A DNA stretch of 64,000 nt from Nitrospirota bacterium (GTDB taxonomy: Bacteria > Nitrospirota > Thermodesulfovibrionia > Thermodesulfovibrionales > Dissulfurispiraceae), in contig JBFLWF010000001.1 in the NCBI GenBank assembly GCA_040758355.1, positions 177,442 to 241,441 on the forward strand, in the 5' to 3' direction. The notes below the pieces were generated by a model. The model did not search any database and was not told the origin of the DNA. It saw only the letters and a program-made list of their open reading frames with translations. This document shows, piece after piece, positions 1 to 64,000 of the stretch. Position 1 is the stretch's first letter; each line of letters opens with the position of its first letter. The position numbers and the translations under genes are program-made.

Positions 1-14
1 AATTAAAAAACTAT

Positions 15-878
15 ATGACTTTTGAGACAGAATTTTATGCCGGACGCAGAAATATGCCCCTTGCAGTTTTTATCCACGGCATGGGAATGAATGCAAAAGT
101 GTGGAGCAATCCGCATGATGCAAGGATTTTAGGCGGAAAGTATCCGTTAAGAGTCTTGCTCGGCGGGATTGATGAAATGAGGACATCGTTCATGGATTTG
201 AGGGATATCGGATTTTCCGTTCTTTCATGGAAACAGAGGCGGCCTGCAGGCCCGATGAATACGGCGGTTGCAGAACTTAAAGATCTGATTTATGAATATA
301 GAAATCACATTAGAGACGGCATAATCCTTGTAGGCCACAGCAGGGGAGGGCTGATTGCAAGGAAATACCTTGAAGAAAGGAATGAATTCATAAGGGGATT
401 TATAACCATTGCAACGCCCCATCACGGCACAACAATGGCCAAATGGGCGGCCCATATTTCACCCATTGCCTCTTTATTAAATCAGCTCTTGGGAGAGCCG
501 CACAAAAAGGACATAAGGTCAGTGCTTAAAAGGATACTCGGATTTCTCAGCAGCGAAGGATTAAAGGAGCTTCTTCCCGATGCGAAATTTTATTCAGGGC
601 TGAAAGATGTTAAGCATCAAGGTGTGCGCTATATATCAATAGGCGGAACAAGTCCTGACATTCTGAAAATAAATTCCATACCCATGTCAGACTTTATTAT
701 AAAAGCGATTCCTGAAAGGCTTATTCCTGAAGAACTGAGGGAAGGGTATGGAGACGGGCTTGTCTCAGCCTCAAGCTCTGTGCTTCCTTATGCAGATATG
801 CATTATGACTTCCATGTAAATCATGTGCGAATCTTATTTGACAGGCAAGTCAGGGAATGCATTATTAATGCATTTTAG
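15..878 (+). CDS. Alpha/beta-hydrolase (lipase/esterase-like)
   Basis: FIHG oxyanion motif, GHSRGG nucleophile elbow, ATPHHG, GDGLV..SS near C-terminus. Confidence 0.85.
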   Translation: MTFETEFYAGRRNMPLAVFIHGMGMNAKVWSNPHDARILGGKYPLRVLLGGIDEMRTSFMDLRDIGFSVLSWKQRRPAGPMNTAVAELKDLIYEYRNHIRDGIILVGHSRGGLIARKYLEERNEFIRGFITIATPHHGTTMAKWAAHISPIASLLNQLLGEPHKKDIRSVLKRILGFLSSEGLKELLPDAKFYSGLKDVKHQGVRYISIGGTSPDILKINSIPMSDFIIKAIPERLIPEELREGYGDGLVSASSSVLPYADMHYDFHVNHVRILFDRQVRECIINAF

Positions 879-2176
879 CACTTTCCTCCGTTTCTTATCT
901 CATCATCAAACATACCCTTCAAAATCCTCGATGCGCAGAACTGTCCGCACATGGTGCATGAGTCTTCGGCTGATGGCTGCCTTTCGCTTCTTATCCTCAC
1001 TGCCTCATCCTTTGCGATTGCCAGATCAAACTGTTTATGCCAGTCGAGGTCTCTCCTTGCAATGGACATCTCCTTGTCCCTGTCTCGTTTCTTCAGCTTC
1101 ACCATATCGCCGATGTATGCCGCAATCCTTGCTGTAATTACACCCTGCTTAACATCTTCAGGAAATGGCAGGCCTAAATGCTCGGCTGGAGTCACATAGC
1201 AGATGAAATCAGCGCCATAGGCAGATGAGAGCGCAGCACCGATGGCCGATGTTATGTGGTCGTATCCGGGTGCGATGTCTGTTGTTATCGGGCCTAACAT
1301 GTAAAATGGCGATTCTCCGCTCATCTTTTTTTCGAGGAGCACATTTGCCTCTATTTCATCGATGGGAATATGTCCGGGTCCTTCCACCATTGTCTGGCAT
1401 CCCATGTTTCTTCCGATCTCTGCAAGCTCGCAGTTGATTATCAATTCCTGAATCTGCACCCTGTCTGATGAATCATGTATTGCGCCTGCCCTGAATCCAT
1501 TCCCGAGGCTCAATACAACATCATGCTTTTTTAGTATTTCAACAACCCTGTCGAATTTCTCATACAAAGGGTTTTCTTTATTATTGTGAAGCATCCATGC
1601 CGTGAGATACGAACCGCCCTTTGATACAAGTCCACCGTAGCGATAACCCTGCTTTTTCAGTCTTTCTATGGTCATGAGATTTATGCCGCAGTGGATTGCC
1701 ATGAATGCTACTCCTTCTTCACACTGCATTTCCAGTACATCCCATAGCAGTTCCTCCGGCATATCTACAGCACTGCCGTATTTCTCTATGGCAATTGCAA
1801 ATGCCTCATAAAGGGGGACAGTGCCTATCGGGAGATTTATAGCTTCCATAACAGCCCTTCTTATTCCACGAACATCGCCTCCTACGCTTAAATCCATGAG
1901 CGTATCAGCACCGTGCTGCTCTGCGACCTTTGCCTTTTCCACTTCCATGAGTATATCCGCAATGTCAGTGGATGAGCCGATGGATGCGTTTATCTTTGTC
2001 CTTAAACCCTTTCCTATGCCGACGATTTTACTTTTTCTGTTCTTATTGGCAGGGATTACTATTTTCCCCGCTGCAACCCTTGACCTTACGGTTTCTACAT
2101 CAACACCTTCTTCCAATGCTACTTTTTTTACCTCTTCTGTTGTTACTCCTCTTTTTGTCTTTTCAAGCTGTGTCAT
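875..2176 (-). CDS. bzaF: ThiC-paralogue radical SAM enzyme, most likely 5-hydroxybenzimidazole synthase (BzaF-type)
   Basis: ThiC-family motifs (EGPGH, YVTPAEHL, CTMCGQFC) but GLVSKGG and SLGNG where ThiC usually has GIVSRGG and SLGDG; last gene of a B12-riboswitch operon. Confidence 0.75.
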   Translation of the reverse strand: MTQLEKTKRGVTTEEVKKVALEEGVDVETVRSRVAAGKIVIPANKNRKSKIVGIGKGLRTKINASIGSSTDIADILMEVEKAKVAEQHGADTLMDLSVGGDVRGIRRAVMEAINLPIGTVPLYEAFAIAIEKYGSAVDMPEELLWDVLEMQCEEGVAFMAIHCGINLMTIERLKKQGYRYGGLVSKGGSYLTAWMLHNNKENPLYEKFDRVVEILKKHDVVLSLGNGFRAGAIHDSSDRVQIQELIINCELAEIGRNMGCQTMVEGPGHIPIDEIEANVLLEKKMSGESPFYMLGPITTDIAPGYDHITSAIGAALSSAYGADFICYVTPAEHLGLPFPEDVKQGVITARIAAYIGDMVKLKKRDRDKEMSIARRDLDWHKQFDLAIAKDEAVRIRSERQPSAEDSCTMCGQFCASRILKGMFDDEIRNGGKC

Positions 2177-2184
2177 TGCGCCTC

Positions 2185-3417
2185 CTATATTTTTAATAGT
2201 ATATATAAAATTTTGTCTACCTCGTCTATGAGCTTCTTAAATAACCCTCCATGACTCTTTGAGTTTCCAAAAAGCTCTGTCCGCATTTCCTGTATTTCAG
2301 GGTCATCACACTTTTCGTATGTAATATGCCCGTTCTGCATTGCATATCTTTCTAAAATCAAGAGTCGTTTTGCATTTTCTATAAATGGCATTAACAATTC
2401 TTTTATTTTGTTTAAATCTGACTGCTGACTGCTGACTGCTGACTGCTGTTTTTTAATTATTTCCGCAATCTCTTTTATCATGGCGTATAATGTGCAGTAT
2501 TCGAGTCCCCTTACTCCCCTCCGCCACTGCAAAAGCATGGGATTTCTCCAGAACCAGAGAAAGTTGCGAGTGCCGAGTGATATTAAATCATCGACTGCTG
2601 ATTCAAGGTCGGCAAGAATAGATGGAGCAATGGAGTAATAGAGTGATGAGTTAAGTTTCTGGGCTTCTTCTGACTTTTGACCGGAGAGGTATTCCCAGAG
2701 ATTTTTTAAAACCCTTGCTCCGTTTGTGTCGTCTGGTGTATCAAAGTGTATTAATGATAAAATTACTTTGCCTTTTCCGAAACTTCCCTCCACCACTGAA
2801 GGCGCATCTTTTAATCTCCGGGGATTCAGATTGATTTTATAAATATCTTCCAATTCCGACCAGCCGCCGTTGGCTTCCACATCTCCTACATTCAAATCCG
2901 AACTGAACGAGTCGGAAAGTGCATCTCCATAAGTGGCGAGTATTTTTATGGGCGTATCATCGACTAAAAATTGTGAAGGCCACCATGCGTGAAAGATAGC
3001 TGATGGAGTGATGGAGTGATGGAGTGATGAGTTCCATATAGGATGTCCATTTACATTCAGATGAATACGGCCGCTGAAGCTCGGCACCCTCTGTTTTGTG
3101 GGCATCCTGTTTATATTTAAAAGCCCTATACCATCAAGCGTTGCAAGGCCTGCTCCTCCGCAGAAACCCAAATAATTACCGCCGCTATTCACAAAATTCT
3201 TTATTTCGCCGATGCCCTTTTCACCGAGGGTTTTCATCTTATTCGATGCCCATCCACCGGGCACAAAGAGCATCCTGTAATTTTTTAGTTCTCCTTTCTT
3301 TATATCATCTGAACGGATAAGTTCAAAAGAAAGATTACAGGCCTTCAGAGCCTTATATGACATCAATCCCCAAAGAAACGATTCGTCCCATAGAAAAGCA
3401 ATTGTTTTATTTACCAT
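2185..3417 (-). CDS. BPL_N / class-I glutamine-amidotransferase-like domain protein
   Basis: LFVPGG and GGNYLGFCGGA motifs, GKGKVIL..IH; start overlaps upstream stop (TAATG). Confidence 0.7.
   Translation of the reverse strand: MVNKTIAFLWDESFLWGLMSYKALKACNLSFELIRSDDIKKGELKNYRMLFVPGGWASNKMKTLGEKGIGEIKNFVNSGGNYLGFCGGAGLATLDGIGLLNINRMPTKQRVPSFSGRIHLNVNGHPIWNSSLHHSITPSAIFHAWWPSQFLVDDTPIKILATYGDALSDSFSSDLNVGDVEANGGWSELEDIYKINLNPRRLKDAPSVVEGSFGKGKVILSLIHFDTPDDTNGARVLKNLWEYLSGQKSEEAQKLNSSLYYSIAPSILADLESAVDDLISLGTRNFLWFWRNPMLLQWRRGVRGLEYCTLYAMIKEIAEIIKKQQSAVSSQQSDLNKIKELLMPFIENAKRLLILERYAMQNGHITYEKCDDPEIQEMRTELFGNSKSHGGLFKKLIDEVDKILYILLKI
2418..2448. repeat. (CTGACTG)4 heptamer array, in frame in the BPL_N gene (QQSAVSSQQS)
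   Basis: Read directly. Confidence 0.95.
3001..3030. repeat. (TGATGGAG)3+ octamer array, in frame (SSLHHSITPS)
   Basis: Read directly; related arrays at 2621-2650, 3414-3440, 4209-4240, 7781-7805, 16218-16245, 40057-40086. Confidence 0.95.
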
Positions 3418-5255
3418 TACTCCAGCACTCCATTACTCCACTTTTTTTCATAACCCCTCGGTGTAATCATATAGTTATTCAATGTAAATGTCTGAGAGTT
3501 TCCTATTATCACTGTTGTCTGCATGTCGATCTCGTAATTGAGCATGTCCCTCAGATTTGCGATAATAATCCTTTCATTTTCTCTCGTTGCACCCTTTACT
3601 ATGCCTACAGGTGTTTCGGTGCTCCGGTGTTTGAGGAATATAGCCCTTGCCTTATTGATATGCTCAGGCCTTCCCATGCTTTTGGGATTATAGAGGACTG
3701 TTACAAAATCAGACATCGCCGCTGCTGCAAGCCTTTTCTCAATCAATTCCCACGGTGTGAGTCTATCTGAAAGGCTTATTACTGCGAAATCATGCATGAG
3801 CGGCGCGCCGAGCCTTGCTGCGCAGGCATTCAGGGCAGATATACCGGGGATGACTTCTACAGCGATGCGTGATGCATTACTTCCTTTTATCTCATTACGC
3901 ATTACGGATAACGCATTACGGTCTTTAAGTATCTCAAACACCAGCCCTGCCATGGCATATATTCCTGGGTCTCCGCCGCTTATGACAGAAACGGTTTTTC
4001 CAGACAGTGCAAGCTCAACTGCCTTTTTGCACCTGTCAATTTCCTGCGTCATGCCGGTGGATACAACCTCTTTGTCTTTGATCAGTTCCTGTATCAAATC
4101 GAGATATGTTCCGTATCCAACAATAACATCTGACTTTCTTATGGCATCCTGTGCATAGGGGGTTATATGTTCAATGCTTCCGGGCCCGGTGCCGACAATG
4201 TAAAGCTTTGGAGTGATGGAGTGCTGGAGTATTGGAGCAACTAATTCAGCAACTGCGATTGTCACATTTCCGATTTTCTGCTTCGGAACAAGCAACTCCG
4301 AAGCGCCTGATGCAAGGAGCGCCGCAGGCTCTGAAACAGCATTTGCGCCTGTTGCCTTAAAGACTGCCTCTGATTTAGCCATGCCTTCAACTGAGTTTAG
4401 TTCTTCAGCCTTAAAGCCGGTAATTGTAAATCCATACCTTTGGGCGAATTTGATCAAGCCATCTTCTTTACACTTTATGTCAATAGTTGCGAGGGAGTGA
4501 ATGGACAGAAACGAGAGATTATTATTTTTAAGTACAGCCTTGACTGCTCCTTCTATCTCTTCTTCTGATGTCCCACTGTTGCATCCGATGCCTACAATAA
4601 GATTTTTAGGGCGAAGATAAAGCTGTCCTTTTACGCGGCATGAGCCTGTCGAACATTCTGCGGATGAGCATTGAGGTTCTTTTAAATAAATATCTTTTTT
4701 ATTTGTTATGATCGCATCTGCAAATCTGGGCTCGCTTACCTTGAGAAATTCATCAGGCAGAGATATTTCTATTTCTGAATATACGCGCAATGCGCCATTG
4801 TTAAGGTATCGCGTGGCAACATGCGGCATTATCTCCCAGTCTTCGATAGCGAGACTATTTTCTGATACCCATATATCTATCGCAGTCAGGTTATTTACAT
4901 CGGATGCGGTTGTTATAATTGCTTCGCCTTTCAAAAAATTCGCAATCTCTTTTGCCAGTTTGTTTCCTCCGCCTAAATGTCCGCTTAAGAGGCTTATGGC
5001 ATATTTCCCTTTTTCATCGAGAACAACAACTGCAGGATCTATTTTTTTGTCTTTTATTAAAGGCGCTATAGTCCTTACCACAATGCCTGTTGCCATGATA
5101 AATATGAGATTTTTGCATTCATTCCATATCTCAGGAACAACTTCTGATTTGAATTTTAAAATTTGAGTATCCTTATAAAGACTTTTAAGCCTTTCAGCGA
5201 GCTTCAATCCATTTTCTGTTATATAAAATATTGCGGTTTTATTTTCTATATTCAT
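3417..5255 (-). CDS. cbiGH: CbiG (cobalt-precorrin-5A hydrolase)-CbiH/CobJ (C17-methyltransferase) fusion
   Basis: IMATGIVVR..DPAVVV..SLLSGHLGGGN and VGIGC (CbiG); VGTGPG..SGGDPGIYAMA..LMHDF..ISLSD.LTPW..ITPRGY (CbiH). Confidence 0.92.
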   Translation of the reverse strand: MNIENKTAIFYITENGLKLAERLKSLYKDTQILKFKSEVVPEIWNECKNLIFIMATGIVVRTIAPLIKDKKIDPAVVVLDEKGKYAISLLSGHLGGGNKLAKEIANFLKGEAIITTASDVNNLTAIDIWVSENSLAIEDWEIMPHVATRYLNNGALRVYSEIEISLPDEFLKVSEPRFADAIITNKKDIYLKEPQCSSAECSTGSCRVKGQLYLRPKNLIVGIGCNSGTSEEEIEGAVKAVLKNNNLSFLSIHSLATIDIKCKEDGLIKFAQRYGFTITGFKAEELNSVEGMAKSEAVFKATGANAVSEPAALLASGASELLVPKQKIGNVTIAVAELVAPILQHSITPKLYIVGTGPGSIEHITPYAQDAIRKSDVIVGYGTYLDLIQELIKDKEVVSTGMTQEIDRCKKAVELALSGKTVSVISGGDPGIYAMAGLVFEILKDRNALSVMRNEIKGSNASRIAVEVIPGISALNACAARLGAPLMHDFAVISLSDRLTPWELIEKRLAAAAMSDFVTVLYNPKSMGRPEHINKARAIFLKHRSTETPVGIVKGATRENERIIIANLRDMLNYEIDMQTTVIIGNSQTFTLNNYMITPRGYEKKWSNGVLE

Positions 5256-5994
5256 GCTTAAAATCCTTGTTATAGAGTTTTGATTCCTTGCCTAAAGAAC
5301 TCTCCGACGCCATTAATGATTTGCCTATATAAATTAATGCGGTCTTTTTAATACCAGCATCTTTCACCATCTCGACAATATCTTTCAATATACCTTTCAG
5401 AATTCTCTGCTCAGGCCATGAAGCCTTTTCAATGACTACAACTGGAGTATCTTCGGGATAGCCCTCCAAAAGCTCATCTTTTACTTTTTCGACCATTCCC
5501 ACACTCAAAAAAATCACCATTGTTGCTTTATGCTTTGCCAATTCGCTCAACTTCTCGGTTTCGGGAACAGGCGTCCGTCCTTCCATGCGTGTAAATATAA
5601 CGGTTTGGCTGATTTCGGGTATGGTGAGTTCCTGTCCAAGTACAGCTGCACCTGCCATTGCTGAAGATACGCCGGGAATGACTTCGTATTCAATATTTAA
5701 TCCTCTCAACCGCTCTATCTGCTCTGATATGGCGCTGTAAAAGGATGTGTCGCCTGTGTGCAGCCTGACAACTGTTTTCTTGGCTGCAATGGACTTTTTA
5801 ATAACTTCTGTTGTCTCATCGAGTGTCATGCTTGCAGAGTTATATATCTCTGCCTTTATGCCCTTTAATAATTCAGGGTTAACAAGGCTTCCTGCATAAA
5901 TAACGACATCAGCGTTATCGAGCAGTTTCCTGCCTTTAATGGTTATCAGTTCAGGGTCTCCCGGCCCTGCGCCTATGAAATATACCTTACTCAT
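5239..5994 (-). CDS. cbiF: Cobalt-precorrin-4 C11-methyltransferase
   Basis: FIGAGPGDPELIT, YAGSLV, RLHTGD, ELTIPEISQT, GRTPVP. Confidence 0.95.
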   Translation of the reverse strand: MSKVYFIGAGPGDPELITIKGRKLLDNADVVIYAGSLVNPELLKGIKAEIYNSASMTLDETTEVIKKSIAAKKTVVRLHTGDTSFYSAISEQIERLRGLNIEYEVIPGVSSAMAGAAVLGQELTIPEISQTVIFTRMEGRTPVPETEKLSELAKHKATMVIFLSVGMVEKVKDELLEGYPEDTPVVVIEKASWPEQRILKGILKDIVEMVKDAGIKKTALIYIGKSLMASESSLGKESKLYNKDFKHEYRK

Positions 5995-6740
5995 TTCTTG
6001 ATTATCACCACCGAAAAATAGTTGAGGTCGCCTTCCTTGATGTCCCTTATATTTTTGAATATCTTTTCATCATCCATGCCTGCCCGTGAGACATAAACTG
6101 CATTATTCGTTAGATTCATTTCATTAAGAATAGTTAGAACCCTATCAAAGACCCTGTGAACCTTCATGAGAACGATGGTGTCAAACCTCTCCAGAGTCTC
6201 TTTTATGTTATCAGTGTAGGTTGCAGGAAGGATGGCGATTTTTTCATCAGCAAGGCTTAAGGACAGGTTTGCCCTTGCTGCTGCGGTATTTATGGATGAC
6301 ACGCCCGGAATTATTTCTATACTGAGTTCAGGATTGAGTTCGAGGAGCTTGTCGTATAAATAGAAAAATGTGCTGTAAATGGTGGGGTCTCCGATAGTTA
6401 TGAAAGCCATATCAGTGCCTTTATTCAACCTGCTGTAAACCGTCTCGATTGTTTCCTGCCATTTGGTATCAAGCATGCATAAATCATTTTTTTCTTTCTG
6501 ACCGCTGACTGCTGACTGCTGACTGCTTTTCGTTTTTCTCATGGGAAAATGTGCTTCGATAATCTCTTTGCCGTCGAGATTCAATGCCTTTTCCACAATG
6601 GATAATGCCATGCTGCTGCCTTCTTCCCTTCCCTTTGGAACGCAGATGCATTGAACCTCTTTAAAGATTCTCACTGCCTTCAATGTCAACAGTTCAGGGT
6701 CTCCGGGACCGACTCCTATGACATAAAGTTTTCCTGTCAT
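5991..6740 (-). CDS. cbiL: Cobalt-precorrin-2 C20-methyltransferase
   Basis: GVGPGDPELLTLKA, FPM, GDPTIYSTF, VLMKV, YFS. Confidence 0.93.
   Translation of the reverse strand: MTGKLYVIGVGPGDPELLTLKAVRIFKEVQCICVPKGREEGSSMALSIVEKALNLDGKEIIEAHFPMRKTKSSQQSAVSGQKEKNDLCMLDTKWQETIETVYSRLNKGTDMAFITIGDPTIYSTFFYLYDKLLELNPELSIEIIPGVSSINTAAARANLSLSLADEKIAILPATYTDNIKETLERFDTIVLMKVHRVFDRVLTILNEMNLTNNAVYVSRAGMDDEKIFKNIRDIKEGDLNYFSVVIIKK
6498..6527. repeat. CTGAC(C/T)G heptamer array, in frame in cbiL (SSQQSAVSGQ)
   Basis: Read directly; same unit as 2418-2448. Confidence 0.92.
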
Positions 6741-8017
6741 CTTTCACCTTTTATCACAAATACTGGATTCAATGCGCTCATGTGTCTTTTGCCTGCTATA
6801 TCCTTTGATCTCGATACGGATATCTCAGAGACTTCTGGCTCGAATCCATTGCTTTCAAGGTGTTGGATTGCCTCATTCAAAGTCTCTATGGTTGTGGCAT
6901 TTATGACAATATGTTTGCAAGTCATGCTGGAGATAAAATCTATTATCTCTTTGAGTCTTCCGCTACTGCCGCCAACAAACACCCTGTCGGGAGATGGAAG
7001 GTTTATCAAGGCATCAGGGGCTTCACCGCTTATTATTTCAATATTAAGTGAGTTAAATCTCTCCTTATTTTCTCTGATATGGTTAATTTGTTCTTTGTCT
7101 TTTTCGACAGCAAAGACCTTCAATTCCGGATATAATCTTGCAGCCTCTATTGATACAGAGCCGGAGCCTGCGCCGATATCCCAGAATACGCCCCTTTGCG
7201 GAAGCCTTAATTTATGTATCGTCACCGCCCTTACTTCGTCTTTTGTTATCAGTCCTTTGGAGTGGGAAATCTCGGTCTCTTTTAATCCAAAGGCGGTAGC
7301 TGATGACTGACTGTTGATGGCTGACCGCTGAATTATTACCACATTCGGCTCTGAAAACGTCATTCCTGCAATCTCTTCAGGCGTGCCTTCTGTAATTTTC
7401 TCATCTTGGTAACCCAGCCTTTCGCAGACATACATAACAGGCAATAGGCTATGGGCAATAGGCGATAGGTTAAGGATTTTGGCTATTTCTGAAGGATTGT
7501 TTTCTCTGTCTGTAAGTATGGCGACTTTATTATGTCTTTGCAGTAAAGATGGAATATCATTTATCGTATACGGCAATCTTCTTCTCTTTTCCGGATCAGG
7601 ACCTCCGTGAAGACTCATTAAAAATGCATCGTCCCACGGCTCTTTTATCCTTGAAAATGCAATCTGAACGCTCGATAAATCAGGCAATATCTCAACCATG
7701 TCTCTCCCAAATTCTTTAACTGCCCTTCTGCCTATTCCAAAGAACATCGGGTCTCCGGAGGCGAGAAGGACGACGGGGAATGATGGGGTGCTGGAGTGTT
7801 GGAGTAGTGAGTGAATGAATTCAATTGTCTCATTCACATTATTAATTACCTTTACCTTATCTTTAACTGCCTCAAATTCATCATAGCCTTTAAAGACTTC
7901 AAAGAGTCTGTTGGATGCAAGGATAACGCCTGCACGGGAAATAATCTCCCGTGCTTTCTTATCAAGTGGCTTATAGCCAATGCCTATTACATAGAGTTTA
8001 TTACTCATTATTGTCAT
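6737..8017 (-). CDS. cbiET: Bifunctional precorrin-6B C5,C15-methyltransferase/decarboxylase
   Basis: LASGDPMFFGIG, SLHG (CbiE); ITKDEVR, WDIGAGSGSVSIE, FVGGS, LNPV (CbiT). Confidence 0.93.
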   Translation of the reverse strand: MTIMSNKLYVIGIGYKPLDKKAREIISRAGVILASNRLFEVFKGYDEFEAVKDKVKVINNVNETIEFIHSLLQHSSTPSFPVVLLASGDPMFFGIGRRAVKEFGRDMVEILPDLSSVQIAFSRIKEPWDDAFLMSLHGGPDPEKRRRLPYTINDIPSLLQRHNKVAILTDRENNPSEIAKILNLSPIAHSLLPVMYVCERLGYQDEKITEGTPEEIAGMTFSEPNVVIIQRSAINSQSSATAFGLKETEISHSKGLITKDEVRAVTIHKLRLPQRGVFWDIGAGSGSVSIEAARLYPELKVFAVEKDKEQINHIRENKERFNSLNIEIISGEAPDALINLPSPDRVFVGGSSGRLKEIIDFISSMTCKHIVINATTIETLNEAIQHLESNGFEPEVSEISVSRSKDIAGKRHMSALNPVFVIKGER

Positions 8018-8780
8018 GGGCCCTCAAAATATATGTCTCCATTATCCAGCCGTTATTCTTTTTTGCCTCATTCCTTGTCCTTATAATCTCATCGAGGACT
8101 TCCTTTAGTCTGCCAGAAATGAGAATCTCTTCTCCTGTTCCGAGATAACCACCCCAGTAAATATGGAGGTCTGCATCCGTAAAGTTTCTGTAAGTTAGAT
8201 AATTATCCAGCAGCACCACACTATTTTTAACATCATCAGGATGAATCTCTTTCAGTCTCCTGCCCGTAGTGATAAGGATACTCTCGCCAATGAAATTCAG
8301 GGGAATCTTATGCCTTGCTGTCAATACCTGCATGCTTGTTATTCCTGGTATAACTTCAAATTCGAAATCTACCCGTCCTTCTTTAAGGATATAATTGAGT
8401 ATCTCTGTATGGCCGTCATAAAGGGAAGGATCGCCCCAGATGAGAATGGCGCCTGTTTCACCATCAGTTATCTCCTGTTTTATTAAGGTAGATATAATCT
8501 CTGCCTTTTGTTTTCTCCATGAGGCGACCTTTTCTTTATAGACCTCTAATTCCTTGCCACCCTTTTTTCTTTCAGGAATCTTTACTGTCATAACCCTGTA
8601 TCTTTCATCGGGCAGATACCTTTGTAATATCTCCTTCCTGAGTTTAACAAGGTCTTCGTTTTTTTCAGACTCCTTCTCAAGAATAAAAAAGACATTTACC
8701 TTTTTTAATGTATTTATAGCCTGAATCGTGAGATGTTCAGGATTGCCGGTACCTATGCCGATAAGATATATTTTTTTCAT
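8001..8780 (-). CDS. cobF: Precorrin-6A synthase (deacetylating), CobF-type C1-methyltransferase
   Basis: IGIGTGNPEHLTIQA, WGDPSLYD, IPGITS, ARHKIPLN.IGE, ITTGRRL, YWG.YLG, GWIMETY. Confidence 0.85.
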   Translation of the reverse strand: MKKIYLIGIGTGNPEHLTIQAINTLKKVNVFFILEKESEKNEDLVKLRKEILQRYLPDERYRVMTVKIPERKKGGKELEVYKEKVASWRKQKAEIISTLIKQEITDGETGAILIWGDPSLYDGHTEILNYILKEGRVDFEFEVIPGITSMQVLTARHKIPLNFIGESILITTGRRLKEIHPDDVKNSVVLLDNYLTYRNFTDADLHIYWGGYLGTGEEILISGRLKEVLDEIIRTRNEAKKNNGWIMETYILRAHDNNE

Positions 8781-8807
8781 TTTATCCCCTTTTTGTCAGT
8801 CTATTTG

Positions 8808-9326
8808 TTAGTGTTCAATGCCCCTTCTCGCTTTTACGCCTTTTTTGTAGTAATGCTTTATTTCCTTCATTTCCGTTACAAGGTCTGCCATTTCTATAAT
8901 TTTCTCATCGGCATATCTGCCTGTAAGAACAACCTCCATGCCTGAAGGCCTGGAATTTAACAAATCCACAATGTCTTCGACATTCAGGAGTTTGTAGTGC
9001 ACTGCGACATTTATCTCATCCAGCACCACCAGGTCATAGGTTTTAGATGAAATTATGTTTTTCACCTCTTCAAATCCTTTTTGGGCTGCTTCGATCTCTG
9101 ATTGCGTCGGCTTTTCGCCCTTTATAAATCCTGTCCCGTATTGTTTGACGGTAATCAGGTCTTTAAACCTATCCAGTGCCTTGTGCTCGCTGCATCTCCT
9201 TTTCTTAATAAACTGCGCAATGAATACTTTGAGTCCTGCGCCTGCTGCCCTCAATGCGAGACCAAGGGCTGCCGTAGTTTTTCCTTTGCTGTTGCCGGTG
9301 TAAACCTGTACGTACCCTTTACGCAT
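8808..9326 (-). CDS. cobO: Cob(I)yrinic acid a,c-diamide adenosyltransferase
   Basis: VYTGNSKGKTTAALG, QFIK, VLDEI, LTGR, ADLVTEM..IKHYY..G..AR.GIE. Confidence 0.95.
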   Translation of the reverse strand: MRKGYVQVYTGNSKGKTTAALGLALRAAGAGLKVFIAQFIKKRRCSEHKALDRFKDLITVKQYGTGFIKGEKPTQSEIEAAQKGFEEVKNIISSKTYDLVVLDEINVAVHYKLLNVEDIVDLLNSRPSGMEVVLTGRYADEKIIEMADLVTEMKEIKHYYKKGVKARRGIEH

Positions 9327-10170
9327 ACAACCTCGCTATCTCTCTTCTTGCCTCGCCGATGGTGAGAGGGATTCTCTCAAAGGGCATATTATCCTCATGC
9401 TTTAGCTTGTAAATTAGTTCCGCAATCTGTGGTAGCCTGAGTTTGACATTTGACATATCCTCCGGCGCTGTGAAGACATCCTCGGGAATGCCTCCCCTCG
9501 CAACACGACCCCTGCTTAAAATATAAAGCCTGTCGAGGAATAATGGGACAAGGTCAACGCTGTGTGTAGCCATGACAATGGTTACTCCATTTCCCTTGTT
9601 CAGCTTTGTGAGGAGATTCATCATTTTATACTCTCCCATGGGATCCAATCCTGCAGTGGGTTCATCAAGGAGCAGTATCTCATGCCCCATAGCAAGAAGC
9701 CCTGCAATGCACACCCTTTTCTTTTGCCCGAAGCTGAGGTTGTGAATGGACTTTTTTGCATATCCATCCATCTCCACATATTTAAGGGCATTATTAACTC
9801 GACTGACAACCTCATTTTCTGAAAAGCCCATATTTATCGGCCCGAATGCCACATCTTCGAATACTGTTGCAGCAAAAAGCTGGTCGTCAGGGTTTTGAAA
9901 GACAAGACCAGCCTTTCTATATATCTCTTTTGGAGATAGTTTTTTAATATTAGCTCCATCAAGGAGAATATTTCCCTCAAAGTCCTTAAGCAGTCCGTCC
10001 ATTATCTTTAATAATGTTGTTTTCCCCGAACCGTTTGAACCCAGTATGCCGATGAATTCACCCCTTTTTATCTCAAGGCTTATGTCAGACAGGGCTGTTG
10101 TCCCGTCAGGATATTTAAATGAATTAATATTTACAGATAGTCTTATCTGACTGCTTTTTATATTTTCCAT
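9319..10170 (-). CDS. cbiO: Cobalt ECF transporter ATPase
   Basis: GSNGSGKTT, FQNPDDQLF, LSFGQKKR, LLLDEPTAGLDP. Confidence 0.93.
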   Translation of the reverse strand: MENIKSSQIRLSVNINSFKYPDGTTALSDISLEIKRGEFIGILGSNGSGKTTLLKIMDGLLKDFEGNILLDGANIKKLSPKEIYRKAGLVFQNPDDQLFAATVFEDVAFGPINMGFSENEVVSRVNNALKYVEMDGYAKKSIHNLSFGQKKRVCIAGLLAMGHEILLLDEPTAGLDPMGEYKMMNLLTKLNKGNGVTIVMATHSVDLVPLFLDRLYILSRGRVARGGIPEDVFTAPEDMSNVKLRLPQIAELIYKLKHEDNMPFERIPLTIGEARREIARLYA

Positions 10171-10925
10171 ATAAATCCCATTGCAGTTATGAATAGCGCC
10201 GAGACAATAACTTCAGCCGGTTTGAAGGGCTTATGCCTTAACATCGGGATATTTCCGTCATAGCCCCTTTGAATCATTGACACTGTGATATTGTGGCTGT
10301 GCTCAAATGCCTTGAGCATCAGGGATCCGGCGAGGGTGCCGAATGAGCCGAGTCCACGCCTTATGTTTGAGTAACCGAGGCGATTTTTCTGTGCATTATA
10401 AATGACCATTGCATCCTCAAAGAGAACAAAAATATATCTATATGCAAACATCAATACCTCTATAAAACCTTTTGGAATTCTCAGCCATGAAAGTCCTGCG
10501 ATAAATTCCGTAAACGGCGTAGAAAATCCCATTACAGCAACAATGGAGACCGCGCCCAGGATTCTGATTGCAATCATCAACCCATCCATAAGTCCGTCTT
10601 TATATCCTGTTAAAGTGAGAAGTGAGAAGTGAGAGGTAGGAAGCGAGATGGAGAAAAGCACATCCTTCCCTGAAAAAAATAATTTCAGGAGGATTATTAT
10701 CGATGCAATGAAGACCGGCTCTGAAAATCTTAATAAAAAGACCTTCAACGGTATTCTCATCCACATGCAGAGAAAGAGGCATATTGATGTTACGAACAAT
10801 GGAAGGGCAAAGCCCTTATAGCTCAAGACCATTACAAGAATGGCAAGGCTGACAAGTATCTTTACCCTCGAATCGATCTTTGAAAGGATATGTTCTTTTT
10901 TGAAATATTCAGAAAATAGTTCCAT
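10158..10925 (-). CDS. cbiQ: Cobalt ECF transporter T component
   Basis: D.RVK start motif, STPF, YRYIFVL, AQKNRLGY, M..RGY; hydrophobic. Confidence 0.92.
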   Translation of the reverse strand: MELFSEYFKKEHILSKIDSRVKILVSLAILVMVLSYKGFALPLFVTSICLFLCMWMRIPLKVFLLRFSEPVFIASIIILLKLFFSGKDVLFSISLPTSHFSLLTLTGYKDGLMDGLMIAIRILGAVSIVAVMGFSTPFTEFIAGLSWLRIPKGFIEVLMFAYRYIFVLFEDAMVIYNAQKNRLGYSNIRRGLGSFGTLAGSLMLKAFEHSHNITVSMIQRGYDGNIPMLRHKPFKPAEVIVSALFITAMGFIWKI

Positions 10926-10929
10926 GCCT

Positions 10930-11256
10930 CTATTTGTTTCCTGTAACCTGTATTCTTGCTTCTGATTTCCGGCTTCTGCCCTCTGTCAGTGACCTCCAAT
11001 AATATCCTGCTGCAAATCCTCCTACTGCACCTGCGAGGAGAAAGACAAAGAGCAGCAGGTCTCCCTGGTCTGTGTTTATCAATGGTTCTTTTGCCTCCCT
11101 GCCATGCTCCTTTGCGAATTTCTCTATTACGGATTCGTCAACGCCGGACCATTTGTCAGAGGCAAAAACAACAGTGAATAGTGAACAGTGAATAGCGAAC
11201 AGTAAGAAAACAATCAAGAAAATTTGAAATTTGAAATTTGAAATTTGAAATCTCAT
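10930..11256 (-). CDS. cbiN: Small cobalt-transport membrane protein (CbiN-like)
   Basis: WSGVDE.VIE..A, GDLLLF.FLLAGA.GGF.AGY.W; lies between cbiM and cbiQ. Confidence 0.75.
   Translation of the reverse strand: MRFQISNFKFQIFLIVFLLFAIHCSLFTVVFASDKWSGVDESVIEKFAKEHGREAKEPLINTDQGDLLLFVFLLAGAVGGFAAGYYWRSLTEGRSRKSEARIQVTGNK
11171..11253. repeat. AGTGAA(T/C) and (AAATTTG)4 heptamer arrays forming the cbiN N-terminus
   Basis: Read directly. Confidence 0.93.
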
Positions 11257-12023
11257 GCTGTCACCTCCTCGGGCTTAAGGACACGCATCTTTACAAGAAG
11301 ATCTGGACGCTTTTTATAAAGCAGTACAACCATTCCTGCTGTCATTGCACCCTCAAGGATTCCGAGGGGTAGTTGTGTAGGTATGAATGCAATGAGTATC
11401 TTCCAGAAAAGCGGCATGAATGGAGAGTCTCCCTTTATGCCTGATGCAAGCTCAACCGATGTGGTGAAGTATGTTGCCCAGTCTGCAAACAATCCTGCCA
11501 TGAATCCCGAGATTGCCATGTTTATTTTCAGTGAGCGCAATGCCCTGAAGGTCAAGAATCCTGCAAAGGAGCCCATTACGCCCATTGATACTATATCTGC
11601 GCCCCATGTGCTTAGACCTCCATGAGCAAGGAATAATGCCTGAATAAGCAATGCCACTGCCGTAATCAGTATGCTGATTGCCGGTCCTACAAGTATACCC
11701 GATATTCCTGTGCCGCAAGGGTGCGAGCATGTGCCTGCGGTCGGCACGGGTATGGGCATGCACGAGATGATAAAAACAACTGCTGCCATGAGTCCCACAA
11801 GTGGTTTGAATGACAGGTCAATTGAAGATTGCTTTTTTAGTTTATACAATCCCCATGCTACAAAGGGTGCTGCAACGACTGACCAGAATAATGCCCAGTT
11901 AAATGGCAATATGCCCTCTGAAATATGCATGGCGTGGGCATCAGAAACAGTAAACAGTGAATAGTGAATAGTGAATAGTGATAAAAAAATTTGAAATTTG
12001 AAATTTGAAATTTGAAATTTCAT
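11253..12023 (-). CDS. cbiM: Cobalt ECF transporter S component with N-terminal leader
   Basis: AHA|MHISEG, GTCSHP.GTG, LLIQALFLAHGG, F.PTQ.PL.I.EG. Confidence 0.95.
   Translation of the reverse strand: MKFQISNFKFQIFLSLFTIHYSLFTVSDAHAMHISEGILPFNWALFWSVVAAPFVAWGLYKLKKQSSIDLSFKPLVGLMAAVVFIISCMPIPVPTAGTCSHPCGTGISGILVGPAISILITAVALLIQALFLAHGGLSTWGADIVSMGVMGSFAGFLTFRALRSLKINMAISGFMAGLFADWATYFTTSVELASGIKGDSPFMPLFWKILIAFIPTQLPLGILEGAMTAGMVVLLYKKRPDLLVKMRVLKPEEVTA
11947..12020. repeat. AGTGAAT and (AAATTTG)4+ heptamer arrays forming the cbiM leader
   Basis: Read directly; near-identical architecture to 11171-11253. Confidence 0.93.
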
Positions 12024-13030
12024 AGTCCCTCCTTTGATATTTTTAATAATGCATTTATAATTGCTACTGCCACTGGCGTGCCACCCTTTCTGCTTAAATT
12101 TGTTATAAACGGAAATTTCTGTGCTGCAAGCAGTGCCTTTGATTCCAATGCCTTGACAAAGCCAACAGGGACACCGACGACGAGAATGGGTGAATGGGTG
12201 AATAGGTGAATAGGTGAATTGAACATTTCGATAACTTTCAATAATGCGGTCGGCGCATTGCCTATAGCGATGATGCCTATATTGTTGTTTGCCTGCAATG
12301 CCTTTTTAATGGCTATTTCAGAACGGGTCTTGCCCGTGTCCTTTGAGAGCCTGACAACATCTTCATCATTGATATTGCAGATAACCTTTCCGCCATATGG
12401 CTCAAGCCATCTTTTGATAATTCCAGTTTTTACCATTTCAACATCAGTAAGGATGTTCTTGCCTGCTTTTATAGCATCTATTCCTGTCCTTATGGCATCT
12501 GGATGGAACATGAGCGTATTCTTGAATTCAAAGTCGGCAGTGGAATGTATTACTCTTTTTATAATGGGCAGTTGCTCCGGCGGCATATCGCTTAAATCGG
12601 CCTCCTCAGAGATTATCTCAAAGCTCCTCTTCTCAATATCATGCGGTTTTAAACCATTTGCTGTATGTATCCTTTCCATCACCACATGCACCAATTTTTC
12701 GTGGATGCCGAGTGGCTCTGTGTAAATGAATTCCCTGTCAGGATACATATCTTTTGCCTCCTTTATTATCTCAGGGATATCCTTCGTGACATGCATGCCG
12801 CTGCTTAAAAAATAGGGATGGATGACTATCCTTTTGGCCCCGCTAAGAACACACTCCTTGATTGCGTCCGCAATCCCGGGCTCTGCAAACTGAAGGTATG
12901 CGACCTTTACACAGTTGTTGTTGCAGTTTGGATGAATTGCACTGTGCAGAAGCCTGCCTGTGAGTTCGATGTTGTTGGCGTCTTTTTTAGGACTTCCGTG
13001 TCCTATAAGTATTATGTTCTCCATTATCAC
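12020..13030 (-). CDS. cbiXC: CbiX (sirohydrochlorin cobaltochelatase)-CbiC (precorrin-8X methylmutase) fusion
   Basis: IGHGS, PYFL..G.HV..DIP, EPLG.H (CbiX); IE.RSF.II, R.IH.TADF, IGNAPTAL, GVPVGFV, KGG (CbiC). Confidence 0.92.
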   Translation of the reverse strand: MIMENIILIGHGSPKKDANNIELTGRLLHSAIHPNCNNNCVKVAYLQFAEPGIADAIKECVLSGAKRIVIHPYFLSSGMHVTKDIPEIIKEAKDMYPDREFIYTEPLGIHEKLVHVVMERIHTANGLKPHDIEKRSFEIISEEADLSDMPPEQLPIIKRVIHSTADFEFKNTLMFHPDAIRTGIDAIKAGKNILTDVEMVKTGIIKRWLEPYGGKVICNINDEDVVRLSKDTGKTRSEIAIKKALQANNNIGIIAIGNAPTALLKVIEMFNSPIHLFTHSPILVVGVPVGFVKALESKALLAAQKFPFITNLSRKGGTPVAVAIINALLKISKEGL

Positions 13031-14370
13031 TCCTTTATAAAATTTATAAAAGTCTTTGCAATATTGCTATTGCTTCCAAAATGCAGATGCACATAGCTCG
13101 CAAGGGTATTTTCAATCCTGTATCCTTCGTTTTGAAGATCTTGGCCAGTATTATCAAACAGTGAATAACAAGTAGTTAGGGCTGAAGGCTGAAGGCTGAA
13201 GGCTGAAGGCTTTATCTCCGAATAATGGAATTCATGTCCTCTCAGTTTGTCTCCTTTTTTGCCGTGTATGCAGTCATCGTTTAATATGACCTCTCTGTAG
13301 CCTAAATGAGATCGTCCATTTTTCATCTGTGTCTCGAAAGGAAATACACCGGCCATTTTGAAGAAATTACCATCACAATCATGAATTCCCCTTGACAGAT
13401 ACATTAAGCCTCCGCATTCGGCATACATTGGCTTTCCTGAGTCAGCCCAGTTATAAATGGCCTCAAGCATCGATTGGTTTTTTGATAGCTCCCCGGCATA
13501 AAGCTCTGGATAGCCGCCGCCGATGTATATGGCATCGGCTTCAGGGATAGCTTGATTATAAAGAGGGCTGAATTTTATTATCTCCGCTCCGGCGTCTTTT
13601 AATAGGTCAAGATTGTCTTCATAATAAAAGCAGAAGGCTCTGTCGTAAGCGATGGCGATTTTTGGAGCCGATGTCGGGGACAGTCCCGATTCTACGGCTG
13701 CGCCCGTAAATCTGGGACAGTCCCCTATGGCAAGAATCGCTTCTATATGCACATGCTTTAAAACCGCATCCGCAAGCCTTTCAATGTTCTCTCCGGCAAT
13801 AGGATTTTCTTCTGCAACGGCTAATCCGAGATGTCTGTGCGGAATCTCGAAGTTCAAATCCCTCGGCAGGTATCCTAAAACCTCAACACCACGAACACTA
13901 TTTTTAAGCCTTTTGAAATGCCTTTCCGATGCCACCCGATTAAAGATTATGCCTTTAATTAAATTTGGATTTTTGTATTCCATAAAGCCTTTCACAACTG
14001 CCCCTGCGCTTTCTGCCATGCCGTACGCATCGACAACCAGGATAACGGGCAGATTAAGCGCATCTGCCAATCTTGCCGTGCTGAAGTCTCCGTCATATAG
14101 GCCCATGACGCCTTCTACAACCGATATGTCAACACCTGTTGAGTGTTTATGAAAGCAGGCTTTCACGTAATCCTCGCCGCACATCCATAAATCGAGGTTT
14201 CTTGATGGTCTGCCGGTAATCATTCTGTGGAGTCCTGTGTCTATGAAGTCAGGGCCTGCCTTGAATGACTGAACAGCCATCCCCTTTTTCTTTAAGGCTG
14301 CAAGCACGCCTAAAGTAATCGTTGTCTTCCCGCAGCCGCTGTGTGTGCCTGCTATTACTACCCCCGGCAT
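13027..14370 (-). CDS. cbiA: Cobyrinate a,c-diamide synthase
   Basis: SGCGKTT, FKAGPDFID, EGVMGLYDG, RHLGL, AFCFYY, GGGYPEL, AECGG, GHEFHYS. Confidence 0.95.
   Translation of the reverse strand: MPGVVIAGTHSGCGKTTITLGVLAALKKKGMAVQSFKAGPDFIDTGLHRMITGRPSRNLDLWMCGEDYVKACFHKHSTGVDISVVEGVMGLYDGDFSTARLADALNLPVILVVDAYGMAESAGAVVKGFMEYKNPNLIKGIIFNRVASERHFKRLKNSVRGVEVLGYLPRDLNFEIPHRHLGLAVAEENPIAGENIERLADAVLKHVHIEAILAIGDCPRFTGAAVESGLSPTSAPKIAIAYDRAFCFYYEDNLDLLKDAGAEIIKFSPLYNQAIPEADAIYIGGGYPELYAGELSKNQSMLEAIYNWADSGKPMYAECGGLMYLSRGIHDCDGNFFKMAGVFPFETQMKNGRSHLGYREVILNDDCIHGKKGDKLRGHEFHYSEIKPSAFSLQPSALTTCYSLFDNTGQDLQNEGYRIENTLASYVHLHFGSNSNIAKTFINFIKE
13180..13210. repeat. (GGCTGAA)4 heptamer array, in frame in cbiA (PSAFSLQPSA)
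   Basis: Read directly; same family at 16830-16862, 17270-17303, 61607-61640. Confidence 0.95.
13676..13725. repeat. REP-like palindrome GGGGACAGTCCC..GGGACAGTCCCC in frame in cbiA
   Basis: Nested inverted arms GGGACAGTCCC, GATT/AATC, TACGG/CCGTA. Confidence 0.8.
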
Positions 14371-15494
14371 ATATACGCAAGCTCCTTAAGCAGTTTCATG
14401 TTGTCCTTGTTTGATTTTACTGCAATTCTCATATATGAGCTATCGAGTCCCATGAAATTGGAACAATCCCTTATCATCACTCCTCTATTTCTAAGGGATG
14501 AAATTATCTTTTGAGCATTCTCATGCTTAATTAAATAAAAATTGACAGTTGATGGAAAATAAGTGATGCCCAGCAATTTGAAGCCGTCTTCAAGTACCTT
14601 CTTCTCATTACGCATGACCTTGAATGTCTGGGTTTTATATCCTGCATCATTTAGCGCAGCAATTCCTGCTGTCTGTGCAATGGTATTTACGGTCCATGGC
14701 TCTTTATGTCTTTTAACAGTGTCAAGAATGTTCTGTGGAAATATGCCATAACCTATTCTCATGCCTGAAAGGGCATAGAATTTCGTCATTGACCTCAGCA
14801 CAATAAGGTAGGGATTATTTTGAACCTCTTTAATCACAGACTCTTCAGGCACAAAATCTATGAATGCCTCATCAACTACGAGATAGCATTTAAGGCCTCT
14901 GGCAGCCTCTGCGATCTTCAGCACATCCTCTTTTTTCATCAGTCTGCCTGTAGGGTTGTTAGGGTTGCAAAGGAATGCCATATCCACTGATGTGGTGAGG
15001 GATGATTTGTATGTTGCCGATGAATCATTTCCCGACATTGCAGCAATGAACTTCTCAGGATTTATTTCGAATGCATCTTTCTCCCAAAGGACAAAATACG
15101 AAATTTTCCCCTTAATGTCCTTTTCGGGATGTATGCTCTCGAATGCCCGCTCATATTCCGAAAATGTCGGCATGGGTATAAGAATCTTTTCTGGTTTTAA
15201 TGCCCTTACAGTGAGGTATATGAGTTCTGTACTGCCGTTTCCGCACAGGATGTACTGAGGGTCTATGCCCAGATGCTTTGCAAGCGCATGCGTGAGATGT
15301 TTCGCATCGGGGTCAGGGTAATGGCACAGGTATTTAATATTGTCTTTGATTTTTTCTATTACAGTTTTGGGTACACCGAGGGGATTTATGGATGCGCTGA
15401 AATCAATGACTTCATCCATCCTGATATTCCTTTCTTCAATGAACCTGTAGATATTCCCGCCGTGTGGCTCTAAATTTTTCTCCTGCCCGTTCAT
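14358..15494 (-). CDS. cobD: Threonine-phosphate decarboxylase
   Basis: HGGN, DFSASINPLG, GNGSTELI, CNPNNPTG, DEAF.DF, RSMTKFY...G.R.GY. Confidence 0.93.
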   Translation of the reverse strand: MNGQEKNLEPHGGNIYRFIEERNIRMDEVIDFSASINPLGVPKTVIEKIKDNIKYLCHYPDPDAKHLTHALAKHLGIDPQYILCGNGSTELIYLTVRALKPEKILIPMPTFSEYERAFESIHPEKDIKGKISYFVLWEKDAFEINPEKFIAAMSGNDSSATYKSSLTTSVDMAFLCNPNNPTGRLMKKEDVLKIAEAARGLKCYLVVDEAFIDFVPEESVIKEVQNNPYLIVLRSMTKFYALSGMRIGYGIFPQNILDTVKRHKEPWTVNTIAQTAGIAALNDAGYKTQTFKVMRNEKKVLEDGFKLLGITYFPSTVNFYLIKHENAQKIISSLRNRGVMIRDCSNFMGLDSSYMRIAVKSNKDNMKLLKELAYICRG

Positions 15495-16504
15495 CCTGTA
15501 ATCCTTATATATAGAATAATTACGGCAATGCCTGTTCCAATCAGCGATGACACCTTGATTATATCCATCGCCTTTTCAGAGGCAATCAAGTAGTTTCCCG
15601 TTTTTTCTATCCCGATGTAAGGCTTCTGTATCTCAATGCCGTTGTATATCGAGGGCCCTCCTAATTTTACACCCAATGCGCCTGCAATGGCAGCCTCCGG
15701 GATGCCTGCATTCGGGCTTAAGTGTTTTCTCCCATCATTAATCATGGTTTTCAGTGAACAGTGAACAGTGAACAGTGAACGGGAAACAAAGAAAGATACA
15801 ATAACAATCAATATCCCGCTAATCCGTGCAGGTATATAATTGGCAATATCATCGAGGCGTGCTGCTGCCCGGCCGAAGTCTTTGTACTTATCATTCTTAT
15901 ACCCGACCATGGAATCCAGAGTGTTTACTGCCTTATATGCCATTGCAAGTGGAAGACCGCCTATTGCGAGATAGAACAGGGGAGCGATAATGCCGTCTGA
16001 GAGGTTTTCCGATAAGGTCTCTATTGTTGCCTTTAATATCCCCTTCTCTGAAAGGTTTCCGGTATCGCGTCCGACAATCATCCCCAGATTGCTTTTTGCT
16101 GACTCTATATCTTTATTTTTTACCGATTCGATTACAATTCTTGCGGAATTGATTAATTCTCTGACAGCAATTGTGGTGGACGTAAGATAAATGAGCACAA
16201 TTAAGCCTAAGGCATTTATGGAGTAATGGAGTGATGGAGTATTGGACACGATTATTTTTTGAATAAAAAATGCAATTCCAAACACAGGAACAACAATCAT
16301 GATAACAAGAAGAACGCCTCCGGATTTTTCTTGCAAAGGTGTTTTTAGATACCTTCTCAAAATTACCTCTGTTTTGGCAATAGCGCTTCCTATAATCCTT
16401 ACCGGATGGGGCAGCCATCCGGGATCGCCAATGGCGAGATCCAGCAGGAATGCCAGCAGGAGTATTAATGGATGAATGATAAATGGCGAGGTAAAGTCCA
16501 TCAT
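15491..16504 (-). CDS. cbiB: Adenosylcobinamide-phosphate synthase
   Basis: GDP..LPHPV, IVGRDT, ENLSDG..APLF, YKAVNTLDSMVGY, SPNAG.PEAA.AGALG. Confidence 0.95.
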   Translation of the reverse strand: MMDFTSPFIIHPLILLLAFLLDLAIGDPGWLPHPVRIIGSAIAKTEVILRRYLKTPLQEKSGGVLLVIMIVVPVFGIAFFIQKIIVSNTPSLHYSINALGLIVLIYLTSTTIAVRELINSARIVIESVKNKDIESAKSNLGMIVGRDTGNLSEKGILKATIETLSENLSDGIIAPLFYLAIGGLPLAMAYKAVNTLDSMVGYKNDKYKDFGRAAARLDDIANYIPARISGILIVIVSFFVSRSLFTVHCSLKTMINDGRKHLSPNAGIPEAAIAGALGVKLGGPSIYNGIEIQKPYIGIEKTGNYLIASEKAMDIIKVSSLIGTGIAVIILYIRITG

Positions 16505-18027
16505 ATTTTGACAAGCCTCTTTATAAAATCCATATCTATGTTTTCCTTTACAACATATGCGAGGTTATCGATTGCCCTGTCTTTGATCTCGGAATATCTC
16601 ACAGTCAAATCGAGAGGCGGGAGATTCTTATTCTTTCTTACATTGTTTATTATCCCCCTTCTGAATGGGTCATTTTCAAAAATCCCATGCAGATAAGTCC
16701 CCCAGCAGTTGTTGTTTATTGAACCATCCATAACATCCGTGATGCGTGATGCGTGATGCGTGATGCGTGAAATCTTAAATAGGCCAATGTCTCCTTTGCT
16801 TGTTCCCATATGTATCTCATAGCCTTTAAGGTTGAAGGCTGAGGGCTGACGGCTGAAAGCTAAAAAGGAGGGATTAATTATTTCTGCTTCTACCTGTGCT
16901 GTTACCTTTGTTTTTTCAAATGCCGTCTCTATATTCAGAAGACCTATGCCTTCAATCTCTTTGTGACTGCTCTCTACGCCATATGGGTCATATATTTTTT
17001 TGCCCAGCATCTGGTATCCGCCGCACATGCCTATAATCTGAACTCCCTTTGCATAAGCCCTCTTGATGCTCTCTTTGAGATGTCTTTCCTTCAAGAATAG
17101 CAAGTCTTTCACGGTATTCTTTGTCCCGGGTATGATAACAATGTCAGCATTTTCTATGTCAGCCGGATTATCGGAATATACAAGCTCAACATCAGGCTCA
17201 TATAAAAACGGATCAAAATCTGTGAAGTTGGATATGTACTGAAGCCTTACTACTACAATTTTAATTGATGGCTGAAGGCTAAAGGCTGAAGGCTGAAGGC
17301 TGATTTTTTGAAGGGCAAGTCCATCCTCCTCCGGCAATCCGATGTCTTTTATATAAGGCAAGACCCCTATCACAGGTTTCCCTGTCCTGTCCTTTATCAT
17401 TTCGAGTCCAGGACTGAGTATTCCAATATCCCCGCGAAATTTGTTAATGATAAATGCCTTGATGTATCTGCTATCCCTTCCGAGGAGCTTGATGGTCCCA
17501 TAGAGAGATGCAAAGACTCCCCCTTTATCTATGTCTCCGACCAAAATTACAGGCGCCTTTGCATGTTTGGACATGGACATGTTTACGATATCCACATCCA
17601 TGAGGTTTATCTCTGCAGGGCTTCCCGCGCCTTCCATGATTATGAACTCATATTTCTGAGAAAGTCTTTCAAAGGATTCCTTTACAGCCTCCCATGCGGT
17701 TTTTTTAAAGGCATAATACTCCTTTGCCTTCATTGTGGAATGTACTTTTCCCTGAATAATTACCTGAGAGCCCATATCCCCTGATGCCTTGAGCAATACC
17801 GGATTCATATCAATTGAGGGTTCTATCCTTGCTGCCTCTGCCTGAAGCGCCTGCGCCCTTCCTATTTCTCCGCCATCAATGGTTATATATGAATTCAGCG
17901 CCATGTTCTGCGCCTTGAAAGGAGCTGTATTGATGCCCATATCTCTGAAAATCCTGCAGAGGGCAGCTACAATCAGGCTTTTGCCTGCCCCAGAGCCTGT
18001 TCCCTGTATCATCAAAGTTTTAGCCAA
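16501..18027 (-). CDS. cobQ: Cobyric acid synthase (TTG start)
   Basis: QGTGS.AGKS, PFKAQNM, EIGRAQ, EGAGSPAEINL, ISNFTDF, CGGYQMLG, GYEIH.G, GTYLHG. Confidence 0.95.
   Translation of the reverse strand: MAKTLMIQGTGSGAGKSLIVAALCRIFRDMGINTAPFKAQNMALNSYITIDGGEIGRAQALQAEAARIEPSIDMNPVLLKASGDMGSQVIIQGKVHSTMKAKEYYAFKKTAWEAVKESFERLSQKYEFIIMEGAGSPAEINLMDVDIVNMSMSKHAKAPVILVGDIDKGGVFASLYGTIKLLGRDSRYIKAFIINKFRGDIGILSPGLEMIKDRTGKPVIGVLPYIKDIGLPEEDGLALQKISLQPSAFSLQPSIKIVVVRLQYISNFTDFDPFLYEPDVELVYSDNPADIENADIVIIPGTKNTVKDLLFLKERHLKESIKRAYAKGVQIIGMCGGYQMLGKKIYDPYGVESSHKEIEGIGLLNIETAFEKTKVTAQVEAEIINPSFLAFSRQPSAFNLKGYEIHMGTSKGDIGLFKISRITHHASRITDVMDGSINNNCWGTYLHGIFENDPFRRGIINNVRKNKNLPPLDLTVRYSEIKDRAIDNLAYVVKENIDMDFIKRLVKI
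16738..16770. repeat. (CGTGATG)4+ heptamer array, in frame in cobQ (SRITHHASRIT)
   Basis: Read directly. Confidence 0.95.
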
Positions 18028-18658
18028 TTAGGCCTCCATTTAAGAGCTTTACAATAGGGTACTTTTCCCAGAACTCGATGATATTCACAGCAGCATTATC
18101 CTGCTCTATCCTGAATATATTCTCAAGTGGAATCCCCATTATATGGCAGAGGATTATCCTGTTAACGCCGCCGTGAGCAACTATAGCGATATTTATTGCC
18201 CCCTGAGAGTTGTGATCATTCAGAATTTTGTTCAAAGCGATTATGACCCTGTCTCTGACCTCAAGTGTGCTCTCTCCTCCCATGGGACTGTATTTAAGTG
18301 GATTGCCTGCCCATGCCTCGAATTCCTCCGGATACTTATCTTTTATTTCATTGAATGACATTCCCTCCCATATGCCGAAACTCCTTTCTCTCAAGTCAGG
18401 TATTTCAATGGGTTTTAAACCATGAGGTTCAGCAACTATCTCTGCACTCTTTAATGCCCTGTTAAGGGGAGAGCAGTAAACGGCTTTCAAGCCATTATAG
18501 GTCTTATAGGACTTATATGACCTATTTAAATACTTGGCAACTTGCTCCATCTGCCTTATGCCCTTTTCTGACAAAGGCACATCAATGCTCCCTTTGTATC
18601 GTTTTACTTCACTGCCTTCGGTCTCGCCGTGCCTGACTAAATAAAGTGTCGTAACCAT
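18020..18658 (-). CDS. cobC: Alpha-ribazole/adenosylcobalamin phosphatase (histidine phosphatase)
   Basis: LVRHGET, SPL.RA, E..FG.WEG, GGES, VAHGG; operon context. Confidence 0.85.
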   Translation of the reverse strand: MVTTLYLVRHGETEGSEVKRYKGSIDVPLSEKGIRQMEQVAKYLNRSYKSYKTYNGLKAVYCSPLNRALKSAEIVAEPHGLKPIEIPDLRERSFGIWEGMSFNEIKDKYPEEFEAWAGNPLKYSPMGGESTLEVRDRVIIALNKILNDHNSQGAINIAIVAHGGVNRIILCHIMGIPLENIFRIEQDNAAVNIIEFWEKYPIVKLLNGGLIG

Positions 18659-19449
18659 ACTGTTATCACCATTAAAAACAATATTTCCGAGATCTCGCTC
18701 AGCGCGCCTAAATTATCACCAGTGAGGCCGTTGAATTTTTTATTGCAGAACTTCACTGTCATGAAGCTGAACATATACAAAAGTGCAAATAGCATAATAA
18801 ACAGTGTTACACTGCCTGTCCCGTAAACCTTTAAGAGGTGCAGTTCCGCTATCAGTATGTACAGCACAATGACCAGCAGTGATGAAAATACGACAGTATT
18901 TATTTTTACATTATTCAGGAATATTCTGCCGAGGCCATCCTGCCGTGCTGATGTGCCGTGATGCATGGCTATAACCATTATCCACTTTGAAAACACAGGC
19001 ATGAGAAACAGCATGGAATAAACTGTAAATATGGATGAATTTGTAAAGAGGCTGCTTATGAAGAGGAACTTGAGCAGGATTACAGAAACTATGGCGACAA
19101 CTCCTATGGCCCCTGTTGTGCTGTCTTTCATCACAGCAAGCCTTTTCTCAATGTCCGTTTCTCTATCTCCTGTTGATTTCACAGACAGTGCATCAAAAGT
19201 GTCTGCAAGTCCGTCAAGGTGAAAGCCCCCGTTGCTTATTATTAGCATTGAAATAATCAGCCCTGCTGCAATTTCTGGAGAAAATATCTTTAAAAACAGC
19301 ATGGCAGATAAAACCCCCAGCAGTCCCTGAAATGCACCTGCTAAAGGGAAAAAGGCTGCTGATTGCGCTATCTCTTTTTCGGAGACACCACCATTCACCC
19401 TTACAGGTACTATCGTAAGAAACTGGAATGCAAGGAGTAATTGCTTCAT
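18637..19449 (-). CDS. cobS: Adenosylcobinamide-GDP ribazoletransferase
   Basis: QFLT..P, GGFHLDGLADTFD, MKDS..GA.G, GLTGD.LGA. Confidence 0.95.
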   Translation of the reverse strand: MKQLLLAFQFLTIVPVRVNGGVSEKEIAQSAAFFPLAGAFQGLLGVLSAMLFLKIFSPEIAAGLIISMLIISNGGFHLDGLADTFDALSVKSTGDRETDIEKRLAVMKDSTTGAIGVVAIVSVILLKFLFISSLFTNSSIFTVYSMLFLMPVFSKWIMVIAMHHGTSARQDGLGRIFLNNVKINTVVFSSLLVIVLYILIAELHLLKVYGTGSVTLFIMLFALLYMFSFMTVKFCNKKFNGLTGDNLGALSEISEILFLMVITVWLRHFI

Positions 19450-20511
19450 TTAATTCTGTATCTCGCTTGAAACCCCGGCCTCGCCAAAGGTTGCCATTTC
19501 TTTATATATCTTTAATCCTGCCTCTATCATAAGCATTGCCAATGCTGCGCCTGTGCCTTCACCGAGCCTCAAATCAAGGTCAAGGACAGACCTTAACCCC
19601 ATTTTATCGAGCATTGCCTTGTGCCCAATTTCAACGGAGTTATGGGCTGCAAACATATAATCTTTTACCCCTGGCTCGATGCAATATGCGATTAATGCGC
19701 CTGCTGTGGAGATGAACCCGTCAATGACAACCGGAATCCTGTTTGATGCTGCACCGAGGACCAATCCCGCGATGCCTCCAATCTCTGCACCGCCCACTTT
19801 TGCGAGGACGTCTATTGCGTCTTCAGGATTTGGCTTATTCAATTTTATGCCGTTCTCTATTACCGTAATCTTCCTTTTTAATGATTCGTCAGTTATTCCC
19901 GTACCTTTGCCTGTAACCTCAGAAACGGGTTTGCCAGTAAGCACAGATGCAATAGCGCTCGATGGCGTTGTATTCCCTATCCCCATCTCTCCTGTGCCGA
20001 ATATCTTATAGCCCTTTTTGGCATATCCGTTTGCAAGCTCGATCCCTACATCTATGCATCTTATTGTCTCATCCCTTGTCATTGCAGGGCCTTTTGTGAA
20101 GTTTTTGGTTCCTTTTATCACCTTCATGTTTACCAGTCCTTCAATCTCTCCAAAATCGTGGTCAACGCCTATATCCACAACAACAACCTCTGCTCCTGCA
20201 TGTCTTGCAAGGACATTGATGCCTGCACCTCCTCTCAGGAAATTAAATACCATCTGAGGGGTGACCTCTTTTGGATAGGCTGATACGCCATCTTCTGTAA
20301 TGCCGTGGTCTCCTGCGAAAGTGAAGATTACCTTTTTATCCAGAACCGGGCTTTTGTTCTCGGTAATGGCGACAAATCTCCGTGCAAACTCCTCAAGCCT
20401 TCCGAGGCTTCCGAGGGGCTTTGTGAGGTTGTCGAGGTGCTTTTGAGCCAGGCCATACCATTCTTCATTCACTGACCTGATATTTTTTAGTGTTGCATTG
20501 AGTAAATCCAT
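19450..20511 (-). CDS. cobT: Nicotinate-nucleotide--dimethylbenzimidazole phosphoribosyltransferase
   Basis: [38 protein letters not shown]. Confidence 0.96.
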
Positions 20512-20521
20512 CTGTCTTCTC

Positions 20522-21067
20522 CTACTTTATTTTTAAAGGTATTCCTGCGGTCACAAGATATACTTCGTCTGCTAAGGCTGCCATCTTTTGATTTAAATAG
20601 CCGGATAAATCTCTGAATCTCCTTGATAATGCATTGTCAGGAACGATTCCAAGACCGACCTCGTTCGAAACAGTGAATAGTGAACAGTGAATAGTGGATA
20701 AGGAAGAAATAAAAGACTCTGTTTCTGCTTCAACATCCTTATTATTAAGCATCAGATTCGAAAGCCATAGTGTCAGGCAGTCAACAAGGATTACATCATA
20801 GCTTTTATGAATGTCAGATATCAGCGTCGAGATATTCAGCGGCTCTTCGAAGGTTGTCCACTCACCTGGCCGTTCTTTTTTGTGTTTCTTAATCCGTTCC
20901 TTCATCTCATCATCCAGAGCCTGTGCAGTAGCAATATATGCCTTGCGCATGGAGGAGATTGCATCTCCTCCATGAACCCCCTCTTTAGAAGGGATATAAT
21001 TATTGGCAAGCTGCAGGGCAAACCTGCTTTTTCCGCTTCTCGCACCGCCTATGATGAATGTTATCAA
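20522..21067 (-). CDS. cobU: Bifunctional adenosylcobinamide kinase/guanylyltransferase (TTG start)
   Basis: [38 protein letters not shown]. Confidence 0.95.
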
Positions 21068-21079
21068 CTCAGCACCCCT

Positions 21080-21118
21080 AAAAATAAAAAATCCTCATGG
21101 CAAAATGCCATGAGGATT
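21080..21118 (-). terminator. Intrinsic terminator (riboswitch expression platform) just upstream of cobU
   Basis: Stem AATCCTCATGGCA/TGCCATGAGGATT followed on the minus strand by a U-rich tract. Confidence 0.85.
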
Positions 21119-21189
21119 GCACCCTGTTTCACTTCATCCTCTCCTTCATCCACGTGAAGGCTTTAAATCCTATTCCCTAATTTCTGTCG

Positions 21190-21372
21190 TCAGGCAGGTC
21201 TTCTGGCTCCCGGGTAGTTTCTATAGTTTGGCCTACTCGCCAGCCTTCCCATCCTGTTTGCATCTGTATATGAGCGGACAGTGGCTCATTGGCTTTCGTC
21301 CCCGGTTACAGCGGCGGGACCGCTCCCGAATTGCACGGGATTCCCTATTAAGCACTTCGGCGCCTAAGAAAC
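21190..21372 (-). promoter_or_regulatory. Cobalamin riboswitch
   Basis: Minus strand reads AATAGGGAATCCCGTGCAATTCGGGAGCGGTCCCGCCGCTGT..GCCACTG..GGGAAGG..AGCCAGAAGACCTGCC (B12 box); ends approximate. Confidence 0.95.
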
Positions 21373-21471
21373 ATATTGTATCTAAACCATCAGCACAAAA
21401 GTCAAGGAGGGACTGGGGAGGGAAATATCCCTGCATTTGACGAAGACAAGGGATTGGAGGGATTTAACGGG

Positions 21472-21597
21472 CTAACACCAATTGACTCTCGATATCAATC
21501 CACGGATGATTTCCAGCCGCTGCTTTAACGGATACTCAAAATATATGGAACTCTCCATGAGTATGGATACAATTTCTTTGATTTTCTGCCTTTCCAT
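21472..21597 (-). CDS. Small hypothetical protein (41 aa, MERQKIKEIVSILMESSIYF..)
   Basis: AAGGAG SD shortly before ATG at 21597; downstream of tmRNA. Confidence 0.5.
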   Translation of the reverse strand: MERQKIKEIVSILMESSIYFEYPLKQRLEIIRGLISRVNWC

Positions 21598-21676
21598 GGC
21601 CAACTCCTTCGAATCCTTTCTTGCTTTAGTTATCGGGTAAAAAATAAAGTGCTTTAGTTCAGAAAATACTTCCATT

Positions 21677-22020
21677 TGGTGGAGGCGGCGGGAATCGAAC
21701 CCGCGTCCGAAAGTACTACTCTCAAGCCTCTACATGCTTATCCAGCCTATTTAATCTCGGATACCAGATTGCCGGCAGGCAGGCCTGCTGATATCCTATC
21801 CCTTAAGCTTTCGCTGGATTTAAAGGAGTCATCCAGCGGCAGCCTGCTGATCGACGCTGTCCCTGAAGCACAGGCAACCTCAGGGGAGCGTGCTGCTATT
21901 GGTTAAGCAGCGAGTGCCAGTTCGTTGTTGGCGTTTGTGTTTTTTCCATCTTTTTAGGTGGTGATGGAGCCACCGCATGCCACTTGAGCCTCATAACCCC
22001 CGTCGAGCCCTATCGCCCCC
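21677..22020 (-). ncRNA. ssrA: tmRNA; tag (A)NNELALAA*
   Basis: 5' GGGGGCG pairs with 3' CGCCTCC-ACCA; T-arm GGTTCGATTCC; tag frame GCC AAC AAC GAA CTG GCA CTC GCT GCT TAA at 21932-21903; adjacent to smpB. Confidence 0.97.
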
Positions 22021-22077
22021 GGTTGAACAGCTTAAACCATTTAAACGGCTTGAACTGTTATTTATATAATAACATAT

Positions 22078-22533
22078 TTAGCGATTTTTCATCGCCTTTT
22101 CTATCGCCCTCTTTGCCTCCCGCTCTTTTATCGTCTCCCGTTTTTCGTATTGCCTCTTGCCTTTTGCAAGTCCTACCTCAACCTTTGCATAAGGGCCTTT
22201 GAAATATATCTTAAGCGGGATTAATGTATAACCCTTCTGCTGCATCTTGCCCCTTAATCTCTCTATCTCTTTCCTGTGAAGCAGGAGCTTCCTTGTTCTC
22301 AGGGGGTCGTGGTTCAAGATGTTTCCGTGAGAATAAGGGCTTATGTGGCAGTTGAGCAGAATGACCTCCGAGTCTTTAATCAGGACGTAGCTGTCTTTAA
22401 GGTTGGCCTTGCCATCTCTCAGGGACTTGACCTCTGTGCCTAAAAGCTGGATACCTGCCTCAACAGTCTCTTCAATGCTGTAGTCATGGTATGCCTTTCT
22501 GTTCTGGCATACTATTTTTATGTCCGGGCTCAC
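22078..22533 (-). CDS. smpB: SsrA-binding protein
   Basis: [33 protein letters not shown]. Confidence 0.97.
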
Positions 22534-22618
22534 AATTATATGATAACAGTATTATGATTGAACTTTAAAGCCGTGTTTCATTATAATTCAGGGCAGCTAT
22601 AAAAGAGCGGAGGTTTTT

Positions 22619-23044
22619 ATGAAGAGGCTTTTGGTTTATGCAATCATAGCATTTGTTTTTGTTGCTTCATGCGGTAAAGGCGAGGTCAAAAAGGTATCCG
22701 AGGATTCAAAGATGGCAACAGAGGCATTCTCCCTTGCTGAAAAGATAAGGGAATCATATGCAAAAAAAGACCTATCGACCATTGAAAAGAACTCAACGAG
22801 GGAGGGATTCAGGACAATCAGCAGTGCCTTTAAAACCTTTGATTCTGTTGACCTTACATTCAGTCCGGTGTGGGTTGAAATAGAAGACAATGTGGTGCAT
22901 CTCAATATCTCATGGAAAGGCACATGGCAGAAGGGCGGAAAGACCACCGAAGAGAGAGGCATGGCAGTGTTTGTTTTAAAGGGCAGGCCTCTTAAGGTGG
23001 ACAACATACTCAGGGCAAATCCATTCAGGTATCCGGCAGATTAG
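22619..23044 (+). CDS. Hypothetical lipoprotein
   Basis: GGAGG SD; MKR + hydrophobic stretch + VAS|C lipobox. Confidence 0.7.
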   Translation: MKRLLVYAIIAFVFVASCGKGEVKKVSEDSKMATEAFSLAEKIRESYAKKDLSTIEKNSTREGFRTISSAFKTFDSVDLTFSPVWVEIEDNVVHLNISWKGTWQKGGKTTEERGMAVFVLKGRPLKVDNILRANPFRYPAD

Positions 23045-23048
23045 TTTT

Positions 23049-23732
23049 TTAGTGATGTATCCACGTGCCTTGTCGCGTAGGCATTTTTAGTGCCTGTTTT
23101 AGCATTTTCATAAATTCGGAGCGGGGGATTTCCTTTGCACCGAGGCTTATCAGATGCCCTGTTGTTACCTGACAGTCAATCAATCCGAAACCCCACTTTA
23201 TCGATTGCTGGATAAGGTGCACAAAGGCGACCTTAGAGGCATTGGACTTTTTGCTGAACATGGACTCTCCGAAAAAAGCTCCTCCCAGCGATACTCCATA
23301 GAGACCCCCGGCCAATTCACCCTCATGCCAGCTCTCAACAGAATGGGCAAATCCTGAATTGTGAAGATTTATATAAGCATCTATCATTTTTTCTGTAATC
23401 CATGTCCCGTTATGCCTTTTCTTATGCACGCCCGCGCAACTTTTTATAACATCTTCAAAGGCATTGTCCATCGTTATTTTAAATGTGTTTTTATTGATAA
23501 CCTGTCTTAGACTCCTCGATATTTTGAGTTCTTCAGGTATCATTACGAGGCGAGGATCTGGAGACCACCATAATATTGGAGAGTCTTCAGAATACCAGGG
23601 GAAAATTCCCATGGAGTAGGCAAGCAAAAGGCGCTCTTCGCTGAGATCGCCTCCTACTGCCAGAAGACCATCTGGTTCTGAGAATTCAATGGGTGGAAAA
23701 ATAAGTTTTTCGGATAACTGAAAGACAGGCAT
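23049..23732 (-). CDS. aat: Leucyl/phenylalanyl-tRNA--protein transferase
   Basis: [38 protein letters not shown]. Confidence 0.96.
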
Positions 23733-23744
23733 AAAAGATTGTTT

Positions 23745-23948
23745 TTATTTACAAGAACTGCAGGAACTTGAACTGCATGAAGAACATCCGGAGGATGTCT
23801 GGTGTTCCACACCGCTCATGCCGAAAACAGAGAATTTTTTTTTGACATTTTCTGCTCTGCATACGGGACAGGTTACTTTTGAGTTGCCGAAAACGAGCTT
23901 TTCGAATTCATGTCCGCATTTATCGCATTTATATTCAAAAATTGGCAT
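23745..23948 (-). CDS. FmdB-family zinc-ribbon protein
   Basis: [15 protein letters not shown], Cys/Ser-rich tail. Confidence 0.9.
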
Positions 23949-24030
23949 AATCCATTATAACATAGTGCTTGAATTATTAAACAAAATCATTTATGGTAAT
24001 AAAAACAATAATAATGTGGAGGAAATTTTT

Positions 24031-24270
24031 ATGGGAGGGAATAAGGGCCAGAATCTTCAGGACAGCTTCCTAAACCAGTTGAGAAAGGAAAAGATCCCTG
24101 TAGTGGTTTATCTCACGAATGGCGTCAGATTAAAAGGCGTAATCAAGGGATTTGACAATTTCGTTGTCTTGCTTAAAGAGGCGAACGAACAGCTTATCTA
24201 CAAACATGCCATATCTACAGTCGTTCCTGAAAAGAGCGTGGATATCAGGTTCGAAAATCCTGAAGAGTAG
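24031..24270 (+). CDS. hfq: RNA chaperone Hfq
   Basis: [35 protein letters not shown] before ATG 24031. Confidence 0.97.
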
Positions 24271-24286
24271 CAGGAGGTATTAATCG

Positions 24287-24952
24287 ATGCTAAAGACCAT
24301 GAGAAAACATGCAAAATTCTTTTATTTTCTGTTTTTCATTGTAATTCTCTCCTTTATATTCTGGGGAGTTGGCACTCTCGATAAGCCTACTGCTGTGAGC
24401 GTTGCCGAAATAGGCAAGGAGAAGATTACTGTTGAGGAGTACTGGAGGGCATACGAGAATGTAAGGCAGCAATTAAGGGATATTTATAAAGAAAAGTTTA
24501 ATGAAGAGATGGAAAAGAGCCTGAAACTCAAAGAGACGGTACTTAACAGTCTCATAGATGAGAGGGTGCTTTTGATTTCGGCTGCAGAATTGGGAGTAAA
24601 GGTGACAGATAAGGAACTTCAGGATGCAATTGTGAATGACCCTCGGTTTATGAGGGACGGCATTTTCCGGAAGGATGTATATTTCAGAACCCTTGATCTC
24701 AACAGGCTTACACCCGAGATGTTTGAGAACTCAATGAGACAACAGCTTACGCTTATTAAGATGAGGAGGTTCATCGCATCTACCATCGATATAAATCCGC
24801 TGGATTTGAAGGGCGTAGCGGGTGATGAGAAGAAGGTTAATGAGGCAAGGCAGGCAATACTTGCGGATAAAAGCAATGCAGCCATAAAGTCTTATGTGGA
24901 CAGCGTAAAGCAGAGGATGAAGTTCAAGGTCAATATGGACCTCATATCTTAG
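24287..24952 (+). CDS. SurA/PpiD N-terminal domain membrane protein
   Basis: ML..MRK, I.LSF.FWG, LI...LL..A..LG..V.D.EL...I...P.F..DG.F. Confidence 0.8.
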   Translation: MLKTMRKHAKFFYFLFFIVILSFIFWGVGTLDKPTAVSVAEIGKEKITVEEYWRAYENVRQQLRDIYKEKFNEEMEKSLKLKETVLNSLIDERVLLISAAELGVKVTDKELQDAIVNDPRFMRDGIFRKDVYFRTLDLNRLTPEMFENSMRQQLTLIKMRRFIASTIDINPLDLKGVAGDEKKVNEARQAILADKSNAAIKSYVDSVKQRMKFKVNMDLIS

Positions 24953-24990
24953 CTATATCCCTTTTGGAAATGCACAAAAACATGTTATAA

Positions 24991-28015
<3,025 letters not shown>

Positions 28016-28016
<1 letters not shown>

Positions 28017-28918
28017 TGGACATAAAGGCCTACCTTAAAGAAAAAAAAACACTGATAGACTCATTCCTTGAGTCGTATTTTTCTGCACCTATCAATCCCA
28101 GGACACTGCAAGATTCTATGACATATTCCCTTTCTGCTGGAGGGAAAAGGATAAGGCCTGTTTTATGCATCGCAGCATACGAGGCATGCGCCAAAGACAA
28201 CAAAGTTAAGGCAGGAGACATAATCCCCTATGCCTCTGCCCTTGAGTTCATACACACTTATTCATTAATACACGATGACCTCCCTGCAATGGACAATGAT
28301 GACCTCAGGCGCGGAAAGCCAACAAATCATAAGGTTTTTGGCGAGGGCATGGCCATTTTAGCAGGGGACGGCTTGTTAACAGAGGCCTTTTATTTGCTGT
28401 CCAACAATACCCATAATGTTTCTCACTTTTCACCTTATGCAATTTTAAAAGTAATTCGCGAGATTGCCATGGCAGCAGGTGCGCACGGAATGGTGGGAGG
28501 CCAGGCACAGGATTTATTATCAGAGGATGCAGAGCCTGATGCAGAAACACTATCTTTCATACATAGCCACAAGACCGCTGCACTCATAACGGTCTCTGTC
28601 CGTTCAGGGGGCATACTGGCAAACTGCAGCGACCACGAATTGTTCAGGCTCACGAAATACGGAGAGAATATAGGGTTAGCATTTCAGGTTATTGATGATA
28701 TACTTGATGTAGAAGGAGAGACAGAGGTAATAGGCAAGCCCAAAGGCTCTGATGAAAAGAAAAAGAAGATGACTTATCCCAGGCTTTATGGCATAGATAA
28801 GTCGAGGGAAAAGGCAAAGGAACTGATTAATGGTGCAATCAATTCGCTGGAGACTTTTGATGAAAAGGCAGAGCCATTGAGGGCTATCGCAAGGTATATG
28901 CTTGAAAGGAAAAGTTAG
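28016..28918 (+). CDS. ispA: Farnesyl/geranylgeranyl diphosphate synthase
   Basis: GGKRIRP, HDDLPAMDNDDLRRG, GGQ..D, FQ..DDILD. Confidence 0.95.
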
Positions 28919-29010
28919 GCTTATGTTTATATATGTCAAGTACAGCTCAAAGCCACCTCTTTTTGCCGCACCTGACATATATTTTCTGAATTAGGATAGC
29001 TCAATTTTGG
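28913..29010. repeat. Internally deleted copy of the ~210-bp palindromic element
   Basis: Keeps both ends: ATATATGTCAAG..CTCAAAG and CTTTT..GCACCTGACATATAT..GCTCAATTT. Confidence 0.8.
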
Positions 29011-29016
29011 TTTAAA

Positions 29017-30999
29017 ATGTTTATAGAGAAAATAAAATCCCCGCAGGACTTAAAATCCCTCAAGACAGAAGACCTGAATGCCCTTGCCGAGGAACTGCGA
29101 AATGTAATCATTGAAAGGGTTTCCATTAATGGCGGGCATCTTGCATCTAATTTAGGAGTTGTGGAACTGACCATAGCACTCCATTATGTCTTTAATTCCC
29201 CTGAAGACAAGATTGTCTGGGATGTGGGACATCAGTCATACTCCCATAAGCTTTTAACAGGAAGATTTCATATTTTCCATACGCTCAGGAAATATAAGGG
29301 ATTATCAGGGTTTCCGAAGATTTCAGAAAGTCCCCATGATGCCTTTGGCACTGGACACAGTTCCACTTCCATATCCGCTGCTATTGGAATACTGGAGGCG
29401 AGGGACATTATTAAAAAATTTCAAATTTCAAATCTCAGATTTCAAATTCCCAATAAGGTTATAGCAGTTATAGGCGATGGCGCTTTAACATCAGGACTGG
29501 CGTTTGAAGGACTTAATCATGCAGGGCATCTCAAAAAAGACCTTATCGTAATTCTCAATGACAACGAGATGTCCATATCTCCGAATGTTGGAGCCTTGTC
29601 CAACTATCTTAATAAGGTCTTGACAGGTACATTCTACAAAAAATTCAAGAAAGAGACAAAGGCATTTTTGGAAGGCATTCCCAAGATCGGAGAAACAGTC
29701 GCAAAGATTGCCCAGAAGGCAGAAGGCAGCATGAAGGGATTTTTCCTGCCAGGAGGATTGTTTGAGGATCTTGGATTTAATTATTTAGGCCCAATCGACG
29801 GCCATGATATACCATTACTGATCGAAACATTAAACAGCATTAAAGATGCGAATGAGCCGACATTAATTCATGTAGTAACCAAGAAAGGCAAAGGATACAA
29901 GTTTTCAGAGGAAGACCCGTGCATATATCATGGAGTGGGGCCATTTGAGGCAGATACGGGAATACAGAAAGAAGGGTCAGGGGTCAAAGGTCAAGGGTCA
30001 AAGGCCGAAGAAAACTTGGAAAACTTGCCTGTTGTCCATTGCATCTCGCCGCTTGCATACAGCGATGTATTCGGTAATGCACTTATGGAAATTGCAGAGG
30101 CTGATAAAAGGGTTGTAGCTATAACTGCTGCAATGAAAGAGGGGACAGGCCTTGCAACATTTGCTGAGAGATTTCCAGAAAGATTTTATGATGTGGGCAT
30201 TGCAGAGCCCCATACAGTAACCTTTGCAGCAGGCCTTGCAGCACAGGGATTAAAGCCGGTTGTGGCAATATACTCCACATTCATCCAGAGGGCTTATGAT
30301 GAAATTATCCATGATGTCTGCCTCCAGAACCTCCCTGTTGTATTTGCCATAGACAGGGCAGGTATAGTTGGCGAGGACGGCGCAACGCATCAGGGTCTGT
30401 TCGACATATCATTTCTGAGGCATATCCCAAATCTCTTGTTTATGGCCCCAAAAGACGGGCAGGAATTGAAAGACATGCTTAAGTTCGCAGTTCAGTATAA
30501 TGGCCCTTCAGTCATAAGGTATCCGAGGGGAAAGGTGAGTCAGGAGTCAAGAGTTAAGAGTCAAGAGTCAGAAATAATAAGGGGGAAATTCGAAATTTTG
30601 ATGGAAGGTGATGATGTAGCAATCATTGCTGTGGGTAATGCAGTGCATCCATCATTGAAGGCGGCAGAGATGTTGAAGGGAGATGGCATAAATGCCTGCG
30701 TTGTAAATGCACGGTTCATCAAGCCCCTTGATGAGGAACTCATAATATCAATGTCAGAGAGGACAAAGAGAATAATTACTGTAGAAGAGAATGTCCTTGC
30801 AGGAGGCTTTGGCTCAGCGGTTCTTGAATGCGTAAACAAGGCAGGATTGACGGATATTGCAGTCAAAAGAATCGGCATAGATGACGAATTCGTAGAGCAC
30901 GGCTCTCAGGGAATCCTGAGAAAAGAATACGGTCTTGACGAAGATGGAATATATAAAACTGCACTGGCATTTCTGAGCCAACATTGTGCAAGGCTATAA
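29017..30999 (+). CDS. dxs: 1-deoxy-D-xylulose-5-phosphate synthase
   Basis: GGHL..NLG.VELT, WDVGHQ.Y.HK, GHSSTSIS, GDGA, DVGIAE.H, DRAG.VG.DG.TH; three in-frame heptamer arrays. Confidence 0.98.
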   Translation: MFIEKIKSPQDLKSLKTEDLNALAEELRNVIIERVSINGGHLASNLGVVELTIALHYVFNSPEDKIVWDVGHQSYSHKLLTGRFHIFHTLRKYKGLSGFPKISESPHDAFGTGHSSTSISAAIGILEARDIIKKFQISNLRFQIPNKVIAVIGDGALTSGLAFEGLNHAGHLKKDLIVILNDNEMSISPNVGALSNYLNKVLTGTFYKKFKKETKAFLEGIPKIGETVAKIAQKAEGSMKGFFLPGGLFEDLGFNYLGPIDGHDIPLLIETLNSIKDANEPTLIHVVTKKGKGYKFSEEDPCIYHGVGPFEADTGIQKEGSGVKGQGSKAEENLENLPVVHCISPLAYSDVFGNALMEIAEADKRVVAITAAMKEGTGLATFAERFPERFYDVGIAEPHTVTFAAGLAAQGLKPVVAIYSTFIQRAYDEIIHDVCLQNLPVVFAIDRAGIVGEDGATHQGLFDISFLRHIPNLLFMAPKDGQELKDMLKFAVQYNGPSVIRYPRGKVSQESRVKSQESEIIRGKFEILMEGDDVAIIAVGNAVHPSLKAAEMLKGDGINACVVNARFIKPLDEELIISMSERTKRIITVEENVLAGGFGSAVLECVNKAGLTDIAVKRIGIDDEFVEHGSQGILRKEYGLDEDGIYKTALAFLSQHCARL

Positions 31000-31014
31000 T
31001 GGTCATAATCTGTA

Positions 31015-31226
31015 TCTAAGTTGAGTGATTTTTATATGTCAGTTACTGCTCAAAGACTTTAAAAAGTGTTGATTCAAGTGCATACGAGAGATTTTAAATA
31101 TATTATTCATCAAGTATCCAATGTAGTAGATGACGGATGCAAGATAAATGTTTTTACAAGTGCGTGGTTTGAAGTCTTTTCGCAGCACCTGACATATATT
31201 TTTAGATTAGAATCGCTCAATTTGGG
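31015..31226. mobile_element. ~212-bp MITE-like palindromic element, copy 1
   Basis: Inverted ends CTAAGTTGAG.GATT..ATATGTCAG / CTGACATAT..AATCGCTCAATTTGG; flanked by TA on both sides; homologous to 33176-33395 and 61997-62208. Confidence 0.8.
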
Positions 31227-31232
31227 TACAAA

Positions 31233-31970
31233 ATGAAATCCCGTCTCGATAAAATCATTGTTGACAAAGGCATTGCACCAAGCCGTGAACGCGCGCAGGC
31301 GCTTATCATGGAAGGCAGGGTTTTTGTTGGCGGCATTCCTGTTACTAAGGCTGGGGCGATGGTTGACGAAGGCGCAGCAGTCGAACTAAAGGGTGAAGAT
31401 ATCCCGTATGTCAGCCGAGGAGGCCTTAAGCTTGAGGCAGCAATCAGGCATTTCAATATATCGATGAAAGAAAAAATTGCAATGGATGTGGGATCTTCGA
31501 CAGGCGGATTTACAGACTGTATGCTTCAGAATGGTGTCAAAAAGGTTTATTGCATCGATGTCGGATACGGACAGCTTGCATGGAAGCTGAGACAGGACCC
31601 AAGGGTTGTGCTTATTGAGAGGACGAATATACGCTACCTCGAAAGGGAGAGGGTTCCCGAAGATATAGACATCGTAACCATCGATGTATCATTCATATCA
31701 CTAATAAAAGTTGTGCCAAATGTATTAGAGTTTCTGAAAGAGAACGGAGAGATTATAGCCCTCATAAAACCGCAGTTCGAGGTTGGAAAGGGAGAAGTGG
31801 GCAAGGGAGGCATCGTAAAGGATGAGGCAAAGAGGTTAAAGGCTGTGGATCGTGTGAAGGAAAATCTCGATGCCCTCGGGCTTCAGACTATCGGGGTGAT
31901 GCAGTCGCCAATCCCCGGCCAGAAGGGCAATATCGAATATCTTATTTATATGAAAAGGCACACTATATAA
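31233..31970 (+). CDS. tlyA: TlyA-family rRNA 2'-O-methyltransferase
   Basis: RLD..SRE.A (S4), YVSRGG.KL, D.G.STGGFTD, DVG.GQL, DVSFISL, KPQFE. Confidence 0.96.
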   Translation: MKSRLDKIIVDKGIAPSRERAQALIMEGRVFVGGIPVTKAGAMVDEGAAVELKGEDIPYVSRGGLKLEAAIRHFNISMKEKIAMDVGSSTGGFTDCMLQNGVKKVYCIDVGYGQLAWKLRQDPRVVLIERTNIRYLERERVPEDIDIVTIDVSFISLIKVVPNVLEFLKENGEIIALIKPQFEVGKGEVGKGGIVKDEAKRLKAVDRVKENLDALGLQTIGVMQSPIPGQKGNIEYLIYMKRHTI

Positions 31971-32040
31971 TATGTTGGAATTTATTATATAATATTCACT
32001 CCATTGGTAAGTGGGATAGTAAATTAACCGGAGTTAAGAG

Positions 32041-33174
32041 ATGGAAATGCCTTCTGATTTTGTAAAAAAATCGACATGGAATAAGGTGCTTAATTATATA
32101 GCATTAAGCGATGAGCTTCCTCCATATCTTCTTGTGGATAAAGAGGTTGTGAAGGAGAAGGTCGCTGTCATAGGCAAGAATATCAAAAACTCAAAGGTAT
32201 TTTATGCTGTCAAGGCTAATCCCGATGTGGAGGTCTTGAGATTTCTGAACAGCCTCGGCACAGGTTTTGAAATTGCATCAGAGGGAGAATTGCAGATACT
32301 TGCCTCACTTGGTGTCGAGCCTGAAAGGATTATAACGAGCAATCCAATGAAGACCTTTAAATTCTTAGAGCAGGCAGTTGATTACGGGGTGAACTATTTT
32401 GCCTACGACTCAATGGTGGAGGTGGAAAAGCTCGCGAGGTATGCTCCTGGATGTAATGTGTATGTAAGATTATCTGTCCCGAACGAAGGAAGCGAATGGC
32501 CTTTAAGCAAGAAATTTGGGGTTGAGATTGATGTTGCATCGGAGCTGCTCGTGTATGCAAAGGAAAAAGGGCTTAATCCCGTAGGCATTACCTTTCACGT
32601 TGGCTCACAGTGCAATAATGTCTATAACTGGAACACTGCTGTTGATAAGGCCAGGGATCTCTGGGAGAATGCAGAACAGAACGGGATAAAACTTAGAATG
32701 CTCAACATCGGCGGCGGCTATCCGATCCGATACACAAAGAATGTGGTTGATGTGGAGACGATAGAGAAAAAGGTCAATAAGGTCATATACCAGAAATTCC
32801 CCCAGGATATCGATATATTCATCGAGCCGGGGAGGGCTGTTGTCGGAGATGCGGGAATATTTGTCTCCACGGTTATAGGCAAGGCAATGCGAGGGGACGA
32901 GAACTGGCTCTATATAGATGTGGGGGTTTTTAATGGATTGATGGAGAGTGTCGGAGGCATTAAATATACCTATGTTGTTGGAAGCAGGAATGAGCCAAAG
33001 ACATGGACTATTTCAGGGCCGAGCTGCGACAGCTTCGATGTTATAGACAAGGAGGTCGAACTCCCTGAGCCTGAGGTGGGCAACAGGATACTGATACTTT
33101 CAAGCGGCGCATACACGATTTCGTATGCCTCGGAGTTTAACGGATTTTCGATACCGAAGACGATTTTGATTTAA
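32041..33174 (+). CDS. Fold-type III PLP decarboxylase (ornithine/lysine decarboxylase)
   Basis: YAVKAN, LS.KFG, FHVGSQ, IGGG, EPGR, GP.CDS.D, GAY..Y...FNGF. Confidence 0.92.
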   Translation: MEMPSDFVKKSTWNKVLNYIALSDELPPYLLVDKEVVKEKVAVIGKNIKNSKVFYAVKANPDVEVLRFLNSLGTGFEIASEGELQILASLGVEPERIITSNPMKTFKFLEQAVDYGVNYFAYDSMVEVEKLARYAPGCNVYVRLSVPNEGSEWPLSKKFGVEIDVASELLVYAKEKGLNPVGITFHVGSQCNNVYNWNTAVDKARDLWENAEQNGIKLRMLNIGGGYPIRYTKNVVDVETIEKKVNKVIYQKFPQDIDIFIEPGRAVVGDAGIFVSTVIGKAMRGDENWLYIDVGVFNGLMESVGGIKYTYVVGSRNEPKTWTISGPSCDSFDVIDKEVELPEPEVGNRILILSSGAYTISYASEFNGFSIPKTILI

Positions 33175-33175
33175 A

Positions 33176-33420
33176 TATAAGTTGAGCGATTTTAATATAT
33201 GTCAGGCACTGTTCAAAGACTTTAAAAAGTGTTGGTTCAAGTGTATATGAGAGACAATAAATGCATCATCCATCAAGTATCCAATGTAGTAGATGACGGA
33301 TACAAGATAAATGTTTTTACAAGTGCGTGGTTTAAAGTCTTTTCGCAGCACCTGACATATATTTTTAAAATTAGATTAGAATCGCTCGACTTAGGTTAGA
33401 TTAGAGTCATTCAATTTAGG
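33176..33420. mobile_element. MITE-like palindromic element, copy 2, with duplicated right end (33396-33420)
   Basis: Colinear with copy 1; TTAGATTAGA....TC.A.TTAGG occurs twice. Confidence 0.8.
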
Positions 33421-33440
33421 ACTAAAAGCAGGAGGATTTT

Positions 33441-34277
33441 ATGATCAAGTTTTTCGAAAAAGACCCATATGCCCCGATTCAATATGTGTATGAAGTTGAA
33501 AAGGTGCTGCATAAAAGCAAGAGCGAGTTTCAAGAGGTAATGGTTATCCAAAACCCCCATTTTGGCAAGATGCTCATTCTCGACGGAGTTGTGCAGATAA
33601 CTGAAAGGGATGAGCTTTTTTACCATGAGATGCTCGTCCATCCCGTTATGCACGCCCATCCGAATCCAAAGAAGGTTATAGTTATAGGCGGCGGAGACGG
33701 AGGGACTGTCAGAGAGGTTTTGAAGCACGATTCTGTGGAAAAGGTCTATTTTATCGAGATAGACGAAGATGTAATCAATGTATCAAAGGAGTTTTTCCCG
33801 ACAGTGGCATGCGGAGTTGATGACAAGCGTGTGGAGATAAAGTGTATGGACGGCGCAGAATTTGTAAAGGGAAGGGAAGGGGACATCGATGCCGTCATCG
33901 TTGACTCAACCGATATCGTGGGTTTTGCAAAAAGCCTGTTCACAGTCGAGTTCTTTAAATCCGTTAAAGACTCCCTTACGGATGAAGGCATGTTCGTGAC
34001 CCTTTCGGAGTCTCTCCATTTCCATAAAGACCTGGTAATCGAGGTTCAGGAGGCAATGAAGCTGATATTCCCGATTGTTGATCTTTACACCGCTTCCATA
34101 GCCACATATGCAGGCAACTGGTGGACATTCTCTGCAGCATCAAAGAAGCACGATTTGAGGCAGATGAGAAGGGAATATAAGACAGATACCAGATATTACA
34201 GCGATGAGATCCACCAGCAGGCGTTTATGCCGCCAAAGATGTATGAGAGGCTGATGCAGAGAAAGCTCCAGTGGTAA
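33441..34277 (+). CDS. speE: Polyamine aminopropyltransferase (spermidine synthase)
   Basis: S.FQ, LDG..Q..E.DE..YHEM, IGGGDGG..RE, EID, IVDSTD. Confidence 0.95.
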   Translation: MIKFFEKDPYAPIQYVYEVEKVLHKSKSEFQEVMVIQNPHFGKMLILDGVVQITERDELFYHEMLVHPVMHAHPNPKKVIVIGGGDGGTVREVLKHDSVEKVYFIEIDEDVINVSKEFFPTVACGVDDKRVEIKCMDGAEFVKGREGDIDAVIVDSTDIVGFAKSLFTVEFFKSVKDSLTDEGMFVTLSESLHFHKDLVIEVQEAMKLIFPIVDLYTASIATYAGNWWTFSAASKKHDLRQMRREYKTDTRYYSDEIHQQAFMPPKMYERLMQRKLQW

Positions 34278-34287
34278 TGCTGTCTTC

Positions 34288-34345
34288 TTGACAGGAGCAT
34301 TCCCTACTTGTTAAATTATTAGCACTCTCATCATGAGAGTGCTAA
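34288..34345 (+). promoter_or_regulatory. Sigma70 promoter plus CIRCE operator of the hrcA-dnaK operon
   Basis: TTGACA 34288-34293, TGnTAAATT; perfect TTAGCACTC-N9-GAGTGCTAA at 34319-34345. Confidence 0.95.
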
Positions 34346-34384
34346 TAATTTGATTATCAGGTATCAGGCAGGGCGATAACGACG

Positions 34385-35431
34385 ATGGTGATGGAATTTT
34401 TGGATGAGAGAAGCAAGCAGATCCTCTATGCGGTTGTCCAGAGCTATATAAGCAAGCCTGACCCTGTCGGCTCAAGATTTGTAACAAAAAAGTATTCCTT
34501 TGGTTTTTCGCCTGCTACTGTAAGAAATATAATGGCCGACCTCGAAGACCTTGGTTTCTTGAGCCAGCCCCACACCTCTGCGGGCAGGGTTCCAACGGAT
34601 AAAGGCTATAGGTTTTATGTGGATTCCATCATGGTCGTCAGGGAGACGGGCGAATTCGATTCAGGAGAGGGTGACTTTGTCCAGCAGTTTGCTAAAAAGC
34701 TCGAGAACATAAGAAGCGATGTAAACAATATGTTTTTGGAGGTTACAAACTCCCTCTCGATGATGTCGAATTATATAGGCGTTGTAACGCCTCCAAGGGC
34801 CGAAAAGACGATATTCGACAGGATAGATTTCATAAGGTACAAGGAAGATAAGGTCGTAGCCATTCTGATGACCGAAGAGGGCGTGATAAAGAACAAGATA
34901 ATTGGTGTGGATTCAAGGCTTACGCAGGATGACCTCAACAGAATAGCCGACTATCTTAATGCAGAATACTCGGGGCGAACCATAGATGAGATAAAGAACC
35001 TGCTTGTAAGAAAGGCCTACCGTGAGAAGGCATTATGGGACAAGCTGATAGCAAGGGCAATAAAGATATATGAGCAGGCAATATCATTTACGGAGGACGA
35101 TGTTTATGTGTCAGGGCTTTACGATGTCATGAACCTCCCGGACTTTTCCGACATCTCAAAGATAAGGGAGATATCGAAGGCCATAAAAGACAAGCATATC
35201 ATACTGAAGCTCCTTGACGAGCTTTCGGATTCGGAAGGCGTGCATGTATTCATAGGCAACGAGAATCCTGTTGAAGAGATGAAAAACCTGAGCGTGGTTG
35301 CCTCTACATACAAGGAAAGAGAGAGGCCTATGGGCGTAATAGCATTGATAGGTCCTACAAGAATGGACTATTCAAAGGCCATATACATGGTGGATACCAT
35401 TGCGAAATGCATAAGCAGGACATTTGATTGA
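34385..35431 (+). CDS. hrcA: Heat-inducible transcription repressor
   Basis: PVGS, SPATVRN.M.DLE..G.L.QPHTSAGR.PT.KGYR.YVD, GPTRMDY. Confidence 0.97.
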   Translation: MVMEFLDERSKQILYAVVQSYISKPDPVGSRFVTKKYSFGFSPATVRNIMADLEDLGFLSQPHTSAGRVPTDKGYRFYVDSIMVVRETGEFDSGEGDFVQQFAKKLENIRSDVNNMFLEVTNSLSMMSNYIGVVTPPRAEKTIFDRIDFIRYKEDKVVAILMTEEGVIKNKIIGVDSRLTQDDLNRIADYLNAEYSGRTIDEIKNLLVRKAYREKALWDKLIARAIKIYEQAISFTEDDVYVSGLYDVMNLPDFSDISKIREISKAIKDKHIILKLLDELSDSEGVHVFIGNENPVEEMKNLSVVASTYKERERPMGVIALIGPTRMDYSKAIYMVDTIAKCISRTFD

Positions 35432-35964
35432 TGGCCGGAGGTAATATGGAAGAAACTAAAAAAAACGAAGAAATAGGCGTTTCTGTTGAGATCGAAGATA
35501 AGACGGCAGAGGCTGTAGAAGCCATACAGGCCGAGCTTGCAGAGGCAAAGGATAAATATCTGAGGCTTTATGCGGAATTCGAAAATTACAAGAAAAAGGT
35601 TCAGAGAGACAGGGAAGATCTTATAAAGTATTCCAACGAGTCTCTGGTCTATGAGCTTTTGCCAGCACTGGACAATCTGGAGATGGCATTAAGGCATTCC
35701 GCGGAAGCAAATTCAGAATCCCTGATAAAGGGAGTGGAGAATACATTCAGGGAATTTGCGCGAATACTCGAAAAATTCGGGCTTAAATCCATAGATGCAC
35801 TCGGCAAACCCTTTGACCCTGCATACCACCATGCAATGTCCCAGGTGGAAAGGAATGATGTTGAGGGCAATACAGTAGTGGAAGAATTCAGAAAAGGTTA
35901 TCTCTATAATGAAAAGGTTTTAAGGCCATCACTTGTGGCAGTATCGAAAAAAGGCAGCAGTTAG
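35428..35964 (+). CDS. grpE: Nucleotide exchange factor GrpE (start may be ATG 35446)
   Basis: LR..AEFENY.K, LLP.LDNLE.A, FDP..H.A, GY......RP..V.V. Confidence 0.96.
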
Positions 35965-36035
35965 TAATCAGCAGTCAGCAGTTAGGGAAGAATAAAAAGA
36001 AACTTAAGTACATAAGAATAAAGGAGGATGAAGAG

Positions 36036-37946
36036 ATGGGAAAGGCAATAGGAATAGATCTCGGCACCACAAACTCGGTTGTTGCGGTTGTGGTCGGCGG
36101 CGAGCCGGTAGTAATACCCAATCAGGAAGGCAACAGGACAACGCCTTCTGTTGTTGCATTCACAGAAAAGGGCGAGAGGCTTGTCGGGCAGATAGCAAAG
36201 AGGCAGGCCATAACAAACCCCGAAAATACTATATTTTCCATAAAAAGGCTGATGGGCAGAAAGTATAATTCCCCGCAGGTTGACCACGCAAAAAAGAGGC
36301 TTCCGTATCATATAGTCGAGGCGCCGAACGGTGACGCACATGTAGAGGCAAGGGGCAAGAAGTATTCTCCACCCGAGATATCTGCCATGATACTCCAGAA
36401 GCTGAAACAGGCAGCAGAAGACTATCTCGGAGAAACCGTTACAGAAGCGGTCATTACTGTCCCTGCATATTTTGACGACAGCCAGAGGCAGGCAACAAAG
36501 GATGCAGGACAGATTGCAGGGCTCAATGTCTTGAGGATTATTAATGAGCCTACTGCAGCGGCTCTCGCATATGGACTTGAAAAGAAAAAGGAAGAAAGGG
36601 TTGCTGTATACGACCTCGGAGGAGGAACCTTTGATATCTCGGTGCTCGAAATAGGAGAGGGCGTCATAGAGGTTAAATCTACAAACGGCGATACATATCT
36701 CGGCGGCGATGACTTTGATCTGAGGATCATCGATTGGATGGTCGAGGAGTTCAAAAAGGAGCAGGGAATAGACCTCAAACAGGATAAGATGGCTCTCCAG
36801 AGACTGAAGGAGGCTGCTGAAAGGGCAAAGATAGAGCTTTCCACGGCATCAGAGACAGAGATAAACCTGCCGTTTGTAACTGCCGATGCAACAGGGCCCA
36901 AGCATTTATTGATGAAGCTCTCAAGGGCAAAGTTCGAGCAGCTCACAGATGACCTTGTACAGAATACTATAGGGCCTTGCAAAATGGCGCTTTCTGATGC
37001 AGGTTTTTCCACAGGCAATATAGATGAGATTATACTCGTTGGAGGACAGACAAGGGCGCCAAAGGTGCAGCAAGTGGTGCAGGAATATTTTGGGAAAGAG
37101 CCCCACAAGGGCGTCAATCCTGACGAAGTTGTTGCAGTTGGCGCTGCTATTCAGGCTGCTGTTTTAAAGGGTGAGGTAAAGGAAGTCCTTCTTCTGGATG
37201 TAACTCCCCTATCCCTTGGTATCGAAACCCTCGGCGGCATATTTACAAAGATGATAGAGAGGAATACGACAATACCCACAAAGAAATCCCAGATATTCTC
37301 CACGGCATCCGACAATCAGCCTGCCGTTACCATTAAAGTCCATCAGGGAGAGAGGGAAATGGCTTCAGACAACAAGCTGCTCGGGGTATTCGAACTTGTT
37401 GGAATACCTCCTGCACCGAGGGGCATGCCTCAGATTGATGTTACATTTGATATCGATGCAAACGGCATACTCCATGTCTCTGCAAAAGACCTTGGCACAG
37501 GAAAGGAGCAGTCCATAAGGATTACTGCATCCAGCGGTCTTACAGATGAAGAGATAAAAAGGATGATGCGCGATGCAGAATCACATGCAGCAGAAGACCA
37601 TAAGAAAAAAGAGCTGGCTGAGGCAAGGAATAATGCTGATACCCTCATCTATTCTGTCGAGAAGTCTGTTAAGGAATACGGCGACAAGCTTACAGAGGAC
37701 GAGAAAAAGGATGTTGAGGCTGCCCTCGAAAAATGCAGGAAGGTCAAAGAATCCAGCAGCGATGCATCTGAAATTAAGACAGCGATAGAGGAGCTTACAA
37801 AGGCATCCCACAAGATTGCCGAGCATGTATACAAGGCAGCGCAGGAACAGCAGGCCGGTGCAGGGGCAGGAGCAGAGTCCAAGGCCAAATCTCCAGAGGA
37901 AGAAGTGGTTGAAGCAGAATTCGAGGATGTGGATAAGAATAAATAA
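36036..37946 (+). CDS. dnaK: Chaperone DnaK
   Basis: [33 protein letters not shown]. Confidence 0.99.
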
Positions 37947-39067
37947 TGAAAGATTATTATAAAATTATTGGAGTCAGCCGGGATGCCACGCAGGACGAGA
38001 TTAAAAAGGCATTCCGGCAGCTTGCCTTAAAATACCATCCTGACAGGAATCAGGGAGATAAGGCTGCAGAGGAAAAGTTCAAGGAGATAAACGAGGCATA
38101 CACATGCCTTGGCGATGCTGAAAAGCGCGCCAATTACGACAGGTACGGCACATCAGAGGGCTTTGGTGCAGGCGCTGGTTTTGGAGGATTCGGAGCCGGA
38201 GCAGGCGCTGGATTTGGCGGCTTTACAGATATATTCGAAGACATATTCGATGACTTCTTCGGCACATTTGGCGGATATAAAAAGGCAAAGCCCACAAAGG
38301 GCGCTGACCTAAGATACAACCTTAACATAACCCTCGAAGATGCTGCCTTCGGCTCTGAAAATACCATAAAGGTTCCGAGGTGGCAGTCATGCGATGTATG
38401 CAGTGGAATAGGCGCTGAACCCGGAACATCACCTGAAACCTGCCCCAATTGCAAAGGCACCGGACATATAAGATTCCAGCAGGGATTTTTCAGTGTTTCA
38501 AAGACATGCGGAAAGTGTCATGGCACGGGAAGGATAATCACAAGCCCATGCAAGAGCTGCAAAGGGAACGGTAAGGTCAGGGTTCAGAGGGAAATATCTG
38601 TAAAGATACCAGCAGGAGTTGACAATGGCTCACGGTTGAGACTGAGCGGTGAGGGTGATTTCGGAAGTTATGGCGGCCCTCCCGGAGATTTGTATGTGGT
38701 AATAAATGTAGATGAACATTCATTCTTCAAAAGGGATGGCATGGACATTTACTGTCAGGTGCCTTTATCCTTTCCAAAGGCTGTTTTCGGAGGCGAGATA
38801 GAAGTCCCAACGCTGAACGGGCCTGCTAAACTCAAGATTCCTACAGGCACATCTTCAGGAAAATCCTTCCATCTAAAGGGCAAGGGCATGCCGAGGCTCG
38901 GAAGCCATCAGAGGGGAGACCAGGTAGTAAGCGTTTATATAGATGTGCCGAAAAAACTCACTCCGCGGCAGAGGGAACTCCTCGAAGAATTCGCAAGCAT
39001 AAGCGAGGAGAATGTAGAGGAGACAAAGGGGTTTAAGAATAAGCTGAAGGATCTGTTTTCGGTGTAG
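37946..39067 (+). CDS. dnaJ: Chaperone DnaJ
   Basis: HPD J-domain, G/F region, four CxxCxGxG repeats. Confidence 0.98.
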   Translation: MKDYYKIIGVSRDATQDEIKKAFRQLALKYHPDRNQGDKAAEEKFKEINEAYTCLGDAEKRANYDRYGTSEGFGAGAGFGGFGAGAGAGFGGFTDIFEDIFDDFFGTFGGYKKAKPTKGADLRYNLNITLEDAAFGSENTIKVPRWQSCDVCSGIGAEPGTSPETCPNCKGTGHIRFQQGFFSVSKTCGKCHGTGRIITSPCKSCKGNGKVRVQREISVKIPAGVDNGSRLRLSGEGDFGSYGGPPGDLYVVINVDEHSFFKRDGMDIYCQVPLSFPKAVFGGEIEVPTLNGPAKLKIPTGTSSGKSFHLKGKGMPRLGSHQRGDQVVSVYIDVPKKLTPRQRELLEEFASISEENVEETKGFKNKLKDLFSV

Positions 39068-39068
39068 T

Positions 39069-39371
39069 TTAACTGAGCCAGTAGCCAAGTATTGTACCAA
39101 TTGCTCCATATGCCCATCTCTTATCCGGTTCTTTATATTTCTTAGATAATAGAACATATAAAGAAGAGATAAGCACTACAACTGTAACAAGAGAAGCCAT
39201 AACAGCTTTTGTTATAACAACATCAGAAATGATAAGACCGGGTTGTCTTATACTCATCAGGGGTGAATAAAACTTATAGTGAAGCGGCGATACTTTTATT
39301 AAAAGTAGTCCTATGATAGACAAGATGATCGTAATTTGCGGTAGCTTTATAAGTTTTAGAGATCTCAACAC
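39069..39371 (-). CDS. Small hypothetical membrane protein
   Basis: 100-aa ORF with hydrophobic segments, AAAGGAG upstream; convergent on dnaJ. Confidence 0.55.
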   Translation of the reverse strand: MLRSLKLIKLPQITIILSIIGLLLIKVSPLHYKFYSPLMSIRQPGLIISDVVITKAVMASLVTVVVLISSLYVLLSKKYKEPDKRWAYGAIGTILGYWLS

Positions 39372-39458
39372 AATTCCACATCTCCTTTATAAGCAAAACA
39401 TACCAAATCATCTATAGGCTGTCAAGTTTTCAATAGGTTATGGCATAATTTTAAGGAT

Positions 39459-40247
39459 ATGAGAATATTTGTCCTTCCTGAAGATATAGCAAAAAAAGAA
39501 GGCATTAAACTTAATGCCGACAAATCTCATTATCTCATTTCTGTTCTGAGATGTAAAAAAGGCGATGTTATTACAATCATTGACGGCAAAGGCAAGGCAT
39601 ATGAGGCCGAGGTTGCTGAGATTGCAAAAGGAAATGTCTTGATTACTGTTATTAATGAAATTCAATTAGACACGGAATCCTCTTTAAATCTCATTCTCTG
39701 TCAGGGGATACTGAAAGGCGAGAAGATGGATCTGGTTATTCAAAAGACTACCGAACTTGGAGTAAAAGAGATAATCCCACTTATTACAGAGAGGTGTGTT
39801 GTTAAGGAGACGAGAAAGGTGAAGAGGTGGCAGAAGATTGCAGAGGAGGCTGCAGAGCAGTGCGGAAGGACAGTTATCCCGACTGTTCATGAACCGATTG
39901 AATACCGTAATGCGTTATGCGTGATGAGTGATGAGTATAAAAAATTTCTTTTAACCCATCACGATTTACCCATTACGGATTACGGGTTAAACGGATTTAT
40001 TTTCTGGGAAGAGGGCGGTTTGGCTTTAAAAGAGGCAATTAAAAAGCTTTTGCCTTCTCCATCACTCCATAACTCCAACACTCCAATCTTTGTGTTTGTC
40101 GGCCCTGAGGGCGGTTTTACAGCCGAAGAAGTAAAGCTGTCAGAGGAGCATGGGCTTATCAGAACGACACTCGGCAAACGGACTCTCCGTGCAGAGACAG
40201 CGGCAATTGTATCGGTGGCATTAGTGCAGTTTTTGCTTGAATCCTGA
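39459..40247 (+). CDS. rsmE: 16S rRNA m3U1498 methyltransferase
   Basis: HY...VLR, K..ELGV, EA.EQC.R, VGPEGGF, LG.R.LRAETA; two repeat-derived insertions. Confidence 0.95.
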   Translation: MRIFVLPEDIAKKEGIKLNADKSHYLISVLRCKKGDVITIIDGKGKAYEAEVAEIAKGNVLITVINEIQLDTESSLNLILCQGILKGEKMDLVIQKTTELGVKEIIPLITERCVVKETRKVKRWQKIAEEAAEQCGRTVIPTVHEPIEYRNALCVMSDEYKKFLLTHHDLPITDYGLNGFIFWEEGGLALKEAIKKLLPSPSLHNSNTPIFVFVGPEGGFTAEEVKLSEEHGLIRTTLGKRTLRAETAAIVSVALVQFLLES

Positions 40248-40303
40248 GAAATTGGCTCTGAATTCTGCTATAATATTCACAAAATCGGAAAGGAGAAACA
40301 CAC

Positions 40304-40672
40304 ATAGAAAGCAAGGCTAAGGCAATAGAGGCTGCACAGGCGGCACTCGATAAAAAGGCAAAGGACACAGTTGTCCTCGAATTAAAGGACCTTACGATAA
40401 TTGCAGATTATTTTGTCGTCTGCTCTGGCGAAAGCACTACACAGGTCAAGGCAATCGTCGAAAATGTGGAGAAGAAATTAAGGGAACACAGGCAAAAGCC
40501 AGCGGGCATCGAAGGCTTGAATACTGCCCGATGGGTTCTGATGGATTATGGAGATGTAATTGTCCATGTCTTTGAAGAAGAGACAAGGGCGTATTATGAG
40601 CTTGAGAAGTTCTGGCTGGATGCACCGAGGATACTCTTTGAAAAGGAAGGGGTTCTCGTAGGGGAAAAGTAG
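40304..40672 (+). CDS. rsfS: Ribosome silencing factor (apparent ATA start)
   Basis: A..DKKA.D..VL, IADYFV.CSG.S..QV.AI, W.L.DYGDV.VHVF..E.R..Y.LE..W; AAGGAG SD 8 nt before ATA at 40304. Confidence 0.9.
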   Translation: MESKAKAIEAAQAALDKKAKDTVVLELKDLTIIADYFVVCSGESTTQVKAIVENVEKKLREHRQKPAGIEGLNTARWVLMDYGDVIVHVFEEETRAYYELEKFWLDAPRILFEKEGVLVGEK

Positions 40673-40687
40673 TTTCCCCTATGCTTT

Positions 40688-41125
40688 ATGAAAATACGCA
40701 TATTCTGGGTAGGAAAGACAAAGGAGCGGTATCTGATTGAAGGAATTAATCACTACCTTAAATTGCTAAGATACATGGCTCAGATTTCTATAATAGAGAT
40801 AAAAGACGAAAAAGGGAAGATAAGGGATGAGGCACTTTCCCTGGAGGGCAGGAGGGTATTGAAACAGACAGATTCTTATATACTGCTCGATGAGCGCGGG
40901 AAAGAATTCAGTTCAAAGGATTTTGCCCGATATTTAAATGATAAAAGCAGTGTCGATTTTGTTATGGGCGGTGCATTCGGGGTTTCTGACGAGGTCAGGG
41001 AAAAGGCGTCAGATACTATTGCATTGTCAAAGATGACTTTAACTCATGAAATGACGAGATTGGTATTTCTGGAGCAGCTTTACAGGGCAATGACCATTAT
41101 AAAGGGTAAGAATTATCATTATTAA
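40688..41125 (+). CDS. rlmH: 23S rRNA pseudouridine-1915 N3-methyltransferase
   Basis: VGK, LDE.GK..SS, F..GG..G, LS.MT..H...R....EQ.YRA..I......YH. Confidence 0.96.
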   Translation: MKIRIFWVGKTKERYLIEGINHYLKLLRYMAQISIIEIKDEKGKIRDEALSLEGRRVLKQTDSYILLDERGKEFSSKDFARYLNDKSSVDFVMGGAFGVSDEVREKASDTIALSKMTLTHEMTRLVFLEQLYRAMTIIKGKNYHY

Positions 41126-41210
41126 TGTCAGAGATATTAATAACAACTGAGAAATTTTGTAAAAGGGGGTTTTCGCAAGGGGGACAAAGTCCCACTTGCG
41201 AAGTGAACTG

Positions 41211-42524
41211 ATGGGCAAGATAGCAATACTGATATTTTTGGTCTTTCTTGCAATACTCGGATTTTTCGCGGTCGAAAATAAAGATATTGTGAGCATAAAG
41301 GTTCCTTTCGGAAGCATTTATGAGATCCCGAAGATTGCCCTCATTCTCCTCTCTACAACCGTGGGCGCCCTTGCTGTACTCATTATTTTCTTTATACGCG
41401 ATACAAAGAGGGTCATAGACAATCTCCAGTATCAGAAGAGGCAGAAAAGAGAGGCGAGGATACAGGAGTTCTATTCAAGGGCACTGAATGCCATACTCGG
41501 CGACAAAGAGGAAGAGGCAAAGGATGCCTTGAAGGATATACTCAAGGAAGACCCTGAACATATAGATGCCCTTCTGAGACTGGGCGACATATCTCTTAAC
41601 AATAAGGATTACAAGACAGCACTTGACTATTACAGAAAGGCAAAAGACATCGATCCAAAAAATCTGCAGGCTCTTCTTTCCATAGAGACAGTGACGGAGA
41701 GGATGCAGAGGCATGACGATGCCCTTAAATACCTCGATGAGATACTCGATATAGATTCTGAAAACCTTACTGCCCTTTACAGGAAGCGTGCAATCCTCGA
41801 AAAGAAGGATATGTGGGATGACCTCCTATCCCTGCAGAGGACAATAATCAAGCTCGAGCACAGCGAAAGCGACAAGCAGCAGGAAGAACACAGACTGCTC
41901 GGCTATAAATATGAATATGCACGCTCAAGCCTCGAAAGTGGCGAATTGGAGAAGGCAGAAAAGGCATTCAGGACAATGATAAAGATGAATGACGGTTTTA
42001 TCCCTGCTTATCTCGGCCTTGCAGAGGTCATCCTGACCAGAGGAGAAACAGAGGAGGCCATAAACTTCCTGGAAAAGGCATACGAGCAGTTGAAATCCAT
42101 AATAATACTTGCACGCCTCGAAGACCTGCTCATCAATGTTGGAGAGCCGGGAAGACTGATACGGTTTTACAGGAATGCCATAGCGAAAAGCCCGCAGGAC
42201 AACGGGCTGAGATTTCTCCTTGGAAAACTTTACTACAGGCTTGAGATGGTGGAGGATGCGATGGATTTATTGAATTCCATAGATACCAATGTTTTTTCCG
42301 TGCCAGAGCTTTTCAGCCTGCGGGGTGAATTGTATATAAAGAGAAACCAGATTCCAAAGGCGCTTGACGAGCTTAAAAAGGCATGCGGGATACGGCGTCC
42401 CTTCAGGATACAGTACTGCTGCTCCAATTGCGGTTTCAGGTCGGAGGACTGGTCAGGGAGATGTCCTCAGTGCATGGAATGGAATACTTACCGTCTTGAT
42501 GTATATGGCACCTGCAAAGCGTAA
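41211..42524 (+). CDS. LapA-like N-terminus + TPR + rubredoxin-like C-terminus (LapA-LapB-type LPS assembly regulator)
   Basis: Two TM segments with FAVEN..VSI, TPR repeats, C..CG....W...CP.C..WNT. Confidence 0.75.
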   Translation: MGKIAILIFLVFLAILGFFAVENKDIVSIKVPFGSIYEIPKIALILLSTTVGALAVLIIFFIRDTKRVIDNLQYQKRQKREARIQEFYSRALNAILGDKEEEAKDALKDILKEDPEHIDALLRLGDISLNNKDYKTALDYYRKAKDIDPKNLQALLSIETVTERMQRHDDALKYLDEILDIDSENLTALYRKRAILEKKDMWDDLLSLQRTIIKLEHSESDKQQEEHRLLGYKYEYARSSLESGELEKAEKAFRTMIKMNDGFIPAYLGLAEVILTRGETEEAINFLEKAYEQLKSIIILARLEDLLINVGEPGRLIRFYRNAIAKSPQDNGLRFLLGKLYYRLEMVEDAMDLLNSIDTNVFSVPELFSLRGELYIKRNQIPKALDELKKACGIRRPFRIQYCCSNCGFRSEDWSGRCPQCMEWNTYRLDVYGTCKA

Positions 42525-43185
42525 AAAGAGTGATGAGTCATCATCACCAATTACCCATCACCCATCACAGCCGTTAAATGTTGTTCTGGATACGAGCCTC
42601 TTTGTGAATCCTGATGTGAGGACGAGTCTTGGTAGTAATCCCACAGAGGCTTTGGAGACATTCCTTTTCCTCGCAGCACAGATACACGTGCTTGAATTTT
42701 ACATGCCCCCTTCCATTTTCGAGGAGCTTCTGCACTTTGTAGAGAGGGACAAAATACCTGCAGACCTCCTCCTGATTTTGCACCAGAAGCCTCCGAAGAA
42801 ACATGAATTGAAAACCCCTGCATTCCTATTGTACGAGCTAATCGAGGATATAAGGGAAAGGGTTAATAAGGGGTTGAGGGTTGCAGAGAAGGCTGTAAGG
42901 AGTGCGGAGAGCAAAAAGGCTGACGAGATTATTCAGGACATGAGGAGGAAATACAGAGAGGCGCTGCGTGAAGGCATAATCGACAGCAAGGAGGATGTGG
43001 ACCTGCTTTTGCTCGCAATGGAGCTTGATGCCCTGCTCATTACAGCAGACCATGGTCTGATAAAATGGGCTGAAAAGTTGGGCATACGATGGCTCTTTCC
43101 CGAGAAGTTCAAGGAATACCTGATGAGCGCCATAAAGAGGACAGAGTTAATCAAAAAATCCTTTGCCCATGAGCCTGTGCCTTAG
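42505..43185 (+). CDS. HARP protein-only RNase P (PIN-like, 'RNA ligase partner' family)
   Basis: VLDTS.F..PD, YMPPSI..EL, R.R.NKGLRVAE, KYREALR.GI.DS.ED.D..LLA.ELD. Confidence 0.9.
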   Translation: MAPAKRKKSDESSSPITHHPSQPLNVVLDTSLFVNPDVRTSLGSNPTEALETFLFLAAQIHVLEFYMPPSIFEELLHFVERDKIPADLLLILHQKPPKKHELKTPAFLLYELIEDIRERVNKGLRVAEKAVRSAESKKADEIIQDMRRKYREALREGIIDSKEDVDLLLLAMELDALLITADHGLIKWAEKLGIRWLFPEKFKEYLMSAIKRTELIKKSFAHEPVP

Positions 43186-44277
43186 TTCTCTCGTGCCCTT
43201 GATGTAGATCCTGTAAAACTTCAGCCTGTAATAATCGCCCGATTTTTCCACGGATACAAGCTGGGTGCGGACACCCGAGCGGTTCAGGTGTTGTATTAAT
43301 TCATCCACCGTATTTTTGTTTCTCACTCTGACATGAAAAAACTCCTTTACGCTTTCGCCTTCTGCAACTGCCCTTAAAGTCTCTTCTGGTATGAGGTATA
43401 ATGCCTTTGCAGAGCTTATAAGATATTCGCTGCTGAACGGTATTCCGAATTCGTGGCAGAAAAACACAGCCCTCAATATCCTCTGCGTAAAGAAACCCGC
43501 GGGTAGCTCTGTGATGAGATGGGTTGTTGCCTGCAAATCCCTGAGACATGAAGAGAGTGTGACATACTTTACCGGTTTGCCATCGGAAACAGGCTTGATC
43601 ACTATTCCTTCCCTGCCATCCCTGTCCAGTTCGAGGATAATATTTTTTACGGCATCCACATCCGATGTGCCGCCCGATACATTAAACGGCCCCCATCTTC
43701 TTATCTGCTGTATATTAAAGCGTTCAAATATCCTGTAACGTTCTTCTACAGGCAAATGATTTCCCTTTTCATTTAGAAGGTCGAAGGCAAAGAGGACAAC
43801 ATCTTCATCGATATACGGGATGATTTCTGTATTGTAAGGACTTCCTGGACCCACGACCTCACAGCAGATTATGTATTCCGGATATTCATTGAAGAAATTA
43901 ATGTCGATGAGGTCCTGTATTCTGTCTGTAGTAAATGGACATACAAATCCTCCCCGTGTAAATGCAATAGGAGTCCCGTTTATGGCAGCTACCCTCACAT
44001 TGTATCCATCCACCTTTTCTTCGACATAGAATTTATTTTTGAAATATCGGTTTATTCCATTGGCAAGATGGAGTATCCTCATAATCTTCGGATAGCCAGG
44101 TATAATGCCTTTATCATAAAAAACAGTGCCCCGCGGATAGCATTTATATTCCTGCGAGAGCCTTACAAAGGTGATGTTATTGAACTGGGACGTGTGGAGG
44201 GATTCTCTTTCTTTGAGTGTTGTTATATCTTTTTCTGCGAGATGCTTTTCTAAGAAGTCAGGATAAGGTGTGTTCAT
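43147..44277 (-). CDS. ATP-dependent RNA ligase, Pab1020/Rnl3 type
   Basis: GYP.I.R, EEKVDGYNVR (motif I Lys), TRGG..CPFTT, E..GP..PY, FD, REGIV.K, KY. Confidence 0.9.
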   Translation of the reverse strand: MNTPYPDFLEKHLAEKDITTLKERESLHTSQFNNITFVRLSQEYKCYPRGTVFYDKGIIPGYPKIMRILHLANGINRYFKNKFYVEEKVDGYNVRVAAINGTPIAFTRGGFVCPFTTDRIQDLIDINFFNEYPEYIICCEVVGPGSPYNTEIIPYIDEDVVLFAFDLLNEKGNHLPVEERYRIFERFNIQQIRRWGPFNVSGGTSDVDAVKNIILELDRDGREGIVIKPVSDGKPVKYVTLSSCLRDLQATTHLITELPAGFFTQRILRAVFFCHEFGIPFSSEYLISSAKALYLIPEETLRAVAEGESVKEFFHVRVRNKNTVDELIQHLNRSGVRTQLVSVEKSGDYYRLKFYRIYIKGTRELRHRLMGKGFFD

Positions 44278-44420
44278 CTTTGAAGTGTTTTTTCTTCTTC
44301 TTTTAATGCCTTTTCCATGAGTTTTCTCTTCTTGGATGGCACGACCTTTCCTTTCAAGGATGATACAGGAATCTTTTCTCTGGAAGACTTTTTGATTAAT
44401 TTTATGGTTTCTTTTTTCAT
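44274..44420 (-). CDS. Small basic protein (48 aa, MKKETIKLIKKSSREKIP..), absent from the ORF track
   Basis: Open frame between tRNA-Leu and ligase; its TGA overlaps the ligase ATG (ATGA). Confidence 0.55.
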   Translation of the reverse strand: MKKETIKLIKKSSREKIPVSSLKGKVVPSKKRKLMEKALKEEEKTLQR

Positions 44421-44473
44421 TTTTCAGGAAAATGAAATATCCCTAAAAAGTCTCCGACTTTTTAGGGCTGCAA

Positions 44474-44557
44474 TGCCGAAGGCGGGAGTCGAACCCGCAC
44501 GGCCTTTCGACCACTAGACCCTGAACCTAGCGCGTCTGCCAATTCCGCCACTTCGGC
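44474..44557 (-). tRNA. tRNA-Leu(CAG); CCA not encoded
   Basis: GCCGAAG acceptor stem, D-loop TTGGCA, anticodon loop TTCAGGG, long variable arm, GGTTCGACTCC. Confidence 0.97.
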
Positions 44558-44612
44558 TGGTTTTATTTTACCATAAATCTTATAAATGAGGATGTGTTAA
44601 AATATTCAGACT

Positions 44613-46304
44613 ATGGAAATAACGACCCCTAATTTTATTCGCAATATTGTCGCAGAAGACGTGGCTGCAGGAAAGCATGGCGGCAAGGTAATTACAAGAT
44701 TCCCGCCTGAACCGAACGGCTATCTGCACATAGGGCACGCCAAATCCATATGCCTTAACTTCGGTCTTGCTGCCGAATTCGGCGGTATCTGCAATCTCAG
44801 ATTTGATGATACAAATCCAAGCAAAGAGGAACAGGAATATGTTGACTCGATAATTGAGGATGTCCGCTGGCTGGGCTTTGACTGGGGAGACAGGCTTTAT
44901 TATGCATCTGACTATTTTGACAAGCTGTACGAATGGGCAGTGCAGTTAATAAAAATGGGCAAGGCATATGTCTGCGACCTGAGTGCCGAAGAAATACGGG
45001 AATACCGCGGAACCTTGACAGAACCCGGAAAAGAGAGCCCTTATCGCAACCGCTCAGTGGAGGAAAACCTCGACCTCTTTGAGCGTATGCGTAAAGGGGA
45101 GTTTCCAGACGGCTTAAAAACCTTGCGCGCAAAGATCGATATGTCATCAGGCAATATCAATATGCGCGACCCTGTGATGTACCGCGTCAAACACGAGGAT
45201 CACCACCGCACAGGGAACAAATGGTGCATATACCCTATGTATGATTATGCACACGGACAGAGCGATTCCATAGAGGGCGTTACGCATTCCATATGCACGA
45301 TGGAGTATGAAGACCACAGGCCTTTGTACGACTGGTTTTTAGACCAGTTGAATGTATTTCATCCACAACAGATTGAGTTTGCACGCCTGAACTTAAGCCA
45401 TACTGTATTAAGCAAGAGAAGGCTTTTAAAACTGGTGAATGAGGGATATGTCAAAGGATGGAATGACCCGAGGATGCCGACCCTTGCAGGCATGAGAAGG
45501 CGAGGATACACGCCTGATGCAATCAGAAATTTCTGCAACCGCATCGGCATTGCCAAAAAAGAAAGCCTCGTGGATATGGGACTCCTTGAGTATTGCGTGC
45601 GCGAGCATTTAAACAAGGTTGCTCCAAGGGTAATGGCTGTGCTGCGCCCGCTTAAGGTTGTAATTACAAACTATCCTGATGTTTGGCCTGAAGGTCAGGA
45701 AGAATACCTCGATGCAATAAACAACCCCGAAGACCCGAATGCAGGGACAAGAAAGGTTCCATTCTCAAAGGTGCTTTATATAGAAAAAGACGACTTCATG
45801 GAAACCCCTCCAAAGCAATTCTTTCGTCTCGCTCCAGGACGTGAAGTAAGGCTGAGGTATGCCTATTTCATTAAATGCGAGAATGTTGTGAAGGATGAAA
45901 ACGGAGAGATAGTCGAACTCCACTGCACCTATGATCCTGCCACAAGGGGCGGCGATGCGCCTGATGGCCGAAAGGTCAAGGCAACGCTGCACTGGGTCTC
46001 TGCTCCTCATGCCATCGAAGCCGAAGTCAGGCTTTATGACCACCTCTTTGTTAAAGAAGATCCAAACGATGTTGAAGAAGGTAAAGATTTCACGGATTAC
46101 ATAAATCCAAAATCCCTCGAAGTGCTGAAATCATGCAAGCTTGAGCCTTCCTTGAAAGACGCAAAACCCGGAGACAGGTTCCAGTTCGAGCGCCTTGGCT
46201 ATTTCTGCGTTGACACAGTTGATTCAACACCGGGAAAACCTGTCTTCAACCGCATCGTTACCCTGAAAGACGAATGGACAAAGATTCAGAAGGGGAAGAA
46301 GTAA
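44613..46304 (+). CDS. glnS: Glutamine--tRNA ligase
   Basis: [44 protein letters not shown]. Confidence 0.97.
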
Positions 46305-46319
46305 GACTACAGGTGTTGT

Positions 46320-46802
46320 ATGAAAACCTACGAGTATATTAACGATTTCATGTATTTTATGATAAGGCCTGATAAAAGCAGAGGCGATGGTGCATTCATC
46401 TATTGTTCCGGCGTTAATTTGTTTCGTTTCCTCCCCATTACAAAGGGGCGGCATGGTCTTGGCTCAAATCCTGCCATGAGGGGGCTTCAACTTGTAAATA
46501 TGGGTATCAGGAACATGGCACTGTCAAAAGGAGCAACTCCAAAGGCTATTCGAGGAGATTACTGTGCAGGAATCGCTCCCACAAAAGAGAGCTGGTATGG
46601 AGAGCTTTTGCTTATAGAAAATGCCCCTGATTCATTTCCTGAAGATATTATCAATTACGGTGTTATTAACCTTCTGAAAAAAATTACAAAAGCCTGTATG
46701 CTTCAAGATGCTAATCCGCCTGACAGACTGCTTGAGCCAAAGGAGCTTCAGGGTTTTATAGAAGCCCTGTGCAGCAGATATGGCGGGGATAAGCGTAACT
46801 GA
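46320..46802 (+). CDS. Hypothetical protein
   Basis: 160-aa ORF directly after glnS; no recognised motif. Confidence 0.65.
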   Translation: MKTYEYINDFMYFMIRPDKSRGDGAFIYCSGVNLFRFLPITKGRHGLGSNPAMRGLQLVNMGIRNMALSKGATPKAIRGDYCAGIAPTKESWYGELLLIENAPDSFPEDIINYGVINLLKKITKACMLQDANPPDRLLEPKELQGFIEALCSRYGGDKRN

Positions 46803-46819
46803 CACAGGGATAAACGAAT

Positions 46820-46870
46820 TTACCTGCACTCCCCAATCCGCTTTCCGCTCATGTGTTGCGTCATCTTCAT
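46820..46870 (-). repeat. 51-bp direct repeat copy 1 (encodes MKMTQHMSGKRIGECR*)
   Basis: Homologous to 53758-53808 and 54543-54599. Confidence 0.85.
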
Positions 46871-47050
46871 CTTGTCGTTCAAATATTATTTATCAATTAA
46901 TAAAATATGCTTGACAAATTAATCAAATGATGTTAGCTTAAAAGCAGAAAGAAATATATACAGGGGGACTGCTTTGGATGAACTAAGGCAGAAAATCAGG
47001 AAATTCCTCATATCCCCTCTGCTTTCCGTGCAAAGAAAGGAGTGATTAAA

Positions 47051-48049
47051 GTGAAAGGCATATGTCCTTTTTGCGAAGCAGAACGAGATATCGAACCTGT
47101 CAAGACCCGTGAACTTATCAAGGTTCGCGGAGAAGCAATCGATGTTGAGGCGCATTATTTGAAATGCGCAGCATGCGGCAATACTTTCGAAGATCCTCGT
47201 TCCGACCACGACCCTCTTGATCTGGCGTATAGGGAATATCGTAAACGCCACAGCATGACTCAACCCGAGGAGATAAGGGAATTTCGGAAAAGATACGGTC
47301 TGACGCAAGGCGAACTCAGCAAGATTCTCGGCTGGGGCATTGCCACGCTCAACCGTTACGAAAACGGCGCTCTTCAGGATGATGCCCATGAGAAGACCCT
47401 GCGCCTTGCTATGCAGCCAGAAAATTTTTTGCGCCTCATAGAAGAGACGCCGGATGCTTTGAGCAAAGAGAAAAGGGAGCGCCTTGTAAAAGAGCTTCGT
47501 GCCGAAGAAGAAGACGCTCTGTCTTTTGAGAGAATATTCGAGGTACAGTTCGGTAGATACGAGCCTGACAAATTCAGCGGTTACAGAAAACTTGACCTTG
47601 CAAAACTTTTTAATGCGATTCTGTTTTTCTGCAAAGGGAAAGGCGCTGTCAAGACAAAACTGAATAAGCTTTTGTTTTATGCCGACTTTAAGCATTTCAA
47701 GGAATACGCTGTTTCCATAACCGGCGCGCGCTATGCGCATGTGCCCTTCGGCCCGGCGCCCGACAATTTCAACCACTATTTCGCAGTGCTTATAGGTAAC
47801 GATTCGCTGGCAGTCGAGGAAATAGAATATGCGGATAATGCTGTGGGTGAAAAGTTCATATCCGTAAAACAACCCGATTTGACGATATTCTCCGACAGCG
47901 AACTGAAAATTCTTTCCTCTGTGAAGGAATATTTCAAAGACTTCACCGCCACCAGAATTACCAAATTCTCGCATGAGGAAGACGGATATAAGGAAACCGG
48001 AACCGGAGAAATGATATCGTATAAATATGCGGAAAGATTGAAGGTGTAA
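47051..48049 (+). CDS. MqsA-type Zn-finger/HTH antitoxin fused to a DUF4065 (Panacea/SocA-like) domain
   Basis: CPFC..CAAC, IR..R...GLTQ..L...LG.G..T..RYE.G, KTKLNKLLFYADF..ITG..Y...P.GP..SH.E; GTG 8 nt after AAGGAG; TTGACA-17-TAGCTT promoter at 46911-46939. Confidence 0.8.
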   Translation: MKGICPFCEAERDIEPVKTRELIKVRGEAIDVEAHYLKCAACGNTFEDPRSDHDPLDLAYREYRKRHSMTQPEEIREFRKRYGLTQGELSKILGWGIATLNRYENGALQDDAHEKTLRLAMQPENFLRLIEETPDALSKEKRERLVKELRAEEEDALSFERIFEVQFGRYEPDKFSGYRKLDLAKLFNAILFFCKGKGAVKTKLNKLLFYADFKHFKEYAVSITGARYAHVPFGPAPDNFNHYFAVLIGNDSLAVEEIEYADNAVGEKFISVKQPDLTIFSDSELKILSSVKEYFKDFTATRITKFSHEEDGYKETGTGEMISYKYAERLKV

Positions 48050-48121
48050 AAATTTGTTGATGCTTTGCTAAAATATGCTATTCTTTTTAAAGCTAATTTA
48101 TCCTTTCTTCTAAGGTGATAA

Positions 48122-50350
48122 ATGGAAACTCTGCATTTTACTGTTGATAGTGCTTTGCTGAGCGAACTCGGCGAAAAACTGGTTGAAACAGTGCATCTTG
48201 CATTGGTCGAACTGGTAAAAAACTCCTATGATGCCGATGCCACTGAGGTTAAAGTGTGCTTTACAGAAGATACAGACGGCAATCCAGAAATTCATATTAT
48301 TGACAACGGCATAGGTATGAATCTCGATGAAGTTAAGCAATATTGGATGCGTATTGCTACCACCAACAAATCTATCGACAGCGTATCTCCTTTGTATGGC
48401 AGACCAAGAACAGGATCAAAAGGCATAGGAAGGTTCTGCTGCCGCCGGCTTGGTAAAAAGCTCAAACTGATAACCACAGGCAAAAAGAATCACGGATATG
48501 AAAAAACGGTAGTTGAATTTCCATGGAGCGATTTTAAACCGGGAAGCACTGTGACCGATATAGAATGTCCTGGCGAACAAATTCTTTCAGAGAAAGGCTT
48601 TACGGGAACCACTCTGATAATCAGTGATCTCCTTGATGAATGGAATTATAGAGGATACGCTTTTCTAAAACGTCAATTAGCGGTTTTAGTTGCTAATAGA
48701 GGTACTCGGAGAGAAGGTTATAAAGAAGATCCAGGATTTAATATCATCCTTGAGGCTCCACAGTTTGAAGGCGGTACAAGAAATCTAAGGGATGATCTTA
48801 TAAATGCTGGATGGGGGACATTGACAGCTTATGTTAACAGTAAGCATCAAGCTGTTTGCGAGCTTAACGCGAAGGATATTGGTCGTAAAACAATAATATC
48901 TAAACAAACCTTCCCTCATCTTAATGATGTATCTTTAACAATTGGGATATTAGTCGACACAAGAGATCAGCTTCGTGATACCAGTGTGCTTTCATTAGGC
49001 AGTTTGCGTCAGATTTTATCTGAGTGGGGCGGGGTCCAAGTTAAACATAAGGCGTTTAGGGTTTATCCCTATGGGGATGATGATTGGTTGGATATCGATC
49101 GTGATCGTGGATTAAGAAAAACTACCCCACAAGATGAATTATATGCATTTGCCAGCACGCTTAAAGGCGTTGATCCAGGTAGAGCCTTATTAAATATGCT
49201 CTCTATGAGGAGTTATGTTGGGCATGTAGAAGTCGGCTTAAAAGCTAAGGGATTTGAAATGAAGGCCAACCGAGAGGGATTTATAAAATCCCAGTCTGTC
49301 GATGAACTTAAAGATTTTGTGCGTTTTGCAATCGATTGGGCAACTATAAATCGTGATTATTACATTAGGATGAAAGCAAAGGAAGACGCAGAAACAGCAC
49401 GTGTAACTTTAGAGGAAATTATTGATGAAAAAATAGAGCCTGGGAAAATCGTGCAAAGCGCGGTAGATTATTTGCAAAAAGAAGTAAAAACCATTGTTTC
49501 TATACTGCCAGCACCACAGAGAAGAGAAATTGAAAAGTCATTTAGTAAAGCTACAGAAGCCATTCTTAAGCATGAGCAATCGAACAAGGAAGAACTGCGG
49601 CATCTTCGTCTTGTTGCCTCCACATCTACACTTCTGCTGATTTTTTCTCACGAGGTTAAATCTCTGTTAGGTCTTTTAGAGAATGACCAAGTGGCATTAG
49701 CGACCATCGAGAACAAACTTTCAGGACAGGATCGTAAACTTATAAAGGAAATACGCGATGGACTTGCTGAGTCTAAAGTTCGATTTGATGAATTATTAGG
49801 TATGACATCCTTAATAGGTATCGACAGTAGAAACGCTGTGCTTGGCAAACTTGCTCTACGAGAGAGACTTGAGAGGGCAGAAAAAACATTCAGGTTAATA
49901 ATTAACCGGTATAACATTAATGTTGATTACAAAAATGTTCCAAACAATATAGTGATCAATAATATTCTTGAAGCTGAACTCTATACTATACTGCTTAATG
50001 CGCTTTCAAATTCCATTAAATCAGTTATAGCCTGTGGGGGAGATAAGAAAATAAAAATCACTGCTGAAAGGCATGCCAATAAAACAGTAATTAGCATCAT
50101 GGATACCGGTTTGGGGATTGATCCAGAATACTATGATGATGTATTTGTTCCATTCATAGCCGATCCAGAAGGCAAACTTTACAAACATCTCAACAAAAAA
50201 CTTAACCCTGAAGATAAATATATTGTTGGAACCGGCAGTGGCTTGGGGTTGGGCATAGTAAAAGAAATTGTTCAGGTACGTAACGGAGAAATCGCTTTCA
50301 TTAAACCAGAAGGGGAATGGAAAGCAAAATTGGAGATAAAACTGCCATGA
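48122..50350 (+). CDS. MORC/GHKL-type ATPase fused to a C-terminal histidine kinase module
   Basis: ELVKNSYDADA, DNGIGM, GSKGIGRF, GTTL; then FSHEVK H-box, NALSNSIK, DTGLGI, GSGLGL. Confidence 0.85.
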   Translation: METLHFTVDSALLSELGEKLVETVHLALVELVKNSYDADATEVKVCFTEDTDGNPEIHIIDNGIGMNLDEVKQYWMRIATTNKSIDSVSPLYGRPRTGSKGIGRFCCRRLGKKLKLITTGKKNHGYEKTVVEFPWSDFKPGSTVTDIECPGEQILSEKGFTGTTLIISDLLDEWNYRGYAFLKRQLAVLVANRGTRREGYKEDPGFNIILEAPQFEGGTRNLRDDLINAGWGTLTAYVNSKHQAVCELNAKDIGRKTIISKQTFPHLNDVSLTIGILVDTRDQLRDTSVLSLGSLRQILSEWGGVQVKHKAFRVYPYGDDDWLDIDRDRGLRKTTPQDELYAFASTLKGVDPGRALLNMLSMRSYVGHVEVGLKAKGFEMKANREGFIKSQSVDELKDFVRFAIDWATINRDYYIRMKAKEDAETARVTLEEIIDEKIEPGKIVQSAVDYLQKEVKTIVSILPAPQRREIEKSFSKATEAILKHEQSNKEELRHLRLVASTSTLLLIFSHEVKSLLGLLENDQVALATIENKLSGQDRKLIKEIRDGLAESKVRFDELLGMTSLIGIDSRNAVLGKLALRERLERAEKTFRLIINRYNINVDYKNVPNNIVINNILEAELYTILLNALSNSIKSVIACGGDKKIKITAERHANKTVISIMDTGLGIDPEYYDDVFVPFIADPEGKLYKHLNKKLNPEDKYIVGTGSGLGLGIVKEIVQVRNGEIAFIKPEGEWKAKLEIKLP

Positions 50351-51339
50351 CAAAGAAACAAAAACTTTTTTTTATGTGGATTGATGATGAATCTGAAAGG
50401 GACCGTGCTGCTGAGAACTTAGAGAGACTATTGCACGTAGATGTGGAGTTCAAAGATGTTCGCGGCAAAAACTTAATAACTGAATTACATAATATCCTTG
50501 GTGGTATTAAACCCGATTTAATTCTTATTGACCATAGATTAGACAAAGTATTGGCTGACAGCGTTGTTGAAACCGGATCTTCCGTAGCGGAGATAATCCG
50601 CGAAAAATGGCCAGCCTGTCCGATTGTTTGTGTAACGGCTGCAAGGTCTGAAGATGTTGATTTGCATAAAAAATCGATATATGAAGACTTATATGAATAC
50701 CCCCAATTATCCGAACATTATCCATCTCTTTTGTCTATTGCAGAGTCGTACCGTCATTTAATACAAAAACGTCCTCAAAATAATGAAGACCTAATAAAGT
50801 CCATCAAACCGCCAGCCGACGATAAGAATCGACTGATCACAATCATGCCTGAAAATATTAAGCAGAATTATAATGATAATAGTTTGCTATTTAATATTTC
50901 CAAATGGGTCAGGCATGTTTTGATGTCAAAACCTGGGTTTTTATATGACCAATTGTGGACAGCTACACTGCTCGGATTAAAAGCGAACAGCTTTAATAAG
51001 GTCAAAAACATTTTTGACAAAGCCAAGTATAGAGGAATTTTTGCTGATACAAGCAAAGAAAGATGGTGGCAGACAGGAGTAAGGCAGATACTTTATTCAC
51101 GATTTTCTAATGAAACTTCATCTTATCCATGGCTACTTGGAAGAAAACTGTCGGGAATCACAAAGCGCGACTATAGTATTTGCCATGTATGCCACAAAGA
51201 ATTGCCGGATACCGTTGGCTATACAGATGAAGCAGCGAAAACACCAGTCCCAATGCACAGAAGATGCTCAATAACGCATCCAGCTTTTGAGAGTTCTTTG
51301 TACGTTGAAGAAATAAGGATGATGAAGGCCGCTGAATGA
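50347..51339 (+). CDS. Response-regulator receiver domain + uncharacterised C-terminal domain with CxxC..HxxC
   Basis: WIDDE, PDLILIDHRL, PIVCVTA; CHVC..HRRC; ATGA overlap with the kinase gene. Confidence 0.75.
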   Translation: MTKKQKLFFMWIDDESERDRAAENLERLLHVDVEFKDVRGKNLITELHNILGGIKPDLILIDHRLDKVLADSVVETGSSVAEIIREKWPACPIVCVTAARSEDVDLHKKSIYEDLYEYPQLSEHYPSLLSIAESYRHLIQKRPQNNEDLIKSIKPPADDKNRLITIMPENIKQNYNDNSLLFNISKWVRHVLMSKPGFLYDQLWTATLLGLKANSFNKVKNIFDKAKYRGIFADTSKERWWQTGVRQILYSRFSNETSSYPWLLGRKLSGITKRDYSICHVCHKELPDTVGYTDEAAKTPVPMHRRCSITHPAFESSLYVEEIRMMKAAE

Positions 51340-52067
51340 AAAGTAGCATAGCTGTTTGTAAAATCAATAATGGCTATCCCACTCCAGCAGAGCTTATCAG
51401 TTGTGAAATCAACACATTACAGTATTTTAGAGATACAACTTCGTTTTGCAAGTCCTTCACAGCGTTATATAGCGATTCTTATAACTTTCTTGCAAAATAT
51501 CACGATCAAATAAAAAACAAGAGTCTTCGAGCGGTTAGGTTTGAATCACAAATCGATGATATTAGGATAAATACAAAGCCCGGCACTGCGCATATTGGCG
51601 TTATAATTACTCAGAAAGATTCAAAAACTTATGATCAATTAAGTTACTATATTGCAATTAGTGATAATAGTGATCCAGAAGCATATTACATCAGAAAATT
51701 CCATTTTGATTACACCCTCATTGACCCTGCACGAAAACAGCCACATCCCATCTTTCATTTACAATACCCTGGTGAGTTTTCTGAGCGACTACGAAATTCT
51801 AATATCAAACATGAGCATTTGGCTGAATGGCTGTCAGAACCCAGATTGCCATTTAGCCCGATGTCTCTTGCATTATTAGTAAACCTTGTATTCAAAGAAT
51901 TTCCAAATGAGAATACACATAATGTAATTGAAGATAGTCGTTGGAGAGATTTAATCCGAAAAAATGAAAAACTGCTCCTTGAACCGTATTATAAAAATTG
52001 CCATAATTTTATTTCTCAGAGATCACCGGACATGCTAATAACAAACGATTTCTATTATGGTCTATAA
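51336..52067 (+). CDS. Hypothetical protein, DUF2290-like motif pattern
   Basis: KFHFDY..PHPIFHLQ..G..PRLP..PM; ATGA overlap. Confidence 0.5.
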   Translation: MKSSIAVCKINNGYPTPAELISCEINTLQYFRDTTSFCKSFTALYSDSYNFLAKYHDQIKNKSLRAVRFESQIDDIRINTKPGTAHIGVIITQKDSKTYDQLSYYIAISDNSDPEAYYIRKFHFDYTLIDPARKQPHPIFHLQYPGEFSERLRNSNIKHEHLAEWLSEPRLPFSPMSLALLVNLVFKEFPNENTHNVIEDSRWRDLIRKNEKLLLEPYYKNCHNFISQRSPDMLITNDFYYGL

Positions 52068-53607
52068 AAACATATCCGACATAAAACGCAATGGTGTTTA
52101 TTATACTCCTCCTCATCTTGCTGAGTTTTTAGCCAAGCCGCTCGTTAATAGAGCAGATATCTCTGTATTTGACCCTGCTTATGGCGATGGGTCTCTTTTA
52201 TTAGCAGCTGAAAACATAATGCGGCGAAAAAATTCCCCCCACAAATATGGTCGAAATTTTTATGGCTGCGACAGATCGCCTGTCAACGGTTTATTAAAAC
52301 ACTTGCCAAGCTCTAATCTTATGGAGATAGATTTTTTTGAATATCCGGCAGAGAGAAAATTTGATATTATTTTAATGAATCCCCCATATGTTAGACATCA
52401 CCTTATTGATGACGCTAAAAGACAAAAATATCAGAAGATTATTTCAAAACAATGCAGACTGAAGCTATCGTCAGACCTATGGGCTTACTTTCTCATAAAG
52501 TCCACAACGCATTTAAAAGTAGGTGGAAAGATTGGTGCCATTTTACCATGGTCGTTCTTACAAGCCGGTTATGCATCTGATGTTAGAGCATGGCTTGCAG
52601 ACAATTTTGAAAAAATACAAGTTCTCGTACTTAACTCCGAGTATTTTGATAATGCGCAAGAACGAGTCGTATTAGTGTGGTTGGAAAATTACGGACAAAC
52701 AGTACGATCTATACGGATGGCATTTTCTCAGCATATTAGCGACGATGTATCATACTTCGATTTGAATAGAACAAACTGGACATCTTACACTGTTTTATTC
52801 TCCTCTGATTTTGATATTGAATCAATTCTTGTCAAATACATCGAACGATATGATTTTCAGCGATTTGGTGAATTAGCAACTATTAGGATAGGAGTTGTTA
52901 CAGGCGCTGATGATTATTTCATTATTAGTCCTACCGATGCACAAAAGTATGGCTTTTCAAAGAGCCAGCTAATACCAATCTTTACATCATCAAAACAGTT
53001 TTCTGGGCTTTTCCTTAATGGGAACAGACCACCAAAAAATTTATTAAGACTTTCATTGGAATGCTATAAAAACCATAAAGACTACATTATAAAAGGAATA
53101 AAAGAACGATATCATCTTAGAGCACATTCTGTCCGTAGAAACCCATGGTATTCTGTAGATGTAGGCCCAACACCACATGCTTTTTTCCCTTATCGTGCAA
53201 CCTTGATCCCACATTTAATATTAAATGATCGACATGCACAGTGCACAAATTCCATACATCGTATTTATTTTAACAACTTGTCTCAAAATGCCATAAAGTG
53301 GATTCAAATAAGCTTATTGTCTGTTCCTGGCCAGCTATCATTAGAAGCATATTCGAAGATTTATGGAAATGGTGTATTAAAAATTGAACCGAGCTCTTTA
53401 AAAAAATCGATTGTTTTCAAAAGTGATGCCGCGGAAATAAATTCAGTTTATACTAAAATTTCTGAAATGATTTCTTTAGGACAGAAGAAGGAGGCTATGA
53501 AGATTGCAACCGACTTTATTGATAATCAGTTGGATATACCTATCAGGGTCTCAAAAAGGGCATATGCAGCACTGCATGAACTTCAGAGCCGTAGATTAGA
53601 AAGATAA
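52057..53607 (+). CDS. N6-adenine DNA methyltransferase with C-terminal target-recognition region
   Basis: G.YYTP, DPAYGDG (SAM), NPPYVR, IG.VTGAD.YF, G.G.LK.EP. Confidence 0.9.
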   Translation: MVYKNISDIKRNGVYYTPPHLAEFLAKPLVNRADISVFDPAYGDGSLLLAAENIMRRKNSPHKYGRNFYGCDRSPVNGLLKHLPSSNLMEIDFFEYPAERKFDIILMNPPYVRHHLIDDAKRQKYQKIISKQCRLKLSSDLWAYFLIKSTTHLKVGGKIGAILPWSFLQAGYASDVRAWLADNFEKIQVLVLNSEYFDNAQERVVLVWLENYGQTVRSIRMAFSQHISDDVSYFDLNRTNWTSYTVLFSSDFDIESILVKYIERYDFQRFGELATIRIGVVTGADDYFIISPTDAQKYGFSKSQLIPIFTSSKQFSGLFLNGNRPPKNLLRLSLECYKNHKDYIIKGIKERYHLRAHSVRRNPWYSVDVGPTPHAFFPYRATLIPHLILNDRHAQCTNSIHRIYFNNLSQNAIKWIQISLLSVPGQLSLEAYSKIYGNGVLKIEPSSLKKSIVFKSDAAEINSVYTKISEMISLGQKKEAMKIATDFIDNQLDIPIRVSKRAYAALHELQSRRLER

Positions 53608-53757
53608 TTCATGATTTTTTCCAATGAAAATGTGAGATGAAAGAAAGCAACAGTGGTAGGAGGAGTACCGCTCGCATCTACCCCCAAATATCCCTGTAGT
53701 CTTAATCGACCTCTTTGTAGAGATTGTCAAAGTTTCTTATGTGATCTCTGGATCCCC

Positions 53758-53808
53758 CTACCTGCACTCCCCTATTCTCTCCCCGCTCATGCGCTGTGTC
53801 ATCTTCAT
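53758..53808 (-). repeat. 51-bp direct repeat copy 2 (encodes MKMTQRMSGERIGECR*)
   Basis: Read directly. Confidence 0.85.
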
Positions 53809-53840
53809 CTTGCCCTGTCCCGGCTGGTTGATTTAGTCTG

Positions 53841-54248
53841 TTAATTTATATAAGCCGCAAGGCTTTCCACCTTTAAGCCTGAATGCTTCGCAATTGTATC
53901 GAAATGCGAGTCTGCGTGCAAAAGGATAGCCTTTTCCTGTATGGCTAAAGCTGCGATAAGGATGTCGGTATAGGGGACATTTACTCCTTTTCTTTTCAAA
54001 TCAAATGCAAGTTTCGATGCGCTATCCCACAGGGATTTGGTCGTTTCAATATAATGAAGGGCGTCAAGCCTGCTTTTAAGCCTCTCATATTCTTTTTCTG
54101 TTTTAGCACCGCCTAAAAGCTCAAGCGCAATAATTCCATTGATTGCAACATCGCTTTCCGTGAGGATCTGTTCGATTCTTTCTTTTACAAAGGGATGGAA
54201 ATTCTTTTTAAGGGCAAATATCCATGCAGATGTATCGATAAGCACCAT
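53841..54248 (-). CDS. vapC: VapC PIN-domain toxin
   Basis: VLIDTS.WI, EL..GA, D.LIAA.A, L.H.D.HF. Confidence 0.92.
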   Translation of the reverse strand: MVLIDTSAWIFALKKNFHPFVKERIEQILTESDVAINGIIALELLGGAKTEKEYERLKSRLDALHYIETTKSLWDSASKLAFDLKRKGVNVPYTDILIAALAIQEKAILLHADSHFDTIAKHSGLKVESLAAYIN

Positions 54249-54250
54249 GC

Positions 54251-54469
54251 CTATTTTTCAGCCCTTTTCTTTTTTAATTCCTCTAAAGAAAGGTCAATAT
54301 CGAATGTCCCGAGTTCTTGCCTGAGAAGTTCCCGATTTTTCATCCGGAGGAGTTCTCTCAATCCTTTCTCAATGACCTCTTTTTTTGTTTTAAGGCTTGT
54401 TGCACGGAGGGCCTCTTTTATTAATGTGTCATCTATTAGGACAGTTGTCTTTCCCATATACATCTCCAT
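54251..54469 (-). CDS. vapB: VapB antitoxin
   Basis: KTT..IDD.L..EA......TKKE.I..GL; immediately upstream of vapC. Confidence 0.88.
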   Translation of the reverse strand: MEMYMGKTTVLIDDTLIKEALRATSLKTKKEVIEKGLRELLRMKNRELLRQELGTFDIDLSLEELKKKRAEK

Positions 54470-54542
54470 AAGGCATATTATAATACATATTATGATACAT
54501 CTAAAGGATATGTCAAATATAAAAATATTTAGCCACTCAACT

Positions 54543-54599
54543 CTACCTGCACCCCCCTATTCTCTTTCCGCTCATGCGCTGGGTCATCTTCGTCTTCAT
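54543..54599 (-). repeat. Direct repeat copy 3 (encodes [21 protein letters not shown] overlaps trm112 stop)
   Basis: Read directly. Confidence 0.85.
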
Positions 54600-54763
54600 T
54601 TTATTTCAACCGCCTCGTCAATGAGCATTACAGGAATGTCGTCTTTTATCGGATACATGAGCTTGCATTTTTCGCAAATCAGACCGCTTTCTTCTTTGTA
54701 AATCAGATCCCCTTTGCATTTAGGACAGGCAAGGATTTCGAGCAATTCTTTGCTTATAGCCAT
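54596..54763 (-). CDS. Trm112/YcaR-family protein (55 aa), absent from the ORF track
   Basis: [19 protein letters not shown]...YPI.DDIPVML..EA. Confidence 0.92.
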
Positions 54764-56179
54764 TTATCCCCCTTCTATCACCTTCGCTAATCTTTTTAAT
54801 ACCTTATCTTTTCCGACTATTTCAAGGACCTCAAAAAGTCCGGGGCTTGCTGTGCCTCCTGTGATTGCAACCCTCACAGGCTGGGCAATTGAACCTAATT
54901 TCAGTCCATGTCTTTCAACGAATGTATGAAAGACTTTTTCTATCTCCACTGCTGTAAAATCTGAAAGTCCTGATAGCAGTTCTTTTAATTCCGAAAGGTA
55001 TTTTATATTTTCTGGTTTCAGGAACTTTTCCTTAGCCTTCGGGTCAATATTCACATATTCAAGGATATAGTATTTCAATGAATTCGCAAGCTCCACAAGC
55101 GTTCTTACCCGCTCTTTAAGAGAGTTTACTGCCCTTGAGAGCCACTCCATATCAAGCTCCTGTCCTTCGGAGATGATGCCCTCCTTTATTAAAAAGGGAA
55201 TTGCCATTTCTGCGAGGTTTTTTGCATCCTCTTTGATAATGTACTGGCTGTTGAGCCAAAGGAGCTTTTCCGGATTAAATACTGCTGCTGATTTTCCGAT
55301 ATTTTCCAGCGAAAAGTATTTTATTAATTCGTCTTTAGTGAATACCTCCTGATCTCCGTATGCCCAGCCGAGCCTTACAAGGTAATTAACAAGGGCGTCA
55401 GGAAGATACCCCATGTCTTTATAAGCCATTACGGATGTAGCGCCGTGCCTTTTACTCAGCCTCGTCTTATCGGCTCCCAATATCATAGGAAGATGTCCGA
55501 ATGCAGGCGGCTCCCAGCCGAATGCCTTATAAATATGTATCTGCTTCGGGGTATTGTTCAGGTGGTCGTCTCCTCTTATGATGTGGGTTATTTCCATGTC
55601 TATGTCATCCACAACAACCACAAAGTTATAGGTTGGTGTACCGTCTGAGCGCATTATAATGAGGTCTTCAAGCTGGTTGTTCTCGAATTCAACAACCCCT
55701 TTTATGAGGTCGTTGACCACTGTCCGGCCTTCCTGTGGCATTTTGAATCTTATCGCAGATGGTTTGTCAGGTATCGGCTCTGAAAGGTTCCTGCACCTGC
55801 CGTCGTATTTAGGTGTTTTGCCTTGCGCAAGTGCCTCCTGTCTCCTTTGCTCCAGTTCTTCGGGGGTGCAATAACATCTATATGCCTTTCCTTCATTCAA
55901 GAGCCTTTCGACATAGCTCCTGTATATATCGAAGCGGTCTGTCTGTCTGTATGGACCCTCATCCCAATCGAGCTTCAACCACCTCATGCCCTCTATAATG
56001 GCCTCGATATACTCTTCCGTGGAACGGCTTCTGTCAGTATCCTCTATCCTGAGGATAAATGCCCCGTTATTATGCCTTGTAAACAGATAGTTGAAAAGGG
56101 CTGTTCTGGCGCCGCCGATATGGAGATGTCCTGTAGGGCTCGGTGCAAATCTGACGCGTATCTGCTTATTTTCGCTCAT
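54764..56179 (-). CDS. gltX: Glutamate--tRNA ligase
   Basis: [28 protein letters not shown]. Confidence 0.98.
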
Positions 56180-56237
56180 AGGGTTTACATTATAACACAG
56201 GGAGTTATTTGCCTACCAATTTACAAACCTTTACCAC

Positions 56238-56440
56238 AATCCGTAAGCATGCATTTATAAAGGTAAAGCAGGCATGGATGAGAAGCCTTTAGCAGCGATA
56301 CCTCAGCGCCGAGCCCTCCCGCTGTTTAAGGGCAATTTCAGTATTGCCTCTGCATTAAGCAGTATAAACAGGCAGCAAAATAATCTCATCGCATTGATAA
56401 AGGCTTTGAAGCCGTGCCTGCTTTGCTTACATTACGGATT
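56238..56440. repeat. ~203-bp long imperfect inverted-repeat element between gltX and rpsO
   Basis: AATCCGTAA/TTACGGATT ends; AAAGCAGGCATGG/CCGTGCCTGCTTT; AAGCCTTTA..GCGAT/ATCGC..TAAAGGCTT. Confidence 0.75.
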
Positions 56441-56522
56441 ATGGCCTTTACAGAAAATAAGGCCATGTGCTAACCTATTAGTCTGGAAAATTAGTTATTC
56501 TCCATAGAAAGGTGGTGATGAA

Positions 56523-56792
56523 ATGGCACTGGATACCGTTAAGAAAAGGGATATTATCGAATCATTTAAGATTCATGGCCATGACACGGGCTCTCCCGAG
56601 GTGCAGATTGCACTTTTATCCGAAAGGATAACTTATCTTACAGAGCATTTTAAGACCCACAAAAAAGACCATCATTCAAGAAGAGGGCTTTTAAAGCTCG
56701 TTGCACAGAGGAAGAGACTTCTCAATTACCTTAAGACTGCTGACAAAGGCCGTTATGATAAGGTTATAGAACGACTTGGCCTCAGGAAATAG
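56523..56792 (+). CDS. rpsO: 30S ribosomal protein S15
   Basis: [23 protein letters not shown]. Confidence 0.98.
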
Positions 56793-56827
56793 GAACGGAA
56801 ATAATAATAAGGAGATAAAAAGGTAAT

Positions 56828-58954
56828 TTGATGACTAACGTAGAGCTTGATATTAAAGGAAAAAGTCTGGTTATAGAGACAGGACAGATGGCGAGGCAGT
56901 CGGGCGGCGCTGTGGTTGTAAAGTATGGAGATACTGTTATTCTTGCTACGGCAGTTGCGGATAAAAGGGTAAAAGAAGGGCTGGATTTTTTCCCGCTTAC
57001 TATTGATTATCAGGAGAAGACATATTCAGCAGGCAAGATACCTGGGGGCTTTTTTAAGAGGGAAGGCAAGCCTTCCGAGAAAGAGGTCTTGACATCCCGC
57101 CTCATTGACAGGCCTATCAGGCCATTATTTCCAAAGGGATTTTATTCAGAGACACAGGGAATAGCATCCGTACTATCCTACGGCAGCGAAAATGTGTCGG
57201 ATATACTTGGAATAATCGGCATGTCTGCGGCAGTTCACATATCGGATATCCCCTTTGACGGTCCTGTGGGTGCGGTCAGGGTTGGCCGGCTTAAGAATGA
57301 TGACGGCGGCAATTTGATCATTAATCCTGATTTGTCTGAAGTGGAGAATCTCGATCTTAATCTCGTTGTAGCAGGCACAGAAGATGCGATAATCATGGTG
57401 GAAGGCGGAGGCTCCGAGGTATCGGAGGCCCTGCTTCTTGAGGCCATTGATTATGCCCATCAGGAGATCAAGAGGATAGTGGCTCTCCAGAATGAATTAA
57501 GGAGTTTGGTCGGAAAGGAAAAGAGGGGATTGATCCCTGTCACAGAAAAGCCTGAATTTAAAAGAGAGATAAGGGCGTTTGTCGCTGACAGATTAAAAGA
57601 GGCTATCCGTATACCCGGCAAACAGCGCAGGCAGGAGGCCCTCGATATAATACTCGAAGACGCAATAAAGCATTTTAATACACTCGAAAATGGAGAAAAA
57701 TTCTTTGGGGATTCGACAAAGGATCTCACAAGGGATATAGCCAATATATTCGATGATTATGAAAAAGAGATTGTAAGGAACATGATACTTCAGGAGGGCG
57801 TGAGGGCAGACGGCAGGAAGTCCGATGAGATAAGGCATATATCGTGCCACATGGGGTTTCTTCCAAGGGCCCACGGTTCAGCGCTCTTTATAAGGGGCGA
57901 GACACAGTCCCTTGTTGTAACCACCCTCGGCACTGCTGAAGATGAGCAGAAGATAGATTCCCTCGAAGGGGAGACTTACAAGTCATTTATGCTCCATTAT
58001 AATTTTCCACCCTTCAGCGTGGGTGAGGTAAAACCCCTCCGCTCACCTGGAAGAAGGGAGATAGGCCACGGGGCCCTCGCAGAAAGAGCAGTGAAATATG
58101 TGATCCCTAAGAAAGAGGTTTTCCCTTATACCATAAGGATTGTCTCGGACATTCTTGAGTCCAACGGTTCATCTTCTATGGCAACGGTATGCGGCACTAC
58201 GCTTTCGTTGATGGATGCAGGCGTTCCAATATCAGCGCCTGTTGCAGGCATTGCAATGGGACTTATAAAAGAGGAAGAAAAGGTTGTTGTCCTGACAGAC
58301 ATCCTCGGGCTTGAAGACCATTTGGGCGATATGGACTTCAAGGTTGCAGGAACAGAGAACGGCATTACAGCTTTCCAGATGGATGTAAAGATAAGCGGCG
58401 TAAGCCGCGAAATCCTCCGGAACGCCCTTGAGCAGGCGCGGCTTGGAAGGCTTCACATCCTCGGCAAGATGAAGGAGGCAATGCCTTCTCCAAGGAAGGA
58501 GCTTTCTCCTCACGCACCGAGGATATACACCATGCAGATAAAACAGGACAAGATAAGGGATGTCATAGGCACCGGAGGAAAGGTAATAAGAGGGATCATA
58601 GAGCAGACAGGCGTTAAGATAGATATAAACGATGCAGGAGTTATCAATATAGCATCTCCTGATGAAGAATCGGCTAAAAAGGCGATAGATATTATAAGCG
58701 GCATTGTTGCAGAGGCAGAGCTCGGAAAGATATACATGGGAAAAGTGGTTCGCATAGCCGATTTCGGGGCATTTGTGGAGATACTTCCGGGCGTTGACGG
58801 ACTTTTGCATATATCGCAGATATCTGAAAAGAGGATAGCAAAGGTCACGGATGAGCTGAATGTCGGTGATGAGGTTCTGGTAAAGGTCATCGAGATAGAC
58901 AATCAGGGAAGGGTCAGGCTCAGCAGAAAAGAAGCGATGCGAGAGAAATCCTAA
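56828..58954 (+). CDS. pnp: Polyribonucleotide nucleotidyltransferase
   Basis: FFPL..DY.E, GKIPGGF.KREG, HYNFPPFSVGE, SNGSSSMA, GDMDFKVAG, KH and S1 domains. Confidence 0.98.
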   Translation: MMTNVELDIKGKSLVIETGQMARQSGGAVVVKYGDTVILATAVADKRVKEGLDFFPLTIDYQEKTYSAGKIPGGFFKREGKPSEKEVLTSRLIDRPIRPLFPKGFYSETQGIASVLSYGSENVSDILGIIGMSAAVHISDIPFDGPVGAVRVGRLKNDDGGNLIINPDLSEVENLDLNLVVAGTEDAIIMVEGGGSEVSEALLLEAIDYAHQEIKRIVALQNELRSLVGKEKRGLIPVTEKPEFKREIRAFVADRLKEAIRIPGKQRRQEALDIILEDAIKHFNTLENGEKFFGDSTKDLTRDIANIFDDYEKEIVRNMILQEGVRADGRKSDEIRHISCHMGFLPRAHGSALFIRGETQSLVVTTLGTAEDEQKIDSLEGETYKSFMLHYNFPPFSVGEVKPLRSPGRREIGHGALAERAVKYVIPKKEVFPYTIRIVSDILESNGSSSMATVCGTTLSLMDAGVPISAPVAGIAMGLIKEEEKVVVLTDILGLEDHLGDMDFKVAGTENGITAFQMDVKISGVSREILRNALEQARLGRLHILGKMKEAMPSPRKELSPHAPRIYTMQIKQDKIRDVIGTGGKVIRGIIEQTGVKIDINDAGVINIASPDEESAKKAIDIISGIVAEAELGKIYMGKVVRIADFGAFVEILPGVDGLLHISQISEKRIAKVTDELNVGDEVLVKVIEIDNQGRVRLSRKEAMREKS

Positions 58955-59020
58955 ATCCGAAACCCTAAATTCTAAACGAGCAAACTCGGTTTGGGATTTA
59001 GATTTTGGAATTTAGGGTTT
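58946..59020. repeat. Inverted pair of heptamer arrays (AAATCCT-like / AGGGTTT-like) forming a hairpin after pnp
   Basis: AAATCCT AAATCCG AAACCCT AAATTCT .. TGGGATT TAGATTT TGGAATT TAGGGTTT. Confidence 0.85.
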
Positions 59021-59032
59021 GTTTCTAAATCT

Positions 59033-60277
59033 ATGTTTACAAAACGCCATCTTGATAACGGTATCCCTGTGGTAATGGAGCAGTTGAAGAACTACCGCTC
59101 CGTGATATTGGGGATATGGGTCAAGGTCGGCTCCCGCAACGAAATCCGCGACAAAAACGGCATATCCCACTTCCTTGAGCACATGTTTTTTAAAGGCACA
59201 AAGAAACGCACTCCAACAGATATTTCCATTGACATAGATTCCCTCGGCGGCGACCTCAATGCCTTTACATCGAGGGAAAACACGGCATTCTATGTAAAGG
59301 TACTTGACGAGTATATCGATAAAGGCATCGAGCTGCTTTCGGATATATTCCTCCACTCCACCTTTCCGCAGGAGGAGATAGAAAAGGAAAAGGGTGTCAT
59401 AAAGGAAGAGATAAAACTTGTGGAGGACACACCAGATGACTATATACACGACCTCTTCAGCAGGACGGTCTGGGGCGATGCAGGTCTCGGCCAGCCTGTT
59501 CTGGGCAGACGGGAGACAATAAAGACATTCACCCACGAGGATCTGATCAGCCATGTAAGAAAGTATTACGGCACATCGGATACTGTAGTGGCATGTGCAG
59601 GCAATTTCGAGCCAGACCATGTCATGAACCTGCTCAGCCACCATCTTGGAGGCCTCAGGAGAGGCTCCGAGCCAGAGTTGTTCTCTCCTCCATCCTTTAA
59701 GAGCGAGATTGCTGTATATCCAAAGGACCTGTCAGAGGCCCACATATGTTTTGGGGTCGAGGGGCTGCCATATGCAAGTGAAGACAGATACGCAATAGCC
59801 ATCTTGAACTCCATTGTCGGCTCAAGCGTGAGTTCCCGTCTCTTTCAGGAAATAAGAGAGAAGAAGGGTTATGCATACTCCATTTATTCCTTCGTATCAT
59901 CGTATCTTGATACAGGCTTCTGGGCAGTGTATGCAGGCACAGGAAGGAAAAAGGCCTTAACTGTCACAGAACTCATAATCAAAGAGATGAAGGGACTTTA
60001 TGAAACCATATCCGATGTTGAACTGAAAAGGGCAAAGGACCAGTTGAAAGGGAATCTTGTGCTGGGGCTCGAATCCACAAGCAGCAGGATGCAGAGCATT
60101 GCCCGTCAGGAGATATATTACGGCAGGTATTTTTCGCAAAAGGAAATAATGAAAGAAGTGGAAGCAGTAACCCTCGGCCAGATAAAGGATCTATCAAAGC
60201 GCCTTATCAACGACGGCAAGATGAGCCTTACGGTTCTCGGACCTGTGAAGGGAGAAGATTTTAAGGGATTGTTTTGA
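59033..60277 (+). CDS. M16 (pitrilysin-family) zinc peptidase
   Basis: GSR.E, G.SHFLEHM.FKGT, NAFT..E.T, SRLFQ..RE..G.AY. Confidence 0.93.
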   Translation: MFTKRHLDNGIPVVMEQLKNYRSVILGIWVKVGSRNEIRDKNGISHFLEHMFFKGTKKRTPTDISIDIDSLGGDLNAFTSRENTAFYVKVLDEYIDKGIELLSDIFLHSTFPQEEIEKEKGVIKEEIKLVEDTPDDYIHDLFSRTVWGDAGLGQPVLGRRETIKTFTHEDLISHVRKYYGTSDTVVACAGNFEPDHVMNLLSHHLGGLRRGSEPELFSPPSFKSEIAVYPKDLSEAHICFGVEGLPYASEDRYAIAILNSIVGSSVSSRLFQEIREKKGYAYSIYSFVSSYLDTGFWAVYAGTGRKKALTVTELIIKEMKGLYETISDVELKRAKDQLKGNLVLGLESTSSRMQSIARQEIYYGRYFSQKEIMKEVEAVTLGQIKDLSKRLINDGKMSLTVLGPVKGEDFKGLF

Positions 60278-61941
60278 TGCTTCGGGAATTAAGGATCAAA
60301 AACTTCACCATCATCGATGACCTTTCCATAAATTTTGAACCAGGCCTCAATGTCCTCACCGGTGAGACAGGCGCCGGAAAATCGATAATTGTGGATGCAA
60401 TCGGTCTCATCCTCGGCGATAAGGCCTCTCCTGATATGATAAAGACAGGGAGCGGGGAGTCGAGCATCGAGGCATACTTTGACAATAAAAACCATCCGCT
60501 CCTTGAAGCTCTTGATATAGACAGCGATGACGGAGTAATGATAAGAAGAAACATATCTGCCCAGGGTAAAGGAAGGGCGTATATAAATGACACATCCGTA
60601 AGCCTCCAGACACTTGCCGGCATCGGTGAAGGCCTCATCGATATCCACGGGCAGCACGAACATCAGGGACTTTTAAAAAAGGACAACCACCTTCTTTTTC
60701 TCGATAGCTTTGCAGGATTAACAGAGGATGCTGCTTCTTTGCAGGCTTTATACAACGAGGTTATCAGCTTGCGGAATAAAGTAAATGAACTGAAGGAGCG
60801 CATCCGCGAGAGGAACCAGAGGATAGAATTCCTGAGATTTCAGATAAATGAGATAGAATCGGCCAATTTAAAGAATGGGGAAAGAGAAGCCATTGAAGAG
60901 GAAATGAAGATACTCCTCAATCTCAGCAGACTCAAGGAGTCTTCAGAAACAGCATACAGCCTGATTTATGATTCTGAAGGCTCATGCCTTGAGCAGATGT
61001 CCAATGCTGCATCTAAAATAAGGGATATGCTCAATTTTGACCCTGATGCAAAGGAACTCCTCGATATTGTTGAATCAACGATTCCTCAGATAGAGGACGC
61101 TGCATTGCTCCTCCGCAGGTTTAAGGATAAGTATGATATAGACCCTCAAAGGCTCACGGAACTGGATGAGAGGCTTGATCTGATAAAAAGGATCGAGAAG
61201 AAATACGGCAAAGGTGTCGATGAAATACTGAAATACAGGGACAAGGCTGAAGAAGAGATGAAGGGTCTCGAATATGCTGATGAACAGCAGGAGGCATTAG
61301 AAGCAGAGCTTAATGCAAAAGACAACGAGCTTAAGGCCATGGCAGGAGGACTTTCCCAAAAAAGAGGGGCAACTGCAAAGAAGATGGAGAAGATGGTTGT
61401 CTCGGAACTCCATGAACTCGGATTTCAAAAGGCTGATTTCAAGGTGGATATAAAAAAGAAAGATGCCGTTACAGCAAGCGGCATCGATGATGTGGAATTT
61501 TTATTCAGCGCAAATCCAGGAGAGCCGGCTAAATCGTTGATAAAGGTTGCATCAGGCGGTGAACTGTCGAGGATTATACTTGCGCTGAAATGTATTGAAA
61601 TAAAAGAGGCGATAGGCAATAGGCTAAAGGCTAAGGGCGAAAGGACACTTATCTTCGACGAGGTGGATGCAGGCATAGGCGGTATTACTGCACAGCATGT
61701 GGGAAAGAGGCTGAAGGCCATTTCGAATAATTATCAGGTGCTCTGCATTACCCACCTGCCGCAGATAGCAGCCATGGCTGACAATCATTTGAAGGTCGAA
61801 AAGGTTATGGGCAAGGATGCGGTAAAAGTTAGTATCGAGCCATTGACTGGTAATAAGAGGCAGGATGAGATTGCGAGGATGCTGAGCGGAAAGATCACGG
61901 ATGTGTCGCTTAAACATGCAAAGGAGTTGCTCGGCGTTTAA
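60274..61941 (+). CDS. recN: DNA repair protein RecN
   Basis: TGETGAGKS, IHGQH, ASGGELSR, FDEVD.G, ITHLPQ.A, EIARML.G. Confidence 0.97.
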   Translation: MMLRELRIKNFTIIDDLSINFEPGLNVLTGETGAGKSIIVDAIGLILGDKASPDMIKTGSGESSIEAYFDNKNHPLLEALDIDSDDGVMIRRNISAQGKGRAYINDTSVSLQTLAGIGEGLIDIHGQHEHQGLLKKDNHLLFLDSFAGLTEDAASLQALYNEVISLRNKVNELKERIRERNQRIEFLRFQINEIESANLKNGEREAIEEEMKILLNLSRLKESSETAYSLIYDSEGSCLEQMSNAASKIRDMLNFDPDAKELLDIVESTIPQIEDAALLLRRFKDKYDIDPQRLTELDERLDLIKRIEKKYGKGVDEILKYRDKAEEEMKGLEYADEQQEALEAELNAKDNELKAMAGGLSQKRGATAKKMEKMVVSELHELGFQKADFKVDIKKKDAVTASGIDDVEFLFSANPGEPAKSLIKVASGGELSRIILALKCIEIKEAIGNRLKAKGERTLIFDEVDAGIGGITAQHVGKRLKAISNNYQVLCITHLPQIAAMADNHLKVEKVMGKDAVKVSIEPLTGNKRQDEIARMLSGKITDVSLKHAKELLGV

Positions 61942-61996
61942 ACCTGAATTACGCATGGTATGGCAACAGGCGTGCATCAAAGCCTTTACCTTTATA

Positions 61997-62208
61997 CCTA
62001 AGTTAAGCGATTATATATGTCAGGCACGGCTCAAAGACTTTAAAAAGTGCTATTTCAAGTGTATTATAGGAGATTATAAATGCATCACCCAACAAGTATC
62101 CAATGTAGTAGATGACGGATACAAGATAAATGTTAATACAAGTGCGGGGTTTAAAGTCCTTTCGCCGCACCTGACATATATTTATAGATTAGAATCGCTC
62201 AATTTGGG
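61997..62208. mobile_element. MITE-like palindromic element, copy 3
   Basis: CCTAAGTTAAGCGATT..ATATGTCAGG / CCTGACATAT..AATCGCTCAATTTGGG; colinear with copies 1-2. Confidence 0.8.
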
Positions 62209-62228
62209 TTAAAATATCAGGTGGCATA

Positions 62229-62465
62229 ATGACAAAAACTGCAAAAAAAGAAATGAAAGGGAAGATTGTTATTAACAGGGAGTTGTGCAAAGGCTGTAAA
62301 TACTGCATAATGGCATGTCCGAAAGGCTCTATAGTAATAGACAGGAAGTTCAACAGTATGGGCTATTTCCCCGCGCGCTTCGAACATCCCGAAAAATGCA
62401 CTGGCTGCGCAATATGCGCCCAGATGTGTCCTGAAATAGCGATAGAGGTATGGAGAGAAGATTAA
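62229..62465 (+). CDS. 2[4Fe-4S] ferredoxin (2-oxoacid oxidoreductase delta-subunit-like)
   Basis: CKGCKYC...CP and CTGCAICA..CP. Confidence 0.92.
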   Translation: MTKTAKKEMKGKIVINRELCKGCKYCIMACPKGSIVIDRKFNSMGYFPARFEHPEKCTGCAICAQMCPEIAIEVWRED

Positions 62466-62482
62466 TTTCGGAGGTATATTTT

Positions 62483-62698
62483 ATGGCAGATAAGGTTATT
62501 ATTTATGGCAAGGCAGGCTGACCATTTACCGAAAAGGCCCTGTCGGACTTCGGTGCCAAGGCAGCATACTTTGATGTGAAATTAGATAGTGAAAAGATGA
62601 AAGAGATGTTGAAATATTCAAAGGGCATAAGAAAGGTACCCATCATTGTTGAAGGGGAAAATGTAACTATCGGCTACGGAGGCTCCTGAGGAGTCTGA
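62483..62698 (+). CDS. UXX-star glutaredoxin-like selenoprotein (71 aa, Sec at codons 13 and 69)
   Basis: GGAGG SD; IYGKAG-U-PFT..VP.IV.G..V.IGYGGS-U-GV*; in-frame TGA at 62519 and 62687, each followed by a hairpin. Confidence 0.85.
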
Positions 62699-62848
62699 TT
62701 GCCGTAAGTTTACGGAATTAACATAGGCGATTGACATATTCTGTTAACGGAGTTAGAGTTAAAGGAAAATAAAATAAAAAATGGCTTGTAACAATATAAA
62801 TAGATCGAAAATATATACAATGCCTTTATTGATACTAATTCAGGGAAT

Positions 62849-63876
62849 ATGAAAGCATTAGACTTTAAAGAAGTAGCTCACTTAATAAACAATAGCAGAG
62901 TTACTGAAATTAATCTTGAACCAGAAAAATCTGAAACTGGAAGGTGGGCTCTTTATCGCGGTGTTAATAAAGTTCCACATTTCAAATATAATTTTTATGT
63001 TTTATATCTTTATTCCGATTCAACAAAAGATTCTATTGTAAATGCGGCGAAAGCTATTATTAATTCAAAAAAATACACAGGTAGTTTATGCCCCTTCTAT
63101 CAGTCCATATATTAAAAGTGAACTCAATAAGATATTTAAAGATGTTGCAGGGATTAGAAATACAACGGAATATTTGTCTTCTTTTGTTCAAGATCAACTA
63201 CGAGCGTATACTGATAAAATTTGTTCTCTTACTCCACCTTATTTTATTTACCCACCGTATGAAGCACCGAGTGGCTTTAGAAGAAAATACCCAAATCCGC
63301 TTTTGTTGTTTCTTACAGATAACCATCCAGAAATAAAAGAGAAAGGTGCTCTGAGTATTTTGATAGCAGAGCCTGGTCAAGGAAAAACTTATACTGGCCG
63401 ATATTTAGCATCTGAATTATGCAAACAAAATATGATTCCCATTTATGTCAATTCAGAACAATGGTTTAACTTAACACCTGAAGATCTTTCTTCTCTCTGG
63501 AAAACAATATCTTATTCTTTTAAGTATTTCGCTACACCTATTGATTGGATCGAAGGTTGTGAACAGGAATTTTTGCAAGTTACTCTAAAAGCTGGACTAT
63601 TTAGAATAATATTTGATGGATTTGATGAATATATTTTGTGGAACCGTGGAAAAGTTGATGCTAATGAAACTCTTAAAAGTCTTATTCAACTTACTGTAGC
63701 ATCAGATTCTCGTATATTAATAACTTCTCGTACATCTTTTTGGTACTCTGAGATACAGGAAAACTGTTTTGAAGTTGAGCCAATTAGACCGTATATTTAT
63801 AAAATACATCCTTTCGATCATAATGAAGCGAAGAATTATTTTGATAAACGGTTTCCTGCCGATGATAATAAAATAA
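62849..63876 (+). pseudogene. NACHT/STAND NTPase gene, frameshifted at an A7 run (63067-63073) and truncated by an IS
   Basis: Walker A AEPGQGKT, Walker B IIFDGFDE, ILITSR; the two ORFs join if one A is removed. Confidence 0.75.
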
Positions 63877-64000
63877 GGCTCTTCGTGTAATCGAGTGGGT
63901 CATTTTATATCTCCTTGAGCATACATGTAAGTATTTTCAGGCGCAGATACTCCTCGTCTCTGAGACCGTAAGCCCTTCTCTGTATAACACGAATTTTGTT
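63877..64000 (-). mobile_element. ISL3-family IS, right end (transposase C-terminus 63905-64000; continues beyond window)
   Basis: Minus frame NKIRVIQRRAYGLRDEEYLRLKILTCML*; terminal GGCTCT at 63877 next to AT-rich TAAAATAA. Confidence 0.85.

Follow-up and report, generated by a model that had tools for sequence, protein, structure and literature searches.

Published heptamer repeats comprise one or a few units, lie mostly between genes and are read as regulatory elements, G-quadruplex elements or slippage products in the available text of two reports (PMC4679880, PMC4692102). The S23p-bearing intervening sequence of Coxiella 23S rRNA contains a four-helix-bundle ORF in a stem-loop, and its 5′ arm holds tandem heptamers in variable number (excerpts of PMC4990558). 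Rickettsia palindromic elements (RPEs) are described in passages of PMC10969869 as elements of about 150 bases with a conserved peptide. The DNA uptake sequences (DUS) of Neisseria consist of one conserved motif per species with a known surface receptor, according to parts of PMC2397512 and PMC3630211. The genome studied here holds hundreds of fixed spots, many within ordinary enzyme genes, at which close relatives carry entirely different words. The coding sites of its tandem arrays are fixed slots with replaced content, and this is the new contribution of the present work.

The analysed stretch of DNA (the window, 64,000 nt) spans positions 177,442 to 241,441 of the forward strand of contig JBFLWF010000001.1 from a Nitrospirota bacterium of the Dissulfurispiraceae (GCA_040758355.1). 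A genome-wide TRF scan for periods 7–9, which the preliminary description had called for, gave 539 rows, or 530 arrays after merging. Our own second detector called 562 arrays in the genome vs 8 in a shuffle. Perfect arrays of at least 3 copies numbered 110 for period 7 and 18 for period 8, and a single trinucleotide-block shuffle had none of either. Like long simple sequence repeats as these are defined, they are 5–11-base tandem runs beyond chance, with heptamers the commonest. The typical array had about 4 copies of a 7–9-base word and a size of about 30 bases.

About half of all arrays were intragenic, with 254 CDS-internal arrays in 185 genes. The unit was stop-free on the sense strand in 229 of the 254; the preliminary description had the frame always kept and the stop-free strand usually in sense. 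Among these 229 arrays, 185 had a stop on the opposite strand and 44 were stop-free on both, so the TGA core ascribed to the units is common but not universal. Units of 7 or 8 bases ran through successive frames, without perfect amino-acid repeats. Copy number peaked at 4–5 alike inside and outside genes, and we therefore read frame keeping and TGA strand bias largely as the residue of purifying selection. In-frame fixation was seen in unrelated genes, as in MITEs and the Rickettsia palindromic element.

The arrays first listed by eye in the window are real: every position was translated in the open frame of the named gene, and TRF called most of them at or within a few bases. Those at 3865, 7300, 39906, 42530 and 61607 are decayed or partly called and were read directly. 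Up to and including cobU, all features are on the minus strand. The BPL_N-domain gene contains an in-frame 7-mer array (2418..2448) and a decayed 8-mer array (2622..2643), both found by TRF and direct reading, and another 8-mer array (3001..3029) where G001 and G003 have unrelated units. An 8-mer array crosses the cbiGH stop codon (3419..3440). Within cbiGH, relatives have other units at a decayed array pair (3865..3920), and G001, G006 and G019 have unrelated units at the 8-mer array of the CbiG/CbiH domain junction (4208..4237). The 7-mer array of cbiL (6498..6527) is replaced by unrelated 8-mers in G002 and G006. The cbiET gene has a decayed 7-mer array recognised by eye (7300..7335, end approximate), a 7-mer array (7439..7469) and a decayed 8-mer array (7784..7805). 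The unit of the cbiQ 7-mer array (10613..10634) is shared by G001 and G002, and 10 of 12 orthologues have no called array there. The N-terminus of cbiN consists of two arrays with different units (11170..11251), and that of cbiM also consists of two arrays (11956..12020). Five relatives have unrelated 7-mers at the cbiXC 8-mer array (12184..12219). The cbiA gene carries a 7-mer array (13180..13211) and an in-frame palindromic REP-like insert (13676..13725, ends approximate) in a slot that bears arrays in relatives. Further arrays are a 7-mer (15752..15780) and an 8-mer (16218..16246) in cbiB, a 9-mer in cobC (18495..18525) with unrelated 8-mers in four relatives, and a 7-mer in cobU (20669..20700).

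From dxs onward, the features are on the plus strand unless stated otherwise. The dxs gene has three sites: site 1 (29416..29448), where G001 has another unit and 14 of the 22 orthologues without a called array show the short form; site 2 (29972..30001), where relatives have nested and paired arrays; and site 3 (30537..30570), where the array appears to overwrite a linker of about equal length. A 7-mer array crosses the grpE stop codon (35955..35982). The rsmE gene contains a decayed array pair (39906..39983) and an 8-mer array (40057..40085), and a 7-mer array lies at the N-terminus of a PIN_5/TIGR03875 (HARP) gene (42530..42568). An opposite-orientation array pair lies between pnp and an M16 peptidase gene (58946..59021, no strand assigned). 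A decayed 7-mer array of recN (61607..61644) has other units in G002. The arrays at 3419 and 35955, the inverted pair at 58946–59021 and the palindromic cbiA insert at about 13676–13725 were absent from the preliminary description. The only Rfam matches in the window were tmRNA, a cobalamin riboswitch and a tRNA. TRF called no array in dnaK, guaB or guaA or at 46.3–56 kb of the window, and the preliminary description had likewise seen none in these genes or the accessory island, but guaA of the relative G006 has one.

Comparison with relatives showed that positions persist while words do not. Across 543 kb of orthologous genes, 188 arrays fell into 49 sites, and codon shuffles gave 0. At 19 of the 23 window slots a relative carried an unrelated unit, for 13 of them within the genus. 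Of the three cobQ slots (minus strand), S424 (16738..16770) held 27 units of 10 families in 110 segments, S386 (16828..16861) held 33 units of 17 families in 106 segments with frequent inverted pairs, and S242 (17266..17303) held 22 units of 12 families in 101 segments. Strain X2 had other arrays at all three, and at the cbiM slot it had 132 bases instead of 63 between identical flanks. The identical 1132-base contig of X4 and X5 was counted as one observation; X1, possibly the source of the window itself, and runs with a small share were excluded. Differences between near-identical strains were confined to slots. The cobQ pairs that were 99.7, 99.6 and 98% alike differed at one slot. The view of the arrays as one-off, lineage-specific scars cannot stand, with slots refilled by other units in relatives and strains.

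Slot alleles can also be more alike than their backbones. Seven pairs had slot alleles 93–100% alike in backbones only 72–80% alike, and one identical slot tract was about 110 bases long. Replacement patches measured about 60–120 bases, similar to SPDIR patches of up to about 100 bases. Within the 8 codons adjoining changed slots, synonymous differences were twice as frequent (65/201 vs 44/287, in G002), and they returned to background farther out. New arrays and small palindromes occurred inside older arrays; nested and three-family alleles were found (L005, L180, L190 and L196), and two alleles were shorter by exactly three units by a strict test.

The preliminary description held that arrays add loops of 7–10 amino acids, and this is true of some sites. 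Here dxs site 1 gained 10 residues, cbiL 11 and cbiQ 5. Relative to the commonest array-free length, the net change was 0 at dxs site 3, cbiB-241 (the array at 15752), cobU-118 and cobQ-238, and dxs site 3 is only about 2 residues longer than E. coli DXS. Judged from alignments, domain boundaries and the comparison with E. coli DXS, on which the assignment to linkers or loops is based, several arrays appear to overwrite the linker rather than lengthen it.

The same kind of arrays flanks four-helix-bundle (TIGR02436/S23p) genes elsewhere, as had been suspected. Arrays lay on both sides of five of the six TIGR02436 matches of this genome and of its single GxxExxY gene (by TRF or by eye), and the sixth match had only weak flanking arrays. 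Of 40 cassette loci in relatives, 27 had both arms called, and in 24 of these the arms could pair as complements. About 4 copies of a 7–9-base word, first G-rich and on the other side C-rich, frame the small gene as a hairpin. The comparison of filled and empty sites also gave one case. The cobC/cobQ junction (18015..18045, minus strand) is empty here and in G000, G001, G011, G017 and G022, holds array remnants in G006, G037 and G048, and is filled by a complete armed four-helix-bundle cassette in the congener G003. At this one filled/empty site no target duplication was seen, and a few bases matched at the left junction in G003. The four and four arm units pair in the folded RNA (z −1.98), and the cassette of G003 is translationally coupled. 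Complete, truncated and gene-less cassette forms coexist.

The window arrays are solo or gene-less pairs that do not enclose cargo, and the contig of the window has no TIGR02436 match. Genome-wide, 164 of 562 arrays formed close pairs and 398 were solo; pair polarity was G-rich-then-C-rich in 53 and the reverse in 3, with 12 mixed-family pairs included. Up to one mismatch, 287 of 438 units matched an arm unit (random 135–169). An exact 20-mer was shared with a cassette flank of a relative by only 5 of 227 coding arrays (random 0–1, with 40 flanks sampled). Across genomes, arrays and the helix-bundle gene are weakly linked: 16 of the 30 genomes that have a TIGR02436 match had called coding arrays, as did 3 of the 11 that lack one, in a set of related genomes with very uneven amounts of sampled DNA. 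A scan for other cargo families found matching arrays at both ends of 10 of 2387 genes of at most 1.5 kb, namely 3 helix-bundle genes and otherwise ordinary genes between neighbouring arrays; the scan is insensitive, missing the GxxExxY gene and 3 of the 6 TIGR02436 matches.

We lean towards the explanation that the fixed-slot arrays are single cassette arms written into tolerant linkers and exchanged as short DNA patches. Word arrays frame small helix-bundle genes as hairpins, and a given gene junction can hold or lack the cassette. An arm-sized piece without cargo would then enter another locus in one step by pairing over a few matched bases; insertion of an entire cassette would disrupt essential genes, dxs among them. 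The survivors would be events that keep the frame, have the stop-free strand as sense and hit a linker that tolerates them, and the same few slots would therefore be reused. Slots are refilled, arrays and palindromes nest in older arrays, some alleles have lost exactly three units, and slot alleles of 60–120 bases occur in distant genes. Natural transformation with very short tracts may carry the patches, and the outcome would be a neutral, fast turnover of 10–20 residues in housekeeping enzymes. The complementary arms, the polar pairs, the arm-like units, the slot alleles in divergent backbones and the competence genes ComEC and DprA are consistent with this explanation. Against it, most arrays are solo, the tie to the cassette across genomes is loose, 222 of 227 coding arrays lack a cassette-flank 20-mer, same-unit arrays have no flanking signature in common, and in distant pairs a common unit came with little common flank. 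The genome has mutS, recJ and dprA, and the available account of SPDIR in Acinetobacter counts RecJ and DprA with the functions that keep it at a very low level. A permissive state through missing mismatch repair or missing RecJ was rejected, since mutS and recJ are both there. Slots also showed no excess of long-range transfer. In cobQ pairs less than 83% alike, near-identical slots numbered 12/15,329 vs 24/37,329 for ordinary 60-base windows, which suggests that short-patch mosaicism is general and that slots need not be targeted.

A second explanation, which we regard as possible but unlikely, is a unit-specific drive. Each helix-bundle subfamily would bind its own word as ssDNA or RNA and favour uptake, protection or annealing of the DNA carrying it, so that a passing cassette would convert slots to that word, in a manner resembling the spread of DUS in Neisseria. 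Similar N-termini of cassette proteins go with similar arm words in different genomes (by eye), competence genes are present, and arrays occupy core genes and are absent from the accessory stretch of the window, as reported for DUS in part of PMC2397512. Slots also changed faster than neighbouring windows in disjoint close pairs: 3/27 slots vs 0/63 windows at 97% identity or more, and 10/18 slots vs 9/47 windows at 93–97%. However, this excess can stem from tolerance and easier detection, and the lack of a long-range excess at slots speaks against the drive. The commonest units of this genome differ from those of its resident cassettes, and DUS are conserved at their own sites, whereas slot words are replaced. 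A selfish form of sequence-writing, in which diverse helix-bundle proteins recognise their own words and drive short-patch slot conversion across species and genus without transposase or reverse transcriptase, can be put forward only tentatively.

It is improbable that a cassette or gene-less hairpin integrates, loses its cargo and one arm by recombination or slippage so that a scar is left, and changes the word by repeating this cycle at tolerant sites. The coexisting cassette forms and the nested, three-family and three-unit-shorter alleles would fit. The genes dxs, murD, folC and smc are essential, and a cargo-bearing intermediate would interrupt them. No cargo-bearing cassette was found inside a gene among the 49 sites, and near-identical alleles in distant backbones would need a further explanation.

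Templated synthesis, in which a reverse transcriptase or polymerase would copy a short RNA template about 4 times at a break in the DNA, is very unlikely and already weakened. The constant size of about 4 copies inside and outside genes speaks for it, as does the kinship of the four-helix-bundle family with the DGR accessory protein Avd. However, RVT_1 had no match in this genome (99% complete) or in the array-rich relatives G002, G016, G019, G022 and G048, and G007 has six matches and no called array. A reverse transcriptase as writer, one form of the templated repeat synthesis suggested early on, found no support, either here or in the array load of relatives. Shared irregular units and flanks also indicate copying of existing DNA. 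No writing enzyme for the arrays was identified. The genome has two Y1_Tnp matches.

Amplification of a local 7–8-mer by polymerase slippage, a mechanism put forward for long simple sequence repeats and, in the summary given in PMC4679880, for the heptamer excess, is scarcely credible as the origin of the arrays, although three-unit length steps were observed. The 298 heptamer arrays fell into 93 classes vs 237–267 for random local words, and the commonest heptamer unit occurred 41 times vs a random maximum of 6. Arrays at unrelated loci had 13 variant-unit runs in common vs a permuted mean of 4.2, and 0 of 500 permutations reached 13. The arrays thus draw on a shared vocabulary, which bears out the early view of a genome-wide feature with units recurring across loci and not of local slippage. 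The polar pairs, and the complete exchange of both unit and period between strains whose flanks are identical, also refute slippage as origin; it may act on arrays once present. No flanking signature common to same-unit arrays and no fixed ends were seen, and the ends were ragged. Misjoined repeats in a metagenome-assembled genome can be dismissed for the slots, although array length is close to the assembly word length and several Logan contigs end at arrays, because the independent run X12 has the window alleles over 16741–17196 with 2 differences, the frames remain open, the same slots hold arrays in G003, whose genome is a single contig, and some contigs span a replaced slot on both sides.

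Bacterial heptamer repeats are a long-standing puzzle, as is the S23p four-helix-bundle family, and here they meet, with slots that can be measured. Near-identical strains differ by replaced slot content, and genes only 72–80% alike can have the same content, so the origin of the repeats becomes testable with defined alleles. The slots show that very short tracts are exchanged well beyond the limits of a species. They also provide a map of linkers that tolerate arbitrary sequence in cobalamin, isoprenoid, cell-wall and repair enzymes, and their loops are a source of error for strain typing and for phylogenies built on indels. If the selfish form of writing were true, passing cassettes would keep rewriting 10–20-residue linkers in hundreds of housekeeping enzymes.

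Among known systems, the heptamer repeats (Mrazek 2007 via PMC4679880; Beggiatoaceae TAACTGA, PMC4679880; Xanthomonas GGGAATC, PMC4692102) are alike in 7-base units, about 4 copies and convergent pairs, and, in the available text of PMC4679880 and PMC4692102, in having the G-rich strand after stops, the C-rich strand before starts and stop-free units in ORFs. The arrays described here differ in their dozens of 7–9-base words, about half intragenic, and in the replacement of the word; the supplements of both papers may list in-gene repeats. The terms "four helix" and "intervening sequence" are absent from the available text of PMC4679880. Unlike the Coxiella intervening sequence, as outlined in PMC4990558, the cassettes here lie between protein genes, and the window arrays are cargo-free single arms in genes; all arrays and cassettes shown are in or between protein genes. 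RPEs and other MITEs, in the passages of PMC10969869, are alike in that small repeats became fixed in unrelated metabolic genes with the frame kept, but the present arrays have no common ends or seen duplication, are about 30 bases long and have their content exchanged at slots. The DUS, in the parts of PMC2397512 and PMC3630211, are likewise short, lie where core genes are permissive, are scarce in acquired DNA, arise by recombination and occur in dialects; many tandem words are used here instead, and they turn over between strains. SPDIR, in its available description, also replaces 3 to about 100 bases by ectopic ssDNA annealing at microhomologies, but in wild-type Acinetobacter it is an extremely rare event and has no tie to repeats, whereas the replacements here are frequent and recur at fixed sites. 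The tandem repeats of Borgs likewise change fast within ORFs; in the excerpts of PMC9879509 they have independent origins and encode perfect amino-acid repeats, whereas the units here are shared across loci and genomes.

The short arrays (approximately four tandem copies of a 7–9-base unit) are real, genome-wide and tied to a repeat-armed four-helix-bundle cassette. Those listed in the preliminary description, each within an open frame, were all verified by TRF and direct reading, and the window gene names were checked against NCBIfam and Pfam. The genome under study, G000, has a size of 2.77 Mb and a completeness of 99%; the window spans positions 177442–241441 of its contig C1. The tandem-repeat scan yielded 530 TRF arrays, and perfect arrays of at least 3 copies (110 of period 7 and 18 of period 8, versus 0 in the shuffle) bear out the proposed genome-wide occurrence. 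By our own simple gene calls, 254 TRF arrays were located within 185 genes, 155 were intergenic, 85 lay over gene ends, and 36 lay near gene ends. Genes with many arrays include hypF, folC, murD, nifEN, mfd, cobN, rimO, smc, and carB; names could be assigned to 11 of the 12 tested. Arrays are also present in recJ and comEC. The distribution is clustered, with 83 of 235 10-kb bins devoid of arrays and a variance of 3.8 against a mean of 1.7. The copy number peaked at 4–5 both within and outside genes, indicating that the array size is intrinsic. The stop-free unit was on the sense strand in 229 of the 254 gene-internal arrays, and seven inspected unit families mostly had the stop-avoiding orientation. 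The frame and strand pattern noted earlier is present and is largely attributable to selection.

Other features were annotated in the window. An accessory stretch of lower GC (47042–54700) carries MqsA-type, restriction-modification, and VapC genes and no arrays. A cobF-like gene (8001–8780; TIGR02434, above cut-off) lies amid an otherwise cbi-type cobalamin operon, which has a cobalamin riboswitch at its 5′ side (21176–21382). A tmRNA is located at 21677–22020, and a PIN_5/TIGR03875 (HARP) gene is convergent with a TIGR01209 RNA ligase gene (42499–44277). A sequence of approximately 50 bases 3′ of recN (61937–61990), with many copies in G000 and its relatives G002 and G004, is a distinct dispersed repeat. 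In the relative G001 (locus L250), approximately 2.9 kb missing from the window separate an M16 peptidase gene from recN; inspection by eye shows a small pair resembling a toxin-antitoxin module and an ORF resembling a restriction endonuclease within them.

G000 contains one GxxExxY gene in addition to six four-helix-bundle genes matching TIGR02436. Inverted 7-, 8- or 9-mer arrays flank these genes on both sides, except for one TIGR02436 match at which they are only weakly visible. The GxxExxY gene is framed by inverted 9-mer arrays (C7:41192–41622), and one truncated four-helix-bundle gene (33 model positions) retains both arms (C20:34614–34712). Forty cassette loci were taken from the best-scoring ones in relatives; 27 had two called arms, which were complementary to each other in 24 cases. 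Arrays around four-helix-bundle genes, which the preliminary description proposed to look for, occur in G000 and in relatives. The suggested comparison of filled and empty sites was possible at the cobC/cobQ junction, where G003 has a complete cassette with no target duplication seen. Here, cobC ends within the left arm, the cobQ start lies just before the right arm, and the arms pair in folded RNA. The junction is unoccupied in five genomes (G000, G001, G011, G017, and G022); in three others (G006, G037, and G048), it contains remnants of arrays. The G003 cassette (L068:1070–1500) is translationally coupled at both ends: the left arm contains the cobC stop, and the right arm is read in the cobQ frame, beginning at a start that overlaps. 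Close pairs comprised 164 of 562 arrays in G000, with G-rich preceding C-rich 53 times and the reverse order 3 times. At most one mismatch separated 287 of 438 units from an arm unit (chance, approximately 145), and only 5 of 227 coding arrays shared an exact 20-mer with sampled cassette flanks. Of the 30 genomes that have a TIGR02436 match, 16 showed called arrays, as did 3 of the 11 that lack one; these are uneven samples of related genomes, and the link across genomes is loose.

The four-helix-bundle protein, whose family we take to be related to Avd, might act unit-specifically on its own word. Cassette loci of relatives compared by eye suggest such a role, which we consider unlikely. Templated repeat synthesis, proposed earlier, fares worse, as no reverse transcriptase was found in G000 and none was associated with array load across the genomes compared. 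Local slippage is ruled out as the origin of the arrays, as the preliminary description held, by restricted unit classes (298 heptamer arrays fell into 93 classes, versus 237–267 for random local words) and by adjacent variant units common to different loci (13 versus 4.2 when permuted; 0/500 permutations). The largest heptamer class, TGACTGC, has 41 members, against a maximum of 6 for random local words. Array flanks are unshared between loci, and array ends are ragged.

The slot survey covered 44 window genes together with their orthologues in as many as 40 relatives, a total of 543 kb with the window copies counted. It placed 188 arrays at 49 sites, and codon shuffles gave none. A stricter detector found 23 window sites, of which 19 hold an unrelated unit (at least 3 mismatches or a different period) in some relative and 13 within the genus. 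In 139 cobQ segments (110 distinct), retrieved with a pattern based on the window's cobQ and almost all from Nitrospirota, Thermodesulfovibrionales or Dissulfurispiraceae records, three slots showed 22, 33, and 27 units, forming 12, 17, and 10 single-linkage families, respectively; two have one dominant length (66 and 60 bases). The claim that arrays add loops of 7–10 residues held in part. Against the commonest array-free form, some of which may be decayed arrays, the net gain was +10 at dxs site 1, +11 in cbiL, and +5 in cbiQ. Four other sites had a net gain of 0: dxs site 3, cbiB-241, cobU-118, and cobQ-238. E. coli DXS is shorter by only approximately 2 residues at dxs site 3. Nested, paired, and three-family alleles were found, as were small palindromes within arrays, and two alleles equal the matching array allele minus exactly three units. 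The N-terminal leaders of CbiN (11170–11251) and CbiM (11956–12020) are largely array-built, and their words vary among relatives and strains. REP-like palindromic repeats of at least two families (cbiA, window 13676–13725; C2:32577; C15:24108; C24:8669) are in frame within genes or directly adjoin arrays; other palindromes are nested in relatives' cobQ arrays (L134, L189, L190, L196, and L203).

Strain alleles showed recent turnover. Contigs of run X2 had 0 differences from the window at 11900–11956 and 12020–12202, with 132 bases between them instead of 63. They had one difference in 16900–17238, and at each of the three cobQ slots their array differed from the window's, with array identity taken from joints to other window arrays. 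Runs X4/X5 (a single data set) had 195 bases in place of 171, spanning two slots, and X12 carried the window's own alleles. The cobQ segment pairs 99.7, 99.6, and 98% alike differed at one slot. Among disjoint pairs, 3/27 slots versus 0/63 ordinary windows differed at ≥97% identity and 10/18 versus 9/47 at 93–97%, a comparison biased toward slots, where changes are more readily detected and less constrained. G000 and G002 differed at 19 of 44 slots; synonymous differences were 0.32 in the 8 codons next to changed slots, 0.15 next to unchanged ones, and 0.18–0.22 elsewhere. G004 agreed, and G001 was less clear.

Seven pairs had slot alleles 93–100% alike within backbones <80% alike, and one allele shared by distant backbones was an identical tract of approximately 110 bases. 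Distant cobQ pairs sharing a unit shared little flank with it. In cobQ pairs <83% alike (L133–L243), near-identical matches were not in excess at slots (12/15,329) relative to 60-base ordinary coding windows (24/37,329; e.g., L228/L235). This equal rarity indicates that short-patch exchange is general here and leaves slot targeting unsupported. The ordinary-window matches represent very short-tract exchange past the species boundary, independent of arrays.

Armed cassettes, a shared vocabulary, fixed slots, wholesale replacement, and short tracts are directly supported. We infer that arm-sized pieces probably join loci in one step, annealing via short matches, and that selection restricts such insertions to tolerant linkers; array-bearing genes include essential ones. 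Transformation probably reshuffles slot alleles; ComEC and DprA were found in G000. The genome also has mutS and recJ.

Related systems are known. Heptamer repeats, the four-unit bias, convergent pairs, and polarity have been published (PMC4692102, PMC4679880), and the Coxiella S23p intervening sequence has heptamers in its arm (PMC4990558). RPEs fixed in frame (PMC10969869), DUS at permissive core sites (PMC2397512), SPDIR (10.1101/2023.11.22.568220), and Borg repeats (PMC9879509) have also been described. A literature search, thin on subscription journals, returned no description of unit replacement at fixed coding slots. Compared with these systems, the new element is slot-by-slot replacement together with short-patch exchange within housekeeping genes.
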